Shown piece by piece: positions 1 through 64,000 of a stretch of DNA of 64,000 bases. Source of the stretch: an uncultured Peptococcaceae bacterium (lineage in GTDB: Bacteria; Bacillota; Dehalobacteriia; UBA4068; UBA4997); NCBI GenBank assembly GCA_947625705.1, contig CANQPG010000001.1, positions 56,963 to 120,962 of the forward strand, in the 5' to 3' direction. Under the pieces are notes generated by a model, which was not told where the DNA came from, made no database searches, and worked only from the letters and a program-made list of their open reading frames with translations. Made by a program: the position numbers and the translations under genes. Each line of letters starts with the position of its first letter. Within the stretch, counting starts at the first letter, position 1.

Positions 1-170
1 TGCGGCAAATATCCTGACTTATGACTCAACCTCACAGAAACCTTCTCAGGCCGAAGCCCAATGGTATAACTTCTGTTCGTCGTCAAATACAGTAGAGTTT
101 GGACTGCGCCGGATTCGCACCGGCTTCCTTTTTAAGCAATACTGCACCGCAAACTTTCAATATTCAGTTA
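1..170 (-). promoter_or_regulatory. cobalamin (B12) riboswitch aptamer, 5' part; continues beyond the window start
   Basis: The minus-strand reading contains AAGGAAGCCGGTGCGAATCCGGCGCAGTCC, matching the GGTGnnAATCC..GCnGnCC core. The 3' segment AGTCAGGATATTTGCC resembles the B12 box rAGYCMGGAnaCCkGCC. It lies immediately downstream of a consensus promoter. The regulated gene is off-window. Confidence 0.5.
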
Positions 171-177
171 TGTGTTT

Positions 178-206
178 ATTATAACCGGACGATCGTGCTT
201 TGTCAA
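178..206 (-). promoter_or_regulatory. sigma-A type promoter, TTGACA-17nt-TATAAT, driving the riboswitch transcript
   Basis: Read on the minus strand: -35 TTGACA at 201-206, a 17-nt spacer, -10 TATAAT at 178-183. Confidence 0.55.
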
Positions 207-224
207 GAGAGCGCGCGGATTTTT

Positions 225-737
225 TTACGCCTCGCTGCCGTTAATATTAGGGCTGGGGGCTTCCGGCATCAATTCCTCGTTCATCACCTGCAAAACCTCG
301 GAGATGAATTTCAGCTGCTCGCCGGAAAAGCGCTGGTAAATGCGGCGCACCACGCGCGAAAGGTATGATGTGCTGAGGTTATAATACTTATAGTATTTTT
401 CCGTCACCACCAGATGATATTCGCGCTTGTCGTCAGCGGACTGCACCTTTTTGATGTAGCCTTTTTTCAGCAGGCTGTTCACCTTATACGCCGCGTTGGG
501 GGCAGAGATGTTGATGAAATTGGCAAACTCGTTCACCGTCGGCGAATGCAGCGCGTGGATCAGCTCCACGCAGAACACCTCCACCGTGGAAAGCGACGCC
601 TCGCGCTCCTGCATGATGGTGAACGCTTCCTGGTAAAAATGAATTTTGAACTTCTCGTAAACCGCAGCGAAGTTATCGTTCAACTCCCGGCAGACCGCGT
701 CCGCGCTTTCCTGCTCCTTTATTATATCCCGCTGCAT
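225..737 (-). CDS. fabT: MarR-family transcriptional regulator, FabT-like, at the 3' end of the fab cluster
   Basis: A MarR-type winged-helix protein of ~170 aa, co-oriented and adjacent to fabZ. The start was chosen at MQRDII (737), which has a GGGGGTG Shine-Dalgarno 8 nt upstream. The 764 start in the track lacks an RBS. Confidence 0.6.
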   Translation of the reverse strand: MQRDIIKEQESADAVCRELNDNFAAVYEKFKIHFYQEAFTIMQEREASLSTVEVFCVELIHALHSPTVNEFANFINISAPNAAYKVNSLLKKGYIKKVQSADDKREYHLVVTEKYYKYYNLSTSYLSRVVRRIYQRFSGEQLKFISEVLQVMNEELMPEAPSPNINGSEA

Positions 738-784
738 TTTTTGCACCCCCCGGCACAGCCCCAAACCTTTACCAAACCCTTTGC

Positions 785-1216
785 CTACTTATCCCCGATG
801 GCGAAAGAAAGCTCCGCCTCGGCCGCCGTTTTGCCGTCCACCGTGGCGATGGCCTTGCCCACACCGAGCGGCCCGCGGCGGCAGGTCAGCTCACAGTAAA
901 GCTCCAGCTTATCGCCCGGCTCCACCTGCTTTCTGAAACGCGCCTTTTTAATGCCGCCGAAGAAGACCAGCTTGCCCGCATTTTCCGCCTCGGTCAAAAT
1001 CGCCACCGCGCCAACCTGCGCCAGCGCCTCCAATATCAGCACGCCCGGCATCACATGATGGCCGGGGAAATGCCCCATAAACTGCATTTCGTTGGCCGAG
1101 ACGCACTTGACGCCCCGCGCCCATTTGCCCGGCTCAAAGTCCTCAATTCTATCCACCAGCAAAAAGGGATAGCGGTGCGGCAAGATCTGCTCGATCTGAT
1201 TGGAATTAAGCTGCAT
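785..1216 (-). CDS. fabZ: 3-hydroxyacyl-ACP dehydratase FabZ
   Basis: Hot-dog fold with the [19 protein letters not shown] motif. The internal start MQLNSNQ was chosen. The upstream part of the track ORF overlaps fabF. Confidence 0.9.
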
Positions 1217-1229
1217 TTTTGCCCCTCCC

Positions 1230-2480
1230 TTACGCCGAAAATTTGCGGAGCACCAGCACCGCATTATGCCCGCCGAAGCCCAGCGAATTGGAGAGGACGA
1301 CGTCCGCCGCCGCCCGGCGCGCCTTGTTCGGCACCACGTCCAGCTGACATTCGACATCTTCCACCAAATAATTCAACGTGGGGGGCAAAATATCCTGCTC
1401 AACCGTCAGCGCCGAGAAAACCGCCTCCACCGCGCCCGCCGCGCCCAGCAAATGGCCGGTCATCGACTTGGTGGAGCTGACGGGAAGCGCCTCGGCATGG
1501 GCGCCGAACACCGCCTTGATCGCCGCCGTCTCGGATTTATCGTTCAAGGGCGTGCCGGTGCCGTGCGCGTTGATATACGAAACCGCCTCGGGGGCAACCC
1601 CTGCGTCCGCCAGAGCCTGCCGCATACAGGCGATGGCTCCCGCGCCGTCCGGGGCAGGGGCGGTGATGTGATAAGCGTCGCAGTTGGCCGCGTAACCCGC
1701 CAGCTCGGCATAGATATGCGCCCCGCGCGCCCGGGCATGGGAAAGCTCCTCCAGCACCAGGATACCCGCGCCCTCGCCCATCACAAAGCCGCCGCGCTCC
1801 GCGTCAAACGGAATGGAGGCGCGGTTGAGGTCGGCGCTTTCGGAGAGCGCTTTCATCGATGTAAAGCCGCCGATACCCAGCGGCGTAATGCTGGCTTCCG
1901 CGCCGCCGCAGAGCATGACCTCCGCATAGCCGTCGCGGATCTGGCGGAACGCGTCGCCCACCGCCATGGTGCCGCCCGCGCAGGCCGTCACCGGGCAGCT
2001 GCAAACGCCGGAGAGCCCATAGGCAATGGCAATATGCCCCGCCGCCATGTTGCAGATGGCCATTGGTATGAAATGCGGCGAAACGCGGTCAAAGCCGCGC
2101 TGCTCGCCCTTGGTGTGCTCCGTCTCGATCGTGCTGAGACCCCCGATACCGCTGGAAACGATGACTCCGGCACGTGTCCGGTCAATTTGCGCCAGGTTAA
2201 GACCGCTGTCCTGCACCGCTTCGGCCGCTGCCGCCAGCGCGAACTGCGTAAAACGATCCAGCCGTCTGGCCTCGCGCTTACCCAGCCGGGCGTCCGCGTC
2301 GAAGCCTTTCACCTCCGCCGCCAGCGTCACCTTGCTGTCCTTCGTATCAAATGCCGTGATGGGGGCGATACCGCAGACGCCGTCCACCGCCGCTTGGAAG
2401 CTCTCCGCCGCGTCGAGACCGATCGGCGTTACCGCGCCCAGCCCCGTGATCACGACCCGTCTTTTGTTGTTTGCCGTCAT
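1230..2480 (-). CDS. fabF: 3-oxoacyl-ACP synthase II (KAS II)
   Basis: A full-length 416-aa condensing enzyme with a typical FabF N-terminus ([14 protein letters not shown]) and active-site region. Confidence 0.93.
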
Positions 2481-2523
2481 AATGTACTCCTGTTAATGCT
2501 CAAAATATGCTTCATTACATCAG

Positions 2524-3279
2524 CTACATGGCCATGCCGCCATCCACCCGCAGCACCTGCCCGGTGATGTAGGCCGCCGCGTCGGAGGCCAGAAAATGCG
2601 CCGCCGCCGCCACGTCCTCGGGCTGCCCCATGCGCCCCATGGGGATACCCGCCAGCATTTGCTGCCGCGCCGCCTCGGGGATCGCGTCCGTCATCGCCGT
2701 TTGGATAAAGCCGGGCGCCAGCGCGTTCACCGTCACCCCGCGCCCGGCCAGCTCCCGCGCCAGCGATTTGGTCATGCCGATCAGCCCGGCCTTGCTGGCC
2801 GCGTAATTGACCTGGCCGGCGTTGCCGCGCAAGGCCACCACGCTGGAAAGGCTGATAATGCGCCCCGCGCGCTGCTTCAGCATGATCTTGGCCGCCTGGC
2901 GCATACAGAGAAACGCGCCGCGCAGGTTCACCGCCAGCACCTTGTCATAGTCATCGTCAGAGAGGCGCAGCAGCAAAGCGTCCCGCGTGATACCCGCGTT
3001 GTTGACGAGGATATCCAGCCGCCCCAGCTCGGTCAATGCCTGCCCGAACATCGCCGCCACCTCGTCGGCATTACTGACGTCGGCGGGAATAATTACGGCC
3101 TTAACGCCCAGCTTTTCACACGCCGCCGCCGTTTCCTGCGCTTCGTCGGCGCTGCCCACGTAGTTGATCGCCACGTCGGCGCCCGCCGCCGCAAACTCCA
3201 GCGCGATCGCCCGGCCAATGCCGCGCCCGCCGCCGGTGATCAGAGCCTTTTTGCCCGAAAGCTCGCCAAAACCGCTCAT
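2524..3279 (-). CDS. fabG: 3-oxoacyl-ACP reductase
   Basis: Short-chain dehydrogenase/reductase with the TGGGRGIGRAIA Rossmann motif, in fab context. Confidence 0.9.
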   Translation of the reverse strand: MSGFGELSGKKALITGGGRGIGRAIALEFAAAGADVAINYVGSADEAQETAAACEKLGVKAVIIPADVSNADEVAAMFGQALTELGRLDILVNNAGITRDALLLRLSDDDYDKVLAVNLRGAFLCMRQAAKIMLKQRAGRIISLSSVVALRGNAGQVNYAASKAGLIGMTKSLARELAGRGVTVNALAPGFIQTAMTDAIPEAARQQMLAGIPMGRMGQPEDVAAAAHFLASDAAAYITGQVLRVDGGMAM

Positions 3280-4226
3280 GCCGTGGCCTCCTCTTTGGCC
3301 TGCGTTTGCAGCATAGAGAGCGTTTTCTCCAAACCGGCGCAGTCCTCAATATTATAGGTTTTGATGGCTTTCGTCGTCTTTTTGATGAAGCCGGAAAGCG
3401 CCTTGCCGGGGCCGATCTCCACCACCGTGTCCACGCCCTGCGCCGCCATGTAGCGCACGCTGTCCTCGAAAAGCACGCTGTGGTGTACCTGCAATTCCAA
3501 AAGCCCCCGCACCGTCTCGCCCGGGGCAAGAGGGCGCGCCGTGGCGTTGAAGATGACCGGGAACCGGGGCTTGGCAAAGCGGATATGGCGGAACTCCTCA
3601 TGCAGCGCCGCCGCCGCCGGCTCCAAAAGCGACGTGTGGAACGGCCCGCTCACCTTAAGCGGCACACAGCGCTTCGCGCCGTAGACCAGCGCCAGCCGCC
3701 CGGCCTCCGTCACCGCCTGCTGCTCGCCCGCGATCACCAGCTGCATGGGGCAGTTGTAATTCGTGATCTCCACCACGCCGTATTTTGACGCTTCGTCGCA
3801 GGCCTGCTGCAATTTCTCCCGGGATAGCCCCAGCACCGCCGTCATGCCGCAGGCCACGCCCTGCACCGCGTTTTCCATCGCCTGCCCGCGAAAGGCCGCA
3901 AGACGCACCGCCGTATTTGCGTCGAACACGCCCGCCGCCTGAAGCGCCGAATATTCACCCAGGCTAAGCCCCGCCGCCATGCTGGGGCGAACGCCCGCCT
4001 CCGCCAGCAGCGCAGTTACACCCGCCGCAAACGCCACCATGCAGGGCTGGGTATATTCCGTTTGGGTCAAAACCTCGTCCGGCCCGAAAAATGAGAGCTT
4101 CTTCAAATCAAAGTCCACGTCCAGGCCGTCCAAAACGCGGCGGTAAGCGGCGTAATTCTGATACAGATCGCGCCCCATGCCCGCGTATTGGCTGCCTTGC
4201 CCAGCATAAACAAAAGCTAATTTCAT
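3276..4226 (-). CDS. fabD: malonyl-CoA:ACP transacylase
   Basis: FabD has the AGQGSQ and GLSLGEYSAL motifs. The start at MKLAFV has a GGAGGG Shine-Dalgarno. A 4-nt overlap with the fabG start suggests translational coupling. Confidence 0.9.
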   Translation of the reverse strand: MKLAFVYAGQGSQYAGMGRDLYQNYAAYRRVLDGLDVDFDLKKLSFFGPDEVLTQTEYTQPCMVAFAAGVTALLAEAGVRPSMAAGLSLGEYSALQAAGVFDANTAVRLAAFRGQAMENAVQGVACGMTAVLGLSREKLQQACDEASKYGVVEITNYNCPMQLVIAGEQQAVTEAGRLALVYGAKRCVPLKVSGPFHTSLLEPAAAALHEEFRHIRFAKPRFPVIFNATARPLAPGETVRGLLELQVHHSVLFEDSVRYMAAQGVDTVVEIGPGKALSGFIKKTTKAIKTYNIEDCAGLEKTLSMLQTQAKEEATA

Positions 4227-4249
4227 CGTGTTCCCTCCATAATATAGTG

Positions 4250-5308
4250 TCAGCGCAGTTTGCCGCAAAGCTCATGTAAAAGTTCGTCAACGTGCAGCAT
4301 CTTTTTGACGCGCCCCACGTTGCTGCCGCAGAAGAACAAGCCCTGCTCCCAGTTGCCTTTGACCGCCTCGATCAGCGCCCGCGTTATGCAATAGGGCGTC
4401 TCCGCCGGGTTGCAGGTGGTGATGCAGTGGATACAATGCTCCGGCTTGATACGGCCAAGTTCTTTGATCCGCGCAAAAAGCGGGCTGTTCAGCGCCCGCC
4501 CCGGCATACCCACCGGGCTTTGCACGATCTGCACGTCCTCCGGTTTGGCCGCCAGCATGATTTCTTTGTAACGCTCGTCGGCGTCACATTCCGGTGTGGC
4601 GATAAACCGGGTGGCTATCTGCGCCCCCGCCGCGCCCGCTTCAATACAGGCCGCCACGTCATCGCCGCTGAACACGCCGCCCGCCGTAAAGATGGGTATC
4701 TTGCGGCAATATTTTTCCTCGAACGGTTTAAGTATGGCCTTAACCTCGGCCAGAATATGCAGCAGCGGCGAGGCTTTGCCGGAAATAAGCTCCGGCAGCT
4801 TAAATCCCAGATGACCGCCCGCCTCTGCGCCCTCGATGACCACAAAATCGGGCACGCGGCCGAAGCGCCGATCCCACATGCGGCAGATGGCGTGCGCCGC
4901 CTTGCCGCTGGAGACGATGGGGGCAAGCAAGGTATCGCCGTCGCCTGCCGCCGCCGGCAGATCAAGCGGCAGCCCCGCCCCGCAGATGACCGCGTCAGCG
5001 CCGGCTTCCGCCGCTGCCCGCACGGCCTCGTGATACTGGCTGGTGGCCACCATTACATTAACGCCCACCATGCCGCGCCCGCCCGCTATGCGCTTGGCCT
5101 TGGCAATTTCCGCCTTAAGCGCGCGGATATTGGCGGCCAGCGAATCATGCCAGAAATCCGGCTCGGCAAAGCCCGTGTTGGCGCTGCTGATGACGCCCAT
5201 TGCGCCGCAGGCCGCCACGCTGCCCGCCAGCCGCCCTAATGAGACGCCGACGCCCATGCCGCCCTGAATGATGGGCAGCTCTAATTTTCTTCCGCCGATA
5301 ATGGGCAT
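4250..5308 (-). CDS. nitronate-monooxygenase/FabK-family flavoprotein, second enoyl-ACP reductase II paralog
   Basis: TIM-barrel FMN protein with IIQGGMGVGVS and GADAVICGAG motifs. It is adjacent to, and co-oriented with, canonical fabK. Confidence 0.7.
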   Translation of the reverse strand: MPIIGGRKLELPIIQGGMGVGVSLGRLAGSVAACGAMGVISSANTGFAEPDFWHDSLAANIRALKAEIAKAKRIAGGRGMVGVNVMVATSQYHEAVRAAAEAGADAVICGAGLPLDLPAAAGDGDTLLAPIVSSGKAAHAICRMWDRRFGRVPDFVVIEGAEAGGHLGFKLPELISGKASPLLHILAEVKAILKPFEEKYCRKIPIFTAGGVFSGDDVAACIEAGAAGAQIATRFIATPECDADERYKEIMLAAKPEDVQIVQSPVGMPGRALNSPLFARIKELGRIKPEHCIHCITTCNPAETPYCITRALIEAVKGNWEQGLFFCGSNVGRVKKMLHVDELLHELCGKLR

Positions 5309-6249
5309 TACAATTCCTCCGCCAAACTGTTCAAATGCTGCAAAACGCCGTCCACGCCCGCCGCCAGTTCCGTGAAAATTTCCCGCAGGGGACGTATCTC
5401 ATGCAGCTGGCCGGCCACCTGCCCGGCCATCAGGCTGCCCATTTTCACGTCGCCCTCAAACACCGCGCGGCGCAGCGAGCCAAGGGTGTATTTCTCCAAT
5501 TCCAGCTTTTCGGCGCCGGCTTTTTCCAGCTTCAGATATTCGCGCGTCATGCCGTTTTTCAGCACCCGCGTCGGCGAACCGCCGATACGCCCCGTCACCA
5601 CGGTGCTGTTATCTTTCGCGTCCAGCACGGCCTGCTTATAGTTCGCGTGAATGGGACATTCCTCGCTCACCAGCAGGCACGTCCCCAGCTGCGCCCCGCA
5701 GGCGCCGAGGGCAAACGCCGCCGTAAGCTGCCGGCTGTCGGCAATGCCGCCCGCCGCGATCACCGGGATATCCACCGCGTCCACCACCTGGGGCACCAGC
5801 GCCATCGTCGTAAGCTCGCCCACATGGCCACCGGATTCGGTGCCCTCGGCGATAACCAGATCGGCGCCCTGCTGCTCCAGCCGGCGCGCCAGCGCTGCAC
5901 CGGAGACCACGGGGATCACCTTGACGCCTGCCGCTTTCCACATCGCCATATATTTGGCCGGGCTGCCCGCGCCGGTGGTGACGACCTTTACGCCCTCGCT
6001 GACCAGCAGCTCCGCCATCTTATCACATTCCGGGTTCATCAGCATTAAATTGACGCCGAACGGCTTATCCGTCAGCTCTTTGGCGCGTTTGATGTGCCGC
6101 TCCAAAGTTTCCGCGTCCATGCCGCCGCTGCCGATAACGCCCAGCGCCCCGGCATTGGAGGCCGCCGCCGCAAACTCGCCGGTGGCGATGTTGGCCATGC
6201 CGCCCTGAATGAAAGGAAATTCCAAACCCAAAATTTCCCGCAGAGTCAT
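5308..6249 (-). CDS. fabK: enoyl-ACP reductase II (FMN-dependent)
   Basis: Classic FabK sequence: FPFIQGGMANIAT..VIAEGTESGGHVG..IPVIAAGGIADSRQ. Confidence 0.88.
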   Translation of the reverse strand: MTLREILGLEFPFIQGGMANIATGEFAAAASNAGALGVIGSGGMDAETLERHIKRAKELTDKPFGVNLMLMNPECDKMAELLVSEGVKVVTTGAGSPAKYMAMWKAAGVKVIPVVSGAALARRLEQQGADLVIAEGTESGGHVGELTTMALVPQVVDAVDIPVIAAGGIADSRQLTAAFALGACGAQLGTCLLVSEECPIHANYKQAVLDAKDNSTVVTGRIGGSPTRVLKNGMTREYLKLEKAGAEKLELEKYTLGSLRRAVFEGDVKMGSLMAGQVAGQLHEIRPLREIFTELAAGVDGVLQHLNSLAEEL

Positions 6250-6282
6250 ATTTTCACCTCATTAAATCATGTTTTAGCCATT

Positions 6283-7275
6283 TTACCACGTGAGCAGGCA
6301 GGCCGCCCACGTGAAGCCAGCGCCGAAGCCGACGCAGATCACCCGCGCCCCCGGCGAGAGCTTTTGCTGCCGCCGCATATCGTTCAGCGCCAGCGGAATA
6401 CTGGCCGAAGACGTGTTGCCGTAGCGCTGCAAATTGACAAAAAACTGCTCCGGCCGCGCGTGCAGGCGCTTCACCACGTGCGAGATAATGCGCACGTTGG
6501 CCTGATGGCAGACGACATAATCGATATCGTTAAGCGAGAGGTTCGCCTTTTGCAGCAGCGCGTCAATACAATAAGGAATGATATCCACCGCAAAGCGGAA
6601 AACCTCCTGCCCCTGCATATGCACCACGCCGGGCGTATCCCCCTGCGCTTTGTCCCAAAGACCGCTGCAACCTAAAAAGCCGCCCGCGTCCTCACGCGAG
6701 CCGCCCAGCCAATAAAACGGGGAAGCCATTGAAAGCTCCGCCACCGCCGCCCCCGCGCCGTCGCCGAACAGCACGCAGGTGCTGCGGTCGGTAAAATCCA
6801 GCACGCGGGAGATCGTTTCGCTGCCCACGATCAGCGCATAAGGGCGGGTTACCGCCAGCAAAAGCTGCCGCGCCGTTTGCAGGCCGTATAAAAACCCGGC
6901 GCAGGCCGCGTTCAGGTCAAAAACCACGGTATCTTCCGGAAGCCCCAGCCGCGCCCGAAGCGCACAGGCCACCGAGGGAGACATTCTGTCCGGCGTGAAG
7001 GTGGCGACGATCAGCACGCCCACCTGCTCCGCGTGAATACCGGCGTGAACCAGCGCGTCCAGCGCGGCGCGGTAAGCCAGATCGACGTTCTTTTCGCCCC
7101 GGCAGAAATAGCGCGTTTTGATACCCGTGCGGCTGGTTATCCACTTATCGTTGGTATCAACGATCTCCGCCATCGCGTCGTTAGTGACCGGCTCTCCCGG
7201 CACCGCCGCCCCCACCGCCAGCAAATGCAGACCGACGGACTGCGCCTCGGCCTTGATTTGTGCCAGCGTCGCCAT
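6283..7275 (-). CDS. fabH: 3-oxoacyl-ACP synthase III
   Basis: KAS III with the NAACAGFLYGL active-site Cys region and C-terminal GFGAGFTWAA. Confidence 0.92.
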   Translation of the reverse strand: MATLAQIKAEAQSVGLHLLAVGAAVPGEPVTNDAMAEIVDTNDKWITSRTGIKTRYFCRGEKNVDLAYRAALDALVHAGIHAEQVGVLIVATFTPDRMSPSVACALRARLGLPEDTVVFDLNAACAGFLYGLQTARQLLLAVTRPYALIVGSETISRVLDFTDRSTCVLFGDGAGAAVAELSMASPFYWLGGSREDAGGFLGCSGLWDKAQGDTPGVVHMQGQEVFRFAVDIIPYCIDALLQKANLSLNDIDYVVCHQANVRIISHVVKRLHARPEQFFVNLQRYGNTSSASIPLALNDMRRQQKLSPGARVICVGFGAGFTWAACLLTW

Positions 7276-7276
7276 A

Positions 7277-7516
7277 TTACTCCGCAGCCGCCGTCTTCGC
7301 GTCGATATACGCGACGATATCGGCCACCGTCTTCATGCCGCCCATGTCTTCGTCCGGGATCTTGATACCGTACGCGTCCTCCAGCGCCATGTTGATCTCC
7401 ACCGCGTCCAGAGAGTCGGCCTCCAGATCCTCAAACAGGTTGGTGGTCTCGGTCACATCGGCCTCGTCCACGCTCAAAGTGTCCACAATAATTTCTTTTA
7501 CCTTATCAAAAGTCAT
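7277..7516 (-). CDS. acpP: acyl carrier protein
   Basis: A 79-aa protein with the LEADSLDAVE phosphopantetheine attachment motif. Confidence 0.93.
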   Translation of the reverse strand: MTFDKVKEIIVDTLSVDEADVTETTNLFEDLEADSLDAVEINMALEDAYGIKIPDEDMGGMKTVADIVAYIDAKTAAAE

Positions 7517-7560
7517 GTTAAAATACCTCTCTTTTCCTGATTTTTCGCTTTAAAGCGAGC

Positions 7561-7600
7561 ATTTAATTAAAAAATTTTACTTAAAATATTTTAATTAAAT
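7561..7600. promoter_or_regulatory. perfect 12-bp inverted repeat (ATTTAATTAAAA-N16-TTTTAATTAAAT) in the acpP leader; candidate operator for the MarR/FabT regulator
   Basis: Seen directly in the sequence between the promoter -10 and the acpP start. Confidence 0.4.
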
Positions 7601-7611
7601 ATCTTTAAGTA

Positions 7612-7640
7612 ATACTAACACGCTCATGGCTAATTGTCAA
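7612..7640 (-). promoter_or_regulatory. sigma-A promoter of the acpP-fab operon (TTGACA-17-TAGTAT on the minus strand)
   Basis: -35 at 7635-7640, 17-nt spacer, -10 at 7612-7617. Confidence 0.5.
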
Positions 7641-7704
7641 GCAAAAGCCGCAAATTTATACCTGTCCGCCTAAAATTTCCCTGCAACAAGCAAGTTTTGG
7701 GCGC

Positions 7705-7741
7705 AAAAAAGCCGCGGCAGATAAATGCTGCGGCTTTTTTT
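7705..7741. terminator. bidirectional rho-independent terminator downstream of cysE
   Basis: A GC stem (AAGCCGCGGCAG..CTGCGGCTT) flanked by an A-run and a T-run. Confidence 0.55.
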
Positions 7742-7743
7742 AC

Positions 7744-8427
7744 CTATTTATCTTCCTGTGACTTCCCTTTCACGGGGCAATCCGCCGAACAGCGGCATGC
7801 ATCTTTCAAATCGCGGGAGAGCGCGTCCAGCTTTTGCTGCAAGGCGTCGATCTCCTGCTGGATCGGGTCGGGCAGGCTGACTTGATCCAACTCCCAGCTG
7901 CGGTATTCCGGCTTGGCGTCGGCGGGAAGAATAACATTGCCCGGCACGCCCACCACCGTGGCATTGGGAGGAACCTCTTTCAGCACCACGGCGTTGCCGC
8001 CGATACGCGCGTTATCGCCCACCGTAAAGGGGCCCAAAATTTTTGCGCCCGCCCCCACCAGCACATGGTTGCCGAGCGTGGGGTGGCGCTTGCCTTTATC
8101 TTTGCCGGTGCCGCCCAGCGTCACGCCGTGATAAATATTGCAGTAATCGCCGATCTCCGCCGTCTCGCCGATCACGATACCCATGCCGTGGTCGATGAAC
8201 AGGCATTTGCCGATCTTCGCGCCGGGGTGTATCTCAATACCCGTGAGGAAGCGGGCAAACTGCGACACTGCCCGCGCCGGCGTTTTCAGCCCGTGTGTAT
8301 GCAGAAAGTGGGCAATACGGTGCCAGCGCACCGCGTGATAACCCGGATACAGAAAGAACACCTGCCAGGGGCCGGTGGCCGCCGGATCCTGCTCCGCTAT
8401 GTATTTGGCGTCTTCCCAGAAGCCCAT
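7744..8427 (-). CDS. cysE: serine O-acetyltransferase
   Basis: Hexapeptide-repeat acetyltransferase with an N-terminal FWEDAKYIAEQDPAA. The ATG at 8427 has a GAGGGTGG Shine-Dalgarno. The track ORF begins at an upstream GTG. Confidence 0.88.
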   Translation of the reverse strand: MGFWEDAKYIAEQDPAATGPWQVFFLYPGYHAVRWHRIAHFLHTHGLKTPARAVSQFARFLTGIEIHPGAKIGKCLFIDHGMGIVIGETAEIGDYCNIYHGVTLGGTGKDKGKRHPTLGNHVLVGAGAKILGPFTVGDNARIGGNAVVLKEVPPNATVVGVPGNVILPADAKPEYRSWELDQVSLPDPIQQEIDALQQKLDALSRDLKDACRCSADCPVKGKSQEDK

Positions 8428-8623
8428 GAATACCACCCTCTTATTATCGCTTCAATATTACTATATAATACCAGAATATGGCGAGTTACGCAAGCTCGGC
8501 AGCCGAAAATTAAAATTTGGCGCAAACGCGAGCAAAACGCTCTAAATTAAAGCAAAGCTGGTAAAATCAGCCGTAACAGCCCGTGTTTTGCGGATTTTTA
8601 CCAAAATTTTCTGGTTTCCGGGG

Positions 8624-8652
8624 TTGCGCTTATGGGGCTGATTAGCTATTAT
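8624..8652 (+). promoter_or_regulatory. groESL promoter (TTGCGC-17-TATTAT)
   Basis: A hexamer pair immediately upstream of CIRCE. Confidence 0.5.
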
Positions 8653-8659
8653 ATTAATG

Positions 8660-8686
8660 TTAGCACTCGAAGCGAAAGAGTGCTAA
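8660..8686 (+). promoter_or_regulatory. CIRCE operator (HrcA site) TTAGCACTC-N9-GAGTGCTAA
   Basis: A perfect match to the CIRCE consensus, 64 nt upstream of groES. Confidence 0.9.
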
Positions 8687-8749
8687 CAAAACCGCCGAAG
8701 CAAAAAAGTTTTTTCTATATTAAAACAGTTTTATAAAGGAGGAACCATC

Positions 8750-10691
<1,942 letters not shown>

Positions 10692-10705
10692 TCATCTGAA
10701 AATTA

Positions 10706-10833
10706 AGAAGCGCAATAGCGGCACATCTGCTGTGTCGTCAGCCAACTCGCTTGTCGGCGTACCATCAGTACGCCTCCGGCGACTCGTTGTCTGACTCCTT
10801 GCATCTGTACCACTCTTGCGCTTCTTTTTTGTT
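10706..10833 (+). terminator. long structured element ending in a U-run, downstream of groEL
   Basis: AAGAAGCGCAA at 10706 pairs with TTGCGCTTCTT at 10816, followed by TTTTTTGTTT. It encloses a perfect hairpin GGCGTAC-CATCA-GTACGCC (10756-10774). Confidence 0.35.
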
Positions 10834-10879
10834 TGGTTAATTTCCTTTTACGCCAAATTACGGATTGTGGCAAGTAAGG

Positions 10880-11620
10880 TCATTCCGCCAGCAGCCGCTC
10901 GGCCTGCGCCAGGCGCTCTTCCGTGCCGACGTCCAGCCACCAGCCGTAAAGCTTCTGATAGGAAAGCAGACCCGCCTGCAAAAACAGGCTGTTCAAATCG
11001 GTTATCTCCAGCTCGCCCCGGGCGGAGGGCGCCAGCTCCCGTATCAGCCCAAAGGCCGTGGGCGGATACAGATACAGCCCGATGACCGCCAGATCACTGA
11101 TAAACGACGGCGGCTTTTCCACCAGCGCGGATATCTGCTCGCCGGCCAGCACGGCCACGCCGTAATCCTCGGGGTTTGGCACGCGGACGAGGAAAATTTC
11201 TGCCTGGCTCGCGCCCTGCTCTGCCCGCGCCGCATAAGCCGCCACTGCCGCGCGGATATCCGCCTGAAACAGATTATCCACCAGCAGCAGCAGCACGTGC
11301 CGCCCCGCCGCAAAATCCTCGCAGAGCCCAAGGGCATGCGCGATACCCAGCGGTTCCTGCTGCACCACATAGGTGATATGCAGGCCAAAAGCGCGCCCGT
11401 CTGCCACGTGCGCCTCGATGATCGGGCGGTTGGACGGGTTCACCACCAACGCCACGTCGGAGAGACCCGCCGCCGCCAGCTTGGCAAGCGCATGGTCAAC
11501 CAGCGGCCGCCCCGCCGCCATAACCATCGGCTTGCCGCCCAGCTCGTTGGGATAGCCCAGACGGCTGCCCGCGCCCGCCGCCAGCACCACGCCGCAGAGC
11601 GCCCCGTTTTTCTCTTTCAT
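10880..11620 (-). CDS. sugar-phosphate nucleotidyltransferase (glucose-1-phosphate thymidylyltransferase-like)
   Basis: An N-terminal LAAGAGSRLG nucleotide-binding motif (GxGxRL). The start at MKEKNG has a GAGGAA Shine-Dalgarno. Confidence 0.6.
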   Translation of the reverse strand: MKEKNGALCGVVLAAGAGSRLGYPNELGGKPMVMAAGRPLVDHALAKLAAAGLSDVALVVNPSNRPIIEAHVADGRAFGLHITYVVQQEPLGIAHALGLCEDFAAGRHVLLLLVDNLFQADIRAAVAAYAARAEQGASQAEIFLVRVPNPEDYGVAVLAGEQISALVEKPPSFISDLAVIGLYLYPPTAFGLIRELAPSARGELEITDLNSLFLQAGLLSYQKLYGWWLDVGTEERLAQAERLLAE

Positions 11621-11829
11621 ATTTAACATTCCTCGCAAAATTCCTCTTGGCCTAAATTCTGCCCCAAGCTCATTCTCTTATGCCTATTCTAGCAAATCCG
11701 CCAGTTTTTGACAAGCCATATTTGCCGCCCGCGTTTGACAAAACCCCGAATTTCTACTATAATATACTGCGCGAGGCGCTTTCCGACAGATTCCGCGCCC
11801 CGCGCACTTTTGGCAAGAGGAGCAGTTTT

Positions 11830-12741
11830 ATGCTTTTGACAAATTGGAAAAATTTGGCGGCGGCGTTATGCCTGCTGGCGGGGCTTCTGGCGGTTATAAC
11901 ACCTGCCCCGGCGCTGGCGTTTGACACGGCGGCGGACGACGAGCTGCTGCTGCTGGTGAACGGTATCCACCGCATTGACCGCGCCTATCAGCCGGACGAT
12001 CTGGTGGACACCGCCAAAAAAGCCCCCTCCAAAAAGAGCCGTATGCTGCTGCGCGAGCCGGCGGCGGCGGCCTATACCGACATGATCGCGGCCTATCAGG
12101 CGGAAAACAAGCGCCCGCTTTATTCGCTTTCCGCTTTCCGCACCTATGCCTACCAGAGCAGGCTGTTTTCCGGTAAGGTGGCCAGCCGCCAGCGTGCCGG
12201 GCAAAACTATCTGACGGCTTACCGCAACACGCTGCAATACACGGCGCTGCCCGGCACCAGCGAACACCAAACCGGGCTGGCCATCGATATGACCACCAAC
12301 GGCGCCCTCTCCGACTCTTTCCGCGACACGACGCAGGGCAAGTGGCTGCTGGAAAACTGCTGGGATTTCGGCTTTATCCTGCGCTATGACGAGGCCAAGA
12401 CCGACCTCACCGCCATCGCCTATGAGCCGTGGCACTACCGCTACGTCGGCCTGCCCCATTCGCTGATCATTCGCGATAACGACTGGGTGCTGGAAGAATA
12501 TATTGCCGCGCTGCAGGAGCAGGGCATGCTGGAATATGCCGACCCGCAGGACACCGGGAGCGTCTGGCGTATCTATTGGACGGACGACACCGCACAGGAA
12601 TTTGCGGACGTGCAGAGCGTCTCCTCCGACAACACCGGCGGCTATATCATCACCACTAAGGTATCGCTGATCGACAGCCTGCTGAATGAGTGGAGCCTGG
12701 CGGCCTTAACTGCCGACAGTCTGCTGGTCATGCCCGTCTGA
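11830..12741 (+). CDS. D-alanyl-D-alanine carboxypeptidase, VanY/M15 family, with signal peptide
   Basis: SEHQTGLAIDM and EPWHYRYVG zinc-peptidase motifs. The start at MLLTNW has an AGAGGAG Shine-Dalgarno. The track ORF is extended upstream. Confidence 0.8.
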   Translation: MLLTNWKNLAAALCLLAGLLAVITPAPALAFDTAADDELLLLVNGIHRIDRAYQPDDLVDTAKKAPSKKSRMLLREPAAAAYTDMIAAYQAENKRPLYSLSAFRTYAYQSRLFSGKVASRQRAGQNYLTAYRNTLQYTALPGTSEHQTGLAIDMTTNGALSDSFRDTTQGKWLLENCWDFGFILRYDEAKTDLTAIAYEPWHYRYVGLPHSLIIRDNDWVLEEYIAALQEQGMLEYADPQDTGSVWRIYWTDDTAQEFADVQSVSSDNTGGYIITTKVSLIDSLLNEWSLAALTADSLLVMPV

Positions 12742-12760
12742 AAATTCATATAAACGCAGC

Positions 12761-12796
12761 AAAGCGGCGCCGGTTTTGACCGGACGCCGCTTTTTC
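12761..12796 (+). terminator. rho-independent terminator after the vanY-like gene
   Basis: GCGGCGCCGG..CCGGACGCCGC stem plus TTTTT. Confidence 0.6.
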
Positions 12797-12813
12797 ATGC
12801 CCTTTTGGCGGGT

Positions 12814-13587
12814 TTACTTGCCCTGGAATTTGGCCGGGCGCTTCTCCGCAAAGGCAGCCAAGCCCTCCTTGCAGTCCGCGCTGACCACCAATTTACCTTG
12901 CAGCTCCGCCTCGGCCGCCAGCATTTCGGCCAGGCTGTAATTTTCGCCCTCGTTCAGCAGCCGCTTGCAGCCGGAAAGAGCCAGCGGTGCGCGCTTGGCC
13001 AGGTTTTCGGCATACGCCGCCGTTTTGGCCGCCAGTTCCTCCGCCGGGTAAACCGCGTTCACAAAACCGATCTCCTTGCCCTGCTCCGCCGTCACGGGAG
13101 AAGCCTCAAACATCAGCTGCTTGGCGCGCCAGCCGCCCACCGCACGGGGCAGCAGGTAATGACCGCCGCAGTCCGGTACCAGGCCGATGTTGCTGAAGCT
13201 TTGAATGAACTTGACGCCCGCCGCCGCAAACACCAGGTCGCAGGCCAGCGCCAGGTTGAAGCCCGCGCCCGCCGCCACGCCGTTTACCATCGCAATGACC
13301 GGCTTCGGGCAGTTATAGAAAGCGGCGCTGGTTTTGCCGCAGCCCTCCACAAATTCCGCCGCGGCCTTTTCATCCGTCAGCGCTTTCAGCGAGCCCAAAT
13401 CGCCGCCCGCACAGAACGCGCGCCCCGCACCGGAGACCACCAGCACCCGCACCTCCGGGTCGGCGGCCAGCTCCTGCACCGCCGCAACGATAGCCGCCGC
13501 CAGCTCCGACGTCAGGCTGTTCAATGCCTCCGGCCGGTTCAGCGTCAGCCAGCCCACACCCTGCTTCTTTTCCGTCAATACCAACAT
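12814..13587 (-). CDS. enoyl-CoA hydratase/isomerase (crotonase) family protein
   Basis: Crotonase fold with an AFCAGGDL oxyanion-hole motif. Confidence 0.85.
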   Translation of the reverse strand: MLVLTEKKQGVGWLTLNRPEALNSLTSELAAAIVAAVQELAADPEVRVLVVSGAGRAFCAGGDLGSLKALTDEKAAAEFVEGCGKTSAAFYNCPKPVIAMVNGVAAGAGFNLALACDLVFAAAGVKFIQSFSNIGLVPDCGGHYLLPRAVGGWRAKQLMFEASPVTAEQGKEIGFVNAVYPAEELAAKTAAYAENLAKRAPLALSGCKRLLNEGENYSLAEMLAAEAELQGKLVVSADCKEGLAAFAEKRPAKFQGK

Positions 13588-13632
13588 TAAAAACCCCTCC
13601 CTTTGCTGCGGTTCGCCGCAGTATTTTAAGCT

Positions 13633-14115
13633 TTAATACATCTCGCGCTGCGCCGCACGGTATTCCGCAAACAGCCGCCGGCAGTCCTCGCCGGCAAGCG
13701 CGGTAACCGTAAGCCCCAGCGCGTTATCGCCCGCCAGATAATCGTAGATCGCCGCGTCGCGGAAGCCGATCGCCGCCGCGTCCGCCCTTGTTCCGCCGAA
13801 ATAAACCTGTTTGATATTCGCCCAGATGATGGCAGCAAGACACATCGGGCAAGGTTCGCAGGAGGCAAACAGCGTGCAGCCGGCCAGATCATGCGTGCCG
13901 AGCTTTTCGCCCGCCGCGCGTATGGCCATGACCTCGGCATGCGCCGTCGCGTCATGCCCGGAAAGAACCCGGTTATGCGCCGACGCCAGCACGTTCCCTG
14001 CCGCGTCCACCACCACCGCACCGAACGGGCCGCCCGCGCCGGCTGCCGCACCCGCCGCCGCTTCCTGCAATGCCCGCCGCATCATTTCGTCAATAAATTC
14101 CTGCGTAAAAGCCAT
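13633..14115 (-). CDS. CMP/dCMP-type nucleoside or tRNA adenosine deaminase (TadA-like)
   Basis: Zinc motifs HAE and CEPCPMC. Confidence 0.75.
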   Translation of the reverse strand: MAFTQEFIDEMMRRALQEAAAGAAAGAGGPFGAVVVDAAGNVLASAHNRVLSGHDATAHAEVMAIRAAGEKLGTHDLAGCTLFASCEPCPMCLAAIIWANIKQVYFGGTRADAAAIGFRDAAIYDYLAGDNALGLTVTALAGEDCRRLFAEYRAAQREMY

Positions 14116-14126
14116 CTTCGGTCTCC

Positions 14127-14402
14127 TTAGTCGTCCTGCTGCGCCCGCTCGGCCGCCCCGGCCTCGGCCGCCGCCGCGTCGCGTATCTCCTGAAGCAGGG
14201 CACGGATCTTCTCATGCTGTGCCGGCTCGGCGTAAACCGCGCCCCAGCCCTGCTGGCTCTGGAACAGCTCGCCGTAAGCGTTGGACTCATTCGACTGGAT
14301 CAGCGCCGGTATCCCCTCCTGCTGCAGCGCCTGCCGCAGCAAATCGGCCTCAAACGAATTATCCAGATAGGCCGCGCGCTCTTTGTTTGGGTTGACTAAC
14401 AT
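14127..14402 (-). CDS. small hypothetical protein (DUF2007-like)
   Basis: A 91-aa ORF between conserved genes, with a weak resemblance to the putative signal-transducing small-protein family. Confidence 0.35.
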   Translation of the reverse strand: MLVNPNKERAAYLDNSFEADLLRQALQQEGIPALIQSNESNAYGELFQSQQGWGAVYAEPAQHEKIRALLQEIRDAAAAEAGAAERAQQDD

Positions 14403-14414
14403 ATTGCCACCTCC

Positions 14415-14699
14415 TTAATCGTTGCCCAGCAGCCGGGGGCAGGCGTCATAAAGCGAGACTTCGCCCGCCGCCAGCCGCAGCTTTTCCTGACGTGAAAGCT
14501 GTTTGATCAATACCTCCGCCCGCCGCGCCAAATGCTCGGAGGGAAGCTGCTGCTGCCAGACCAGGCGCACCGGCAGACGCGAGCGGGTATACTTGGCGCC
14601 CCGCCCGGCGTTATGCGCGGCCGCCCGCTCCGCCGGGTTCTTGGCCAGCCCGGTGTAAAGCGTGCCGTCCGCGCACTCCAGCATATAAACAAAACGCAT
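14415..14699 (-). CDS. GIY-YIG nuclease domain protein (UPF0213 family)
   Basis: N-terminal FVYMLECADGTLYTGLAKN is a GIY-YIG motif. Confidence 0.75.
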   Translation of the reverse strand: MRFVYMLECADGTLYTGLAKNPAERAAAHNAGRGAKYTRSRLPVRLVWQQQLPSEHLARRAEVLIKQLSRQEKLRLAAGEVSLYDACPRLLGND

Positions 14700-15325
14700 T
14701 ACACACGCTCAAACATATCCGCGCCCACGCCGCAGATCGGGCAGCGGTAATCAGGCGGCAGCTCGCCCTCGTAGATATAGCCGCAGACCTTGCAGCGCCA
14801 GCGGGGCGTATCCCCCGCCGGGGCAGGCTCCGCCTTGGCAGCCGGGCGCGTTTTTTTCGCCAGATAATCGGCGTAGAGCAGCGGCTCGGCGTCGCCCGTG
14901 GGCTGCCCCTCCGCCGCCTCGATCACGAATATCGTGTGGCTGCCCACCGTCATCTGTTCGATGACCGGGCCGGCCAGCCAGCCGCAGAAGCCTGCGCCCT
15001 CGTAATAAGGCAGACCCTCCGCCGTGAACTTCGGCGGGAAAGCGGCAAATTTATCCGCCTGCCGCCCGCTTTGCAGGCCGAAATTGGCGATCAGCGCCGG
15101 GTCATAAGCCTGCGAGAGAATGGAAACCGCCAGCTTGCCGGATCGCTTCACCAGCTCGGTAGTGTAATTGTCGTTGTTCAGGCTAAGCGCCACCGTCTGC
15201 CGGGGCGCGGCGTTCACCTGCATCACAGCGTCGGCGATCTGGCCATTGATCTTGCCCGCAAACTCCGTCGTCACCACATACAGGCCGTAACTCATTTTGT
15301 GCAGCACCTTGCGGTCGTAAGTCAT
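14699..15325 (-). CDS. flavin reductase domain fused to a C-terminal rubredoxin (high-molecular-weight rubredoxin-like)
   Basis: A flavin-reductase-like N-domain plus C-terminal CKVCGYIYEGE..CPICG rubredoxin Cys pairs. The start at MTYDRK has a GGGAGGGA Shine-Dalgarno. Confidence 0.75.
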   Translation of the reverse strand: MTYDRKVLHKMSYGLYVVTTEFAGKINGQIADAVMQVNAAPRQTVALSLNNDNYTTELVKRSGKLAVSILSQAYDPALIANFGLQSGRQADKFAAFPPKFTAEGLPYYEGAGFCGWLAGPVIEQMTVGSHTIFVIEAAEGQPTGDAEPLLYADYLAKKTRPAAKAEPAPAGDTPRWRCKVCGYIYEGELPPDYRCPICGVGADMFERV

Positions 15326-15365
15326 CGCTGATCCCTCCCAGTCCTGAGTTTTCGCTAAAAGGGCG

Positions 15366-16643
15366 TTATTTATTCCCGCGCTCCAGGGCGCGGTGGCCGA
15401 TATCGCGGCGGCAGAAGCACCCCTCATAATGAATTCTATCCGCCCGCTGATAGGCGCGGTCGATCGCCTGGCGGATATCCGCGCCGCGCGCCGTCACGCC
15501 CAGCACCCGGCCGCCGTTCGCCACGATCTTCTGCCCGGCATAAGCCGTGCCGGCGTGGAAAACGTATGTGTCGGGCAGATCGTCGTCCAGCCCGCTGATC
15601 GGCTGACCCTTGGCATAATGGCCGGGGTAGCCGCCCGACGCGATCACCACGCAGACCGCCGCGTCGTCATACCATTCCAGTTGCTTTTCCGCCAACGTGC
15701 CGTCGATGACCGCCAGCATAATTTCCACCAAATCGGATTTCAGCCGCGCCAGCACCGCCTGCGTCTCCGGGTCGCCGAAGCGGGCGTTGAATTCCAGCAC
15801 CTTAACGCCGTCTGCCGTCACCATCAGCCCGGCATACAGCACGCCCTTATATAATCTCCCCTCGGCGCGGAGACCGTCAACCGCGGGCTGCAAAACCTTG
15901 TGCAGAACCTCCTCCGCCAGCGCGGGCGTATAAACCGGGGCAGGCGAATACGCGCCCATGCCGCCGGTGTTCGGCCCCTTATCGCCGTCGAAAGCACGTT
16001 TATGATCCTGCGCCGAAACCATCGGCAGCACCGTATGGCCGTCGGTGAAAGCCAGCACACTGACCTCCTCGCCCGCGAGGAATTCCTCGATGACCACCTT
16101 CGCCCCCGCCGCGCCGAACGCATTACCGGAGAGCATATCCTCCACCGCTTGCTCCGCCTCGGCCAGCGTCTCGGCCACCACAACGCCTTTGCCGGCCGCC
16201 AGCCCGTCGGCTTTTACCACAATGGGCGCGCCCTGCTTCCGCACGTAGGCCAGCGCCTGCTCCTTATCTGTAAAGCTTTGATATTTGGCCGTGGGTATGC
16301 CGTATTTTTCCATAATTTGCTTGGCCAGCTCCTTGCTGCCCTCGATCAGCGCGGCGCTTTGGCTGGGGCCGAAAATTTTGCGCCCCGCCGCCGTAAATTT
16401 ATCCACGATACCCAGCGATAGCGGCGCCTCCGGCCCCACCACCGTCAGATCGATATCCTCCGCCTGCGCAAAATCCAGCAGGCTGTCGATATCCTCCGCC
16501 GGGATATTCACGCAGTCGGCAATTTGAGCGATACCGGCGTTGCCGGGCGCGCAGTAAATTTCATCACAAAGCGGGCTCTGCGCCAGCTTCCAGACGATGG
16601 CATGCTCGCGGCCGCCGCCGCCCACCACTAAAATCTTCATCAT
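15366..16643 (-). CDS. purD: phosphoribosylamine-glycine ligase
   Basis: ATP-grasp protein with N-terminal MKILVVGGGGREHA. Confidence 0.93.
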   Translation of the reverse strand: MMKILVVGGGGREHAIVWKLAQSPLCDEIYCAPGNAGIAQIADCVNIPAEDIDSLLDFAQAEDIDLTVVGPEAPLSLGIVDKFTAAGRKIFGPSQSAALIEGSKELAKQIMEKYGIPTAKYQSFTDKEQALAYVRKQGAPIVVKADGLAAGKGVVVAETLAEAEQAVEDMLSGNAFGAAGAKVVIEEFLAGEEVSVLAFTDGHTVLPMVSAQDHKRAFDGDKGPNTGGMGAYSPAPVYTPALAEEVLHKVLQPAVDGLRAEGRLYKGVLYAGLMVTADGVKVLEFNARFGDPETQAVLARLKSDLVEIMLAVIDGTLAEKQLEWYDDAAVCVVIASGGYPGHYAKGQPISGLDDDLPDTYVFHAGTAYAGQKIVANGGRVLGVTARGADIRQAIDRAYQRADRIHYEGCFCRRDIGHRALERGNK

Positions 16644-16655
16644 CTCACCCCGCTA

Positions 16656-18203
16656 TCAATAATGGAAATGGCGCACGCCGGTGAACACCATCGCGATACC
16701 CGCTTCGTCCGCCGCCGCGATGGAATTTTCGTCATAAATCGAGCCGCCCGGCTGAATGATCGCCGAAACTCCCCGCTTGGCGCAGGCGTCCACCACATCG
16801 CGGAACGTGAAGAACGCGTCGGAGGCCAGCACCGCGCCGAAAGTGCGCTGCTCCGCCACCTTAAACGCCATTTCAATGGAGGTAATGCGGCTCATCTGCC
16901 CCGCGCCGACGCCGACCACCTGATAATCGTTGGCCAGCACCACGGCGTTGGACTTCACGTGCTTGGCCACCGTCATGGCAAAGCGCATCTGCGCCAGCTC
17001 CGCCTCGGTCGGCTGCCGCTTGCTTACCACGCGCAGCTCCTCCTCCGCCGGGGCGGTCATGTCGTTATCCTGCAATAAAATGCCGTTATGCACCTGATAG
17101 AAATTGACCCGCGGGTGCGGCGCGGCCAGCTTTTCGCCATCGCCCACCGTAAGCAGCCGCAGGTTCGGCTTGGCCTTAAAAATCTCCAGCGCTTCGGGAG
17201 TGAAACCGGGAGCGATCACCGCCTCCAGGAAGGTGGCCGTCATCTCGCGGGCAGTCGCCGCGTCCACCGGACGGTTCACCGCCACAATGCCGCCGTAGGC
17301 CGCCAGCGTATCGCCCTGATAAGCCCGGCTGTACGCCTCGGCCAAGGTATCGGCCAGCGCCAGACCGCAGGGGTTGGTATGCTTGATGATGGTGGCCGCC
17401 GGGCGGTCAAACTCGCGCACCAGCTCCAGCGCCGCGTCCAGATCAAGCGTGTTGTTATAGGAAAGCGGCTGGCCGGCCAGCTGTTTAGCCGAACCCACAC
17501 CGTCCGCGTCGTCGCCGAAGCGGGCGTAGAGCACCGCCTGCTGCTGCGCGTTTTCGCCGTAACGCAGCTCGGCCTTTTTCTCGCCCAGCAGCAGCAAATT
17601 CTGGGGGAATTTCTCCGCCGTGCCGGTGATATTTTGCAGATAGGTGGAAATGAACGTGTCATATTCCGCCGTGTGGCGGAACGCCGCCGCCGCCAGCTCC
17701 AGCCGGTATGCTTCGTCCAGCGTGCCTGCTTGCAGCCGCTCGATCACCTCGGGATATTTGGCCGGGTCGGTGACGATGGTGACATATTTGTTGTTCTTGG
17801 CCGCGGCGCGCACCATCGAGGGGCCGCCGATGTCAATATTCTCGATCGCGTCGGCCAGCGTCACGTCCGGCTTGGCCACCGTCTGGCGGAAAGGATACAA
17901 ATTGACCGCCACCAGATCCACCGGCGTGATGTTGTGCTCCTTAAGCTGCGCCAGATGATCGGGCGTGCGCATGGCCAAAATGCCGCCGTGGATATAAGGG
18001 TTCAGCGTCTTCACACGCCCGTCCAAAATCTCGGGGAAGCCGGTCACATCGCTGACGTAGGTGACGGGGATACCCGCCGCGTGAATGGCGTTATACGTGC
18101 CGCCCGTCGATACGATCTCAAAATCCAAATCCACCAGCGCCCGGGCAAATTCCAACACGCCGGTTTTATCGGAAACGCTGATGATTGCTCTTCTGGAAGC
18201 CAT
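16656..18203 (-). CDS. purH: bifunctional AICAR transformylase/IMP cyclohydrolase
   Basis: Full-length PurH. The start at MASRRAII has a GAGGAGG Shine-Dalgarno. Confidence 0.93.
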   Translation of the reverse strand: MASRRAIISVSDKTGVLEFARALVDLDFEIVSTGGTYNAIHAAGIPVTYVSDVTGFPEILDGRVKTLNPYIHGGILAMRTPDHLAQLKEHNITPVDLVAVNLYPFRQTVAKPDVTLADAIENIDIGGPSMVRAAAKNNKYVTIVTDPAKYPEVIERLQAGTLDEAYRLELAAAAFRHTAEYDTFISTYLQNITGTAEKFPQNLLLLGEKKAELRYGENAQQQAVLYARFGDDADGVGSAKQLAGQPLSYNNTLDLDAALELVREFDRPAATIIKHTNPCGLALADTLAEAYSRAYQGDTLAAYGGIVAVNRPVDAATAREMTATFLEAVIAPGFTPEALEIFKAKPNLRLLTVGDGEKLAAPHPRVNFYQVHNGILLQDNDMTAPAEEELRVVSKRQPTEAELAQMRFAMTVAKHVKSNAVVLANDYQVVGVGAGQMSRITSIEMAFKVAEQRTFGAVLASDAFFTFRDVVDACAKRGVSAIIQPGGSIYDENSIAAADEAGIAMVFTGVRHFHY

Positions 18204-18236
18204 AGTTTTTTCCTCCTCGCCCAATTTTGCTTATAT

Positions 18237-18848
18237 TTAATCGGAAATCAACACCCGCCGACCCTTAACCGTGAGCTTGCCCTCGGCCAAAAGACGCAGC
18301 GCCAGCGGGTAGATGATATGCTCCTGCTCCAAAATGCGGGCGGCCAGGGTATCGGCTTCGTCATCTTCCAGCACCGGCACCGGCGCCTGCAAGATGATGG
18401 GGCCGCTGTCCAGCCCCGCGTCCACAAAATGCACCGTGCAGCCCGATACTTTCACGCCATGCTCCCACGCCTGCCGCTGGGCGTGCAGACCGGGAAAAGC
18501 GGGCAGCAGCGCCGGGTGAATGTTCAGCACGCGCCCGGGAAAAGCGTCCAGCAGCGTCGGGGTGACAATTCTGAGATAGCCCGCCAGCGCCACGGTATCG
18601 GCGCCAGAGAGCTGCAAAAGCTTCACTATCTTCGCGTCATATTCCTCACGCGTGGCAAAGTCCTTGGGCTCCACCACCGCCGTGATAATGCCCGCTTCCT
18701 CTGCCCGCGTCAATGCGTAAGCGTCCGGTTTATCGGATATGACCAGCACGACCTCCGCCGGGAGCGTCCCCGCCCGCGCCTCGTCGATGATGGCCTGCAA
18801 ATTGCTGCCGCTGCCGCTGGCCAGCACGCCGATTTTAAGTTTCTGCAT
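18237..18848 (-). CDS. purN: phosphoribosylglycinamide formyltransferase
   Basis: A formyltransferase fold, 203 aa. Confidence 0.9.
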   Translation of the reverse strand: MQKLKIGVLASGSGSNLQAIIDEARAGTLPAEVVLVISDKPDAYALTRAEEAGIITAVVEPKDFATREEYDAKIVKLLQLSGADTVALAGYLRIVTPTLLDAFPGRVLNIHPALLPAFPGLHAQRQAWEHGVKVSGCTVHFVDAGLDSGPIILQAPVPVLEDDEADTLAARILEQEHIIYPLALRLLAEGKLTVKGRRVLISD

Positions 18849-18861
18849 AACGCCCTCCCGT

Positions 18862-19884
18862 CTATCTGATAACCACGCCGGGGGCGTCCGCCCCGCGCTG
18901 CGTCATACGCCCGATAACTCTGCCCTCCGGGCAGGCGGCCAGCACCTTATCGGCCTCGCTCTGCGGCACGATGATCACATAGCCGATACCCATGTTGAAC
19001 ACGCGGTACATCTCGGCGTCGGCAATTTCGCCGCGCGCCCGGATCAGATCGAAGATGGCCGGTCGCTCCCAGGTATTGCTGTCGATCTCAGCGCAAAGCC
19101 CCTCGTTATAGACGCGGGGCAGGTTCTCCAGCAAGCCCCCGCCGGTGATATGGCACATGCCGTGAATATCGACGCTATCCAAAAGCGGCAGAACGTCTTT
19201 TACATAAATGCGCGTGGGGGTCAGCATGGCTTCGCCGATCGTTTGGCCGAGGATATCGTCATACTCCTCCGCCGCCGCTTCGTTCGGCAGCAGCACCCGC
19301 CGCGCCAGCGAAAAACCGTTGCTGTGCAGCCCGGTGGAGGGCAGGCCGATCAGCACGTCGCCCGCCGCCACCTTGTCGCCGGTCAGAATTTTGCTTTTAT
19401 CCGCCACGCCGACGGCAAAGCCCGCGACGTCATAATCCTCGTCAGGATAGAAGCCCGGCATTTCCGCCGTTTCGCCGCCGATCAGCGAGCAGTTACTCTG
19501 CCGGCAGCCCTCGGCCACGCCTTTGACGATGGCGGCCACGCGGTCAGGGTCAAGCTTCCCCACGGCAATATAATCGAGGAAGAACAGCGGCTCTGCCCCC
19601 TGCACCAAAATGTCGTTCACGCACATGGCCACCGCGTCGATACCGATGGTGTCGTGCTTGTCCAGCAGCTGGGCAACGCGCAGCTTCGTCCCCACGCCGT
19701 CGGTGCCGGCAAGCAGCACCGGCTCGCGGTATTTCTGCACGTCCAACCGGAAAAGCCCGGCAAAGCTGCCCAAGTCAGTCAAAACCTCGGGGCGGTAAGT
19801 GCTCTGCACAAAGCCTTTCATCTTCTGCACCGCCAGATTGCCCGCGTCGATGTCCACGCCGGCGTCTTTATAGGATATTGCCAT
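18862..19884 (-). CDS. purM: phosphoribosylformylglycinamidine cyclo-ligase
   Basis: AIR synthetase family. Confidence 0.92.
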
Positions 19885-19907
19885 AGAGAGACCTCCTTTT
19901 TTGCTGT

Positions 19908-21374
19908 TTATTCGGTAATATTGAATTTGAAGCGTTCCTGATTTTTGCTGTGCTGCTTGGGCACGCTGATCGGATACTGGCCGGTGAAGCAGCCCTCGCA
20001 GTATTTATAGGGGCATTCCTTGATCATTTCCGGGAAATGCTCGGCTTTCAGATAACCGAGGCTGTCCACATTGATGTCCCGCGCGATCTCATCGAGCGTT
20101 TTTTGGTTGGCGATCAGATTGTCCGGTGTGTCCACGTCCGTCCCGAAATAGCAGCTGTATTTGAACGGCGGCGAACCGATCCGGGCATGCACCTCCACCG
20201 CGCCCGCGTCGCGCAGTATCTCCACAATACGCTTGCTCGTCGTGCCGCGCACGATGGAGTCGTCAACCATGATGACGCGCTTGCCCGCCACCGTTTCCCG
20301 CAGAGCGTTCAGCTTGATTTTGACGGAATTTTCCCGCTGCCCCTGCGTTGGCTGGATAAACGTGCGCGCGATATAGCGGTTCTTGATGAAGCCCACGCCG
20401 TAGGGGATACCCGATTCCTGCGCATAGCCCAGGGCGACGTCCAAGCCGCTGTCCGGTACGCCGACCACCACGTCGGCCTCCACCGGGTAATCCCGCGCCA
20501 GCAGCTTCCCGGCTCGCAGCCGCGCCCGGTGTACCGATACGCCCTCGATCGTGGAATCCGGACGGGCAAAATAACAATACTCAAATATGCAGATGCCGCC
20601 GGGGTGCTTATCACAATGGGTGGTAATGCTGCGGGGGCCGTTTTCGTCGATCACGACAATTTCGCCGGGGCGGATATCGCGTACAAACTCGGCGCCGATA
20701 CATTCAAGCGCGCAGGATTCGGAAGCCACCAGCCAGGCGCTGCCCATCTTGCCCAGGCAGAGCGGACGGAAGCCGTGCGGATCGCGCACTGCCAGCAGCT
20801 TGTTGCCGCAGGCCAGCGCCAGCGAATAGGCGCCTTTCAGGCGGAACATGGCAATTTCCATCGCCTCTTCCAACGTCTCGGTTTGCAGCCACTCCTCAAT
20901 GATCACGGAGGCGATGACCTCGGTATCGCTGGTGGCGGAAAACGTGACGCCCTTGCTCTCCAATTTCTGCTTCAGCTCCGGTGTGTTCACCAGATTGCCG
21001 TTATGCGCCAGCGTCAAAAGCCCCTTGAAATGCCGCAGGAATATCGGCTGGGCGTTGAAGCGATAAGGCTGGCCGGTGGTGGAATAGCGCGTGTGGCCGA
21101 TGGCGATTTGGCCGCCGCCCAGCTCCGCTAAATTCTCCTTGGTGAAAACGTCGGGCACCAGCCCCAGATCCTTGTGCAGCGAGACCGCGCCATGATCCAG
21201 CACGGCAATGCCGCAGCTTTCCTGGCCGCGGTGCTGCAAAGCGTAAAGCGCCATGTATGTTTTCTGCACCACGTTGGTTGCACCCGTCGCGTCGTATATC
21301 CCGAAGACGCCGCATTCCTCATGCAGTTCGTCGCCGGGGTGCTGCCTGTCGAAGGCCATGCAGTCCTTGCTCAT
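19908..21374 (-). CDS. purF: amidophosphoribosyltransferase
   Basis: N-terminal nucleophile CGVFGI plus a PRTase domain. Confidence 0.93.
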
Positions 21375-21388
21375 AAAGCCTCAACTCC

Positions 21389-22687
21389 TTAAAAAATTCC
21401 GGCTCGTTTATATACATAATCAATGTTCCGCAGAAAATACTCGTAATCGAACAGCTCGTCCAGCTCGTCCGGCGCGATAAAAGCCATAATTTCCGCGTCC
21501 TGCAACAGTTCATAAGCAAAATCGGTGCGTTCATTATAAGAGCGCATCGCGTTCCGCTGCACCATGGCGTAGGCCTGCTTGCGCGGCACGCCCCGCTCCA
21601 ACAGCGTCATCAGCACCCGCTGCGAGAAAATCAGCCCCCGCGTCAGATCGAGGTTGGCCTCCATACGCTCATGGTTGACGCTCATGGTCGTCAGCGTGTC
21701 GATCATCTGCTGTAACATAAAATCGGCCAGTACACAGCTGTCCTGCACGATCACCAGCTCCGCCGGCGAATGGGTCAGATCCCGCTCGTCCCAAAGGGCG
21801 ACGTTTTCCAGCGCCGCCATCGCGTTGGCGCGGAGAATTCTCGCCAGGCCGCTCACGCGCTCCGCTTTCACGGGGTTGATCTTATGCGGCATAGCGCTGG
21901 CGCCGATCATGCCCGGCTCCAGCGGCTCGCTGATCTCTTTAATTTCTGTACGCTCAAGGGTGCGTATCTCCACCGCGAATTTATCCAGCGTGGAGCCCAA
22001 AAGCGCCAGCGCCAGCATTAATTCGGCGTGGCGGTCGCGCTGCAATATCTGCGAGCTGGCCGTGGCCTGCTTCAGATCAAGTCTTCGGCAGACATGTTCC
22101 TCCACAAACGGCTCAATGTGGGCGTAAAGCCCCGTCACACCGGAAATTTTGCCGACGGCGACCACGTTCCGCGCCTGCTGCATACGGTTGATGGTGCGGT
22201 CAAGCTCGCTTACCCAGACGACCATCTTCATGCCGAAGCTCATCGGCTCGGCCTGTATGCCATGGGTTCGCGCCACCATCAGCGTGTATTTGTGCTTCTT
22301 GGCCAGCTCGGCCACAATATCGCGCAGCTGGTAAAGCTTGCCGGTGATCAGATCGACCGCCTGCTTCATCTGCACCGCCATCGCGGTATCCACAATGTCG
22401 GAGGAAGTCATGCCCCAATGCAGGTTTTTGGCGTTTTCCGGGCCCACCTGCTCCGTCACGGCCTCCAGAAACGCAGCCACATCGTGCTTGGTGACGGCCT
22501 CGATCTCTTTCACCCGCCGCACGTCCACACCGGCGCGCTTGACGATCTCCTCATAGCTTTCCGCGTCCAATTTACCGGAATCTTTCATCGCCTCGCAGGC
22601 GTAAAGCTCCACCTGCAACATCTGCTGCAAGCGGTTTTCGTCCGACCATATTTTTTCCATCTCCGGCAGACAGTATCGTGAAATCAC
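21389..22687 (-). CDS. purB: adenylosuccinate lyase
   Basis: Fumarase/ASL family, 432 aa. Confidence 0.92.
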   Translation of the reverse strand: MISRYCLPEMEKIWSDENRLQQMLQVELYACEAMKDSGKLDAESYEEIVKRAGVDVRRVKEIEAVTKHDVAAFLEAVTEQVGPENAKNLHWGMTSSDIVDTAMAVQMKQAVDLITGKLYQLRDIVAELAKKHKYTLMVARTHGIQAEPMSFGMKMVVWVSELDRTINRMQQARNVVAVGKISGVTGLYAHIEPFVEEHVCRRLDLKQATASSQILQRDRHAELMLALALLGSTLDKFAVEIRTLERTEIKEISEPLEPGMIGASAMPHKINPVKAERVSGLARILRANAMAALENVALWDERDLTHSPAELVIVQDSCVLADFMLQQMIDTLTTMSVNHERMEANLDLTRGLIFSQRVLMTLLERGVPRKQAYAMVQRNAMRSYNERTDFAYELLQDAEIMAFIAPDELDELFDYEYFLRNIDYVYKRAGIF

Positions 22688-22726
22688 CGCGCCGCCCTCC
22701 AGTCTTTTTGCAATTTATCCCCAATC

Positions 22727-23245
22727 CTATTTCTGCGCCAGGTAACCGGCCACGCCCAGTTTTTGCAGCTTGGCGTCCTTGGCCTCCACGCCGGCCAGCA
22801 GCCCCGCCTTGAAATCGGCCAGCTTCGCCGCCAGCTCCCCATCAGAGAGCGCCAGCATCTGCGCCGCCAAAATGCCGGCGTTGCGCGCCCCGTTGATAGC
22901 CACCGTGGCCACCGGAATACCCGAGGGCATCTGCACCATTGCCAGCAATGCGTCCAGCCCGGCAAGCGCCCCCGACTGGATCGGCACGGCAATGACGGGG
23001 AGCGTGGTTTCCGCCGCGATGACGCCCGCCAAATGCGCCGCGCCGCCCGCCCCGGCAATGATCACGCCAAACCCGGCCGCCGCCGCGCCCGCCGCTAACT
23101 TCGCCGTTTTCTCCGGCGCGCGGTGGGCGGAGGATATCCGCACCTCATACGGCACCGACAGCTCGTCCAACAGCTTGGCCGTCTCCTGCATAACGGGCAG
23201 ATCGGAATCGCTGCCCATGATAATAAGAACCTTTTTCATCGCCAA
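22727..23245 (-). CDS. purE: N5-carboxyaminoimidazole ribonucleotide mutase
   Basis: A 172-aa protein with the classic PurE sequence. Confidence 0.93.
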   Translation of the reverse strand: MAMKKVLIIMGSDSDLPVMQETAKLLDELSVPYEVRISSAHRAPEKTAKLAAGAAAAGFGVIIAGAGGAAHLAGVIAAETTLPVIAVPIQSGALAGLDALLAMVQMPSGIPVATVAINGARNAGILAAQMLALSDGELAAKLADFKAGLLAGVEAKDAKLQKLGVAGYLAQK

Positions 23246-23276
23246 ATCCCCCTATAATAACCCTGTATCAAACGCC

Positions 23277-25445
23277 TTAAAGCTGCAAAATATCCGCCAC
23301 CAGCTGCGGCATATCCGCCGGCGTCACCTCGGTATCATGCCGCACGGGCTTCTGCTCCAAACCGACCAAGGCGCGGTGCGCCGGGCGGCCGATTTTATTC
23401 GCGAGCTGCCGCAGCACCTCTTCCTCCGCCGCGTCCGGGGCAATAGCCTCACCCAGTGCCGCCAGCACCGCCCGCCCGAATTTGAACGGGCTGGCCGTAC
23501 TGGCGATGACTACCGGGACAGTATCGCCGCTTGCCTTGGCATATTCACCGTAAACGTGCGCCGCCACCGCCGTGTGCGGATCCAGCGCGTAATTTTGCTC
23601 GGCCAGATACTGCCGAATAGTTTCCGCCACCTGCTCTTCCGCCGCAAAGCCACCGGAGATGACCTCGCGCCAATGCTCCACTGCCTGCGGATCAGCCGTA
23701 AAAACGCCGTCCTGATCCAGCGCCGCGTAGGCCGCACGCACTTTCGCGGCATCGCCGCCTGTCATAGCATAATAGAAACGCTCAAAGTTGCTGCTGATCA
23801 GGATATCCATGCTGGGGCTGGTGGTTTTAACAAATTCCCGCCGCTTGTCGTAAACACCGGTCGCCAGCGCGTCGGCCAGCACCTTGTTGCTGTTGCTGGC
23901 GCAGACCAGGTGCTTGATCGGGAGCCCCATCTCCCGCGCGTAATAGGCGGCCAGAATGTTGCCGAAGTTCCCCGTCGGCACCGCCACGTTGAACGGCTCG
24001 CCGGGCTTAACGCTCCCCTGCCGCAGCAGCTCCGCATAGCTCCAGAAATAATAGACGATCTGCGGGCACAGCCGCCCCCAGTTGATGGAATTGGCGGAGG
24101 AAAAGCATTTACCCGCCGCCGCCAGCCTTGCGGCCAGCGCGTCGTCGCCGAAAATGCGCTTCACGCCGGTCTGGCAGTCGTCAAAATTGCCGCGGACGGC
24201 GCAGACGTACGTGTTATCGCCGTCGGTGGTGGCCATTTGCAGGTACTGCGCCCGGCTCACCCCGCCCGCGGGATAGAAGCAGATGATTTTGACGCCCGGC
24301 ACGTTTTTGAAGCCCTCCAGCGCGGCTTTGCCCGTGTCGCCGGAGGTGGCCACGAGGATATCGACCTCTTTTTCCTCACCGTCAATGCGCCCGGCCTCGG
24401 TCAAAAGGCGGGGCAGAATTTGCAGCGCCATGTCCTTGAACGCCGCCGTCGGCCCATGCCAAAGCTCCAATATATGCACGCCGCCCGCAAGCTTGGTCAG
24501 CGGCGCGATCTTCGCGTCGGCAAAGTTGTCGCCGTAGGCCGCCGCCACGATCTCATGCAGCGTGTCCTCCTGATAATCGGTCAAAAACAGCCCCAAAACC
24601 TTTTCGGCCAGCGTCTGATAGCTCATGGCGCTAAGCTCCGCCCAGGTGTAGGGGAAGCGCGGCAGTTCCTCCGGTACAAAAAGCCCGCCGCCCGGCACCA
24701 TGCCCAGGCGGATCGCCTGCGCCGCCGTCACCCCTTGGGAGTTCCCTCTGGTGCTGATATATCGCATCGGTTTCACCTCATTTGCCGCGGGGGACTTGGC
24801 GCACAGCCGAAAAATCGGCTGGCCGAGCGCCCGAAAGCGGCTTTCATATTCGGTTATCTCGTCCTCCGCCGCCTGTTTGGGCGGATAGTTACAGTCAATA
24901 TCGTGCAAATGCCAGCCCGCCGCCAGCAGCTGGTCGGCTGACCACTCAAACAGGCCGCGGTTGTCCGTCTTCAGCCAAAGCTCGCCCGCCGATGAGAGTA
25001 TTTGGGCATATACCGCCAGAAACCCCGCCGCCGTCAGCCGCCGCTTGGCGTGCTTTTTCTTCGGCCAGGGATCGGAAAAGTTCAGGTAGATACGGCTGAC
25101 CTCGCCCGGCGCAAAGCTATCCGCCAGCTTCGCCGCGTCCTGCCAGAGCAGCGCCAGATTGGGCGCGGGGGTATCGTCCGCCTCCGCCAGCTTTTCCAGC
25201 GCGCGCGCCAGCACGTCCTCATGCAGCTCCAGCCCCACTACGTTAAGCTGCGGGTTGTGCCGCGCCAGATCGTTGCAGAAGCGCCCTCGGCCGCAGCCGA
25301 TCTCCAGACAAAGCTTATCGCCCGCTGCGCCCCGGGCGGCAAAAAAAGCCTGCCAGCCCCCGGCGGGCGCGGTCGCCGGCGTCAGCACCAGATCAGGCGT
25401 GTTCTCTAATTTTTCCCGGCTGCCGGGAACATGTCGCAAACGCAT
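23277..25445 (-). CDS. in-frame fusion ORF: N-terminal tRNA (guanine46-N7)-methyltransferase TrmB (aa 1-226) plus C-terminal threonine synthase ThrC (aa 227-722)
   Basis: The TrmB domain has LEIGCGRG and DPWPKKKH motifs. The ThrC part begins MRYISTRG, and its ATG at 24767 is preceded by a GAGGTG Shine-Dalgarno. There is no in-frame stop between the two parts. Confidence 0.8.
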   Translation of the reverse strand: MRLRHVPGSREKLENTPDLVLTPATAPAGGWQAFFAARGAAGDKLCLEIGCGRGRFCNDLARHNPQLNVVGLELHEDVLARALEKLAEADDTPAPNLALLWQDAAKLADSFAPGEVSRIYLNFSDPWPKKKHAKRRLTAAGFLAVYAQILSSAGELWLKTDNRGLFEWSADQLLAAGWHLHDIDCNYPPKQAAEDEITEYESRFRALGQPIFRLCAKSPAANEVKPMRYISTRGNSQGVTAAQAIRLGMVPGGGLFVPEELPRFPYTWAELSAMSYQTLAEKVLGLFLTDYQEDTLHEIVAAAYGDNFADAKIAPLTKLAGGVHILELWHGPTAAFKDMALQILPRLLTEAGRIDGEEKEVDILVATSGDTGKAALEGFKNVPGVKIICFYPAGGVSRAQYLQMATTDGDNTYVCAVRGNFDDCQTGVKRIFGDDALAARLAAAGKCFSSANSINWGRLCPQIVYYFWSYAELLRQGSVKPGEPFNVAVPTGNFGNILAAYYAREMGLPIKHLVCASNSNKVLADALATGVYDKRREFVKTTSPSMDILISSNFERFYYAMTGGDAAKVRAAYAALDQDGVFTADPQAVEHWREVISGGFAAEEQVAETIRQYLAEQNYALDPHTAVAAHVYGEYAKASGDTVPVVIASTASPFKFGRAVLAALGEAIAPDAAEEEVLRQLANKIGRPAHRALVGLEQKPVRHDTEVTPADMPQLVADILQL

Positions 25446-25476
25446 AAGCAGGCTCCCTTATCCCAGAATATGTAGT

Positions 25477-25821
25477 TTAAACGTCGGCCAACAGCGCGTC
25501 GATCTCTTTATCAACGTCGTTCTTGGAAAGGCCGTGTTCCTTTTCCAGCCGAAGCGATATCGCCTCCGCCCAGAAAGAGAGCTTCTCGGCGATCTTCTTA
25601 TATTTTTTGACGTTGGCGTCCTTGGCCTTGCCACGGTCAATGGCGTTGGCCGCCACCACCGTGGTGATCGCCGTGGCTTTCACCAGATTTTCCTTGTCAT
25701 ACCCCTTATAGTTGGCCATAAACTCGGCCAGAACATCGCGGTAATAGGCGGAAAACTCCGCAAACGGAATTTCATCGTCCATTTGCAGGTATTCGCGCAG
25801 TTTGGCAAAAAGTGCTTCCAT
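25477..25821 (-). CDS. hypothetical protein (114 aa)
   Basis: The start MEALFAKL has a GGAGAGGAG Shine-Dalgarno. The longer track ORF runs into the RNase P RNA gene. Confidence 0.45.
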   Translation of the reverse strand: MEALFAKLREYLQMDDEIPFAEFSAYYRDVLAEFMANYKGYDKENLVKATAITTVVAANAIDRGKAKDANVKKYKKIAEKLSFWAEAISLRLEKEHGLSKNDVDKEIDALLADV

Positions 25822-25854
25822 GATCAATCTCCTCTCCGTTGCTTCGCCAAAAAC

Positions 25855-26221
25855 AATAAGCCGAGCCAAGCCTGTAAGCCGGGTTCTGTCGTGAACGGAC
25901 ATCTATCTGGTGCGGCTGTTGCCAGCCGCCTCCTGCGGCCCTTTTATGCAGGCAGGACGGGCAGCACTGTGCGCCTGCATTTGGCCTTGCTTCGGGTGGG
26001 GTTTACCTAGCCGGCCGGTCACCCGGCCGCTGGTGCGCTCTTACCGCACCGTTCCATCCTTGCCGGCGCTTGCGCGCTTAGGCGGTTTGTTTCTGTGGCA
26101 CTTTCCTTAAGATCACTCTCACCGGCCGTTAGCCGGCACCCTGCCCTGTGAAGCCCGGACTTTCCTCAGCGCGGGCCTTTTGGGTCTCCGCGCCGCGTCC
26201 GCTCAGCTTACTCGGCTTATA
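25855..26221 (-). ncRNA. rnpB: RNase P RNA, bacterial type A
   Basis: GAGGAAAGTCCGGGC, GGTAAGAGCGCACCAG, CAAGGCCAAAT and ACAGAACCCGGCTTA, in the expected order. P1 pairing links ATAAGCCGAG to CTCGGCTTAT. Confidence 0.9.
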
Positions 26222-26292
26222 TTTTTTGGTGAAAATCAATAAAAACTCCATTATTTTTATTGACTATTCATTATAGCATTTTTCCGCCGCTT

Positions 26293-26334
26293 ATGCAATA
26301 AAAAACCGCCCGAAAGCGCAGCTCTCCGGCGGTT
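26293..26334 (-). terminator. rho-independent terminator after the LUD-domain gene
   Basis: CCGCC..GGCGG stem followed by TTTTTTATT on the minus strand. Confidence 0.55.
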
Positions 26335-26367
26335 ATTTGGCAGTTTATGCCTGATATGTCAATGTGC

Positions 26368-27021
26368 TTAAAGCCCCAATTCCTCGCCGATAATGACCAC
26401 CTCGGCATAGGCGCGCTTCATGCGGTGCAGATGAATTACCAGCGCGTTGCAGATACGCTCCGGGCTTTGGCAGTCATAACAGCGGTCGCCTTTTACCGCG
26501 CAGGGTGTTTTATACCCCTTACGCTGGGCGTTCTTGGGTGCGGCAATGTTCCGGGCGCGCCAGATCGCGCTCTCCAAGTCCGGGCAGAGCTTGTTCACGC
26601 CGAACACGAAATACACTTTCTCATGCCCATAGACCGTACCGGCCACGCGGTTGCCCATCGCGTCGATATTCACCAGCTCGCCGTTAATACTCGCCCCGTT
26701 CACCGACGTTAAAAACACCGCGGTGTGCTGCGTCTCCGGAATGATCTCAAAAAAATCGCGCCCGTCCGCCGGGTGCATGGGGTCGATGACCTGATTGTGC
26801 GCCAAGAGCTTTTCATACACGCCGATGTTATACAGCGTCCGCGAGTCGCCGAAGCCCACCGTCTCGCCATCTATGGCCGCGTCCAGATAAGCCGCCGCCG
26901 CCGCGCCCGCGGCAAAATAATGCGCTATGTAGCCTTTCCGCTCAAACGCCGCCAGCACCTGCGCCATATCCAATTCCGCCGCTTGGCAAACGCGGCAATT
27001 CTGCTCTGCCATCTGCGTCAC
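26368..27021 (-). CDS. LUD-domain (DUF162, LutC-like) protein
   Basis: A 217-aa protein with family-level similarity to lactate-utilisation C-type proteins. Confidence 0.5.
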   Translation of the reverse strand: MTQMAEQNCRVCQAAELDMAQVLAAFERKGYIAHYFAAGAAAAAYLDAAIDGETVGFGDSRTLYNIGVYEKLLAHNQVIDPMHPADGRDFFEIIPETQHTAVFLTSVNGASINGELVNIDAMGNRVAGTVYGHEKVYFVFGVNKLCPDLESAIWRARNIAAPKNAQRKGYKTPCAVKGDRCYDCQSPERICNALVIHLHRMKRAYAEVVIIGEELGL

Positions 27022-27024
27022 CCC

Positions 27025-27831
27025 TTATAACTTCGCGCCGTCCGCGCCGTAAAACTGCCAGCTGTCCGCTTCCTCGGCAAAATGCACCGCAAGCCCCGGC
27101 ATTTGTTCTTGCAGCAGCCGCGCCAGCCGCCGGATACCGATGACCTCGGTGGCAAAATGCGTTCCGTCCAGCACGGCAAAGCCCGCGTTCGCCGCCTGCA
27201 AGCCCTCGTGGTGCTTGGGGTCGGCGGAAAGAAAAGCGTCGCAGCCCGCCGCCTGCGCCTCTTGCCAAAATTCCATGCCCGCGCCGCCGCAGACGCCCAG
27301 CCGTCGGTAGGTTTTATCCGCACGAAGCCCCGCCGCCCGGATAACCGGCAAGCCCAGCGCCCGCGCCACGGTTTTAAGCAGCTCCCCCGCCGCCAGCCCC
27401 TCAGGCAAATCACCCGCCAGCAGCAAAATCTCCTCGCCCGCGCCCGGCTCGGCAAACGGCTTGATGTTAACAAGCCCCAGCGCCTCGGCCAGCCCCCAGT
27501 TGATGCCGCCCGGCGCGTTATCCCAGTTGGTATGGCAGGCCACGGCCGCCATGTCGGCCTTGATCAGCGCCGTTATCATATCGCCCTCATAGCGGCCGGG
27601 CAGCACCTGCTTCTGGCCGTGGAAGATGAACGGGTGGTGCGTCAAAATCAGGTTGCAATCCGCCTGCTTGGCCTGTTCGATCACGTCCGCAGTCAAATCC
27701 AGCGCCGCCATCACGCCGCGGCACTCTGCCCCGGCGTCCCCCAGCAGCAGGCCGGGGTTATCCCAATCCGCCGCCAGCTCCGGCGGCGCCAGGCGGTGCA
27801 GCACCTCGCATATTTCGGCAATTTTCGGCAT
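27025..27831 (-). CDS. Nif3-family dinuclear metal-centre protein (YqfO-like)
   Basis: NIF3 signature (NLILTHHP..HTNWD), conserved downstream of trmK. Confidence 0.85.
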   Translation of the reverse strand: MPKIAEICEVLHRLAPPELAADWDNPGLLLGDAGAECRGVMAALDLTADVIEQAKQADCNLILTHHPFIFHGQKQVLPGRYEGDMITALIKADMAAVACHTNWDNAPGGINWGLAEALGLVNIKPFAEPGAGEEILLLAGDLPEGLAAGELLKTVARALGLPVIRAAGLRADKTYRRLGVCGGAGMEFWQEAQAAGCDAFLSADPKHHEGLQAANAGFAVLDGTHFATEVIGIRRLARLLQEQMPGLAVHFAEEADSWQFYGADGAKL

Positions 27832-28553
27832 TATTTCTCACTCCCTTTGGCGGTTTTCTCGTCGATCCCGGCAATCACCTTGGCCACGCGGGAGATTTCC
27901 TCCTCCAGCTGATCCTTACGCGCCATGCTGTCCGGGCTGAAGTTGTCGGCCATTGCTTCCAAAAGCCGCGTCAGGTCGCGCTCCCGCAGGCTCAGAAAAT
28001 CCTTGAACAGCGGGTGGCCGCAGGATAACAGCAGGGGGCCAAACTCCGCCTCCAGGTCGGATAGCTGCATTTCGCCCGGCTCCGCCGCGATGATCTCATA
28101 ATAAAAGCCGTCGTCCTCGGCCAAGTCCTCGGCCACAATGCGGAAGCCGTTATCGGCCAGAAACCGCCGCACGGCGGCCACGTTCCGCTGCGGCTGCAAA
28201 ACCAGGCGCAGCGCCGCCCTGGCCTGCGCCATGCCCTCGGCGATGATCTCGGTTATCGCCATGCCGCCCATACCGGCAATACAGATAACTTCCGCCTCAC
28301 CGGGAGAGAGCACCGAGAGGCCGTCGCCCAGCCGGCAGCTGATCTGATTTTCCAGCGAGAGCAGCCCCACCAGCTGCTCCGCCTGCGAGAGCGGCCCTTT
28401 GCCGCGGTCACTGGCGATGATTTGCGGCGAGATATCGTTCACCGCCAAAAACACCGGCAGATAGCCGTGATCCGTCCCGATATCCGCCACCCGGCGCCCG
28501 GCGGGTATCTGCCGCGCCACGGCCTGCAAACGGTTGGAAAGCTTTATCCGCAT
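27831..28553 (-). CDS. trmK: tRNA (adenine22-N1)-methyltransferase
   Basis: YqfN/TrmK family (VADIGTDHGYLP). Confidence 0.85.
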   Translation of the reverse strand: MRIKLSNRLQAVARQIPAGRRVADIGTDHGYLPVFLAVNDISPQIIASDRGKGPLSQAEQLVGLLSLENQISCRLGDGLSVLSPGEAEVICIAGMGGMAITEIIAEGMAQARAALRLVLQPQRNVAAVRRFLADNGFRIVAEDLAEDDGFYYEIIAAEPGEMQLSDLEAEFGPLLLSCGHPLFKDFLSLRERDLTRLLEAMADNFSPDSMARKDQLEEEISRVAKVIAGIDEKTAKGSEK

Positions 28554-28674
28554 GACAACCTCCTGTTACACTATCTTCTCTGCTTATTATGACCGCAGTT
28601 TCGGCCTCTATGATAATTACAGAAAATAACCGGGTTTTCCTGCCTTTTTGGCAATATTTTCCGCATTTTTGCGA

Positions 28675-28824
28675 GGCTCCGATAAAACTTTTCCGCTCCA
28701 TGACCTGCGCAAATTACGCGGAAAAGTATTATCCGAGCCCGCAATGCTTTGGGCGGGGCATTGATAAAACTTTCCGCTTCATGACCTGCGCAAATTACGC
28801 GGAAAGTATTATCAATACCCGCCG
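28675..28824. repeat. palindromic intergenic repeat cluster 1: two copies (28675-28740, 28756-28824) plus a degenerate third upstream
   Basis: Each unit is GATAAAACTTTYCCGC-TYCATGACCTGCGCAAATTAC-GCGGAAARGTATTATC. Its arms are reverse complements forming ~16-bp stems. Confidence 0.8.
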
Positions 28825-28835
28825 GTGCAAAGGAG

Positions 28836-28866
28836 CAAAAAAATGCCGGGGCAAACACCCCGGCAT
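28836..28866 (-). terminator. rho-independent terminator of the carboxyltransferase gene
   Basis: ATGCCGGGG-caaaca-CCCCGGCAT followed by a 7-U run on the minus strand. Confidence 0.7.
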
Positions 28867-28871
28867 TAAGC

Positions 28872-30293
28872 TTATTTATTATACTTTTGTTCAAGGAACG
28901 GTTTAGCAACCTGCGGGAACATGATGTACAACAGCAAGTCCTCGTCGTTTTTCGCCAAATCGCCGATCTCCTTTTTCGCGTCCTCCAGATAAGGCGGCAG
29001 ATCGTCCGCCGGGCGGTGCGTAATGCTGGGCAGATCGCCGATGATCTGCTTCTTGATCGCCTCGTCCATCGGCGCGGGCGGCTGGCCGTAATGCCCCTGG
29101 AAGTATGCCTTGACCTCGTTGGTCACCATCTTATAGCGCCCGCCGGAAAGCACGTTCATCAGCGCCTGCGAGCCAACGATCTGGCTGCTGGGCGTCACCA
29201 GCGGCGGATAACCCATATCCTTGCGGACGCGCGGCACCTCGGCCATCACCTCGTCCAGGCGATCCAGCGCGTTGGCGGCCTTAAGCTGCGAGAGGAAGTT
29301 GCTCATCATGCCGCCGGGAATTTGGCTGGCCAGCACGGTCGGGTCAACGCCAGGGTTAGAGATATCGTATTCCTTGTAATGGGTACGAATTTCCTTGACC
29401 TTGGGCGCGATCGCCAGCAGTTTTTCGATATCAATGCCGGTGTCATAGGGCGTACCCTTAAGCACGGCCACCATCACCTCGTCCGCCGGCTGGGAAGTAC
29501 CCATCGCGAGCGGGCTCATCGCGCAGTCCACCACGTCGCAGCCCGCCTCGATCGCTTTCATATAGCTCATCGCGGCCATGCCGGTGGTGTAATGGCAATG
29601 CAGCTGCACCGTGAGGCCAACCTGCTCCTTAATGCCTTTTACCAGGTCATAAGCGCCGTAAGGGTAAATCAGGCCGCTCATGTCCTTAATGCAGATACTG
29701 TCCGCGCCCATCGCTTTCAGCTTTTTGGCGATCTCCACGAAATGCGCGGTGTTATGCACCGGGCTGTTGGTGTAGGATACCGCCACCTGGGCGTGGCCGC
29801 CGTATTTCTTGGTGGCTTTCACGGCGCTTTCCACGTTGCGCACATCGTTCAGCGCGTCGAAAATGCGGATAATATCAATGCCGTTTTCGATACACTTCTT
29901 CACAAACAGATCGACCACGTCGTCGGAATAATGCCGGTAGCCCAGCAGATTCTGACCGCGCAGCAGCATTTGCAGCTTGGTGTTGGGGCAGGCCTTGCGG
30001 ATTTGGCGCAGGCGCTCCCACGGGTCCTCGTTCAAAAAGCGCATACAGCTGTCGAAAGTGGCGCCGCCCCAAACCTCCATGCTGTGAAAACCCACCTTAT
30101 CCAGATCCGACGCGACGGAGAGAATATCCTCCAGCGTCATACGGGTGGCAAGCAGGCTTTGGTGCGCGTCGCGGAGCGTGGTGTCGGTGATACCGACCTT
30201 ATGCTTGGCCGCCGCCTGGGGCTTGGCCGCGGGCGCAGCAGCCGGGGCGGGGGCAGGGCTTTCGCCCAGCAGTTTTTTGAAGAAACCAGCCAT
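28872..30293 (-). CDS. carboxyltransferase 5S-type subunit (oxaloacetate decarboxylase alpha / pyruvate carboxylase subunit B-like), no biotinyl domain
   Basis: A DRE_TIM / HMGL-like carboxyltransferase domain (GITDTTLRDAHQS). The start at MAGFFKK has an AAGGAGG Shine-Dalgarno. Its length excludes a C-terminal biotin domain. Confidence 0.8.
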   Translation of the reverse strand: MAGFFKKLLGESPAPAPAAAPAAKPQAAAKHKVGITDTTLRDAHQSLLATRMTLEDILSVASDLDKVGFHSMEVWGGATFDSCMRFLNEDPWERLRQIRKACPNTKLQMLLRGQNLLGYRHYSDDVVDLFVKKCIENGIDIIRIFDALNDVRNVESAVKATKKYGGHAQVAVSYTNSPVHNTAHFVEIAKKLKAMGADSICIKDMSGLIYPYGAYDLVKGIKEQVGLTVQLHCHYTTGMAAMSYMKAIEAGCDVVDCAMSPLAMGTSQPADEVMVAVLKGTPYDTGIDIEKLLAIAPKVKEIRTHYKEYDISNPGVDPTVLASQIPGGMMSNFLSQLKAANALDRLDEVMAEVPRVRKDMGYPPLVTPSSQIVGSQALMNVLSGGRYKMVTNEVKAYFQGHYGQPPAPMDEAIKKQIIGDLPSITHRPADDLPPYLEDAKKEIGDLAKNDEDLLLYIMFPQVAKPFLEQKYNK

Positions 30294-30374
30294 GATGACC
30301 TCCTTATTATTCACAAAATTTCGCTTAGCAACAATATACGCGGCGGCAGCCCATAAGCCACCGTCCGCGTATTC

Positions 30375-30403
30375 ATTATACCTAATTTACGGGCGCTTTT
30401 CAA
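30375..30403 (-). promoter_or_regulatory. sigma-A promoter, TTGAAA-17-TATAAT, for the carboxyltransferase gene
   Basis: Hexamers at 30398-30403 and 30375-30380 on the minus strand. Confidence 0.5.
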
Positions 30404-30424
30404 CAATAATTTGCAATTAAGCCA

Positions 30425-30910
30425 TTATTTGGCCGTATGGAATTTTTGCAGCAGCGCCTCGGCCACGCAGGGCGAAATAATGCCGTCGGGTATCTGCCCC
30501 AATTCACTGAAGTTCTTGACGATACTGGAGCTGACAAACTGATATTCCGGTGACGTCATCAAAAAAACGGAGTCCATCTCAGGCGCGACGTTTTTGTTCA
30601 TCTGCGCCATCTGAAATTCCTTTTCAAAATCGGAAAGCGCCCTGAGCCCCCGAATGATCGCCACCGCGCCCTCCCGGCGGCAGAAATCCACCAGCAGGCC
30701 GTCGAACGGCTTGACCTCTACATTCGGCAGCTCTGCCACGGCCTGTTGGGCAATTTCACAGCGTTCCGCCGCCGTAAACAGCGTCTGCTTGTAATTATCC
30801 TCCGCCACCGCCAGTATCAGCTTGTCGAACAGGCGGCAGGCACGGCGCAGAATATCAATGTGCCCCAGCGTTATCGGGTCAAAAGTTCCGGCATATACGG
30901 CAATTTTCAT
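30425..30910 (-). CDS. coaD: phosphopantetheine adenylyltransferase
   Basis: AVYAGTFDPITLGHIDIL (T/HxGH motif). The start is at MKIAVY. Confidence 0.92.
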   Translation of the reverse strand: MKIAVYAGTFDPITLGHIDILRRACRLFDKLILAVAEDNYKQTLFTAAERCEIAQQAVAELPNVEVKPFDGLLVDFCRREGAVAIIRGLRALSDFEKEFQMAQMNKNVAPEMDSVFLMTSPEYQFVSSSIVKNFSELGQIPDGIISPCVAEALLQKFHTAK

Positions 30911-30914
30911 ATTA

Positions 30915-31577
30915 TTACTCCTGTTCGGCTGCCCCGTCCAGCTTGCGCTGCCAGACTTCCGGGTTGGATACCAGCTCGCGGCAAAGCTCGCCCAGGTTGC
31001 GCACGTCCTGCTCATAGGCGGCCTTTTTGCTCGCGTCATAGATCAGCGCGGCGGGGTGATACAGCGGGTAGACCCAGACGTTGTGGGTGCGCCAGAAGAA
31101 CGCCTGCCCGTGATAGCGGCCGACGGCGGCGCTTTCGCCCATCACATAGCTAAGCGGCACGCCGCCCAGCGTCACCAACAGCTTCGGCGCCAGCAGGCGC
31201 AGCTCCAGCTCCAGCCAGGGGGCGCAGGTCTTGATCTCGTCCGGGGTGGGCTTGCGGTTGGCATAGCTGCCGTAGATACCGCGATTGCTGGGGCGGGTGG
31301 GGCGGCATTTCACCACGTTGCTGATGTATACCTCCTCGCGCTTTAAGCCGGCCAGCCGCAGAAAATCGTCCAGAATTTCCCCGGCCTGCCCGCAGAACGG
31401 GCGCCCCTCCTGATCCTCGCGGCCGCCGGGCGCTTCGCCCAGCATGAACACCATCGGCTTTTCGCGGTATTCGCCCGCCACGGCCTGCGTGCGCGTTTCA
31501 CACAGGCGGCAGCGCCGGCATTGCTTCAGCGCCGCCAGCCAGGTGGCAAAATCCAGCGGCTTCTTTTCCTCCGCCAT
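30915..31577 (-). CDS. uracil-DNA glycosylase, family 4
   Basis: Family 4 UDG motifs GEAPG and Cys cluster CRRCRLC. Confidence 0.85.
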   Translation of the reverse strand: MAEEKKPLDFATWLAALKQCRRCRLCETRTQAVAGEYREKPMVFMLGEAPGGREDQEGRPFCGQAGEILDDFLRLAGLKREEVYISNVVKCRPTRPSNRGIYGSYANRKPTPDEIKTCAPWLELELRLLAPKLLVTLGGVPLSYVMGESAAVGRYHGQAFFWRTHNVWVYPLYHPAALIYDASKKAAYEQDVRNLGELCRELVSNPEVWQRKLDGAAEQE

Positions 31578-31607
31578 AGCGCGTTCCTCCGCTTAAAAAC
31601 TTCTTAT

Positions 31608-32879
31608 TCAGTCCTCATAACCGGGGGCCACGGCCACCGGCTGCGGCTCGTTTCCGGTCAGTCTTTTCGCCGCGTCTTCCGGGAACAGCATCGCGCGCAC
31701 CCGCATCGGCAGCGCAAAGATGTTGATGAACCCGGTACCGTCAGCCTGATTATACACGTCGTCCACGCCAAAGGTGGCAAAATCCTCGCTGTACAGCGAA
31801 TAGGGGCTCTCCGTACCCGCCGCCGTCACGCTGCCCTTATAGAGCTTCAGGCGGACTTTGCCGGTGACGGTGCGCTGGGTGCTGTCCACAAACGCGTCCA
31901 TCGCCTCGCGGAGCGGCGAGAACCACACGCCGTCATAAACCAGCTCGGCATAACGCAGCGCCAGCTGCTCCTTGTAGTGCATGGTCACGCGATCCAGGCA
32001 CAATTCCTCCAGCTTCTGGTGCGCGTAATAGAGAATGGTGCCGCCGGGCGTTTCATAGACGCCGCGGGACTTCATGCCCACCAGACGGTTTTCGATCATA
32101 TCCACAATGCCGACGCCGTTTTTGGCGCCCAGCTCGTTCAGATAATCCATCAGCGCGGCGGGGGCAAGCTCTTTCCCGTCTACCCGCACCGGGATACCCT
32201 GTTCAAACTCAATTTCCACATAGGTGGGGGTATCGGGCGCCTGCTCCGGCGGGGTGCAGATCAGGAACATTTCGTTCTTCGGCTCGTTGGCCGGGTCTTC
32301 CAGATCAAGCCCCTCATGGCTCAAATGCCAGAGGTTTCTGTCCATCGAATAGCTGGTCTTTTTGGTGACGGCCAGCGGCACGTTATGGGCGGCGGCGTAA
32401 TCCATCGCCTGATCGCGCGACTGAATATCCCACTCACGCCAAGGGGCGATGATCTTCAAATCGGGCGCCAGCGCCTTTACGGCGGACTCAAAACGCACCT
32501 GATCGTTGCCCTTGCCGGTCGCGCCGTGGGCAATGGCCACCGCGCCCTCCTTGCGGGCGATTTCCACCAGACGGCGGGCGATCAGCGGGCGGGCAAAGGA
32601 AGTACCCAGCAGGTATTTGCCCTCATAGACCGCGCCGGCTTTCATCGTCGGGTAAATGTAGTCGGTCACGAATTCGTCGCGCAGATCCTCGATATACAGC
32701 TTGGACGCGCCGGTTTTGATGGCTTTCTCTTTCAGCGGCGCCAGCTCTTCGCCCTGCCCCACGTCGGCGCTCATCGCGATAACGTCATAGCCGTAGTTTT
32801 CTTTCAGCCACGGAATGATGATCGAGGTGTCCAGACCACCGGAATACGCCAGCACAACTTTTTCTTTTTTGTTAGTCAT
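31608..32879 (-). CDS. argG: argininosuccinate synthase
   Basis: [11 protein letters not shown]-loop motif. 423 aa. Confidence 0.95.
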
Positions 32880-32987
32880 TTTGTTCGCTCCTTAAAAATG
32901 TTTTCTATTATAAAAGTTAATATTTTGAACGATTTTCGCCTATATTTTACTATATATTCCTGATTTTGCCAAGTGTTTTATTATCTG

Positions 32988-33172
32988 GCGGTCTTTGATA
33001 AATTTTTTCGCTACATGAGTTCCGCTTCGCTGCACTAAATTTCGCGAAAAAAATTATCAAAGCCCACTTTAACAAGCCCTTCATTGCCGGCGGGCTCGGA
33101 TAATACTTTCCCGCTGATTTTAGCGAAGCGCAGCGGAGGTCATGAAGCGGGAAAGTTTTATCGGAGCCCCGC
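32988..33172. repeat. palindromic intergenic repeat cluster 2: two copies (32988-33066, 33092-33172)
   Basis: The same family, long-loop variant with inner core CATGACCTCCGCTGCGCTTCGCTAAAAT. Confidence 0.75.
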
Positions 33173-33181
33173 AAAAACTTA

Positions 33182-34141
33182 TCACTTATCCAACAATAAT
33201 AACGCCATGACGGCCATCTGGGCATACAAACGATTTTCAGCTTCGTCAAAAATCTCCGGGTGGCTCTCGAAAACTTCTTCCGTAATTTCCTCGCCGCGGT
33301 GGGCAGGCAGACAATGCAGCACCATCGCGTCCGCCTTGGCCTGCGCCATCAGCTTGTCATTCACCTGATAGACCCCGGCAAACACCGCCTCGCGCGCGGC
33401 TTTCTCCGCCTCCTGACCCATCGACGCCCAAACGTCGGTGTAGATAACGTCGGCGTCTTTCGCCGCTTCCATGGGGTCGTTCACCACGGTGACGCTGCCG
33501 CCGGCGTCTTGCGCCGCCGCCTGCGCTTCGGCCACCACGTGCGCGTCGGGCAGATACCCCTCCGGGCAGGCGCAGCAGACGTGCATGCCCATACGCGCCC
33601 CGCCGTTCATCAGCGAGTGCGCCATGTTGTTGCCGTCGCCGATAAACGCCATTTTCAGCCCGGCCAGCTTCCCCTTATGCTCGCGTATCGTCTGCAGATC
33701 GGCCAGCACCTGGCAGGGGTGCAGCAGATCGGTCAGCCCGTTGATGACGGGAATATCGGCATATTCCGCCAGCTCGGTCACGATGTCGTGGCTGAACGTG
33801 CGGATCATCAGCCCGTTCAGAAAGCGCGAAAGCACCCGCGCCGTGTCCTTGATCGGCTCGCCGCGGCCAATTTGCAGGTCGTGCGAGGACAGGAACAGCC
33901 CCATGCCGCCCAGATAATAAATGCCGCTTTCAAACGAAACGCGGGTGCGGGTGCTGCTTTTCTCGAAGATCAGCCCCATCGTTTTGCCCTTTAAGTAGGG
34001 CGTTTCATGCCCCGCCTTATGCTCGGCTTTCAAATAATCCGCCACGTCCAGAAAATACGCCAAGTCCTCGGCTGTATAATCCAGCAGCGAGAGGAAATCT
34101 CGCCCGGCGTAATCAGTTTTCAGTTTCATAAGTTCAGTCAT
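33182..34141 (-). CDS. argF: ornithine carbamoyltransferase
   Basis: STRTR carbamoyl-phosphate motif and HCLPA. The start at 34141 forms an ATGA overlap with the argD stop. Confidence 0.93.
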   Translation of the reverse strand: MTELMKLKTDYAGRDFLSLLDYTAEDLAYFLDVADYLKAEHKAGHETPYLKGKTMGLIFEKSSTRTRVSFESGIYYLGGMGLFLSSHDLQIGRGEPIKDTARVLSRFLNGLMIRTFSHDIVTELAEYADIPVINGLTDLLHPCQVLADLQTIREHKGKLAGLKMAFIGDGNNMAHSLMNGGARMGMHVCCACPEGYLPDAHVVAEAQAAAQDAGGSVTVVNDPMEAAKDADVIYTDVWASMGQEAEKAAREAVFAGVYQVNDKLMAQAKADAMVLHCLPAHRGEEITEEVFESHPEIFDEAENRLYAQMAVMALLLLDK

Positions 34142-35334
34142 GCGCACACCTCCGTCAATACGTCATGCAATATCTGCAAAAATTCGTCCGCTTCCGCCCG
34201 GCTGATGGTAAGCGGCGGGATAAACCGCAGCACCGTGCCCGCCGTGCAGTTAATGAGCAGCCCGCGCTCCAGGCATTTCTTCACGATGTCCGCGCCGGGG
34301 ATAGTTAGCTGCAAACCCAGCAGCAGCCCACAGCCCCGCACCTCCAGCAGGCAGGGGAACTCGTTGATCATCTCGCCCAGGCGCTCTTTAAGATACGCGC
34401 CGGTGGCCGCCGCCTGTGCCGGGATATCCTTATCCAGCATTTCATTAAGCACCGCCAGCCCCGCCGCGCAGGCCACGGGGTTGCCGCCGAACGTGGAGCC
34501 GTGGTCGCCCGGCTTGAACGCCTGCGCCACCTTGTCTTTCGCCATAAACGCGCCCAGCGGCAGGCCGCCGCCCAAAGCTTTCGCCAGCGTGATGATATCG
34601 GGGCAGACGCCGCTATTCTGATAGGCGAACAGTTTGCCCGTGCGCCCCATGCCCGTCTGCACCTCGTCGTAGATCAGCAGGATATCCCGCTCGTCGCAAA
34701 GCTGCCGCAGCGCCTGCAAAAATTCGGCGTCGGCGGGGTAAACGCCGCCCTCGCCCTGCAAAGGCTCCAGCATAATGGCGCAGGTCGCTTCGTCCACCGC
34801 GGCCAGCACGGAAGCCAGATTGTTGTACTGCGCGTATTTGAAGCCCGGCGCCAGCGGCTCAAAGCCCAGGTGCATTTTATCCTGGCCGGTGGCCGTCAAC
34901 GTCAGCAGCGTCCGCCCGTGGAACGAGTTTTTCATCGTGACGACGCATTTGCGCTCCGGGTGTTCCTTATAGATCGCATAACGCCGCGCCAGCTTCACCG
35001 CGCCCTCGTTGGCCTCGGCGCCGCTGTTGCCGAAGAACACCTTATCGAAGTCGGAATTCTGCACCAGCAGCTCGGCCAGCTGCACCTGCGGCTCAAGCCA
35101 ATAAAGGTTGGAAGCGTGGATAAGCTGCCGCGCCTGCGCCGCAATGGCCTGCGCCACCGCCGGGTGCGCCTGCCCCAGCGCGTTGACGGCGATACCCGCC
35201 ACAAAATCCAGATATTTATTGCCGTCGGCGTCGAAAACGTACGCGCCCTCGCCCCGCACCATCGCCATAGGCAGGCGGTTGAACACGTTCATGCAATACT
35301 TTTCGCCTTTGGCCTTGATTTCCGCGTTGTTCAT
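34138..35334 (-). CDS. argD: acetylornithine aminotransferase
   Basis: Class III PLP aminotransferase in arg operon context. Confidence 0.92.
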   Translation of the reverse strand: MNNAEIKAKGEKYCMNVFNRLPMAMVRGEGAYVFDADGNKYLDFVAGIAVNALGQAHPAVAQAIAAQARQLIHASNLYWLEPQVQLAELLVQNSDFDKVFFGNSGAEANEGAVKLARRYAIYKEHPERKCVVTMKNSFHGRTLLTLTATGQDKMHLGFEPLAPGFKYAQYNNLASVLAAVDEATCAIMLEPLQGEGGVYPADAEFLQALRQLCDERDILLIYDEVQTGMGRTGKLFAYQNSGVCPDIITLAKALGGGLPLGAFMAKDKVAQAFKPGDHGSTFGGNPVACAAGLAVLNEMLDKDIPAQAAATGAYLKERLGEMINEFPCLLEVRGCGLLLGLQLTIPGADIVKKCLERGLLINCTAGTVLRFIPPLTISRAEADEFLQILHDVLTEVCA

Positions 35335-35348
35335 GCCAAACGTCCTCC

Positions 35349-36215
35349 TTATTTGTTCACCACCATGGTGCCGATACCCTCGCGGGTGAAAATTTCCAGC
35401 AGTATGCAGTGCAGCACCCGGCCGTCCAGAATATGCACGGTGTTCACGCCGCTTTTCACCGCGTGGACGCAGCAGTCGATCTTCGGGAGCATTCCCCCGG
35501 CGATCACGCCGTCGCGCTTCAAGCCCTCCACCAGCCGCACGGGGAGGACGGATATCAGCGAGCTTTTATCCTTATAATCGCGGAACAGCCCCTCCACGTC
35601 GGTCAGCAGCACCAGCTTTTCCGCCTTAAGCGCCGCCGCCACCGCGCCCGCCGCCAAATCGGCGTTCACATTGTAGCTTTCGCCGTGGCGGCCGACCGCC
35701 ACCGGGGAAATAACGGGGATATATTCCTGATCCAGCAGCGAATTTAAAAGGTCAACGTTGACGCTTTCCACCTCGCCCACCAGGCCAAGGTCGGCCTCGC
35801 CACGCTTTTTGTGGGCGACGAGGAGGTTCGCGTCCGCGCCGGAAAGCCCCACCGCCGCGCCGCCGTTCTGGTTCAGATACTTGACGATACTGCTGTTCAC
35901 CTTGCCGGTAAGCACCATCTCCACCACCTGCATGGTGGCCGGGTCAGTCACGCGCTGGCCGCCGATAAACTCGGATTTCAGCTGCATTTTGTCCAGCATA
36001 CTGTTGATGTCGGGGCCGCCGCCGTGCACCACCACCGGGCGCATGCCCACCAGCTGCATCAGCACCACGTCTTTCAGCACGGCTTCTTTCAGTTCCTCGT
36101 TGATCATGGCGTTGCCGCCGTATTTGATCACCACCGTTTTGCCGTGGAATTTTTTGATGTACGGCAGCGCCTCCACCAGTATCGAGGCTTTGTCGATGGC
36201 CGAAAAATCGTTCAT
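35349..36215 (-). CDS. argB: acetylglutamate kinase
   Basis: Amino-acid kinase family, 288 aa. Confidence 0.93.
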
Positions 36216-36248
36216 TTCTGCTTTCTCCCAAATTATGTATCGTTATGT

Positions 36249-37499
36249 CTAGCTGCGGTAATCCGCGTTGATGTTCACATATTCATGGCTTAAGTCGCAG
36301 CCCCAGGACGTGGCGGTATACGCGCCCCGCCCCAGCGTCAGCAGGATTTTGATCTCCCGCTCCTGCAAAATTTTGGCAGCCTGCGCTTCGTCAAACGGCA
36401 AGCCCGCGCCGTTCTGCATAAGGTCTATGCCGCCCGCCGCGCTTTCCAGCCGCAGGTTCACTTCCGCCGTGTCAAACTCCGCCCCGGAATAGCCCGCCGC
36501 GCAGATGATACGCCCCCAGTTGGCGTCCTCGCCGTAAAACGCCGCCTTGACCAGGCTGGAGCAGACGACCGCCTTGGCCGCCAGCCGCGCGTCTTTTAAG
36601 CTCGCCGCGCCGGCAACGACACATTCCAGCAGCTTCGTCGCCCCCTCGCCGTCATACGCCATCAGCTTGGCCAGCCGCGCCGCCACAAAGATAAGCGCCG
36701 AAAGAAACGCCGCATAACCCTCGCCGTCCGCCGCAACCGGGTCATTCCCCGCCGCGCCGTTCGCCAGCACCAGCATGGTATCGTTGGTGGAGGTGTCGCC
36801 GTCCACCGTCACCATATTGAACGTGGCCGCCGCCGCCTCGGAAACAGCCTTTTGCAGCGCGGGCTGCGCGATCGCCAGGTCAGTGGTGATGAAGCACAGC
36901 ATGGTCGCCATGTTGGGGTGGATCATGCCGCTCCCCTTGGCCATGCCGCCCACGGTGATCAGCTTGCCCTGATATTCATACGTCACGGCGCACTGCTTCA
37001 GGCAGGTGTCCGTCGTCATAATGGCCTCGGCCGCGTCACGGCCTCCCTCATACGTCAGCTTGCCCGCGATGTCGGCCACACCGTCCAGCACGGTTGCAAT
37101 CGGCATAGTCACGCCGATCACGCCGGTGCTGCAAACCAGCACCTCGTCTGCCGGGATATGTAACGCCTCGCCCACGGCCTGTGCCGTTTGCGCCGCGTGC
37201 TCGTCGCCAACTTTCCCGGTGCAGGCGTTGGCGTTGCCGCTGTTCACCACGATGGCGCGCGCCGCGCCTTTTGCGTTCACCTTACGGCACCAGTTTACCG
37301 GCGCCGCCGCAAATTTATTCTGCGTAAACACGCCGCCGCAGACCGCCGGCCGCTCCGACGCCAGCAGCGCCAGATCCTTTTTCGCCGCGTTGTTTTTAAT
37401 ACCGGCGTGGATACCCGCCGCCACAAAGCCCCTGGCCGCCGTCACGCCGCCGCCGATCTCCTGCATGGCATGGGCGGCGTTCATATTATTCTCTGTCAA
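36249..37499 (-). CDS. argJ: bifunctional glutamate N-acetyltransferase / ornithine acetyltransferase
   Basis: ArgJ autoproteolysis-site region (..ATML..). Confidence 0.92.
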   Translation of the reverse strand: MTENNMNAAHAMQEIGGGVTAARGFVAAGIHAGIKNNAAKKDLALLASERPAVCGGVFTQNKFAAAPVNWCRKVNAKGAARAIVVNSGNANACTGKVGDEHAAQTAQAVGEALHIPADEVLVCSTGVIGVTMPIATVLDGVADIAGKLTYEGGRDAAEAIMTTDTCLKQCAVTYEYQGKLITVGGMAKGSGMIHPNMATMLCFITTDLAIAQPALQKAVSEAAAATFNMVTVDGDTSTNDTMLVLANGAAGNDPVAADGEGYAAFLSALIFVAARLAKLMAYDGEGATKLLECVVAGAASLKDARLAAKAVVCSSLVKAAFYGEDANWGRIICAAGYSGAEFDTAEVNLRLESAAGGIDLMQNGAGLPFDEAQAAKILQEREIKILLTLGRGAYTATSWGCDLSHEYVNINADYRS

Positions 37500-37533
37500 A
37501 ATACTATCACTCTTTCCTTTATATTTTCGCCGC

Positions 37534-38574
37534 TTACGGCATCATCGGGAGCTGTTCCAGCCCCATCGTCTCGGGCAGGCCGAACATCAGGTTCAAATTC
37601 TGCACCGCCTGACCGGAAGCCCCCTTAACAATATTATCGATCGCCGAGCTGATGACCAAAATACCCGTTCGGCTGTCTAATTTCAAGTTAATATCGCAGA
37701 AGTTGCTGCCCGCCACCCATTTGGTGTGCGGCCAAACCCCCTCCGGCAGAAAGCGCACGAAGTATTCGTCCGCGTACGCCGCCTGATACAGCTCCCGCAG
37801 CTCCTTTTCCGCCACGGGTTTTTTAAGCTGCGCGTACACTGTGGCCAAAATGCCCCGGCTCATCGGCGTTAAATGCGGCGTGAACAGCACCTGCGCCGGC
37901 TCGCCCGCCATACGCGAAAGCCCCCGCTCAATTTCCGGTGTGTGGCGGTGCCCTGCCACGCCGTATGCGTTGATACTGTCGTTGCTCTCGCAGAACAGCA
38001 GATGTTTTTCCGCCTTACGCCCCGCCCCGGTGATACCGGATTTGCAGTCGGCGATGACCGGGCGGGAAAGATCGGCCAGCCCCGCCTTTAACAGCGGATA
38101 CAGCGCCAGCTGCACGCTGGTGGGATAGCAGCCGGGATTGCCCACCAGATCGGCGCCCTTAATTTCATCGCGCCAAATTTCCGGCAGGCCGTATACCGCC
38201 TGCGGCAAAAGCTCCGGGTGCGGGTGGCGGGTCTTATACCACGTTTCGTATACCGCCGCGTCGTCGAAGCGGAAATCCGCGCCAAGATCGATCACCTTAA
38301 CGCCGCGCGAGAGCAGCTGCGCCGACGTCTCCGCCGAGACCCCGGCCGGCAGCGCCAAAATCGCCACATCGCAGGCGGCCAGACGCTCGATATTCATTTC
38401 CTCCACCGGCATATTCACCTGTTCCCGAAACCACGGCGAAATATCCGCCAGCTCCTGCCCGGCGTTGCTGTGGCCGAACAGGGCGGAAATCTCCACCTTG
38501 GGGTGGCGGGACAACAGGCGTATCGCCTCGCCGCCCGCATACCCGGCAGCGCCCACTATGGCCGCTTTGATCAT
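37534..38574 (-). CDS. argC: N-acetyl-gamma-glutamyl-phosphate reductase
   Basis: Semialdehyde dehydrogenase family, 346 aa. Confidence 0.93.
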   Translation of the reverse strand: MIKAAIVGAAGYAGGEAIRLLSRHPKVEISALFGHSNAGQELADISPWFREQVNMPVEEMNIERLAACDVAILALPAGVSAETSAQLLSRGVKVIDLGADFRFDDAAVYETWYKTRHPHPELLPQAVYGLPEIWRDEIKGADLVGNPGCYPTSVQLALYPLLKAGLADLSRPVIADCKSGITGAGRKAEKHLLFCESNDSINAYGVAGHRHTPEIERGLSRMAGEPAQVLFTPHLTPMSRGILATVYAQLKKPVAEKELRELYQAAYADEYFVRFLPEGVWPHTKWVAGSNFCDINLKLDSRTGILVISSAIDNIVKGASGQAVQNLNLMFGLPETMGLEQLPMMP

Positions 38575-38610
38575 CGAAAATCACACTCCTTGTGACCGAT
38601 TATAAGGCAT

Positions 38611-38651
38611 ATTATATACCCGCCGCGCGCAAATTGCAAGAGGCAATTTGC
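38611..38651 (-). promoter_or_regulatory. arg operon promoter (TTGCAA-17-TATAAT) overlapped by a 9-bp perfect inverted repeat GCAAATTGC-N5-GCAATTTGC
   Basis: Hexamers at 38634-38639 and 38611-38616. The inverted repeat at 38629-38651 is a candidate ArgR/AhrC operator. Confidence 0.4.
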
Positions 38652-38693
38652 TATAATATACAAAAACCGTGCATATTTTATCAGAAATTGCTT

Positions 38694-39659
38694 TCATGAT
38701 AAATATACACGGCGTAAATTGCGTCCGCAGGCGTCGGCACACTGCATAATGCGCTCCCGCTCGGCAGGGGAAAGCTCTCGCCGCGGCGCAATCAAATGAT
38801 ACGGCAGCTCCGGTGAGACCGCCTCGGCCAGATAAGCCGAAAGCCCGGCCAGCATGATGGGGTCGTCGTTTTTGCCGAAGATGATGGGCGTCGCCACCTC
38901 CAAATGCACGGTGCTTTCCGCCAGCAGCCGCAGCGACCGCAGCACCGCCTCAAACTGTATGCGCATTTCCTCGCGGTAGAACAATGGGTCGAAGCTGAAA
39001 AGGTCAAACCGCACGGCGCCGAGGTACGGGATAAGCTCGGTGAGCGGGCGGGGATTGACAAAACCCGCCGTCGCCAAAATGCAGCGCATATCGCACTTTT
39101 GCAGCAGCATGGCCGTCTGCATGATGAACTCATACCACAGCAGGGGTTCGGCGTAAGCGAACGCCACGCCCACCAGCCCCTGCGGCACCATATTCATACA
39201 TATATTCACGATGTCGCGCGGATAGATCGTCCGCCCGGAGCCCGGTTCCGCCCCAAACTGCTCGCGCCCGCCGCCGGGTGAGATGAAGTTGCAGCCGAAA
39301 GACCCCAGCTTCAGCACCGCGCCGCCCGACGCGTATTCCGCCAGCGGGATACTTTCCACCTTGGCGAATTGCAGCAGGGAAAGCCAATTATGGTTGGCCG
39401 CCCAAAGCCTGGCGTCCCTGTTATAGCGCGTGCCGCACCAGCCGCGCTCGCCCGGGGCCAGCTCGCAGAAGCGGGGGCAGAGATCGCAGCCCACCGCGCC
39501 CGCCGGCAGGCGGTGGCAAAAGGCCGCCTCGCCGCGCGCCACCTGCGGCCGCGCCGAATATTCTCGCATACCAAACGTCTCCATGACTGAAAAAATACTT
39601 ATGCGAGTTAATTCGGCAAATTTTGCGCAAACCCTCTTTTGCGGGCGGCTTTTGGCCAT
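38694..39659 (-). CDS. PflA/AmmeMemoRadiSam-like protein in which the canonical radical-SAM CxxxCxxC motif appears degenerate
   Basis: N-terminal CDLCPRFC..WCG auxiliary Cys motif typical of this family. At the position where CxxxCxxC is expected, the sequence reads GCNFISPGGG with a single Cys. Confidence 0.45.
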   Translation of the reverse strand: MAKSRPQKRVCAKFAELTRISIFSVMETFGMREYSARPQVARGEAAFCHRLPAGAVGCDLCPRFCELAPGERGWCGTRYNRDARLWAANHNWLSLLQFAKVESIPLAEYASGGAVLKLGSFGCNFISPGGGREQFGAEPGSGRTIYPRDIVNICMNMVPQGLVGVAFAYAEPLLWYEFIMQTAMLLQKCDMRCILATAGFVNPRPLTELIPYLGAVRFDLFSFDPLFYREEMRIQFEAVLRSLRLLAESTVHLEVATPIIFGKNDDPIMLAGLSAYLAEAVSPELPYHLIAPRRELSPAERERIMQCADACGRNLRRVYLS

Positions 39660-39674
39660 GTCAAAAACTTCCGC

Positions 39675-40418
39675 CTAAAAATCACTCACCGGCTGGTCGG
39701 CGTAATAACCGACGATACCGAGGAACACCGCGTATGCCGCCAGCTGCTGATAACCGGGATCGGCCAGCAGCTTCTCCTCCTCCGGATTGGATAGAAAGCC
39801 CACCTCCACCACGATCGAGGGGATCGCCAGATTGTTCACCACGTATATGTTCTGAATGGATTTAGCCACGCGGTCGGTGTTTTGCAGCACGGAAGCCAGG
39901 CTCTGCTGGATACTCTCGGATAACCCCTTGCCCTCGGTGCTCCCCGCCGCGTAGAACACCTGGCCGCCGCGATACTGCGCCTGCGGAATACTGTTAGACT
40001 GAATGGTGATGAAGAGGTCAGCCTCGGCTTCCTCCGCGATCGCCACCCGGCGCTTGATATCCTCCCGCTTGGTTTCGGCAAGAGCCGTGTCTTCCGTCCG
40101 CGTTTCCACCACATTCGCCCCCACCTGCCGCAGCAGAGCGGCCACCCGGCGGCTGACGGCCAGATTGACGTCCTTTTCCAGCGTCCCCGCGCCGCCGACT
40201 GCGCCGGGATCAAAACCGCCGTGACCCGCGTCGATCACGATGACCTTGCCCAGCAGCGCCAATGCCAGCGCCTCATGCTCGTCCTCCGCCCCCAGCTTCG
40301 GCAGTTCAAAAGCGCCCGCCAACACCAAAACAAAAGCCAGCGCCAGCACCAGCATACTGCGCAGACGCAGCAGCCGACGTGCCGCACGCAGGCTGATTGG
40401 GGCAATTTTCCGTTTCAT
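39675..40418 (-). CDS. cwlD: N-acetylmuramoyl-L-alanine amidase, germination-specific CwlD-like
   Basis: Amidase_3 domain (VIDAGHGG..E..N), N-terminal membrane anchor, in a sporulation neighbourhood. Confidence 0.8.
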   Translation of the reverse strand: MKRKIAPISLRAARRLLRLRSMLVLALAFVLVLAGAFELPKLGAEDEHEALALALLGKVIVIDAGHGGFDPGAVGGAGTLEKDVNLAVSRRVAALLRQVGANVVETRTEDTALAETKREDIKRRVAIAEEAEADLFITIQSNSIPQAQYRGGQVFYAAGSTEGKGLSESIQQSLASVLQNTDRVAKSIQNIYVVNNLAIPSIVVEVGFLSNPEEEKLLADPGYQQLAAYAVFLGIVGYYADQPVSDF

Positions 40419-40502
40419 TACGCCACCCCCGGAAAGAGAGTTCTGGGGGATATATATGCCGGGCAGCTTAAAATAAGTAAGCTGAAAACAAAAAAATTGT
40501 AC

Positions 40503-40750
40503 AGGGTTTTGATAATTTTTTTCGCGAAATTTAGCGCAGCGCAGCGGAGGTCATGTAGCGAAAAAATTTATCAAAGCCCTTTTTGTATTGTTTTGGCAGG
40601 GCTCCGATAAAACTTTTCCACTTCATGACCTGCGCTAAATCAGTGGAAAAGTATTATCCGAGCCCTTTATGTTGCTTTGGCGTGGCATTGATAAAACTTT
40701 CCACTTCATGACCTGCGCAAATTACGTGGAAAGTATTATCAATGCCCGCC
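40503..40750. repeat. palindromic intergenic repeat cluster 3: three copies (40503-40580, 40598-40667, 40683-40750)
   Basis: The same repeat family, with both short-loop and long-loop variants. Confidence 0.8.
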
Positions 40751-40752
40751 GG

Positions 40753-41520
40753 TTAGACATACTTGCGCAAGCGCAGCAGCGCATTTTTTTCCAAACGGCT
40801 GACCTGCGCCTGGCTGATACCGATTTCTTCGGCCACTTCCATCTGCGTCTTGCCGACGAAAAAGCGCAGCCCGATGATCTTCTGTTCCCGCTCGTTCAGG
40901 GCGGCAAGGGCATTGGCGATAGCCAGCTGCTCCGTCCAAAGCTGATCGCCCGCCTTTTCGTCTTTCACCTGATCGACGACGTATATCGGGTCGCCGCCGT
41001 CGTTATAGATCGGCTCGAAAAGCGAGACCGGCTCGGCGATCGCGTCCAGCGCGAACACCACCTGCTCCGCCGGCATGGCGAGGCGCTCCGCCACCTCGGC
41101 GATTTTCGGCTCGCGCCCTTTCTCCGCCGCCAGCTGATCACGGGCGGAAAGCGCCTTATACGCCAGATCGCGCACCGAACGGCTGACGCGAATGGTGTTG
41201 TTATCGCGCAGATACCGCCGGATCTCGCCGATGATCATCGGCACGGCATAGGTGGAAAAGCGCACGTTCAGCGAGAGGTCAAAATTGTCGATCGCTTTCA
41301 GCAGGCCGATACAGCCGACCTGGAACAGATCGTCGGGGTTTTCGCCCCGGCTGCCGAACCGCTGGACGATGGAAAGCACCAGCCGCAGGTTGCATTTCAC
41401 CAGCTTATCCCGCGCCGCCTTATCGCCCGCCTTGGCCGCATAAAAAAGCTCGCGCATTTCCTCGTTGCCCAGCACCGGCAGCTTGGCCGTGTTCACGCCG
41501 CAGATCTCCACCTTACGCAC
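40753..41520 (-). CDS. sigG: sporulation sigma factor G
   Basis: Near-identity to SigG over KVEICGVNTAKLPVL..NLRLVLSIVQRF..FSTYAVPMIIGEIRRYLRDNN. The start was placed at GTG 41520, which has a GGAGG Shine-Dalgarno. The track ORF begins at an upstream TTG. Confidence 0.9.
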   Translation of the reverse strand: MRKVEICGVNTAKLPVLGNEEMRELFYAAKAGDKAARDKLVKCNLRLVLSIVQRFGSRGENPDDLFQVGCIGLLKAIDNFDLSLNVRFSTYAVPMIIGEIRRYLRDNNTIRVSRSVRDLAYKALSARDQLAAEKGREPKIAEVAERLAMPAEQVVFALDAIAEPVSLFEPIYNDGGDPIYVVDQVKDEKAGDQLWTEQLAIANALAALNEREQKIIGLRFFVGKTQMEVAEEIGISQAQVSRLEKNALLRLRKYV

Positions 41521-41561
41521 CGCTATCGCCTCCGCAAAAATTTGGCTTTTTACAACAACCA

Positions 41562-41591
41562 AATTATTGCCGGAAGACGGGGCAAATATTC
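41562..41591 (-). promoter_or_regulatory. sigma-F/sigma-G type forespore promoter of sigG (GAATA-15nt-GGCAATAATT)
   Basis: -35 GAATA at 41587-41591 and -10 GGCAATAATT at 41562-41571 on the minus strand, matching GHATR-15-GGnnAnAnTa. Confidence 0.55.
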
Positions 41592-41637
41592 AGCCCGCGC
41601 GCCGTTAACTTCTGCCAGAAAAGGTCAATATCCGCGC

Positions 41638-42411
41638 TTATTCCAGGCGGCTCATTTCTTTTTTCAGCCGGCTGAAGATACGCTTTTCCAGCCGGGAAAT
41701 GTATGACTGCGAAATGCCCAGCATATCCGCCACTTCCTTTTGCGTCAGCGGCTTTTGCCCGAACAGCCCGAAGCGCAGCTCCACGATCTTCTTCTCGCGC
41801 GGGCTTAGGGTGGCGATGGCCTGCCGCAGCAATTTCCGGTCAACCTCCTCCTCCAGCTCGCGGTAGATGATGTCGCCGTCGGTGCCTAGGACGTCGGAGA
41901 GCAGCAGCTCGTTGCCGTCCCAGTCGATGTTAAGGGGCTCGTCGAAAGAAACCTCGCTTTTCAGCTTGCTGCTGCGCCGCAGCGTCATCAGTATCTCGTT
42001 TTCAATACAGCGCGAGGCATAGGTGGCCAGCTTGATCTTCTTCTCCGGGTTAAACGTGTTCACCGCCTTGATCAGCCCGATCGTGCCGATGGACGCCAGA
42101 TCCTCCAGCCCCAGGCCGGTGTTCTCAAATTTGCGCGCTATGTACACCACCAGCCGCAGGTTATGCTCGATCAGCTCACTGCGGACGCTGGTATCGCCCG
42201 CCGCCAGCCGCTGCATCAGCTCCCGCTCCTCCTCGGCGGAAAGCGGCGCGGGCAGCGCCTCGCCCCCGCCCACGTAATATACGCCCGGCTCCTCGCCGCC
42301 CAAAATATGCTTCAGGCACGCGCTCAGCCAGCCCTTCAGCCGCGCCAGCCAGCCCTCGTCCGTATCCTGCCAGAAATCCCGCCGAAAATCCCGCTTCAAA
42401 TCCTGCTTCAT
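41638..42411 (-). CDS. sigE: sporulation sigma factor E (pro-sigma-E)
   Basis: [43 protein letters not shown] with an N-terminal pro-sequence. The ATG at 42411 overlaps the spoIIGA stop as ATGA. An alternative upstream start lies at 42432. Confidence 0.9.
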
Positions 42412-43358
42412 GCTTCCAGCCGCTCCTCCCATATGTTATCGTATGCCGCCGTATCCTCGCCGCCGAACACCGCCTCCGGTGCGACGATCGCCCGCGCCCC
42501 GGATAGCCCCCCAAAGCCTGCCGCGTTAAACGCGACCAGCGGCGTCTGCGGCGGGATTATCTTCCGCCCGTCCGCCGGATAAAACGCCGCCGCGTCCGGC
42601 AGAAACCCCAGCGTCAGCCGCCCCGCCGCCCCCACCACATGATAGGGTATCAGCCTGAGGCGCCCGCCCCAGGGCGCGGGGGCAAAGTCGGCCAAAATCT
42701 GCTGCGGGCGAAAGTCATTGCCGTTGATACGCAGCTCCTGCGCCAGCCGCTCGGCCAGATCCTGCGGCAGCCAGCTCTGCACCGCCGCCAGCTCCGCCAG
42801 CAGCACCGCCCGCCCGGAAACCGGGTCGCGCAGGCGGTTGCCGCTGTCCAGAAAGCAGGGGAGCGCCAGCGTTTTGCCGTTTAAGCTCAGTTCCGCCCGC
42901 ACGATCAGGCCGCTTTGCCGCGCCTGACGCCGCCAAACGCCCACACCCAGCGCCGCCATAGCCCCCGCCAGCAGCAGCGCCGGGATCAGCCAGATAAAAC
43001 TCATGCCCGCCGCCGCGCCATAGCCCAACAGCGCCCGCACGGCCAGCGCCGCGCCGCCCATCGCAAAGCTCAAAATGTAAAAGCAGGCGGCCAGCCAGCC
43101 AAAGCGCTTCAGCGGCAGCCGCCCGAAGCAGACCAGGAGCATCAGCAGCGAAAAGATCACGGGCAGCGGCATGATGTAGAGCGGCGCCAGCGCCGGGAAC
43201 AGCAGCCCCACGCCGTAAAAAGCGCCGAACGCCGCCGCGAGCACTCCCCGGAACCGACGGAACACAAAGCCGCCGAAGCGCCCCGCCGCCCAAAGCAGCG
43301 CCAGATCCAGCGCAAAATTCACCAGCCACAGCACGTCCGCGTACACCGTGTAGACCAC
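42408..43358 (-). CDS. spoIIGA: sigma-E processing aspartic peptidase SpoIIGA
   Basis: N-terminal [14 protein letters not shown], multiple TM segments and the LDSGN aspartyl-protease motif. The start was placed at GTG 43358, which has an AAGGGGGTGAGG Shine-Dalgarno. The track ORF starts at a TTG that abuts the -10 box. Confidence 0.85.
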
Positions 43359-43384
43359 TGCCCTCACCCCCTTGCCATACGCCA

Positions 43385-43417
43385 ATTATAGCGCGGCCGG
43401 GGCGGAAAACTTGTCAG
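43385..43417 (-). promoter_or_regulatory. spoIIG promoter with -35 CTGACA and -10 TATAAT separated by 21 nt
   Basis: -10 at 43385-43390 and -35 at 43412-43417 on the minus strand. A 21-22 bp spacer is the hallmark of the Spo0A~P-dependent spoIIG promoter. Confidence 0.45.
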
Positions 43418-43452
43418 TTTGGGGCAGCGGCGGTCTGTTTTATTGCAACAAA

Positions 43453-43704
43453 TTAAGGCATTTTACGCCCCGCGCCCTGCGGCGGCCGTTTCGGCGCTTT
43501 GCCGGGATAACGCCCGGAAAGCACGCCGCCCAGTCTGCCGCTTTCCTCCGCCGTAAGGCTCGCCCAGCCCTCGCTCTGCACCTTATCCCAAAGGCCAAGC
43601 TCCTTGGCTATCTCGTCTTTGGCGGCCTCCCAGCCGGCGGTGCGCCGTTTCATTTTGCTTTTGCGGCTTCTGCCCTCGTCCGGTTTAACCGGCATTTCCA
43701 TCAC
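43453..43704 (-). CDS. small acid-soluble spore protein, alpha/beta-type (divergent)
   Basis: An 83-aa basic protein. A..EIAKELG..LT..ESGRLGGVLSGR matches the SASP DNA-binding pattern (K.EIA.E.G...T.R.NGSVGGEITKR). Confidence 0.5.
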   Translation of the reverse strand: MMEMPVKPDEGRSRKSKMKRRTAGWEAAKDEIAKELGLWDKVQSEGWASLTAEESGRLGGVLSGRYPGKAPKRPPQGAGRKMP

Positions 43705-43795
43705 CTCGTCAGTATTTTCTGGCTTTAATCTGCCCCGCCGGGCGTTTGACTATGCACCGCCGATGTGATAGACTGGCTGTTGGAGGTATTAAACG

Positions 43796-44350
43796 ATGGA
43801 CTTGACATTGACCGATATCAAACAGGACAAGGCGGCGTGGCGGCAGATAGCCGCGCTTTACAAAACGGCTTTCCCGGCGGACGAGCGCGCGCCCTTTTGG
43901 CTGCTTAAGCGGAAAGCGCTGCAAGGGCGGGCGCAAATGCTCGCGGCGTATGACGCGGGGCAGTTTGCGGGTTTCACTTATCTGGTCATATACCGTGATC
44001 TGGTTTATCTGTTTTATTTTGCCATTGACGACGCCCGGCGGGGCAAAGGCTATGGCAGCGCGGTGTTGCAGGCATTGCGGCGGGAATATCCGGAGCAGCG
44101 CATTTTCCTGGCGCGGGAACAGCTGGACGACCAGGCTGAAAACGCCGCACAGCGGCGCACCCGCCATCAGTTTTACCTGGCGAACGGCTTTGCCGACTGG
44201 CCGTGCCAAATCAAGGAGGCCAGCGTGATCTACGATGTGATGGGCATGGGCGGCGATAACGTGACGCCGCAGGAATATCAGGCGCTGATCGAGGGCTGGT
44301 GCGGATCGCTTATGCGGCGGCTTATCGACATGCGTGTATTGGCAAAATAG
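43796..44350 (+). CDS. GNAT-family N-acetyltransferase
   Basis: RRGKGYGSAVL acetyl-CoA binding motif. A TTGACT-17-TAGACT promoter lies upstream. Confidence 0.75.
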   Translation: MDLTLTDIKQDKAAWRQIAALYKTAFPADERAPFWLLKRKALQGRAQMLAAYDAGQFAGFTYLVIYRDLVYLFYFAIDDARRGKGYGSAVLQALRREYPEQRIFLAREQLDDQAENAAQRRTRHQFYLANGFADWPCQIKEASVIYDVMGMGGDNVTPQEYQALIEGWCGSLMRRLIDMRVLAK

Positions 44351-44370
44351 CCTAACAAGGACTTAGTAAA

Positions 44371-44533
44371 CGGGTATTGATAATACTTTTCGCTGATTTT
44401 AGCGAAGCGCAGCGGAGGTCATGAAGCGAAAAGTTTTATCAATGCCCGGCTTTTATCTCTGGTGGTCTCCGATAAAACTTTTCCACTACATGACCTGCGC
44501 AAATTTCGTGGAAAAGTATTATCCGAGCCCGCC
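44371..44533. repeat. palindromic intergenic repeat cluster 4: two copies (44371-44450, 44465-44533)
   Basis: The same family, one long-loop and one short-loop copy. Confidence 0.8.
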
Positions 44534-44544
44534 AAAAAAAGCAA

Positions 44545-44590
44545 CAAAAAACGGCGAAAGCATTAAACGCTTTCGCCGTTTTATTTTTTT
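44545..44590. terminator. strong bidirectional rho-independent terminator
   Basis: ACGGCGAAAGC-attaaac-GCTTTCGCCGT flanked by an A6 run and TTTTATTTTTTT. Confidence 0.75.
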
Positions 44591-44595
44591 CGGTT

Positions 44596-44979
44596 TTAGA
44601 ACGAAGCTATCTTGGCCGGTTTATCCCGCCCCAGCAGCATGACGGATTCCGGCAGGTCAAACCCCTCCTCGCCGGATTTCACCTCAAAGAAATGATAGGC
44701 CAGCTGACCCTCGATGATCTTCGGCTCCACCACCACAACGGGTATGCGCCGCATGTTCAGATAAACGTCGCGGTAGCGGTGATAGCCGTACTGGGGAAAA
44801 AGATCAAGGTCTTCCATACCCGGGAGCCAAATCTCCTGCTCCTCGCCGTAAGCGTCAAGCTCCGGCCATTCCAGCGGCTTCTCGCGGGATTTGCTGACGA
44901 AGATAGCGATGACGGCCACAATGACCACCACCCAAACCAGCAGATTAAGAATAATATTGACGATCGGCGGCATTGACAC
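44596..44979 (-). CDS. hypothetical membrane-anchored protein (127 aa)
   Basis: N-terminal hydrophobic helix IVNIILNLLVWVVVIVAVIAIFV followed by an acidic soluble domain. Confidence 0.4.
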   Translation of the reverse strand: MSMPPIVNIILNLLVWVVVIVAVIAIFVSKSREKPLEWPELDAYGEEQEIWLPGMEDLDLFPQYGYHRYRDVYLNMRRIPVVVVEPKIIEGQLAYHFFEVKSGEEGFDLPESVMLLGRDKPAKIASF

Positions 44980-45286
44980 GACCTCCCAATTTATTTATGC
45001 TTCCTGTAATATAGCAGAGAAATATCAACCCAATATCAAGCAATACTGTGTTAATTATACTCCGATTTGCGCTTTCTGACAAGTTAATTTCCGCCAAGTG
45101 CAAAATAAAAGTAGCTTTTTGCCGAACCTTGTATTATAATATGTATGAAAATATTTGCGGAAACGCCGCAATCCCGCGCCAGCTGGCAGGTTTGGCCAGT
45201 TTTGGCAAAGGCGGCATATTAGATCGTTTTTCATCTATATTATAGTGTTTGCTTGTGTTGTTTGTTTTTGCGGAGGTAAACGCTTT

Positions 45287-48280
45287 ATGTGTTACAAACT
45301 TGGTATCGATATCGGCTCCACCACCATCAAGGCGGTGGTGATCGATGAGACTGGTGCGCTCATTTATTCCACCTATCAGCGGCACGGCTCGCGTATCGGC
45401 GAAAAGCTGGCCGACATCATGGACGAGCTGCCGCTGCTCTTAAAAGATAAGCAGGTCAAGGCGGCGATCACCGGCTCGGCCGGTATGTCGCTGGCCGAAG
45501 CCTGCGGCATACCCTTTGTGCAGGAGGTTTATGCCCTCTCCGGTGCGGTGCGGGAGCTGGAACCCGAAACCGACGTGGTCATCGAGCTGGGCGGCGAGGA
45601 CGCGAAGATACTTTTCCTGACCGGCGGCGTCGAGGAGCGCATGAACGGCACCTGCGCGGGCGGCACCGGCGCGTTCATCGACCAGATGGCGACGCTCTTA
45701 AACGTCTCGGTGGAGGAGCTGGACCGGCTGGCGCAAAATCATCAGAAGATATACCCCATCGCGTCGCGCTGCGGCGTGTTCGCCAAGACGGATATCCAGC
45801 CGCTGATCAATCAGGGCGCGGCCAAAGAGGATATTGCCGCCAGCATTTATCAGGCGGTGGCCGAGCAGACCATCACCGGGCTGGCGCAGGGGCGGCGCAT
45901 TTTGGGGCGCGTCCTGTTCCTGGGCGGGCCGCTAAGCTTCAACCTGGGGCTTAGAGAGCGCTTTATCGAGACGCTGCACCTTGCACCGGAAAACGCCGTG
46001 TTCCCGGAGCTGGGGCAGTATTTCGTGGCGCTGGGCGCGGCGGTCTATGCCGACGGCCAGCCCGATACATTCGATTATAAAACGCTGCGGCAGGCGCTGC
46101 AAAACCAGAAATCGCTGCAAGGCAAAAGCCGGTTTCTGCCGCCGCTGTTTGCCAATAAGGCGGAATATGACGAGTTTACCGCCCGCCATGCCGCCGACAG
46201 CGTGCCCCGCGCGGATATTAACGCGTACCGGGGCGGCGCGTATCTCGGCGTGGACGTGGGCAGCACCACCAGCAAGCTGGCCTTGGTGGGCGAAAACGGC
46301 GAGCTGCTCTACACATTCTACGCCAGCAATAAGGGCAACCCCCTGCCGATCATTCAGGAACAGTTGCTGACGGTTTACGGGCTGCTGGGCGACAAGATCA
46401 CGCTTAAGGGCGGCGCGGTGACGGGCTATGGCGAGGAGCTGGTGAAGAACGCTTTCGGCATTGATTACGGCCTGGTGGAGACCGTCGCGCACTTTACGGC
46501 AGCGCATTTCTTCAACCCCAACGTCGATTATATCATCGACATCGGCGGCCAGGATATGAAGTGCTTCACCATTCACAACAACACCATCGACCATATCGTG
46601 CTGAACGAGGCTTGCAGCTCCGGCTGCGGCTCGTTTATCCAGACGTTTGCCGAAGCGCTGGGCTATACGCCGGCGGAATTTGCCCGGCTGGCGCTGTTTG
46701 CCAAGCGCCCGGTGGACTTAGGCTCGCGCTGCACGGTGTTTATGAACTCGTCCGTTAAGCAGGCACAGCGCGACGGGGCAGAGGTGGCCGACGTCAGCGC
46801 GGGGCTGGCGATCAGCGTGGTGAAAAACGCCATTTACAAAGTGCTGCGCGTCCACAGCGCGGGGGAGCTGGGCGAAAACATCGTGGTGCAGGGCGGCACG
46901 TTCCTGAACGACGCAGTGCTCAGAAGCTTCGAGCGCGAGCTGGGGCATAACGTGGTGCGCCCGGATATTGCCGGACTGATGGGCGCGTTCGGCGCGGCGC
47001 TGTACGCGCGTAACCGCCACCGCGAGCTGGGCATAGACGAGACGACGATGCTCTCGCGCGACGAGGTGGCCGCTTTCCAGCATAAAGCGATCCCCACCAC
47101 CTGCCAGGGCTGCGCCAACCATTGCAGCCTGACCATTAACATCTTCCCCAACGGCCGCCGGTTCATCAGCGGCAACAAATGCGAACGCGGCGTTTCCGGC
47201 AAAAAGAGCAACCTGCCGAACGTTTACGAATATATTAATGAAAAGTTCCGCGGCCTGATGGCCGACGCCGAAGCGCAGTTTGTCCCCGGGCGGCCGACGG
47301 TGGGCATACCGCTGGTGCTGAATATGTGGGAGAACCTGCCGTTCTGGTATTTCTTCTTCCTGCGGCTGGGCGTGAACGTGGTCATCTCGGGCGAAAGCTC
47401 GCGGCAGCTTTATGCCGAGGGGCAGTTCACCATTCCGTCCGATACGGTGTGTTATCCCGCCAAGCTGGCGCACGGGCATATCATGCGCCTGCTCGCGAAA
47501 AACGTGGACGCGATCTTCTACCCCTGCTCCAGCTACAACATCGACGAAAAGCGCGGCGACAAGAATTATAACTGCCCGGTGGTGGCGTATTACCCCGAGC
47601 TGCTTGCCGCCAACGTGGCCGACCTGCATAAAGTCGATTTTATCCACCCGTATTTGAGCCTGGCCAACCGCACCATTCTGGGCAGCAATTTCTATGAGGT
47701 GGCCAAAAGATATCCCTATCTGAACTTCAGCCCGGCGCAATGCATGAACGCGGCCACCGACGCCTGGAACGTGTATAAGGCGTTCTGGGGCGACGTGGAG
47801 GCATATGGGCTGGAGGCGCTGCGGCAGGCCGAGGCGGCGGGGCAAAAAGTCGTGGTGCTGGCCGGGCGGCCTTATCACGTTGACCGTGAGATCAACCACA
47901 GCATTGACAAAATGTTCAATTCGCTGGGCTTCGTGGTGCTCTCGGAGCGCGTGCTGACCAATTTGGCATATTCGCAGAAAGTGAACGTGCTGAACCAATG
48001 GACATATCACACCCGCATGTATAACGCGGCGCGCTGCGTCTGCCGCCACCCCAATATGCAGCTGGTGCAGCTGGTCAGCTTCGGCTGCGGGCTGGACGCG
48101 ATCACCACCGACGAGCTGAAAGATATTCTGGAGCGTAACGGCAAAATTTACACCCAGCTGAAAATCGACGAGATCAATAATCTGGCGGCCACCAAAATCA
48201 GGGCGCGAAGTCTCCTGGCCGCGATGGAAACGAGGGAGGCCGCCGCCCAAGCGGCACAAGAGGTGAAGATCAATGACTGA
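45287..48280 (+). CDS. acyl-CoA dehydratase activase-related protein: two tandem BadF/BadG/BcrA/BcrD (HgdC-like) ATPase domains plus a C-terminal DUF2229-like domain
   Basis: Two GIDIGSTTIK / GVDVGSTTSK actin-fold ATPase N-termini ~330 aa apart. The C-terminal region carries Cys motifs CQGCANHC and CPVV. The ATG at 45287 has a GGAGGT Shine-Dalgarno. The track ORF is extended upstream. Confidence 0.75.
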   Translation: MCYKLGIDIGSTTIKAVVIDETGALIYSTYQRHGSRIGEKLADIMDELPLLLKDKQVKAAITGSAGMSLAEACGIPFVQEVYALSGAVRELEPETDVVIELGGEDAKILFLTGGVEERMNGTCAGGTGAFIDQMATLLNVSVEELDRLAQNHQKIYPIASRCGVFAKTDIQPLINQGAAKEDIAASIYQAVAEQTITGLAQGRRILGRVLFLGGPLSFNLGLRERFIETLHLAPENAVFPELGQYFVALGAAVYADGQPDTFDYKTLRQALQNQKSLQGKSRFLPPLFANKAEYDEFTARHAADSVPRADINAYRGGAYLGVDVGSTTSKLALVGENGELLYTFYASNKGNPLPIIQEQLLTVYGLLGDKITLKGGAVTGYGEELVKNAFGIDYGLVETVAHFTAAHFFNPNVDYIIDIGGQDMKCFTIHNNTIDHIVLNEACSSGCGSFIQTFAEALGYTPAEFARLALFAKRPVDLGSRCTVFMNSSVKQAQRDGAEVADVSAGLAISVVKNAIYKVLRVHSAGELGENIVVQGGTFLNDAVLRSFERELGHNVVRPDIAGLMGAFGAALYARNRHRELGIDETTMLSRDEVAAFQHKAIPTTCQGCANHCSLTINIFPNGRRFISGNKCERGVSGKKSNLPNVYEYINEKFRGLMADAEAQFVPGRPTVGIPLVLNMWENLPFWYFFFLRLGVNVVISGESSRQLYAEGQFTIPSDTVCYPAKLAHGHIMRLLAKNVDAIFYPCSSYNIDEKRGDKNYNCPVVAYYPELLAANVADLHKVDFIHPYLSLANRTILGSNFYEVAKRYPYLNFSPAQCMNAATDAWNVYKAFWGDVEAYGLEALRQAEAAGQKVVVLAGRPYHVDREINHSIDKMFNSLGFVVLSERVLTNLAYSQKVNVLNQWTYHTRMYNAARCVCRHPNMQLVQLVSFGCGLDAITTDELKDILERNGKIYTQLKIDEINNLAATKIRARSLLAAMETREAAAQAAQEVKIND

Positions 48281-49952
48281 GCAGAAACCGATAACCAACC
48301 TGCAAAACGCGCTGGAACACCCGGAGGCATACAGCGACCGGGAGCTGGCAGACATCGTGGACGAGCGCCTGCAAACGCATTTGCAGCAGCTGATGCAGAC
48401 GCCGCTTGAAGAGGCAGCGCCGGAGCCAGCGGAGCAACCGAAACAAAAAACCTCCTGGCTGATGCAGTCGCGCCTGGAGGATCTGCAGCAAAACACCCAC
48501 ACACCGGAATGTCTGCGCCAGCGTATGCACCAGATCATACAGCAAAGCCGTATGCCGGAGCATTTGGCGGCGCTGCTGGCGCTGCTCTCCAACACGGCGG
48601 AGCAGGAGGAAATAGAAAAGCCCCTGCACGAACACGCCGTGACCACCCCGCCGTTTTCGCCCGAGATGAAAACGGAGTACACCATTTTGGTGCCGCAGAT
48701 GCTGCCGATCCACTTCAAGCTTTTACAGGGTATCTTCTTCCGCCAGGGCTACAATCTGGAATTTCTGGAAAATGACGGCTACGGCGTCACCGAGCAGGGT
48801 CTGCAAAATGTGCATAACGACACCTGCTATCCCGCGCTGCTGGCCATCGGCCAGCTGCTGGACGCGATCAAAAGCGGCAAATATGACCTGAACCGTATCG
48901 CGCTTTTGCTGCCGCAGACGGGCGGCGGCTGCCGCGCCTCCAACTACGTCTATCTGCTGAAAAAGGCGCTGGAGAAAAACGGCCTCTCGCATATCCCCGT
49001 CATCGCCATGCGGCTGGATCATCTGGACGCGAGCGGCCTCGTCATCACCAAGGGTATGCTCTTAAAAGCGCTGTTCGCCTGCTTCTACGGCGACATGATC
49101 CTGTGGCTGAAAAACCAGACCAAGCCGTACGAGGTCATTCCCGGCCACACCGACAAGGTCATCGACATTCTGACGCGCCAGCTGGATCAGAGCTTCGCTA
49201 ACGGCAGTTATATCCGCCTGAAGAAGAATTACCTGCGCATTTTAGACGCGTTTAAACAAATCCGCCTGAAAGACGCCAAAAAGCCCAAGGTGGGCATCGT
49301 GGGCGAAATTTATATGAAATATGCCCCTCTTGGCAACAACGACCTGGAAAATTACCTGATAGCGCAGGGGGCGCAGCCCGTCGTCACCGGGGTGCTGGAT
49401 TTTATGTTCTATTCGCTGAACAACATCTTTGTGGACGCGAAGCTTTATAACGGCCCGGCGTTCAGCAACATCTTCAAAAAGCTGGCGTTCCGCCTGATGG
49501 TGAAAGGCCAGACGCTGATGGCCAAGGTTATCCGCCGCCACAGCGATTTCATGCCGCCCTCCAACTTCGCCGACGTGAAGAAAGCCGCCAAAGGCTGTAT
49601 CAGCGAGGGCGTGAAAATGGGCGAAGGGTGGCTGCTGACCGGCGAGATGATCGACCTGATCGAAAACGGCGTGAACAACATCGTTTCCGCCCAGCCGTTT
49701 GGCTGCCTGCCCAACCATATCGTCGCCAAGGGCATGATCCGTGCCGTGAAAGACCGCTGCCCCGGCGCCAACATCATCGCCATCGATTATGACCCCGGCG
49801 CTTCCCGCACCAATCAGGAAAACCGCATTAAGCTGCTGCTGGCCAACGCCAACGCCGAGCTTAACGGGAACGCCGCCCGGCACCGCGTGCTGCACCTGCA
49901 AAAGTATCAACAGGCCGAGGCCGTCGATGATGACACGAGTATCCGCGCCTGA
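48273..49952 (+). CDS. 2-hydroxyacyl-CoA dehydratase D-component (HgdB/HGD-D)-like protein
   Basis: HGD-D family similarity (CYPALLAIGQ, GGGCRASNY, AQPFGCLPNH). The start overlaps the upstream stop (ATGA), indicating translational coupling. Confidence 0.65.
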   Translation: MTEQKPITNLQNALEHPEAYSDRELADIVDERLQTHLQQLMQTPLEEAAPEPAEQPKQKTSWLMQSRLEDLQQNTHTPECLRQRMHQIIQQSRMPEHLAALLALLSNTAEQEEIEKPLHEHAVTTPPFSPEMKTEYTILVPQMLPIHFKLLQGIFFRQGYNLEFLENDGYGVTEQGLQNVHNDTCYPALLAIGQLLDAIKSGKYDLNRIALLLPQTGGGCRASNYVYLLKKALEKNGLSHIPVIAMRLDHLDASGLVITKGMLLKALFACFYGDMILWLKNQTKPYEVIPGHTDKVIDILTRQLDQSFANGSYIRLKKNYLRILDAFKQIRLKDAKKPKVGIVGEIYMKYAPLGNNDLENYLIAQGAQPVVTGVLDFMFYSLNNIFVDAKLYNGPAFSNIFKKLAFRLMVKGQTLMAKVIRRHSDFMPPSNFADVKKAAKGCISEGVKMGEGWLLTGEMIDLIENGVNNIVSAQPFGCLPNHIVAKGMIRAVKDRCPGANIIAIDYDPGASRTNQENRIKLLLANANAELNGNAARHRVLHLQKYQQAEAVDDDTSIRA

Positions 49953-49967
49953 CCACTGCTTATACAT

Positions 49968-50006
49968 AAACCCCCGGACGGGTATCCGGGGGTTTGTTTT
50001 ATTTAT
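49968..50006. terminator. bidirectional rho-independent terminator
   Basis: AAACCCCCGGA-cgggta-TCCGGGGGTTT followed by GTTTTATTTAT. Confidence 0.7.
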
Positions 50007-50010
50007 CTTC

Positions 50011-50658
50011 TTATGCTTCACCCAAAAGCGCGCGGCGGAGCTTGCGGCAGCCCGGCAGCACCACGCCGCCCACGGCGTTGCCCGCCGTCATCAGCAGCAG
50101 CCAGATAAACGTATGTACGCTCCACGCGCCGCCCATCGAGAAATAGAACATATTGGCCACGCAGTGTTCAAACCCGCAGAGAATGAACACCGACACGCCC
50201 AAAAACAGCCCGACGTATTTGCCCAGCTCATGCTGATTGAAGCGGAAGCCGTCCACCGCCAGGCACACCAGCATATTACAGAAAATGCCCAGCAAAAACA
50301 CCGAAAGCGCGCTGTCGGCCAGCTTCACGTCGCAGACCCCCGCCGCCTTTTCGTATAGCGCCGCGCCGACGCGGGTCAGCGAAAGCAGCGCCGCCACCAG
50401 CCACGCCCCCAGCAGATTGCCGACCCAGCAGTTCAGCAAAAACAGCAGATAGCGCGGCTTGTTGTCAAAAACATAAGCGACTTTGCCGGTGAACAGGTTG
50501 AAGCCGTTGACGCAGACGGCGAACAGCCCCACCGTGAACAGCATTGCGCCGACGATCTTGTTGTCCAGCGAAAGGTAAATGGTGCCGCCGATGGCGATCG
50601 ACGCCCCGGCCAGCACCGCATAAATGAAATCGGCTAAGGTTTGTTTCGTCTGTTTCAT
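50011..50658 (-). CDS. formate/nitrite transporter (FNT) family-like membrane protein
   Basis: CGFEHCVANMF resembles the FNT signature (FEHSIANMF). The protein is multi-pass hydrophobic. Confidence 0.55.
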   Translation of the reverse strand: MKQTKQTLADFIYAVLAGASIAIGGTIYLSLDNKIVGAMLFTVGLFAVCVNGFNLFTGKVAYVFDNKPRYLLFLLNCWVGNLLGAWLVAALLSLTRVGAALYEKAAGVCDVKLADSALSVFLLGIFCNMLVCLAVDGFRFNQHELGKYVGLFLGVSVFILCGFEHCVANMFYFSMGGAWSVHTFIWLLLMTAGNAVGGVVLPGCRKLRRALLGEA

Positions 50659-51140
50659 TATAATTCCTCCTCACGCCAGCCCTTGCAGACGTCCACCCAT
50701 TTGGCGGCAAGGGATAGCTGCTCCAATTCGGGAAGTGTCAGGCGCACGGCGCTGTTGGAGCTGCCCGCCGCCGGATAAACAATTTCAAAACGCTTCAAAG
50801 ACTCGTCCAGATAGACCGGCACGCCGGGGTTGACGGCAAACGGGCAGACGCCGCCCACCGCGTGGCCGATCAGCCGCTCCGCGTCCGCGGGGGGCAGCAT
50901 TTTCGCTTTCATGCCAAACTCGTCGCGGAAACGGCGGTTATCCACCTTGGCGTCGCCCGCCGCCACCACGAGGAGACACCCCTCGCCGTCCGCAAAGCCC
51001 AGCGTTTTGGCGATATGCGCCGGCTCGCAGCCCAGCGCCTGCGCCGCCAGCTCCACCGTAGCGGAGGAGACGTCAAACTCCAAAATGCGCTCGGCCATGC
51101 CTTTGGCCGCAAAATACGCCTTAACTTTTTCGATCGCCAT
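50658..51140 (-). CDS. YbaK/ProX-family aminoacyl-tRNA deacylase domain protein
   Basis: YbaK-like domain (~160 aa). The start is at MAIEKVK. Confidence 0.65.
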   Translation of the reverse strand: MAIEKVKAYFAAKGMAERILEFDVSSATVELAAQALGCEPAHIAKTLGFADGEGCLLVVAAGDAKVDNRRFRDEFGMKAKMLPPADAERLIGHAVGGVCPFAVNPGVPVYLDESLKRFEIVYPAAGSSNSAVRLTLPELEQLSLAAKWVDVCKGWREEEL

Positions 51141-51142
51141 GC

Positions 51143-51733
51143 TTACGCCTCCTTGCTCTCGGCCGCCTGCGCCAGCAGATCTTCCACATATTCGCTGTAC
51201 ATATTGCTTGCCCACATATCGTCCGACGTCAGCCCTTTCTCGCTCAGAAAATGCTGATAAAGCGCGTTCATGCCCAGCATATTCTGCCAGCGGGTAATGA
51301 AGAAATCGCAGAACTCGTCATGCGTAATGCCCATGCGCTCGCGTTCCTCCTGATACAGCGTCAGGGTATATAACGCGGCTTCATGCATCATCGGGTCATC
51401 ACTGGCCAATGCCTGCATGGTCGGCTTGATTATCTGCTCCTGATGGTATGCCTCGGCCTCGGCTTTGCTCGGCATCAGCCCCAAACGCTCGGCCTCGTCC
51501 AACTGCACCTGTTCCCATGCCAGGCTTTGCAAAATCTCCTCGTCGCTCACCGGATACGGCGCGCCGTTATCATTATACAAATTGCGCATAAGCGCAATAT
51601 CCGCGTTGGGTATCTGCACCCCGTTATAATCGGTATAACCTGACGCGTCCTCTGACGCCGCACAGCCGCCAAGTGAGAGCGCCAGCAGCGCCGCGCACAG
51701 CCAAATGCCCAATTTCTGCATGGATTTCTGCAT
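51143..51733 (-). CDS. lipoprotein, paralog A
   Basis: Signal peptide with lipobox LSLGGC. It shares QVQLDEAERLGLMPSKAEAE and HDEFCD blocks with the adjacent paralog. Confidence 0.6.
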   Translation of the reverse strand: MQKSMQKLGIWLCAALLALSLGGCAASEDASGYTDYNGVQIPNADIALMRNLYNDNGAPYPVSDEEILQSLAWEQVQLDEAERLGLMPSKAEAEAYHQEQIIKPTMQALASDDPMMHEAALYTLTLYQEERERMGITHDEFCDFFITRWQNMLGMNALYQHFLSEKGLTSDDMWASNMYSEYVEDLLAQAAESKEA

Positions 51734-51820
51734 AAGAAAACCCCCCATCACAAATATTATTTCCTAAGCTTATCACACTTTGCGGCATTTGGCAACAGAT
51801 TTCAGCAAATATCGCCGCTG

Positions 51821-52411
51821 TTAATTCTGGGCAGCGGCACTCGCCGCCTGCGTCAGCAGTCCGTCCACATATTCACCGTAGGGATCTTCCCACGGCTCGT
51901 CCGGACTGAAGCCGCGCTGGCTCAGTACTTCGGGCTGGCTCAACACATACTGCTCCAAAGCCCCCATGCCCATCATGCGCTGCCATTGGGTGATAAGATA
52001 ATCACAAAACTCGTCATGGCTTAAGCCCAGCGCCTTGCCCTGCTCTTGCAGCAGCATAAGAAAGAACAAAGCATCTTCATGCTGCAAAGGCTCGTCGCTT
52101 GCCAACAACTCCATGATCGGCTCTATATAATACACCATATAATTCTTTTCCGCCTCGGCCTTGCTCGGCATAAGCCCCAGACGCTCGGCCTCGTCCAGCT
52201 GCACCTGCTGCCGCGTCAGCGTTGCCAAAAGCTCATCGTCGGACGGCACATTCGTCTCATCAATAAAGATATACATATTGCGCATATTCACAATGTCCAC
52301 ATTGGGTATCTTAACCCCATTATACTCGGTATAGTCCGCGTCCACCGCCGCGCAGCCGCCAAGAGCCAGCGCCAGCAGCGCCGCACACAATATAAAAGCA
52401 ATTTTCTTCAT
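51821..52411 (-). CDS. lipoprotein, paralog B
   Basis: Lipobox LALGGC and a conserved upstream leader (TTATCACACTTT). It is collinear with paralog A. Confidence 0.6.
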   Translation of the reverse strand: MKKIAFILCAALLALALGGCAAVDADYTEYNGVKIPNVDIVNMRNMYIFIDETNVPSDDELLATLTRQQVQLDEAERLGLMPSKAEAEKNYMVYYIEPIMELLASDEPLQHEDALFFLMLLQEQGKALGLSHDEFCDYLITQWQRMMGMGALEQYVLSQPEVLSQRGFSPDEPWEDPYGEYVDGLLTQAASAAAQN

Positions 52412-52478
52412 ATCCATTCCTCCTATCACAAGTTGGCCTTATTTTATCACACTTTTCGCCCCGCGGCAAACGCTGCCG

Positions 52479-53366
52479 TCAATTTTGCGGGCTGATCTCC
52501 ACGCCGTCGTCCCAGTCCACGCGATAGCCCAGCTTTTCCGCCAGCAGGCGCACCGGCAGATAAACCCGCCCCTTGGCGACAAACGGCTTATGCCCGGAAA
52601 TCTCGACCTGCTCTGCCGCGCCGCCCTGCCGCTGCACCGTCATATAATCACCAGAGAGCGGCACGATAAGCTGCAAACCATCGGCGCTGATCTCCACCTG
52701 CTGCGCGCTGCTATTCCAGTTGACCTCTCCCCCCAGCTTTTCAAACAGCACCCGCATGGGCAGATAGCTGACGCCGGAAAGCGACCAGCCTTGCTCCGGC
52801 AGTTCCTCGCCCATCACCCGCACGGGTACCCGCGCCAGATAGGTAGTGTGCGGCGGCAGTTCTGCCCCGTCCAAATCATCATAGCCCAACCCTACAAGCG
52901 GCTTCACATCTACACGGTCGGGATAATGCCATGCCTCAAATCCCAGCAGTTTCGCCACCGGGCGCAGGGGCAGATAGGCACGGCCGTCCATGATGAAAGG
53001 CCGGCAGCTGCTGATATCCTCTCGCTTCATATCCGCATAGCTGTCATAACCCTCCGCAATATCCACCGCGTGGGTATCCCGCCGGGCAGCATAATCACCG
53101 GTTAGCGGCACAATTATCTCGTAGCGGTCGAGATAGCTGATCTCCGCCTGCCCGCCGTTTGAGGTTGACCAGACCGTACTCGCCCCCAGCTCGTCAAACC
53201 CGGTCATCGCCAGATACGCCGTGCCGCCTTTGATCAGTGCGCGCTCGCCCATCTCCTGCCCGTTAACGTAAACCGGCAGGGTAGACATAAGCACGTCGGC
53301 CAGCGCCGTCTGCGCCGGCAGCAGCAGCATGACCAGCAGCGCCATCATGCACGCTATTTTCTTCAT
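52479..53366 (-). CDS. secreted protein with three copper-amine-oxidase N-terminal-like repeats
   Basis: Signal peptide plus three repeats of GRxYLPxRxxAExLGxxVxW. The start at MKKIAC has an AGGGAG Shine-Dalgarno. Confidence 0.65.
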   Translation of the reverse strand: MKKIACMMALLVMLLLPAQTALADVLMSTLPVYVNGQEMGERALIKGGTAYLAMTGFDELGASTVWSTSNGGQAEISYLDRYEIIVPLTGDYAARRDTHAVDIAEGYDSYADMKREDISSCRPFIMDGRAYLPLRPVAKLLGFEAWHYPDRVDVKPLVGLGYDDLDGAELPPHTTYLARVPVRVMGEELPEQGWSLSGVSYLPMRVLFEKLGGEVNWNSSAQQVEISADGLQLIVPLSGDYMTVQRQGGAAEQVEISGHKPFVAKGRVYLPVRLLAEKLGYRVDWDDGVEISPQN

Positions 53367-53460
53367 CTCCACCACTCCCTGGCTGATATATGGGTTCGCC
53401 CTCTACCCTTTAATACCCTGCCAAGCGCCAAAATGCCACATCGCCGCCGCGTTTTTTGAC

Positions 53461-53496
53461 AAAAAAATAACCGCGCAAGGTTTCCCCTGCACGGTT
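53461..53496 (-). terminator. rho-independent terminator of the atp operon
   Basis: ACCGTGCAGG..CCTTGCGCGGT stem followed by TATTTTTTT on the minus strand. Confidence 0.55.
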
Positions 53497-53517
53497 ACGT
53501 TGATCGTTATATAAGCA

Positions 53518-53925
53518 TTAAGCCTTTTCGCTGGTTTTGATACGAGTGAGAGCGCGGCGCAATGCCATCTCTGCCCGCAGCACGTCCAACTCAGCGTCAC
53601 GCTTTTTCAGGCGCGCTTCGGCTCTCTGCTTGGCCGCCTCGGCGCGGGAAACGTCAATTTCCTCCGCCCTTTCAGCCGAATCTGCCAGAATGATCACCAC
53701 GTTATCCTTGACCTCGGCGAAACCGCCGTGGACGGCCAGATAATGGTCAACACCGTTTCTGGTATATTTGACCGTGCCGATCTCCAGCGTGGTCATCAGC
53801 GGAGCATGGTTCTTCAACACGCCCATCGAGCCCAAAGTTGCGGGCAGGTTCAGCGCCGCCACGTTCTCCGACATCAAAAGCCCGGCAGGCGTCACGATAT
53901 CCAGACGAATCAAATCTTCAGCCAT
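53518..53925 (-). CDS. atpC: ATP synthase F1 epsilon subunit
   Basis: 135 aa, classic epsilon subunit. Confidence 0.93.
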   Translation of the reverse strand: MAEDLIRLDIVTPAGLLMSENVAALNLPATLGSMGVLKNHAPLMTTLEIGTVKYTRNGVDHYLAVHGGFAEVKDNVVIILADSAERAEEIDVSRAEAAKQRAEARLKKRDAELDVLRAEMALRRALTRIKTSEKA

Positions 53926-53928
53926 AGC

Positions 53929-55365
<1,437 letters not shown>

Positions 55366-55374
55366 CTATGCCGC

Positions 55375-56256
55375 CTATTCCAAAGCAGCAGCGCCGCCAA
55401 CGATTTCGGTGATCTCCGTGGTGATCTGAGCCTGACGCGCGCGGTTCAATGCCAGCGTCAGCTTGTCGATCAAGTCGGAGGCGTTGTCGGTCGCCGAATC
55501 CATTGCCGTCATGCGGGCGCCATGCTCGCCGGCCTTGGACTCCAGAAGCAGACGGTAAATCGAGGAATCGACATATTTGGGCAAAATAACGTCCAAAAGC
55601 TCTTTGCCGCCCGGTTCAAAAATATAATCGGTTTCCGCGTGTGCGCCCTCTTCCACATCTTCCGCGCCCTCCGCCACCTGAATGGGCAGAACCTGCGCCA
55701 CCGAGGGGATCTGCGTCAGCACCGACTGGAATTTGGAGTACACCACGTGAACCTCGTCAACCTCGCCATCAAGGTATTTCTTGATAACGTAATCACTAAG
55801 CGCCTTACCTTGGCTGACGTTGGGGGTATCGCCGATGTTGGAGAAAACGTCCATCACCTCATACTGCGGGCGGATACGGAAATGCTCCCGTGCCTTGTTG
55901 CCGATCAGCAGCATCATGGCGCGCTCGCCCTCGGGCGTCGCTTTCATCTGCTCCTCGGCAAAGCGCAGCAGGTTGATGTTGTAGCCGCCGCAGAGACCGC
56001 GGTCACCGGCGATCACAATATAGAGAATGTTCTTGACCTCCTCGCGCGGGGTCAAAAACGGGGTGTCATATTCTTCGCCGCCGGAAAGCAGGTGATCCAT
56101 GACCTCCTGAATTTTATCCGAATAAGGGCGGATCGCCACCAGGGTGCTCTGCGTTTTGCGGAGCTTGGCCGCCGAAACCATTTTCATGGCGCCGGTGATC
56201 TTCTTGGTATTGGTTACGCTCTTAATGCGGCGTCTGATATCACGCATATTAGCCAA
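55375..56256 (-). CDS. atpG: ATP synthase F1 gamma subunit
   Basis: 293 aa gamma subunit. Confidence 0.95.
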   Translation of the reverse strand: MANMRDIRRRIKSVTNTKKITGAMKMVSAAKLRKTQSTLVAIRPYSDKIQEVMDHLLSGGEEYDTPFLTPREEVKNILYIVIAGDRGLCGGYNINLLRFAEEQMKATPEGERAMMLLIGNKAREHFRIRPQYEVMDVFSNIGDTPNVSQGKALSDYVIKKYLDGEVDEVHVVYSKFQSVLTQIPSVAQVLPIQVAEGAEDVEEGAHAETDYIFEPGGKELLDVILPKYVDSSIYRLLLESKAGEHGARMTAMDSATDNASDLIDKLTLALNRARQAQITTEITEIVGGAAALE

Positions 56257-56297
56257 AGCAATCTCACCACCTTTACGCTGTCATCAAACAGCTGCTC

Positions 56298-57824
<1,527 letters not shown>

Positions 57825-57858
57825 CTAAAAATTTATTGAAACGCCGCGCGCGTGGGGG

Positions 57859-58395
57859 TTATTCCACCGACAGCGTTTGCTTCAGCGCATTAAGCTGGTG
57901 CAGGATACTGGCGTCGTAAACGGTGTCGTCGATCTGCACCTTAAGCCCGCCGATCATGCTTTTATCGATCGACGTTTTCAGGCGGACTTGGCCGCCCAGC
58001 TTCTGCTCAAGGCTTTTTTGCAGGCGCTCGGCCTCAGGCTGCTCCAGAGGAACTGCCGTATGCACCAGTATCTGGCGGATACCGGCCGCCGCGTCGCATA
58101 AGTCATCATAGCCGGCCACGATCTGCGGGATCGAAGTCTCGCGGTTCTTGTCCAGCGCGATGAAGATAAAACTCTTTACGTCATCGGCGAAATCGCCGAA
58201 AATCTGTTCAACCACCTGTTTTTTGGCCGAGGCGGGAACCAATTTGCCGCAAAACAAGCCGTTAAACTCAGCGTTATGCTCCAGCTCATTCACAAAGCGA
58301 TGCAGCTGGTCGCCGAATTCCTGGACTTGCTGCTTTTCCAGCGCCAGCTCATAAAGCGCTTTGGCATAGCGCTGCGTTAAACCGCCCTTAATCAT
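57859..58395 (-). CDS. atpH: ATP synthase F1 delta subunit
   Basis: OSCP/delta family. The start is at MIKGG. Confidence 0.88.
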   Translation of the reverse strand: MIKGGLTQRYAKALYELALEKQQVQEFGDQLHRFVNELEHNAEFNGLFCGKLVPASAKKQVVEQIFGDFADDVKSFIFIALDKNRETSIPQIVAGYDDLCDAAAGIRQILVHTAVPLEQPEAERLQKSLEQKLGGQVRLKTSIDKSMIGGLKVQIDDTVYDASILHQLNALKQTLSVE

Positions 58396-58876
58396 TTTGC
58401 GCCGCCACCTCTGCAATATATTTATCCACCAGCGCCATATGCTGCTGGTCGGACATATTTTCGGAAAGCAGACGTCCGGCCACGCCGACTACCATTTCCG
58501 CCACCTCGCCCTTGATGCTGGCGATAGCTTCGGCCTTTTCCTTGGCGATCTCCGACTGCGCCCGCGCCAGCATACTGTCGGCGGACTCTCTGGCCTGCGC
58601 CAGGATATCCTCCTTAACAGCCTCGGCGCTCTGCTGCGCCTCGTCGATGATGGCCTTGGCCTCGCGCCGTGCGTCGGCGATCTCCTCGGCCAGCTTGGCG
58701 CTCATCTGCTCGGCTTCTTTACGGGCGGCGTCGGCCTTTTCCAGACTTTCGTCGATGGTGGCCTGACGGCTGTCGATCATACCAATGACCGGCTTCCAAC
58801 CGAATTTATATAATACAGCCATGAGAATTACGAAATTGATCATGGCGAAGCCAAATTCAAATACGTTAAATTCCAT
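58388..58876 (-). CDS. atpF: ATP synthase Fo b subunit
   Basis: N-terminal TM followed by a long charged helix. Confidence 0.9.
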   Translation of the reverse strand: MEFNVFEFGFAMINFVILMAVLYKFGWKPVIGMIDSRQATIDESLEKADAARKEAEQMSAKLAEEIADARREAKAIIDEAQQSAEAVKEDILAQARESADSMLARAQSEIAKEKAEAIASIKGEVAEMVVGVAGRLLSENMSDQQHMALVDKYIAEVAAQND

Positions 58877-58966
58877 CTGGGGAACATCCTCCTCTCGTAA
58901 TCAGACCCCTGCCCGAAGGGCGCGCAAGCACGCCCTCCGCAAGATTTGGGGTCATAACGGCCGTCA

Positions 58967-59200
58967 TCAGATTTTGCCGATGATCATAAATGCAATCAGC
59001 AAACCGTAGATGGTCAATGCTTCCAACAAAGCCATTGCCAGAATCATAGCCGTACGAATGTCACCCGCAGCCTCAGGCTGACGAGCGATGCTCTCCATAG
59101 CCGCGGCGCCAACTTTGCCCTGGCTCAACGCCGGGAAAATGCTGGCAACACCGATGGCCAACGCAGCAGCCAATGCAATAATTGCTTCTGCCATTGTCAT
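58967..59200 (-). CDS. atpE: ATP synthase Fo c subunit
   Basis: Helical hairpin with a conserved carboxylate (..[10 protein letters not shown]..). Confidence 0.9.
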
Positions 59201-59298
59201 ACCGAAAAACCCCCTTTCCAAACCCGGCCGCAAAAACCGCCGAATTTAAGACTATATTAAAATAAGTAAAACGAGAAAACTTTGTTTGAACGGCGGCC

Positions 59299-59973
59299 TT
59301 ATTCCTCCGAGACCGTGGCCTCTTCGATGTAAATCGCCGAGAGCATGGTGAACACCAGCGCCTGAATGAAGCCGAACAAAAGGCTTAAGCCCATAATGAT
59401 GATGGGCGCCAAAAGCGGGATCAGCTCGCTGATTTTCTCCAGCACCGTTTCTTCGCCGTAGATGTTGCCGTATAGACGCAAAGAAAGCGACAACGGGTGA
59501 ATAACCTCTTCCAGCAGCAGCAGCGGCAGCATGAAGAACACAGGCTTCACAAAATGCCCGGGATAATGAATGCCGTTATATTTGAAACCGCCGAACTGCA
59601 CAGTGAAGAACGTGATCATCGCCAAGCCCACCGTCGTGCCGAGATGACCCGTCGGAGGCTGAAAGCCCGGAATTTTGCCTGCGCCCGGCAAAAGGCCGCT
59701 GTAATTTGACAGCAAAATGAAGATAAACAGCGTGCCCAGCACCGGCATAAAGGCCGTGGCTCTTTCCTTGCCCAAAATCTGGGCGTAGAAATCTCTTAAT
59801 CCCCCGGCGATATATTCCAGAATTCTCTGGCCGCGCCCGGGATTTTTCACCTTCAGGTTGCGCGTGCCCAAAATCGCAATCGCGCTGACAATCACGGTGA
59901 TGGCAAGCGAGGTGGTCATTACGCTGGTCACTTGAATCGGGCCGATTTCAAACAAAGCACCGCCATGCGACAT
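59299..59973 (-). CDS. atpB: ATP synthase Fo a subunit
   Basis: Conserved Arg helix (LSLRLYGNIYGEE). Confidence 0.93.
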   Translation of the reverse strand: MSHGGALFEIGPIQVTSVMTTSLAITVIVSAIAILGTRNLKVKNPGRGQRILEYIAGGLRDFYAQILGKERATAFMPVLGTLFIFILLSNYSGLLPGAGKIPGFQPPTGHLGTTVGLAMITFFTVQFGGFKYNGIHYPGHFVKPVFFMLPLLLLEEVIHPLSLSLRLYGNIYGEETVLEKISELIPLLAPIIIMGLSLLFGFIQALVFTMLSAIYIEEATVSEE

Positions 59974-60068
59974 AAACCTGCCTCCTTTCCTTGCAAACTT
60001 TTATAAATGCAAAAGCCAAAACTTTACATTCACCAATGTTAAACCAAACCTTAAAAGAGCAAATTTTT

Positions 60069-60416
60069 TCAGCGCTTTTTGCCCGCCGCAAACCGGGCAA
60101 TTAGAAGCTGCGACGTCAGCGCCAGCACGATACCGGCGGCGAGCAGAATGACCTCCCAGCGGTATGGCAGCCACCCCCGGCACAAAAACAGCACCAGCAG
60201 CAGCACCACATTCAGCACGTATTTGCCGATAAAGAAGCGCATGATGTAGTTGTTCTGACGCTTGTTGACGTCTTTAACGTCGGCGCCCTCGGCCAGCTCC
60301 CGCTCGGCGCGCTTGTCCGCCCGCCCAAGGCCGATGAAGAACACCATGACCTCCAGCGCCGCCCAAACAGCGCCCGCTGCGCCGCCCAGTATTATCGAAA
60401 ACAGGATTTCCTGCAT
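60069..60416 (-). CDS. atpI: ATP synthase protein I-like membrane protein
   Basis: A small four-helix membrane protein immediately upstream of atpB. Confidence 0.6.
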   Translation of the reverse strand: MQEILFSIILGGAAGAVWAALEVMVFFIGLGRADKRAERELAEGADVKDVNKRQNNYIMRFFIGKYVLNVVLLLVLFLCRGWLPYRWEVILLAAGIVLALTSQLLIARFAAGKKR

Positions 60417-60564
60417 ATTTGATCCCCATTATCAACCGAGATGAAAGACAGCCTAAAGGGCGGGTTATGCTGCCAAATATTGCAAACAAACCCACCTTGC
60501 TTTTTATATTATACAGAAACCGCGGATAAAACGCAAGAGTTAATTGCCAGTTTGGGCAAGTTTT

Positions 60565-60933
60565 TTATCGCTTATCGGCCGTCTGCTCCTCCTGCTCCCT
60601 TTGCATGGCCTCGGCGATCAGGCGTTTTTGCCGCTTGTCCTGGCGCATAACGTCCTGATAAAGCATATAAAATGAATAGCCGATGACCAGCAAAATGATC
60701 AGCAGCGCGCCGTAGCCCGTATCGCCGAGGAAACGCCGGTCGATCCAGCCGCCCAGCCAGAAGCCCAATATCCCCACGCGCACGGCAAAGCTGGCGCCAA
60801 AGCCCAGCAGCACCTGCCACGAGGAGCGCCGCGCCGCCGCCAGTGTGATTTTCGCCTTATCGGAAAGCGGCCCCGGCGTAGCCGGGGCTGTTTCTGCCAT
60901 ATTATTATGTTCTTCCCGCTTCGGTTCAGGCAT
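60565..60933 (-). CDS. atpZ: AtpZ-family (ATPase_gene1) small membrane protein
   Basis: GGWIDRRFLGDTGYG matches the GxWLD..G motif of this family. It is the first gene of the atp operon. Confidence 0.6.
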   Translation of the reverse strand: MPEPKREEHNNMAETAPATPGPLSDKAKITLAAARRSSWQVLLGFGASFAVRVGILGFWLGGWIDRRFLGDTGYGALLIILLVIGYSFYMLYQDVMRQDKRQKRLIAEAMQREQEEQTADKR

Positions 60934-60949
60934 TAAAACGCCACCTGCC

Positions 60950-62068
60950 TTAAAGCACCCGCGCCAGAATGTCGCAGATACGCTCCACCGCGTGGCCGTC
61001 GCCGTAGGGGTTGGCGGCGTGCGCCATCGCGTGGTATGCCGCCTCGTCGGTCAGCAGTTCCTTGATACCATGGTATACGGACTCGCCCGCGTTGCCGATC
61101 AGCTTGGCCGTACCCGCCGCGATCGCTTCGGGGCGTTCCGTCACCTCGCGCAGCACCAAAACCGGTTTGCCCAGCGCCGGGGCTTCCTCCTGCATGCCGC
61201 CGGAATCCGTCACCACCAGATAGGCAAGGCTCATCAGCTTGCTGAACGGGCGGTATTCCAACGGCTCGATCAAATGCACGTTGGGAACATTCGCCAAAAA
61301 CTCCGCCGCCACCTCGCGCACCAGCGGATTTTTATGCACCGGGCAGATAATTTCCAGATCGCCGGCAAACTCGTCGGCCAGCCGCCGCACCGCGCCGAAG
61401 ATCCGGCGCATCGGTTCGCCCCAGTTCTCGCGGCGGTGGCAGGTCAAAAGCAGTATCCGCTTCGTCCAGTCCACCCCGCCGCCGACGTAGCCGGTCAGAT
61501 CGCAGCCCGCCGCCACCGTTTGCAGCAGCGCGTCGATCACCGTGTTGCCGGTGACGTAAATGTTCGCGTCCGAGACGCCCGCGTTCAGCAGGTTCTGCCG
61601 CGCGGTCTCCGTCGGGGCAAAATGGTAATCGGCCAGCACGCCGGTCAGGCGGCGATTGATCTCCTCCGGATAGGGGGCGTATTTATCGCCGGTTCTTAAG
61701 CCTGCCTCCACGTGCCCCACCGGCGTCTGCTCATAGAACGCCGCCAGCGCGCCCGCAAAGGTGGTGGTGGTGTCGCCGTGCACCAGCACCACGTCCGGCT
61801 TTTCCGCCGCGATAATGGCCTGAAGCCCAGAGAGCGCCCGCCCGGTGATATCGGCCAGCGTCTGGCCGTGGCGCATCATGTTCAAATCATAATCCGCGCT
61901 GATCCCGAAGCACTCCATCACCTGATCCAGCATCTCGCGGTGCTGGGCGGTGACGGCCACCTTGGCGCAGAAACGCGCGTCCGCCTGCAATGCCTTCACC
62001 AGCGGCGCCATTTTGATCGCCTCCGGCCGCGTGCCGAAAACCAGCAGAATTTTCTTCTTGTCTTGCAT
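60950..62068 (-). CDS. wecB: UDP-N-acetylglucosamine 2-epimerase (non-hydrolysing)
   Basis: N-terminal KILLVFGTRPEAIKMAP. The ATG at 62068 has a GAGGT Shine-Dalgarno. Conserved synteny upstream of the atp operon. Confidence 0.9.
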   Translation of the reverse strand: MQDKKKILLVFGTRPEAIKMAPLVKALQADARFCAKVAVTAQHREMLDQVMECFGISADYDLNMMRHGQTLADITGRALSGLQAIIAAEKPDVVLVHGDTTTTFAGALAAFYEQTPVGHVEAGLRTGDKYAPYPEEINRRLTGVLADYHFAPTETARQNLLNAGVSDANIYVTGNTVIDALLQTVAAGCDLTGYVGGGVDWTKRILLLTCHRRENWGEPMRRIFGAVRRLADEFAGDLEIICPVHKNPLVREVAAEFLANVPNVHLIEPLEYRPFSKLMSLAYLVVTDSGGMQEEAPALGKPVLVLREVTERPEAIAAGTAKLIGNAGESVYHGIKELLTDEAAYHAMAHAANPYGDGHAVERICDILARVL

Positions 62069-62082
62069 ATCGTACCTCAAAC

Positions 62083-62565
62083 TTACTCTTTGGGGGCAGC
62101 GTCCGCCAGCTCGCGCAGCTTGGCCATGCTGATGAGTTCCATGCCCGCCTGCGCCGCCAGCTCGCAGGCCAGCTCGTCGGGATAAGGGCCGTCGAACACC
62201 ACGCGACGGATACCGCTGGTGACCATCGCCTTGACGCAGGTGGTGCAGGGCTGGTTGGTCACGTAGATGGTCGCACCGTCCAGGCAGATACCGTGTTTGG
62301 CTGCGGAATTGCAGATGTTGGCCTCGGCGTGCTGCGCCCGGCAGATCTCCTGCCGCTGGCCGCTGGGCACACCAAGCTGCTCACGCAGGCACCCGCCCAG
62401 CTCGTCGCAATGCGGCGCGCCGGGCAGCGCCCCGTTATAGCCCGTGCCTAAAATTCGGTGGTCGGGGCTGACGGCCACCGCGCCGACGCTGCGGCGCAGG
62501 CATGTTGTCCGCGTCGCCACCTGATAGGCCAGCCGCATAAAATATTCGTCCCAAGATTCGCGCAT
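62083..62565 (-). CDS. deoxycytidylate (dCMP) deaminase
   Basis: HAE..PCTTC zinc motifs. 160 aa. Confidence 0.85.
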   Translation of the reverse strand: MRESWDEYFMRLAYQVATRTTCLRRSVGAVAVSPDHRILGTGYNGALPGAPHCDELGGCLREQLGVPSGQRQEICRAQHAEANICNSAAKHGICLDGATIYVTNQPCTTCVKAMVTSGIRRVVFDGPYPDELACELAAQAGMELISMAKLRELADAAPKE

Positions 62566-62597
62566 TTTTTACGCCCCCAAAAAACTAACTAATCAAA

Positions 62598-63851
62598 TCA
62601 ACCCAATTCCGGGTAGAGCGGATAAGCGGCGCAAAGCTCCTTCACGATGTCCGCCGCCTGCTGCAATTTGGCCTCGTCCTCGCCGTAGGAAAGCGCCAGG
62701 TCGATCGCCTTGGCCACCTGACGCATAGCGTCGGTGTTGAAGCCGCGGGTGGTCATGGCCGGGCTGCCCAGGCGGATACCGCTGGTGACAAACGGGCTTT
62801 CCTGATCGAACGGCACCGCGTTCTTGTTGCAGGTGATACCGATGGAATCCAGCCGCGCCTCGGCGTATTTGCCGGTAATGCCCTTATTGGTCAGGTTGAC
62901 CAAGATCAGGTGGTTATCCGTGCCGCCGGAAACGAGATGGAAGCCCGCCGCAAGCAAGCCCTCGGCCAGCGCCTGCGCGTTGGCGATGATGTTTTTGCCG
63001 TATTCCTTAAAGCTGGGCTGCAATGCCTCGCCCAGCGCCTGTGCCTTGCCCGCGATAACGTGCATCAAAGGGCCGCCCTGGCAGCCGGGGAAGATGGCCT
63101 TATCAATTTTAGCGCCCAGTTCCTCGCCGCAGAGGATCATGCCGCCGCGGGGGCCGCGCAGAGTTTTGTGCGTCGTCGTCGTCACCACGTCCGCATAAGG
63201 AACGGGGTTCTGGTGCCAGCCGCCGGCCACCAGACCCGCGATGTGCGCCATATCCACCATAAACAGCGCGCCCACTTCCTTGGCAATATCCGAGAGCGCC
63301 GCAAAATCAATGGCACGAGGATAGGCGGAAGCGCCCGCCACCAGCAGCTTCGGCTTTTCGGCCTTAGCGATCTCACGCACATGGTCATAGTCGATGACCT
63401 CGGTCTCCGGCTCCACGCCGTAAGCCACAAAGTTGTAATACTTGCCGGACATATTGACCGGGCTGCCATGCGTCAGATGGCCGCCGTGCGCCAGGCTCAT
63501 GCCCAGCACCTTGTCGCCGGGCTGCAGCAGGGCAAAATACGTGCCCAGGTTGGCCTGCGCACCGGAATGGGGCTGCACGTTGGCGTGCGCCGCGCCGAAC
63601 AGCTTTTTGGCACGCTCCCGCGCGAGGTTTTCCACCACATCGACAAATTCACAGCCGCCGTAATAACGCTTGCCGGGATAGCCCTCGGCATATTTATTGG
63701 TAAGCACGCTGCCCTGCGCTTCCATAACGGCCAGTGAAGTGAAATTCTCCGAGGCAATCAATTCGATCTTGTTGCGCTGACGGGAAAGCTCGTCACCGAT
63801 GGCCGCAGCCAGTTCAGGGTCAGTTTTGCTGACAAATTCCAGTTTGTTCAT
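62598..63851 (-). CDS. glyA: serine hydroxymethyltransferase
   Basis: Full-length SHMT. The start at MNKLEF has an AAAGGAG Shine-Dalgarno. The track ORF is extended upstream. Confidence 0.95.
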
Positions 63852-63894
63852 TTTGGTTTGCTCCTTTTCATTAAATTTTGTCGGACTAAAAGGA

Positions 63895-63923
63895 TTGACA
63901 ATCACGCCGCGATGGCGTAAAAT
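63895..63923 (+). promoter_or_regulatory. consensus sigma-A promoter TTGACA-17-TAAAAT firing toward the window end, divergent from glyA
   Basis: Hexamers at 63895-63900 and 63918-63923 on the plus strand. The downstream 70 nt are GC-rich with pairing potential. Confidence 0.5.
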
Positions 63924-64000
63924 GTAATAAGAAAGGCGGCTTGCCATGGCGGTGGCAGGTCGTCCCTAATGCTCAATTTATAGTTGAGGGAACGCCGTTC

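Follow-up and report, generated by a model that had tools for sequence, protein, structure and literature searches.

To our knowledge, riboswitches that control a non-coding RNA are confined to a few cases, namely EutX/Rli55, AspocR and SreA/SreB. AspocR of Listeria is an antisense RNA against pocR that stands under the control of a B12 riboswitch, and SreA and SreB are SAM riboswitches that act in trans. For small RNAs of the Rsa type, the proposed mode of action is the use of a C-rich motif on Shine-Dalgarno regions. EutX of Enterococcus faecalis and Rli55 of Listeria monocytogenes share a common order of parts, a constitutive promoter, an aptamer for adenosylcobalamin (AdoCbl), a ligand-stabilised terminator and an effector tail, such that AdoCbl, by shortening an RNA whose synthesis is constitutive, deprives it of the effector site (PMC5821096). 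EutX-like sRNAs are considered possible elsewhere in Clostridium genomes, outside the eut loci, in a review on the utilisation of ethanolamine (PMC5821096). Among the cobalamin riboswitches, the Cbl-I class is AdoCbl-selective and carries a P2 module together with a large P6 (P7-P11) extension, and in all classes the loop L5 kisses the loop L13 of the expression platform (PMC7367189). The Bc1 c-di-GMP riboswitch of the Bacillus cereus group, finally, has two rho-independent terminators within one long platform, of which the second masks ligand control (PMC11218506).

Here we describe a cobalamin riboswitch that most probably has a regulatory RNA under its control, which would be a rare case. 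It is located on the minus strand at the edge of the 64-kb stretch of DNA that was analysed (the window). A first-pass annotation had reported a perfect consensus promoter at this site, and a promoter scan agrees in all 12/12 positions of TTGACA-17-TATAAT at 206..178 (-), with the -35 hexamer TTGACA at 201..206 and, across a 17-nt spacer, the -10 hexamer TATAAT at 178..183. This is the sole promoter-like site that the scan returned within bases 1-1000 of the window, and we estimate that an exact 12/12 promoter would turn up by chance in 1 kb, counting both strands, with a probability of about 4e-4. Of the 19 homologous loci introduced below, 18 have the identical promoter and the remaining one (L087) has a -10 hexamer of TACAAT; the -35 hexamer is invariant in all aligned homologues. 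Transcription is predicted to start at A171, 7 nt past the -10 hexamer.

The same annotation had recognised a cobalamin riboswitch that is truncated by the window edge. The sequences it had quoted are all found on the minus strand, with exact matches for GGTGCGAATCCGGCGCAGTCC at 121..101 and for AGTCAGGATATTTGCC, the B12 box, at 19..4. Searching with cmscan (Rfam 15), we obtained an RF00174 match at 166..1 (-) with a score of 84.2 bits (E 1.3e-20), far above the gathering score of 31.5 bits; the match spans model positions 1-175 of 189 with its 3' end cut, as the window ends within the 3' strand of P1. At the gathering threshold, the riboswitch and an RNase P RNA are the only Rfam matches in the 64-kb window. 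In a longer contig of the same species (L001, see below), the aptamer is complete at 804-983 and its score rises to 92.2 bits (E 3.1e-23), and the scores in relatives range from 64 to 98.6 bits. The riboswitch is real and far beyond chance, and we regard it as virtually certain that the element belongs to the cobalamin riboswitches.

The aptamer (1..166, -; truncated in the P1 3' strand) has a Cbl-I-type architecture. The 5' strand of P1, UUUGCGG at 147..153 (-), pairs with CCGCAGG, which corresponds to window positions 5..1 plus 2 nt past the edge; P1 is 100% paired in the 15 sequences of alignment A4 and has two covarying pairs, with a change from G-C to A-U in 7 of the sequences. In the cmscan alignment, the segment 101..121 (-) forms the P4 hairpin GCCGG-UGCGAAU-CCGGC and the start of P5/L5 (GCAGUCC...), and the B12 box AGUCAGGAUAUUUGCC at 4..19 (-), which extends from J6/3 into the 3' strands of P3 and P1, aligns to the consensus AGCCAGGAGACCuGCC. 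Both the B12 box and the P4 loop GGUGNGAAUCC are nearly invariant in 17 homologues, and L5 reads (U/C)CCAA(A/G/U)CUCU. RNAalifold on these 17 homologues places compensatory changes at 11 of 42 predicted aptamer pairs, in P1, P2, P4 and the P6 extension, so that the covariation expected across P1-P6 of a genuine aptamer is present. The P2 loop-stem-loop, located between P1 and P3, and the large P6 extension align to RF00174 and fold with covariation, with the exception of L005, whose aptamer is devoid of P2 and scores just 64 bits. From this Cbl-I architecture, the ligand is expected to be AdoCbl.

The sequence beyond coordinate 1 became accessible through two relatives. L001, a Logan contig of 1,420 nt (DRR848814), encodes the exact MarR protein of the window, shows 2 mismatches in the 969 bases overlapping window positions 1-969, and reaches 451 nt past coordinate 1. 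L002 derives from the sister species Candidatus Avidehalobacter gallistercoris, whose MarR protein is 88% identical. The first-pass annotation had assumed that the expression platform lies beyond coordinate 1, and hairpins and terminators are indeed located there in L001. It had also expected a regulated gene just past the edge, probably for a B12/cobalt transporter or a B12-independent isozyme; no such gene exists at this position in L001 and L002. Instead, the aptamer is followed in both by about 270 nt without any ORF, then by csp as the first downstream ORF. The ORF-free stretch holds three same-strand terminator-like hairpins and ends before a separate TTGACA-17-TATACT promoter with a TG element, which in L002 drives a gene for a 71-aa cold-shock protein. 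The score of the csp leader against the cspA thermoregulator model lies slightly under the threshold.

In L001, the ORF-free region can be divided into seven features. It begins with the P13 hairpin (974-1007), whose loop AGGGUG is the likely kissing partner of L5, and with hairpin Y (1007-1031), both on the same strand as the aptamer. These are followed by the intrinsic terminator T1 (1042-1071; ACGGCUC...GAGCCGU and seven U) and by a second terminator-like hairpin, T2 (1074-1103; CCCCACCCAG...CUGGGCGGGG and UUUU). Beyond the two terminators lie a segment complementary to the 5' leader, termed segA (1117-1133, about 147-163 nt past window coordinate 1), a pyrimidine-rich, G-poor tract (1142-1191), and a hairpin with a C-rich loop, H2 (1212-1241; GCCUCGCGG-UUCCCCG-CCGCGGGG and six U), which is also the last terminator in the window's lineage.

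Searching species-representative genomes with the MarR protein yielded 78 loci, of which the seven closest have an RF00174 riboswitch directly after the MarR gene; in the others, about 70 MarR loci of Lachnospiraceae, Oscillospiraceae and other groups, nhmmer did not find the element. A metagenome scan with the platform motif GTTGCTTTTGNNTTNAGGGTGGG returned one true new member (L080) along with four chance matches, and ten more members were found on contigs encoding MarR homologues of 62-77% identity. This brings the element to a total of 19 loci, all from gut and rumen Peptococcaceae-like Clostridia of one uncultured clade, of which about 10 independent lineages are represented.

No conserved same-strand ORF follows the riboswitch in these 19 loci, and at least six kinds of downstream context occur among them. 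In about 9 of the 19 (among them L001/L002, L085/86, L088, L089, L090 and L092), csp is found on the same strand behind a terminator and its own promoter. Elsewhere, we find a purH-like gene (L004, L005, L077), a pair of small ORFs (L006, L007) or a MatE gene (L091), all of them convergent, or a distant gene for an SLH-type protein with a TTGACA-17-TATAAT promoter of its own, besides several other arrangements; csp is missing, or the next gene convergent, in ten loci. ORFs within the tail vary in frame, length and boundaries and resemble one another only where a U-rich tract yields low-complexity Phe/Leu translations, and none of the 19 tails encodes a conserved peptide. As there is no ORF shared by the 19 loci, a regulated gene past coordinate 1 is not a conserved feature, and the riboswitch very probably lacks a conserved gene that it regulates in cis.

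The frequent presence of csp on the same strand could nonetheless suggest an ordinary cis-acting leader, in which read-through makes the next same-strand gene, csp in the window's lineage, B12-dependent. What speaks against this are the three terminator-like hairpins and the near-consensus promoter that separate csp from the riboswitch, the potential regulatory leader that csp appears to possess itself, the ten loci in which csp is missing or the next gene convergent, and the conservation of the tail irrespective of which gene comes next. A same-strand ORF in the same transcription unit, as a cis-acting leader would have, was not found, and we consider this explanation improbable. The convergent genes in L004, L005, L006, L007, L077 and L091 raise another idea, that read-through yields an antisense RNA or causes transcriptional interference against the opposing gene, in the manner of AspocR and pocR in Listeria. 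Here, however, a strong terminator closes the tail before the convergent gene is reached, the convergent genes differ between lineages, and the gene that comes next in the window's lineage points the same way as the riboswitch, which leaves this possibility with very little weight.

Alignments A1 and A4 reveal a single unbroken unit, consisting of promoter, leader, aptamer, P13, Y, T1, T2, segA, pyrimidine tract and H2; beyond H2, most lineages additionally carry a second UUCGGUUGUGU segment and a small hairpin and end with a terminator. As a neutral yardstick we used the four-fold degenerate sites of fabF, which are 40-46% identical between the window and distant loci. With the window's lineage as the reference, identity is 89-100% for the leader (in the 14 other sequences of the alignment), 71-87% for the aptamer, 67-90% for T1 and 56-89% for segA. 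Outside the sister species, identity falls to 35-47% for T2 and to 36-53%, i.e. the neutral level, for the pyrimidine tract. This tract retains its composition and an AACUU(U)CUUU motif in one to three copies, the motif being absent in L003 and L087. A profile of the tail retrieves all members with E values of 1e-6 to 1e-43 and gives no match in the about 70 other MarR loci; the tail accompanies the riboswitch always, including in L091, where the element resides at another genomic site. A decaying relic that has lost its regulated gene might explain the missing downstream ORF, and is hardly conceivable in view of these data: the conservation of the aptamer, the promoter, the platform and the tail greatly exceeds the neutral level among lineages with four-fold sites near saturation, and many compensatory changes are kept, so that the conservation data already contradict decay. 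Rfam searches of L001, L088 and L091 at a permissive threshold gave terminator-like noise at most for the tail, and our literature searches found no prior description of the element.

The structure that we specified for the count in A4 is 94.7% paired as a whole, compared to 40-50% when the partners are slid. Of its parts, T1 reaches 98%, two pairs covary in the inner stem of P13, and hairpin Y has 3 covarying pairs and variable loops; covariation is also found in T2 and H2. The P13 loop AGGGUG is invariant and could pair with CUCU or (U/C)CC of L5, and as both loops are near-invariant, covariation is uninformative for this contact. T1 and T2 are conserved in tandem everywhere. Despite its low sequence identity, T2 is a hairpin followed by a U run in each lineage, and the maintenance of this fold at 35-47% identity points to selection on its structure. 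H2 presents a similar case. Folded singly, each of 18 sequences gives a strong hairpin, with a stem that is unlike in every lineage and with an apical loop of CUCCCCA, AUCCCCA, UUCCCC or UCCCC (YUCCCCA/UCCCC) in 17 of the 18. Since the H2 stems share no sequence, RNAalifold performs poorly on the tail and predicts only 6 pairs from a MAFFT alignment. An antiterminator formed by the P1 3' strand and the 5' arm of T1 was also considered as a general feature; it is convincing in some lineages only and was not adopted.

The 5' leader AUAACUGAAUAUUGAAAG (154..171, -), which would begin with the predicted start A171, is more conserved than the aptamer, which is unusual for a sequence upstream of P1. 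It constitutes the 5' strand of a putative long-range helix with segA, termed P0, of 17 pairs and one internal mismatch. Downstream of the aptamer, no segment is a better partner for the leader than segA in 8 of 9 loci, and the same holds for another 4. The duplex energies amount to -14 to -20 kcal/mol, compared to -9 to -11 +/- 1.8 for shuffled sequences, and in A4 91.5% of the P0 cells are paired, against 40-50% with the partner slid. Double-sided compensatory changes are absent from P0 in A4, because the leader hardly varies. The variation in segA is nevertheless informative: by our count, 5 of the 8 segA positions that face U or G, and that stay wobble-paired after a transition, are variable, compared to about 1 of the 10 at which a transition would abolish pairing. 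The internal mismatch becomes A-U in L003, L087 and L091, and a C-G pair is gained in L093; on the other side, the P0 energies in L094 and L095 are no better than those of shuffles, and segA is mutated in L004. Conserved G-U pairs are mismatches in DNA, and their presence thus favours RNA pairing on this strand over a repeated protein-binding site. We conclude that the helix between leader and segA is probably real. As P0 spans both T1 and T2, its formation in cis needs read-through, implying a transcript that extends through both terminators.

This last point bears on an explanation in which the short, terminated RNA is the functional one, either as an abundant B12-binding buffer or sponge, or as a decoy that shows the Shine-Dalgarno-like L13 depending on B12, with T1 and T2 together acting as an efficient constitutive stop and the tail being a separate entity. 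The perfect consensus promoter in nearly all loci and the ubiquitous tandem terminators would fit such a scenario, as would the masking of ligand control by the dual terminator of the Bc1 riboswitch (PMC11218506). It is hard to see, however, why P0 should tie the leader to a segment past T2, with wobble-compatible changes, unless both are part of one RNA. In addition, the tail has no promoter of its own in the three loci that were scanned, in which neither strand carries another conserved promoter-like site, in the tail or antisense to it, and the tail moves with the riboswitch even in L091. We therefore regard the short RNA as an unlikely end product, if the least unlikely of the alternatives considered here.

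It also had to be considered whether the element acts on its upstream neighbours. The first-pass annotation had placed the riboswitch right behind the regulator of the fab cluster, and the gene in this position is indeed one of the MarR family that closes a fabH-fabK-fabD-fabG-fabF-fabZ cluster. This gene encodes a protein of 170 aa (225..737, -; Pfam MarR, E 1.2e-10), and its stop codon is located 18 nt before the -35 hexamer, with no terminator between the two in the window's lineage. The best NCBIfam match of the protein is FabT (NF050133), at only 44.6 bits against a cut-off of 200; its gene context suggests that it may regulate the fab genes. The gene adjoins the riboswitch in 18 of the 19 loci, the exception being L091, where the element lies 3 kb from it on the opposite strand, beside MatE. 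The element might thus serve the fab-MarR operon, as a B12-responsive 3' end or terminator, or through leader DNA functioning as a MarR operator. This would account for an adjacency that persists while the downstream genes vary, for the short terminator-free spacing in the window's lineage, and for a leader that is conserved more than the aptamer. L094 and L095, however, have hairpins and T-rich stretches between the MarR gene and the promoter that look terminator-like by eye, and the element of L091 is separated from the MarR gene by the 3 kb mentioned and lies on the other strand. Moreover, the leader is a weak palindrome in our reading, with 5 of 9 half-site positions, and the substitutions in segA fit pairing within an RNA of the same strand, in which G-U is tolerated, rather than a DNA site. 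We are not aware of any connection of type II fatty-acid synthesis to B12. In sum, a function for the fab-MarR operon has a low probability; the MarR gene is a neighbour of the putative RNA, and may at most have some part in its function.

We consequently favour an interpretation in which window positions 171..1 (-) represent the 5' portion of a separate transcription unit, which has a strong promoter, does not code for protein and comprises an aptamer, an expression platform and a conserved non-coding tail. On the strength of the sequence comparisons, we assign this interpretation a probability of roughly 0.6. Such a unit would constitute an AdoCbl-gated small RNA that is built like EutX/Rli55 and equipped with a different effector tail. 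Ligand type, switching logic, read-through at T1/T2 and activity in trans are points that we infer; that the product is a B12-gated RNA acting in trans is a view to which we give somewhat less than even odds.

The predicted structures can be combined into a mechanism for such a unit. With B12 bound, the kissing loop between L5 and L13 would hold P13 closed and allow T1 to form, and the stop at T1 would result in a short RNA of about 270-300 nt. Without B12, the likewise invariant, G-rich GGGUGGG of L13/P13 could pair with the invariant YUCACCU of the 5' arm and loop of T1, thereby weakening the terminator; two of these invariant bases sit in the T1 loop, where the terminator alone would not constrain them. 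Some polymerases would then read through and extend the RNA to about 440 nt here and, in relatives, to as much as about 700 nt. In this long RNA, segA would pair with the first 17-18 nt of the transcript, and the resulting P0 helix would bury the 5' end, with stabilisation or an RNase III site as possible consequences. The tail would expose a pyrimidine-rich strand and a C-rich apical loop, whose targets in trans may be RNAs that are G-rich or resemble a Shine-Dalgarno sequence, or else an RNA-binding protein. A weak point of this mechanism is T2, which resembles a constitutive terminator placed right after T1 and could block synthesis of the tail.

Taken to its full extent, this leads to the tentative proposal, which we hold to be appreciably less probable than the existence of the unit itself, of a new family of B12-gated regulatory RNAs in gut Peptococcaceae-like Clostridia, in which AdoCbl decides between a stop at T1/T2 and synthesis of the effector tail, and in which the long form is closed by P0. 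As part of the same proposal, and with the same reservation, the YUCCCCA loop and the pyrimidine tract might base-pair with the G-rich ribosome-binding sites of genes in a 'B12-sparing' regulon, or else mimic L5 and target the G-rich L13 of this or other cobalamin riboswitches. Within the 64-kb window, we found no complement to AACUUCUUU, segA or the tail motifs, and UGGGGA-type ribosome-binding sites yielded no interpretable target. ANTAR/EutV sites, i.e. tandem hexaloop hairpins with A1 and G4, were likewise not seen by eye in the alignments and folds; only the AGGGUG of P13 has A and G at these two places of the loop, and a tandem partner for it was not found.

A separate observation concerns the pyrimidine motif, which might bind the neighbouring cold-shock protein. 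CspB prefers TTCTTTT-like strands. Because half of the loci have no csp nearby, we treat this as a lead.

Compared to the known systems, the element is a plain RF00174 member as far as the riboswitch is concerned. It shares the B12 box, the P2 module, the large P6 extension, a P13 located where it could kiss L5, and a terminator after the platform with Cbl-I riboswitches such as those of Thermoanaerobacter tengcongensis and of B. subtilis yvrC, the latter with a P13-P14 terminator platform. Unlike these, it has no regulated ORF; its near-invariant leader probably pairs with a segment 300-400 nt downstream, and a second terminator-like hairpin and a conserved non-coding tail are present. Such a long-range helix, which is unusual, would tie the 5' end of the transcript to a segment past two terminators. 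For genome annotation, the lesson is that a high-scoring cobalamin riboswitch need not mean a B12 gene downstream. Like the Bc1 riboswitch, the element has two terminators close together in its platform, but Bc1 precedes protein-coding genes, whereas here a conserved RNA tail lies past T2 and probably pairs back to the 5' end. With AspocR and SreA/SreB it has in common that a riboswitch governs a non-coding output; in contrast to AspocR, the tail is not consistently antisense to any gene, and in contrast to SreA/SreB, a downstream mRNA is absent altogether. H2, with its unpaired C-rich motif (YUCCCCA) in an apical loop beside a terminator, resembles the arrangement proposed for the C-rich or UCCC sRNAs of Firmicutes (S. 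aureus Rsa RNAs, PMC2790875; RsaE/RoxS); homology to Rsa, RsaE or RoxS was not detected, and the motif is here found on a riboswitch-led RNA.

A further parallel in architecture is to EutX and Rli55, which, judged by the sequence evidence assembled here, the element resembles in having its own promoter, an aptamer, a terminator, a conserved RNA on read-through and no ORF, and, as for EutX, its location could be anywhere in the genome (PMC5821096). It differs from both in that no ANTAR-type dual hairpin is recognisable by eye, in its position outside a eut locus and in the absence of sequence similarity in the Rfam searches, and its tail is made up of a hairpin with a C-rich loop, a pyrimidine tract and a putative helix that closes the 5' end onto the 3' part. 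The element is thus best described as a conserved candidate for a riboswitch-gated RNA with a different effector module. If its function in trans holds true, it would represent post-transcriptional control by B12 in a corrinoid-dependent, uncultured gut lineage, and should the more far-reaching proposal of a new RNA family be correct as well, it would be the base-pairing counterpart to the protein-sequestering EutX and Rli55.

The element, comprising the cobalamin riboswitch and its conserved non-coding tail, lies away from the MarR gene, its usual upstream neighbour, in only one locus, L091, where it occupies approximately positions 6530-5930 on the (-) strand, at a distance of 3 kb from that gene and convergent with a MatE gene. 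This arrangement suggests that the riboswitch unit is able to move as one piece. In the same locus, the interval between terminator T2 and segA, the segment that pairs with the RNA 5' leader in the long-range helix, is enlarged by some 130 nt of inserted sequence, in which ACTTTCCCCGCCGAGACAAA is directly repeated (two copies). A further related locus, L005, varies at 10568-10600 and 10880-10980; its aptamer is devoid of the P2 module and scores just 64 bits against RF00174, and an insertion of about 100 nt separates T2 from segA, indicating that the linker within the long-range helix tolerates insertions. Within the aptamer itself, L093 possesses an additional hairpin of about 35 nt in the P6 extension (4740-4775). 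The segA sequence reads CATTCTTTTAG in L004 (10968-10976), as compared to CATTCGGTTAG in L077 (8742-8750), yet these two loci are otherwise near-identical. The L004 version disrupts the long-range helix and could represent either a genuine mutation or an assembly error.

Besides the cobalamin riboswitch, the Rfam scan of the window yielded a single match, a bacterial RNase P RNA of class A at 25858-26214 (-) with 274.6 bits. A terminator-like site on the plus strand, at window 108-124 (+), consisting of GCCGGATTCGCACCGGC followed by a T-rich run, was dismissed as a scan artefact: the P4 hairpin of the riboswitch and the A-rich J2/3, read as their reverse complement, produce this site, and it is present in all homologues. 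The fab cluster, which the MarR gene closes, includes two neighbouring genes of the FabK/NMO type at window 4253-6249 (-), one of them strongly FabK-like, with 406.9 bits against a cut-off of 453, and the other only a weak match, at 104 bits.

In two loci, the stretch from the final terminator of the RNA to a purH-like gene is interrupted by two small convergent ORFs of 82 and 72 aa (L006 11121-11584 (-); L007 11149-11612 (-)), which look like a putative toxin-antitoxin pair. On the same-species contig L001, the motif TTTGCGG occurs twice, spaced by 11 nt, directly past the last terminator (1239-1256); aptamer helix P1 has exactly this sequence as its 5' strand, a match that may be due to chance. 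In L001 (1278-1420), in the sister species (L002, 11053-11404) and in L088 (3567-3916), the region downstream of the unit contains csp, a cold-shock protein gene that is preceded by its own near-consensus promoter, TTGACA-17-TATACT with a TG, and whose leader exceeds 100 nt. Cold-shock proteins favour T/C-rich strands, to which the pyrimidine motif of the riboswitch tail, AACUUCUUUU, is similar, and this resemblance in sequence makes a link between the motif and the cold-shock protein possible. Compared with the cspA thermoregulator model RF01766, the L088 csp locus scores 74.5 bits, slightly below the cut-off of 78.

Follow-up and report, generated by a model that had tools for sequence, protein, structure and literature searches.

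A TrmB-threonine synthase fusion that retains an internal thrC start region in a clade of gut and digester Clostridia

A single open reading frame on the minus strand of the 64,000-nucleotide stretch of DNA analysed here (the window) joins a tRNA (guanine46-N7)-methyltransferase, TrmB, to a threonine synthase, ThrC. We consider it probable that this frame encodes a real and stable fusion, with a retained internal start that most likely also gives free ThrC. As judged from the homologues recovered, the fusion is fixed in a clade of gut and digester Clostridia. The features on which the analysis draws are the following.

23277..25445, minus strand, fused trmB-thrC open reading frame, 722 codons plus a TAA stop, ATG start
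25453..25459, minus strand, AAGGGAG resembling a Shine-Dalgarno sequence, 7 nt before the frame's own ATG (25445..25443)
24804..25445, minus strand, TrmB domain, tRNA (guanine46-N7)-methyltransferase, aa 1-214
Within the TrmB domain, minus strand, motif I LEIGCGRGRF
25073..25071, minus strand, codon of the catalytic-type Asp125 in NFSDPWPK
24768..24803, minus strand, linker, aa 215-226 (CAKSPAANEVKP), former trmB 3' tail plus intergenic stretch
24774..24779, minus strand, GAGGTG, the internal Shine-Dalgarno sequence (codons E223-V224), separated from the internal ATG by 6 nt
24765..24767, minus strand, internal ATG, Met227, ancestral thrC start codon
23280..24767, minus strand, threonine synthase domain, long form with Thr_synth_N, aa 227-722
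24437..24435, minus strand, codon of the putative PLP lysine K337 in PTAAFKD
22727..23239, minus strand, purE (AIR carboxylase), first gene of the pur cluster
21389..22687, minus strand, purB, next after purE
25477..25821, minus strand, conserved small gene of 114 aa, directly upstream of trmB-thrC with a 31-nt gap
25858..26214, minus strand, RNase P RNA (rnpB), also upstream and oriented like the fused gene (Rfam RF00010 at 274.6 bits; gathering score 100)

Two enzyme domains in one frame

The initial annotation had described one 722-codon frame spanning both enzymes, giving no strand for it, and the list of open reading frames, the Pfam and NCBIfam matches, the PDB alignments and the full-length fused homologues all agree with it. 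Read on the minus strand, the junction runs GAGGTG (24779..24774), AAACCG and ATG (24767..24765), and no in-frame stop lies between the TrmB and ThrC parts. The ThrC part begins MRYISTRG at a Met preceded by a ribosome-binding site, as first described. The statement that the two domains are joined without a linker does not hold, as a short one of about 6-12 residues lies between them (aa 215-226), the shortest in its clade. The frame's own AAGGGAG has a duplex energy of -7.6 kcal/mol with the anti-Shine-Dalgarno sequence, the same value as at the own start of a related fused locus, L081. No second trmB or thrC was found within the 64-kb window.

The N-terminal part appears to be a complete tRNA m7G46 methyltransferase domain, as had been proposed. 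Pfam places Methyltransf_4 at aa 44-214, covering positions 3-173 of the 173 in the PF02390 model, and the NCBIfam equivalog TIGR00091 (TrmB) scores 151.4 bits against a cut-off of 112.65; the related model NF001080 also passes (135.8 against 132). Residues 1-214 are collinear with residues 1-207 of the 213 in Bacillus subtilis TrmB (7NYB/2FCA), and the SAM motifs and the Asp125 motif of the fused protein match that enzyme in the alignment. The segments LEIGCGRG, NFSDPWPK (with D125), KTDN and TEYE, together with E73, are invariant across 34 aligned fused homologues. The Asp of the (S/T/P)DPW motif is the proposed catalytic centre of TrmB (PMC6320965).

The C-terminal part is likewise predicted to be a complete threonine synthase, in line with the first description. 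Thr_synth_N (PF14821, aa 228-304), PALP (PF00291, 323-638) and THR4_C (PF24857, 625-677) all exceed their cut-offs, and the equivalog TIGR00260 (ThrC) reaches 229.8 bits against 167.1. Residues 227-717 align end to end with Streptococcus pneumoniae ThrC (8G1Y), with 452 bits and 47% identity. The counterpart of K337 in Escherichia coli ThrC (1VB3) is K107, the lysine that forms the Schiff base with PLP, and the lysine and PLP-loop motifs PTAAFKD, SGDTGKA and PTGNFGN are invariant among the 34 aligned fused homologues. We infer that both enzyme activities are retained.

An AlphaFold model of the whole chain, for which the alignment was shallow (34 sequences), has a pLDDT of 89.6 and a pTM of 0.91. 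Its TrmB part matches TrmB structures with a TM score of 0.90-0.92, and its ThrC part matches 8G1Y with 0.95. The whole-chain pTM suggests that TrmB and ThrC pack against each other in a defined way. A plant threonine synthase with bound SAM (2C2B) is also among the fold matches, only as a distant ThrC homologue.

Distribution and origin of the fused frame

A sequencing error had been raised as one explanation of the open junction, in the form of an assembly or base-calling fault that lost the trmB stop or shifted the frame in the window. Two split variants lend it some colour: L094 has a TAG immediately before the ATG, and P0253 is a 1-nt deletion variant, so that the junction stands one mutation from the split state. 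Both variants, however, look error-prone or rare, and L094 additionally has a trmB frameshift and, within a ThrC motif that is otherwise invariant, Y in place of D. Against an artefact, the identical protein is on record in NCBI from a 191-kb contig, and P0002, with 88% identity to the window protein, is found on at least 55 contigs. Full-length fused homologues form 44 clusters (at 90% identity) with 47-91% identity to the window protein, drawn from independent assemblies of many samples and by many assemblers, and the linker indels among them are invariably multiples of three. The open frame common to these independent clusters effectively refutes the artefact, to which we assign a negligible probability, and supports the real-fusion reading offered alongside it.

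Unfused counterparts close to the window protein are nearly absent from the collections searched. Among 5.8 billion clusters there was no ThrC-only protein above approximately 60% identity, apart from one fragment, and a search using only the TrmB domain, which did not list fused proteins either, returned no stand-alone TrmB above 49% identity. In a neighbour-joining tree the window's clade (P0001-P0040) is fused throughout except for one doubtful MAG; the deep branches of this tree are unreliable, and one fusion with later fissions and several independent fusions both fit it. A frame-blind scan of metagenome DNA, a small census, gave five matches, two fused and three split. The fusion is kept in loci whose neighbouring genes differ. 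One apparent fusion of 781 aa (P0041) proved to be a ThrC carrying an internal duplication that probably stems from misassembly, and was left out.

When the junction is compared across relatives, as the initial annotation had suggested, a stop codon or frameshift appears only in distant relatives and in the doubtful L094 and P0253, not in the window's clade. In the distant relatives trmB and thrC are adjacent but separate, with 0-36 nt between the stop and the ATG of thrC. The stop of L001, a Dehalobacterium sp. MAG, lies 36 nt before the ATG in the same frame; L026 has a TAA 13 nt before the ATG that touches the 5' edge of the Shine-Dalgarno sequence, in a different frame; L094 has its TAG abutting the ATG; L095 has separate genes in different frames; and in L098/L099 the trmB stop and thrC start overlap as TAATG. 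A contig search with the fused alignment picked up, through universal ThrC motifs, chiefly loci with an unrelated and unfused ThrC; L001 and L026 were the sole relevant ones among the matches listed. These two had seemed fused by tblastn coverage and were found to be split once translated.

Because distant relatives hold abutting, tightly coupled but separate trmB-thrC pairs, the fusion evidently arose through loss of the trmB stop codon. The initial annotation had set stop-codon loss beside a real fusion as alternatives; the split pairs favour such a loss, which is compatible with the fusion being real. We propose an ancestor, belonging to the Dehalobacterium / Candidatus Avidehalobacter group (Clostridia), whose thrC directly followed, and was translationally coupled to, its trmB; the lost stop codon would then have joined the two frames. 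Programmed readthrough or frameshifting was rejected, as there is no stop or change of frame to bypass.

The surroundings of the fused gene are partly conserved. A 112-126-aa homologue of the small upstream gene, which has no Pfam match, stands upstream in nearly all related loci, fused or split, and the order trmB-thrC then purE recurs in L081, L083, L090, L091 and L092, being conserved only in closer relatives. The pur cluster had been placed 30 nt downstream, and it does follow directly, but 37 nt separate the thrC stop from the purE ATG (23239). A figure of 31 nt counts to a TTG upstream of the purE ATG. Co-transcription with purE, as had been suggested for all three units, is plausible: the 37-nt gap contains no terminator-like site, and no convincing T-box, riboswitch, terminator or promoter separating the units was found in the region. 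One weak terminator-like match (23311-23295, a 6-pair stem with 4 GC) lies inside the 3' end of thrC, approximately 16 nt upstream of the stop; the terminator scan of the region gave 17 matches against 9.3 expected, many of them equally weak.

The internal start region

The internal ATG occupies the position of the thrC start codon in the split relatives L001, L026, L094, L095 and L098. A Met is found at this position in all 34 aligned fused homologues and, by motif, in 43 of 43 fused clusters. The linker before it is the least constrained part of the protein, with identities to relatives of 14-75%, compared with 41-84% for TrmB and 53-90% for ThrC, and it comes in 19 different lengths among the 43 fused clusters, every one of them in frame. 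All 11 fused loci with DNA nevertheless retain both the ATG and a Shine-Dalgarno sequence 6-9 nt before it, inside the 5-10 nt expected of an in-frame start and conserved beyond coding need. The good ribosome-binding site ascribed to the internal Met is thus conserved, down to the nucleotides, in all fused loci examined.

Several properties of the region point the same way. The duplex energy of the internal Shine-Dalgarno sequence ranges from -6.9 to -11.7 kcal/mol across the 11 loci; among all codon positions it ranks in the top 0-8%, and it equals or exceeds the strength of the gene's own Shine-Dalgarno sequence in nine of the loci, the window and L081 having -7.6 kcal/mol at their own start. 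The GAGGTG of the window lies at the weak end of both ranges (-6.9 kcal/mol, and no higher than the top 8% of its gene's positions). At the codon level, GAG GTG AAA is identical in five loci, a behaviour shown by just 1 in 168 triplets of codons that can be compared, and AAG GAG is identical in five further fused loci; the fused loci other than the first five have AAGGAG or GGAAGG in this position. By comparison, the same codon is kept in only 18% of columns with identical residues. Folding of the 60-nt stretch around the internal ATG is weaker than that of the gene background in all 11 loci (z = +0.5 to +3.0, mean +1.7), and in seven it is among the weakest 5%.

These patterns bear on whether the 80-kDa TrmB-ThrC is the only product, with the Met and the apparent Shine-Dalgarno sequence being relics or protein-level constraints. 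The continuous frame and the fixation of the fused state in the clade are what such a protein would show, and the pTM of the model suggests an integrated two-domain chain. Part of the Shine-Dalgarno signal could also arise at the protein level, because linkers rich in K, E and G are common and the purine-rich codons of these residues typify hydrophilic linkers. Protein constraints alone, however, would not be expected to produce the conservation of synonymous Shine-Dalgarno positions far above background, the retention of the Met in every cluster or the locally unstructured mRNA in every locus, and the Shine-Dalgarno sequence holds steady at its distance from the ATG while the linker upstream varies in sequence and length. 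We regard a fused product alone as unlikely.

From the conserved Shine-Dalgarno sequence and ATG we infer that the internal start is used, which favours the earlier suggestion that thrC is translated both fused and alone. In the scheme we favour, initiation at the trmB ATG would yield a bifunctional TrmB-ThrC of approximately 80 kDa with both active sites intact, and the old thrC initiation region, comprising the Shine-Dalgarno sequence, the ATG and the open mRNA, would have been retained inside the frame by selection. Free ThrC of approximately 55 kDa would then most likely be made from the same mRNA, because that region has been kept. With two starts, the gene could give more threonine synthase than tRNA methyltransferase. 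The fused polypeptide may itself be advantageous. A possible weakness of the scheme is that ribosomes elongating from trmB may occlude the internal start.

The fusion could alternatively be adaptive as a pairing, with the SAM-binding TrmB regulating ThrC or with ThrC helping TrmB to oligomerise or serving as its scaffold. Homodimers are formed by TrmB of the B. subtilis type but not by other TrmBs (PMC6320965). The open frame has long been maintained through an otherwise free linker, the pTM of 0.91 would imply a fixed interface, and the SAM-bound 2C2B is among the fold matches, though only as a distant homologue of ThrC. SAM activates plant threonine synthase, a precedent reminiscent of such regulation, which would here use a different domain. 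All catalytic and tRNA-enzyme motifs of TrmB are invariant, however, as for a housekeeping methyltransferase rather than a sensor, and split relatives manage with separate proteins. The internal start is conserved and free ThrC is therefore apparently wanted, which also counts against an adaptive pairing. We know of no pathway that joins m7G46 and threonine synthesis, and a search of the literature for TrmB fused with threonine synthase found nothing, so we hold functional coupling to be improbable. A fixed complex in which SAM, SAH or tRNA occupancy modulates ThrC, or in which ThrC oligomerises TrmB, and in which the internal start tunes the ratio of fused to free enzyme, is equally doubtful; if true, it would provide a bacterial link from methyl-group or tRNA status to threonine synthesis. 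Nothing evident connects m7G46 methylation functionally with threonine synthesis, and the association most likely reflects mere gene neighbourhood and translational coupling.

Comparison with known systems

The TrmB-ThrC architecture is unremarked in databases. The fused proteins of approximately 720 aa are labelled threonine synthase in NCBI and tRNA (guanine-N(7)-)-methyltransferase in UniProt, and since each names one half of the protein, one function is lost in each database. Domain-fusion prediction would read this union of tRNA modification and amino-acid biosynthesis as a functional link. Together with its relatives, the fusion forms a natural series from two coupled genes to one, running from genes whose stop and start overlap, by way of a stop that abuts the start, to a single fused frame, and a long-selected internal start would keep the fusion reversible and permit unequal output of the two enzymes. 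It is a tidy evolutionary case rather than a new kind of system, and one that can be tested with simple constructs.

The closest known arrangement is that of the split trmB-thrC pairs (L001, L026, L094, L095 and L098), which have the same gene order, small upstream gene and thrC Shine-Dalgarno sequence and ATG as the window. In these pairs a stop codon, in some with a change of frame, parts the two genes, whereas the window has neither. Stand-alone TrmB proteins (B. subtilis 2FCA/7NYB and S. pneumoniae 1YZH; 38-40% identity, TM 0.90-0.92) share with the window TrmB its SAM motifs and the Asp of (S/T/P)DPW, but the C-terminus of the window TrmB runs on without a stop into a 496-residue enzyme. 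Long-form threonine synthases (8G1Y, E. coli 1VB3 and yeast 1KL7) have the Thr_synth_N domain in common with the window ThrC, which differs in having TrmB at its N-terminus and its own start and Shine-Dalgarno sequence inside an upstream frame. The bifunctional PrmC/TrmB (NF002421) and an extended TrmB (PRK14121) provide precedent for TrmB joined to an unrelated enzyme, although with a different partner and domain order; the window protein scores 30.7 bits against the NF002421 cut-off of 567, with only its TrmB part matching, and 73.5 against 402 for PRK14121.

Conserved in-frame internal starts are familiar from infB, with its IF2 forms, clpB and cheA, which give a full-length and an N-terminally shortened product from a single mRNA. 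Unlike these, the internal start in the window would be inherited from a formerly separate gene, and its short product would be a complete and different enzyme instead of a truncated isoform.

Architecture and conservation of the fused protein

The ORF listing places the fused gene in a single 722-aa ORF with an ATG start on the minus strand of the window (23277..25445). Pfam assigns four domains to its product:

aa 44-214, Methyltransf_4
aa 228-304, Thr_synth_N
aa 323-638, PALP
aa 625-677, THR4_C

Both halves pass the cut-offs of their NCBIfam equivalogs (TIGR00091 for TrmB, 151.4 bits versus 112.65; TIGR00260 for ThrC, 229.8 bits versus 167.1). In comparison with solved structures, each half aligns end to end, with residues 1-207 of the 213 in Bacillus subtilis TrmB matching aa 1-214 and Streptococcus pneumoniae threonine synthase (8G1Y) matching aa 227-717 (452 bits). 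At the junction, the minus strand reads GAGGTG (24779..24774), AAACCG, and ATG (24767..24765), encoding ...SPAANEVKP-MRYISTRG. The ORF list, Pfam, NCBIfam, and the junction itself bear out the initial annotation of a single ORF for TrmB and ThrC with an internal Shine-Dalgarno (SD) sequence and ATG; the domains, described there as joined without a linker, are separated by a short one (aa 215-226).

That annotation had also entertained a sequencing error. An identical 722-aa protein is already recorded on a 191-kb NCBI contig, and 44 of the 5.8 billion protein clusters searched hold full-length homologs (96-100% query cover, 704-754 aa, 47-91% identity), all with both Pfam domains. One of them, P0002 (HIU10832.1/UniRef100_A0A9D1KY80, Candidatus Avidehalobacter gallistercoris), occurs on at least 55 contigs. 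A sequencing or assembly artefact is excluded by these records, and we give it a negligible chance. A further candidate, P0041, was left out as a duplicated ThrC. P0253, a member of the P0002 cluster on a 1.8-kb Logan contig, has a 1-nt deletion in the linker, such that TrmB terminates at the TGA within GAGGTGA, in the SD itself; this variant, seen once versus dozens of fused contigs, is either a natural fission allele or a read error.

In the search of protein clusters, ThrC-only proteins were all at most 60% identical, save one fragment; in a search with the TrmB domain alone, the top stand-alone TrmB match was 48-49% identical. Across an alignment of 34 fused proteins, the TrmB part retains invariant SAM motifs, Asp125 of NFSDPWPK, and TEYE, and the ThrC part retains the PLP lysine Lys337 in PTAAFKD (Lys107 of Escherichia coli ThrC by alignment), SGDTGKAALEGF, SSANSINWGRL, and PTGNFGN. 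For TrmB, the conserved Asp has been put forward as the catalytic center (PMC6320965). The invariance of both sets of motifs in homologs that are fused at full length argues that both halves are under purifying selection as enzymes. An AlphaFold2 model of the whole chain, built from a 34-sequence alignment (pLDDT 89.6, pTM 0.91), suggests that the domains are packed in a defined way. In a Foldseek search against solved structures, each domain matches its own family (TM 0.95 and 0.90-0.92), and no structure containing both was found.

Split relatives and the origin of the fusion

Among the matches listed, two GTDB loci, L001 and L026, looked fused by tblastn coverage and were ruled out on translation, which revealed separate genes. 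In L001 (a Dehalobacterium sp. MAG), the TrmB stop lies 36 nt ahead of an in-frame thrC ATG, and in L026 a TAA 13 nt ahead of the ATG touches the 5′ edge of the SD, with thrC in a different frame. In a third split locus, L094, which shares synteny with the fused locus L089, a TAG directly abuts the thrC ATG. In L094 (4380..5010; MAG GCA_964261755.1), the 5′ portion of trmB is also frameshifted, and ThrC has a D-to-Y substitution in its otherwise invariant SGDTGK motif; the quality of this MAG is therefore doubtful, reflecting either an error-prone assembly or decaying genes. A frame-blind DNA pattern spanning the TrmB C terminus and ThrC N terminus, validated on known loci, retrieved five loci from a metagenome collection, two fused (L096 and L097) and three split (L095 and the equivalent L098 and L099). 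L098 and L099 have a TAATG stop/start overlap between trmB and thrC (about 950-965 in L098), a classic translational-coupling arrangement that is likely the ancestral form of the fusion. No trmB was found within 6 kb of thrC in 77 other Clostridia loci.

These abutting split pairs point to a tightly coupled trmB-thrC pair as the ancestral state in the group and to loss of the trmB stop codon as the origin of the fusion. In a neighbor-joining tree of ThrC domains, the window's clade (P0001-P0040) is fused throughout except for L094, and the fused proteins further away, P0042-P0045, branch among unfused ones, implying either repeated fusions or repeated fissions, between which so rough a tree does not choose. 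The orthologous stop codon or frameshift that the initial annotation had named as counterevidence is present in distant split relatives and in two doubtful sequences, L094 and P0253, but not in the rest of the window's clade.

The linker is 14-75% identical to that of the window, and at most 45% in eight of 10 loci, rising above that only in the closest relatives, L081 (75%) and L091 (67%); the corresponding ranges are 41-84% for TrmB and 53-90% for ThrC. Among the clusters compared, 19 distinct TEYE-to-Met spacings occur (25-51 residues), every one in frame. Some inserts are AT-rich and N/D/K-rich (22% GC in L083 versus 48% for the gene). Those at the L083 junction and in P0018-P0026, 10-25 residues long, look like an intergenic or standby region that has grown and is now translated. 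Downstream of the fusion, closer relatives have purE-purB-purF-purM-purN-purH, and distant ones have rsmF, pyruvate formate-lyase, or other genes. The fusion outlasts changes in its neighborhood, and the open reading frame is maintained as well.

The internal start site as a nucleotide signal

The internal ATG is retained in all 11 fused loci with available DNA, and each has a purine motif 6-9 nt before it: GAGGTGAAA in five, AAGGAG in five, and GGAAGGAAGG in one. The junction anti-SD duplex energies range from −6.9 to −11.7 kcal/mol and equal or exceed the strength of the gene's own start SD in nine loci; in the window and L081, the own start is stronger (−7.6 versus −6.9 kcal/mol). Compared with every codon position of its gene, the junction SD falls in the top 0-8%, and scarcely any other in-frame ATG equals its signal. 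Among the five loci of the GAGGTG clade, whose ThrC parts are 70-90% identical, identical degenerate residues share the same codon in all five loci in only 18% of columns, yet the GAG, GTG, and AAA codons are all identical, as in only one of 168 comparable consecutive triplets. The internal Met is present in 43 of 43 clusters, preceded by E (34), G (8), or D (1) at position −4 and mostly by V (29) or D (6) at −3, with positions −5 and beyond free. Folding of the 60-nt window centered on the internal ATG is weaker than the gene background in all 11 loci (mean z +1.7; seven in the weakest 5%). In split relatives, thrC starts from this same SD and ATG. Together, these features indicate that the internal start is conserved as a nucleotide signal.

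The best-supported explanation, which we consider probable on these comparative grounds, is a selected bifunctional polypeptide accompanied by free ThrC. Loss of the trmB stop would have joined the coupled frames, the fused ORF would yield a TrmB-ThrC polypeptide under selection, and the retained internal initiation region would supply free ThrC. A fusion whose internal start goes unused is unlikely, as it leaves unexplained the synonymous-site conservation, the constant SD-ATG spacing, and the open mRNA at the internal ATG. A regulatory coupling, with SAM sensing or scaffolding linking TrmB and ThrC, seems very improbable.

Gene neighborhood and relation to known fusions

The minus-strand order is trmK and NIF3, LUD, RNase P RNA, a 114-aa gene, trmB-thrC, purE, and purB, with these features upstream of the fusion:

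27025..27831, minus strand, NIF3/DUF34 gene
26368..27021, minus strand, LUD-domain gene
25858..26214, minus strand, bacterial class A RNase P RNA (Rfam RF00010, 274.6 bits)
25477..25821, minus strand, conserved 114-aa gene without a Pfam family, 31 nt upstream of trmB-thrC

A mechanically called 141-aa ORF (25477..25902) overlaps the RNase P RNA; because it extends into that RNA, its first 27 codons are spurious. Nearly every related locus, in the fused and split arrangements alike, has a homolog of the 114-aa gene (112-126 aa) at this position (for example, L081, 5622-5966; L089, 5629-5976; L094, 3999-4343; also L026), and the gene has the appearance of a conserved trmB partner. In relatives, trmK lies further upstream of the NIF3 and LUD genes. 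From this gene order, trmB sits within a conserved tRNA modification and processing cluster (trmK, NIF3, rnpB); thrC seems to be an insertion into it.

The purE ATG lies 37 nt past the thrC stop, rather than the 30 nt first reported. No riboswitch, T-box, or convincing terminator was found between the units from trmK/NIF3 to purB, the single weak terminator-like match near the boundary (23311-23295) falling inside the thrC 3′ end; the proposed co-transcription with pur is therefore plausible, albeit limited to closer relatives. Nor was a purine riboswitch or terminator detected in the 37-nt gap or at the purE start (22727..23276, minus strand; 12000..34000), an unusual situation for Bacillota pur operons, which implies that the pur cluster is transcribed by read-through from upstream.

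A literature search returned no mention of a TrmB-threonine synthase pairing; the architecture is already in public databases, yet undescribed and half-annotated. TrmB and ThrC are familiar enzymes, and in-frame internal starts are an established principle; the locus is a genuine, tidy example, modest in importance, of a gene fusion that keeps an internal start. TrmB is also known fused to other partners, as in PrmC/TrmB, whose model the window protein does not match.

Follow-up and report, generated by a model that had tools for sequence, protein, structure and literature searches.

A lineage-restricted family of hairpin repeats that varies in number, type and orientation between sister species of an uncultured gut Peptococcaceae lineage

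We analysed a stretch of 64,000 nucleotides (the window) from an uncultured bacterium related to Candidatus Avidehalobacter, itself an uncultured member of the Peptococcaceae from the chicken gut, and found in it one repeat family, represented by exactly nine copies (five with a short loop, S, and four with a long loop, L) that form four intergenic clusters. Each unit spans 65-88 nt and folds as a hairpin, and this hairpin is kept through compensated changes in its stem. At orthologous sites of sister species the copies differ in number, type, completeness and orientation; the family also occupies different sites depending on the species, and decays in one lineage. We consider it probable that this is a lineage-restricted, non-coding and non-autonomous repeat family, whose nearest kind is the small palindromic repeat of the REP/BIME or MITE type; on the best reading it is still active, or was so recently.

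A previous reading of the sequence alone had reported nine copies in four clusters, and these were recovered in their places by repeat detection, which found the family independently, by a motif search (4 matches in the window versus 0.00 expected), by a covariance model (CM; nine copies at 75.8-93 bits, E 1e-17 to 1e-22, next match E 0.25) and, again independently, by blastn-short (Table 1). The partial tenth copy of that reading was detected in the window by neither the covariance model nor blastn-short. Its flanking genes were correct (oadA-like/trmK, argF/argG, sigG/cwlD and GNAT), and the four open reading frames it had called spurious are accounted for by repeat copies; none of the nine copies lies within coding sequence. 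Copies 3c and 1b are 94% identical by repeat detection. Local density is 9 copies per 64 kb in the window, 3 per 10.5 kb in the related lineage L023 and 2 per 14.7 kb in L163 and L165 combined.

Table 1. Repeat copies and neighbouring predicted signals in the window.
Feature	Position	Strand	Loop	Stem class	Context or remark	Score or source
Copy 1a	28670-28745	+	S	CTCC/CGAG		CM 83.7 bits; hairpin -34.8 kcal/mol, z -7.4
Copy 1b	28752-28826	+	S	CATT/AATA		CM 93 bits
Copy 2a	32985-33070	+	L	TTT/AAA	Loop variant GAGTTCCGCTTCGCTGCAC	CM 75.8 bits
Copy 2b	33087-33174	-	L	CTCC/CGAG	Directly 3' of argF stop codon	CM 79.4 bits; fold z -4.6, -5.9
Copy 3a	40499-40584	-	L	TTT/AAA		CM 83.3 bits
Copy 3b	40595-40670	+	S	CTCC/CGAG		CM 83.9 bits
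Copy 3c	40679-40753	+	S	CATT/AATG	Abuts sigG stop codon	CM 88.3 bits
Copy 4a	44367-44452	-	L	CATT/AATA	17 nt past GNAT stop codon	CM 84.8 bits
Copy 4b	44460-44535	+	S	CTCC/CGAG	Upstream of bidirectional terminator 44548-44582	CM 80.1 bits
Intrinsic terminator	28842-28867	-			Canonical; oadA-like gene	Terminator scan
Promoter-like site	32944-32972	-			argG; TTGGCA-17-TAAAAT, conserved in relatives	Promoter prediction
Intrinsic terminator	44548-44582	.			Bidirectional	Terminator scan

The units end in GGCGGGGC / GCCCCGCC and are built, from the outside in, of a GC clamp, a variable segment of 3-4 bp, a GATAA/TTATC box that contains an A·A mismatch, a T/A-rich and GC inner stem, and a loop that carries a conserved CATGACC. 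Alignment and folding gave a loop of 19-31 nt and a stem that, with the outer GGCGGGGC/GCCCCGCC clamp included, measures 20-26 bp and not the ~16 bp first described. Hairpin energies range from -26 to -48 kcal/mol, and in all copies tested the fold is far more stable than that of shuffled sequence (z -4.6 to -7.4). GATAAA, CATG, ATTATC and the A·A mismatch are invariant in 15/15 copies from four species. What had been described as shared termini is no single form; the 'termini' comprise three covarying stem classes (CTCC/CGAG, CATT/AATG and TTT/AAA) that differ solely by compensated changes. Both sides of the stem change at 7 of 20 pairs (28 cells), and stem cells were paired in 93% of cases versus 42-58% with a slid partner, a score that was reached in none of 500 shuffles. 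Arm-to-arm conversion within an inverted repeat could yield such covariation without selection for folding.

Direct reading of the sequence found no conserved open reading frame in the units: the GGAGG-TC-ATG of the reverse L loop is spaced too closely for a ribosome-binding site, the downstream frames differ by copy, and in copy 3a the loop ATG is directly followed by the stop codon TAG. An anti-Shine-Dalgarno sRNA (CCUCC in the forward L loop) was rejected as unsupported, because the orientation of the copies relative to transcription is inconsistent. With Rfam 15 at the gathering threshold, only RNase P and a cobalamin riboswitch passed in the window and no repeat copy did, while a scan by E-value returned on the repeats only sub-threshold miRNA and sRNA noise (E >= 0.3). 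CRISPR, attC, Fur-box and parS-type sites were dismissed from the sequence, as spacing, motifs and context do not fit.

The copies are arranged as mosaics with fixed linkers in the order L (reverse), S (CTCC class), S (CATT class). Cluster 3 is the full mosaic and clusters 1 and 4 are overlapping sub-arrays; the 1a-1b dimer with its linker is homologous to 3b-3c (81% identity including flanks), and 4a-4b aligns with 3a-3b, linker included. The arrays show distinct unit types, a fixed L-S-S order and linkers common to clusters. Orientations within arrays (-,+,+ / +,+ / -,+ / +,-) show no regular alternation, nor do the loop variants strictly alternate as had been proposed, the clusters being S-S, L-L, L-S-S and L-S. 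This mosaic order had escaped the sequence-only reading, as had the in-place inversions, the covariation of stem classes and the invariant A·A mismatch.

The family was found only in this genus, as scans of GTDB species representatives, JGI metagenomes, viral contigs, plasmids and phages returned chance matches only. Among GTDB species representatives a strict motif gave 19 single matches, in line with the ~35 estimated by hand as chance for the 18-base pattern, and the covariance model supported none of the matches (0/19), although this pattern demanded CATGA and diverged variants such as the L020 copy would escape it. Two of these matches, in Clostridia, were on inspection coincidences in coding sequence. 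A looser motif produced 119 single matches in the JGI metagenomes, none with covariance model support; five motif matches in viral contigs all lacked the 3' arm, and blastn against plasmid and phage records found no match.

The DNA from cwlD to argF that adjoins clusters 2 and 3 is ~90% identical between sister species, and at four sites in six lineages we observed insertion polymorphism, with copies present, absent or different. At the argF-argG site the window has L+L, L023 has S+L, L031-34 have a remnant plus one short-loop copy, L020 has one divergent copy and L024-30 have none. The sigG-cwlD site holds 3, 1 or 0 copies by species, and the oadA-trmK site two copies, half a copy or none. 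Confinement to this one region, which had been named as evidence against a repeat family, was not what we found: the form of the element varies across sister species, and in L165 a copy lies downstream of groEL, a site without one in the window. The 60-nt core of copy 4b is identical (60/60) to copies of L023 and L163 at different sites, and the L163 and L023a copies share a 76-nt match at different positions of the same spacer. A. gallistercoris retains only decayed relics that fall below detection by the covariance model. The high identity across species could reflect purifying selection on a host function and not recent mobility, and local duplication could also explain the nine window copies, which all lie within 16 kb.

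Orientation also differs between species. All three orthologous copies that could be compared between the window and L023 are inverted in place. Copy 3a is 76/86 identical to its L023 counterpart when reverse-complemented versus 63/87 when both are read the same way; L023 carries this interior inverted, with breakpoints inside the arms, so that the inner mismatch is flipped and the outermost is not. The L023 ortholog of copy 2a has the same loop variant, inverted, and a different stem class. We rejected an assembly artefact by inference, as the longest perfect inverted stretch of 3a (9 nt) is shorter than any assembler k-mer, and the flipped inner and unchanged outer mismatch at this site is further evidence against one. 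To flip orientation in place is unusual for such repeats.

We weighed whether the copies are host-functional RNA hairpins in 3' UTRs and intercistronic spacers, conserved in sequence by selection, that stop 3'-5' exonucleases, cause RNA polymerase to pause or terminate, or shield operons from their neighbours, roles that have been put forward for E. coli REPs. The hairpins are very stable and their stem changes are compensated, and no canonical terminator is predicted just past argF and sigG, where clusters 2 and 3 directly follow the stop codons; cluster 2 takes up the space between the argF stop codon and the argG promoter-like site. Cluster 4 probably belongs to the GNAT 3' UTR, since it is placed between the GNAT stop codon and the bidirectional terminator. 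A second, unrelated long-hairpin repeat with a T-run lies at the groEL 3' end in the window and at the argF 3' end in relatives, so in this genus operons tend to have repeat hairpins at their 3' ends. Against this, the terminator scan called the two terminators of Table 1 and 0/9 units, a U-tract, which in an intrinsic terminator comes straight after a GC-rich hairpin, follows no copy, and cluster 1 is downstream of the canonical oadA-like terminator and is therefore not that terminator. Placement at operon 3' ends and 5' leaders thus holds as a description only, the position relative to terminators and promoters differing at each cluster. A strand bias, suggested earlier as a check, was not borne out: orientation versus transcription is mixed (5/7 copies one way between co-directional genes) and flips at the same sites between species. 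Neither this variable position nor the flipping orientation supports a strand-specific RNA role. Sister species moreover lack copies at the same sites, and a simple protective hairpin needs no conserved loop, GATAA box or A·A mismatch. We therefore regard a host RNA function as unlikely to explain the family.

Classical MITEs, deletion derivatives of DDE-type insertion sequences (IS) whose arms are terminal inverted repeats and which move by cut-and-paste with target-site duplication, would match the 20-26 bp arms around a short interior and the varying presence between species, and an imperfect 18-nt direct duplication (ATAAAAACACTTGGCAAG / ATAAAAATGCTTGGCAAG) borders one L163 copy on both sides. 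That duplication, however, far exceeds the usual DDE length and has two mismatches, yet the element it flanks exactly matches a copy in another species. Flanks read directly showed direct repeats at 0/9 window copies, so the target-site duplications suggested as a check did not appear, and no filled site could be paired cleanly with an empty one to show a target duplication, since the intergenic flanks are too diverged to align; the spacers of window versus L020 and of L163 versus L024 are replaced, not interrupted. Arms bound by a transposase should keep their sequence, whereas here three arm classes covary freely with pairing kept, and tandem arrays with fixed linkers are atypical of MITEs. 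Neither the window nor ~0.3 Mb of DNA from syntenic loci of this and related lineages showed an IS with these ends. Taken together, these observations leave the MITE account very unlikely. Least credible, in our judgement, is that the copies are DNA-level sites for proteins, either cruciform or nucleoid-protein sites on inverted GATAA boxes, or small recombinase-flipped switches whose orientation is regulatory. The inverted GATAA/TTATC boxes are indeed invariant, and orientation differs between two species at 3/3 sites, with breakpoints inside the arms at site 3. An inverton consists of inverted repeats around an invertible promoter segment, has an invertase gene and occurs in both orientations within one population. 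Here the invertible core is under 50 nt (only ~19-45 nt), less than known invertase synapses require, a recombinase gene is absent from the neighbourhood, and the promoter-like sites predicted within 28000-45200 all fall outside the units. Four independent samples of one species are also identical in orientation, and the sites are dispensable in sister species.

A small palindromic repeat family thus remains our preferred reading, and its closest relatives in kind are the REP/BIME elements of Proteobacteria associated with RAYT/TnpA-REP, which are likewise intergenic imperfect palindromes in many copies, forming short arrays in which distinct unit types are joined by characteristic linkers and orientation is mixed. 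Both keep structure over stem sequence, have a conserved mismatch that lends the hairpin polarity, lack an adjacent transposase at most copies, and differ in abundance between related species. The window family differs in its long conserved loop, its Firmicute host and its irregular orientation within arrays. RAYT (Y1/HUH) genes are typically flanked by REPs; no RAYT gene, and no transposase or other mobilising gene, was found among the scanned window ORFs or the called genes of syntenic loci, in agreement with the initial report of no linked transposase. In BIMEs, units of distinct types follow one another at regular spacing, alternate in orientation and are joined by characteristic linkers, and REPs usually number >100 copies per genome (PMC2817692). 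As REPs are defined in PMC3733652, where Firmicutes are absent from the survey, they are imperfect palindromes of 20-40 bp with a GTAG (or CGTC) tetranucleotide at one end. By that definition our units, at 65-88 nt, are two to three times REP length, and they bear no terminal GTAG or CGTC, GTAG occurring only internally (CATGTAGCG) and in some copies only. The earlier REP/MITE-like label therefore stands for non-coding, multi-copy intergenic palindromes in small clusters with no linked transposase, and fails on formal REP size and tag and on MITE target duplication.

Hairpin MITEs (Correia/NEMIS of Neisseria, RUP of pneumococcus, ERIC) are similarly short, non-coding, intergenic beside promoters and terminators, and polymorphic in insertion between relatives, but the window family has no target-site duplications at its nine copies, no parent IS was seen, its arms covary where theirs are fixed, and it forms tandem mosaics with fixed linkers. 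Small hairpin-loop inversions, as in chloroplast intergenic hairpins and E. coli quasi-palindrome template switching, leave the hairpin interior in both orientations among close relatives, the breakpoints falling within the inverted arms. The window family does the same at the same locus; unlike those cases its hairpin is a dispersed repeat, and its flips coincide with replacement of loop type and stem class. The hairpin ends of IS200/IS605 and integron attC sites also combine a folded strand, a conserved box, a conserved unpaired base giving polarity and a stem free to covary, although here no Y1/HUH transposase or integrase gene, inter-unit cassette ORFs or GTTRRRY core was found, and the resemblance is one of logic only.

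We infer that a trans-acting enzyme encoded outside the window spreads the copies, or did so until recently; it would recognise them folded, as a single strand or a cruciform, via the GATAA box, the loop and the mismatch. Units could be reshuffled, and stem classes switched, when copies recombine or undergo gene conversion with each other, recombination or template switching between a copy's own arms could flip it in place, and any host benefit, such as a 3'-end RNA hairpin, would be secondary. A more specific proposal, which we hold to be speculative and rather unlikely, is that the family is the substrate of a putative enzyme acting on folded ssDNA or cruciforms (Y1/HUH-type or another hairpin-specific nuclease or recombinase) with the GATAA box, A·A mismatch and CATGACC loop as its recognition code, and that the same activity, or hairpin-templated replication switching, flips units and swaps stem classes. 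Were this true, it would be a REP/RAYT-like system of independent origin outside the known REP phyla, with an in-place 'flip-flop' as a routine part of its life cycle.

The copies have the appearance of selfish 'junk' repeats, of the REP/BIME or MITE type; such small palindromic families are common and mostly of local interest, and this family itself is new. It adds a well-delimited member from an uncultured lineage of gut Firmicutes, a phylum with few representatives among REP-type elements. For annotation, at least two repeat families fill intergenic spacers of these MAGs, possibly beside promoters and operon ends. Its conservation is unusually clear in being of structure only, with three stem classes but one invariant mismatch and box, and this predicts a hairpin-recognising partner. 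Comparison of sister species catches gain, truncation, decay and in-place inversion, which makes the family a compact natural system for repeat turnover.

The repeats were visible on direct reading of the four intervals in which the sequence-only reading had placed nine palindromic copies, and repeat detection, a degenerate motif (4 matches in the window vs 0.00 expected), a covariance model and blastn-short agreed on the same nine units and nothing more in 64 kb. Run on the window with all filters off, the covariance model (R1, built from the nine units) scored the units at 75.8–93 bits (E 1e-17 to 1e-22) and their reverse strands at 32–39 bits, while the best non-unit match had E 0.25. The partial tenth copy that had been added to the nine is therefore unsupported; the family itself is real and its outline description correct. 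The loop is short (S) in five units (1a, 1b, 3b, 3c and 4b, named by cluster) and 10–12 nt longer (L) in four (2a, 2b, 3a and 4a). Folding was far more stable in every tested copy than in shuffled controls (z -4.6 to -7.4).

The host is a sporulating, GC-rich Firmicute, and the window carries ordinary housekeeping genes, among them those for fatty-acid synthesis, GroES/EL, purine and arginine biosynthesis, spoIIGA-sigE-sigG, cwlD and ATP synthase. The sequence-only reading had noted no linked transposase, and neither a transposase nor a recombinase was found in the 64-kb window. Cluster 1 follows the canonical terminator of an oadA-like gene and precedes trmK, cluster 2 fills the gap from the argF stop codon to a conserved argG promoter-like site, cluster 3 starts at the sigG stop codon and extends in the direction of cwlD, and cluster 4 separates the GNAT stop codon from a bidirectional terminator. 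The units assemble as a mosaic. In cluster 3 the order is L (reverse), S (CTCC stem class), S (CATT stem class); the left two of these units, with their linker, align with cluster 4, and the right two, with theirs, with cluster 1. Cluster 2 departs from this pattern and pairs two L units (L+L).

Other features encountered in the window and in syntenic loci of related lineages (L numbers) are collected in the table. The two 202-aa ORFs are probably tandem paralogues, and an adjoining ORF has a copper amine oxidase N-terminal-like domain. The GIY-YIG protein is a small nuclease-fold protein that nothing ties to the repeats. The long plus-strand ORF is almost certainly spurious, because it lies antisense to the minus-strand ATP synthase beta, gamma and epsilon region of relatives.

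Positions of additional features in the window and in related loci
Feature	Locus	Position (strand)	Observation
Cobalamin riboswitch	window	1–166 (-)	84.2 bits; cut by window edge
Second-family hairpin	window	10705–10826 (+)	~120 nt, -55 kcal/mol, z -6.3; starts AATAGCGGCACATCTGCTG, ends in T-run
Second-family site	L163	2739–2850	
Second-family site	L024	9679–9870	
Second-family site	L025	3320–3500	
Element related to second family	L023	about 300–450	
Stand-alone GIY-YIG domain protein	window	14415–14699 (-)	94 aa; same place in L165
RNase P RNA class A	window	25858–26214 (-)	274.6 bits
202-aa ORF	window	51143–51751 (-)	no confident Pfam family
202-aa ORF	window	51821–52429 (-)	no confident Pfam family
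Direct repeat common to the 202-aa ORFs	window	51453–51637 / 52149–52333	185 nt, 76% identity
Long ORF	window	53728–56301 (+)	GC3 low (0.60); no Pfam match
Truncated copy	L031	7801–7824	3'-arm remnant fused to argF stop codon
Truncated copy	L032	6102–6129	half unit directly after oadA terminator
Decayed relics	L155	9125–9255	one forward-like, one reverse L-like
S copy within duplication	L163	2880–3000	flanked by imperfect 18-nt direct duplication of argG -35 region (ATAAAAACACTTGGCAAG / ATAAAAATGCTTGGCAAG)

Unit anatomy was derived by aligning 15 intact copies drawn from four species. From the outside inwards, a hairpin comprises an outer clamp (roughly GGCGGGGC/GCCCCGCC), a variable 3–4 bp segment in three covarying classes (CTCC/CGAG, CATT/AATG, TTT/AAA), an invariant GATAA/TTATC box, an A·A mismatch present in 15/15 copies, two covarying pairs (AC/GT or TT/AA), a T-run/A-run, an inner clamp (CCGC/GCGG, CCAC/GTGG or TCGC/GCGA) and a loop starting T-N-CATGACC. 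Changes on both sides affected 7/20 modelled pairs (28 cells), with 93% of cells paired vs 42–58% when the partner column was slid, and the observed covariation was reached by 0/500 shuffles. These figures carry a caveat: the alignment had been fitted to the model, and conversion between the arms of an inverted repeat can look like selection for pairing.

On the evidence of ArgG, a CoA-activase-like protein and GroEL, the window falls beside Candidatus Avidehalobacter gallistercoris, which is an uncultured Peptococcaceae bacterium of the chicken gut (genus name in PMC8035907). Over the cwlD-to-argF flanking DNA the window is ~90% identical to L023 and L031 and 86% identical to A. gallistercoris; the four are sister species rather than strains. 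Between argF and argG, the L+L pair of the window corresponds to S+L in L023, a 3'-arm remnant plus one shortened-loop copy in L031–L034, a single diverged copy (33.6 bits) in A. gallistercoris (L020, L155), one S copy at another position of the spacer in L163, and none in L024–L030. The sigG–cwlD site holds three copies in the window, one in L023 and none in L031–L034 or L154, with none detected in A. gallistercoris. At oadA–trmK, a site beyond the L023 contig, the window has two copies, L032 a half copy and A. gallistercoris none. After the GNAT gene, a site beyond the L023 and L031–L034 contigs, there are two copies in the window, none in L154, and in A. gallistercoris two relics seen by eye under the covariance-model threshold, whose decay suggests that the family is dead in that species. 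The truncated copies in L031 and L032 indicate that units are lost by partial deletion and not by clean excision alone. In L165, which belongs to the assembly that also contains L163, an S copy lies downstream of the groEL terminator, a place without a copy in the window; the family is therefore not tied to the 16-kb region of the four clusters, as it would be had the element occurred only there, a possibility raised with the original description.

Copy 4b equals the L023 and L163 copies over 60/60 nt, although they occupy different sites, and the L023a copy matches the duplication-flanked L163 copy over the latter's 76 nt. By our calculation a 60/60 match is improbable for neutral DNA at ~10% divergence (0.9^60 ~0.002), and so indicates either recent spread or strong constraint. 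At all three positions with comparable copies in the window and L023, the reverse-complemented L023 copy fits better than the same orientation (76/86 vs 63/87, 64/89 vs 59/90 and 66/83 vs 49/84). At the sigG–cwlD site the interior is inverted, A·A mismatch and loop included, whereas the outermost mismatch (GGGCTTTG / CAAAACCC) retains its chromosomal orientation, which places the breakpoints within the perfect TTTGATAA/TTATCAAA arm stretch. Since the longest perfect inverted stretch of this copy is 9 nt, we infer that an assembler could not have made the inversion. The argG-proximal copy has a distinctive loop variant (GAGTTCCGCTTCGCTGCAC) common to both genomes, with TTT vs CATT as stem class and five to six differing pairs, all compensated. 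Because both classes occur elsewhere in both genomes, this change looks like class switching by inter-copy conversion, not stepwise mutation.

No Rfam family matches the repeats, plasmid and phage collections contained nothing similar, and searching GTDB species representatives, JGI metagenomes and viral contigs by pattern gave single chance matches only, none of which survived the model or inspection. As far as exact-pattern scans can show, the family is limited to a few species of the genus Avidehalobacter. A second, unrelated repeat family occurs at the 3' end of groEL in the window and, in sister species, at the 3' end of argF, a place that copies of the first family take in the window; this long hairpin may act as a repeat-borne terminator.

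The evidence most likely fits a lineage-restricted, non-autonomous dispersed hairpin repeat behaving as selfish DNA. Its copies are gained, truncated, reshuffled and inverted; they are near-identical where the family is 'alive' and decay where it is not. Conservation of box, mismatch and loop against freely covarying stems suggests that a trans-acting protein might recognise the folded form through these elements, the mode of REP/RAYT, IS200/IS605 ends and attC sites; no gene for such a protein turned up in the window or the syntenic loci. The units may in addition serve the host secondarily, as RNA hairpins at 3' ends, which would be compatible with the selfish-DNA reading. None of the nine window units runs directly into a T-run, and unit orientation relative to flanking genes is mixed. 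The family does not belong among intrinsic terminators, known RNA families, CRISPR arrays or attC arrays.

The REP/MITE-like label of the sequence-only reading holds in part. REP/BIME elements are closest in behaviour, sharing mosaic arrays, unit types with linkers, structure conserved over sequence and species-specific abundance. Formally the repeat falls outside the REPs as defined in PMC3733652 and PMC2817692 (unit size, GTAG/CGTC tag, copy number, RAYT gene): neither its unit size nor the GTAG/CGTC tag agrees. For MITEs the correspondence is partial only: insertion polymorphism is present, and the target-site duplications suggested as a check are absent at the nine window copies. The 18-nt duplication in L163 is atypical, exceeding the length and falling short of the fidelity expected of a classical target-site duplication. 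The family is new but its kind is familiar, and the only mildly surprising aspects are the in-place inversions and the stem-class switching.
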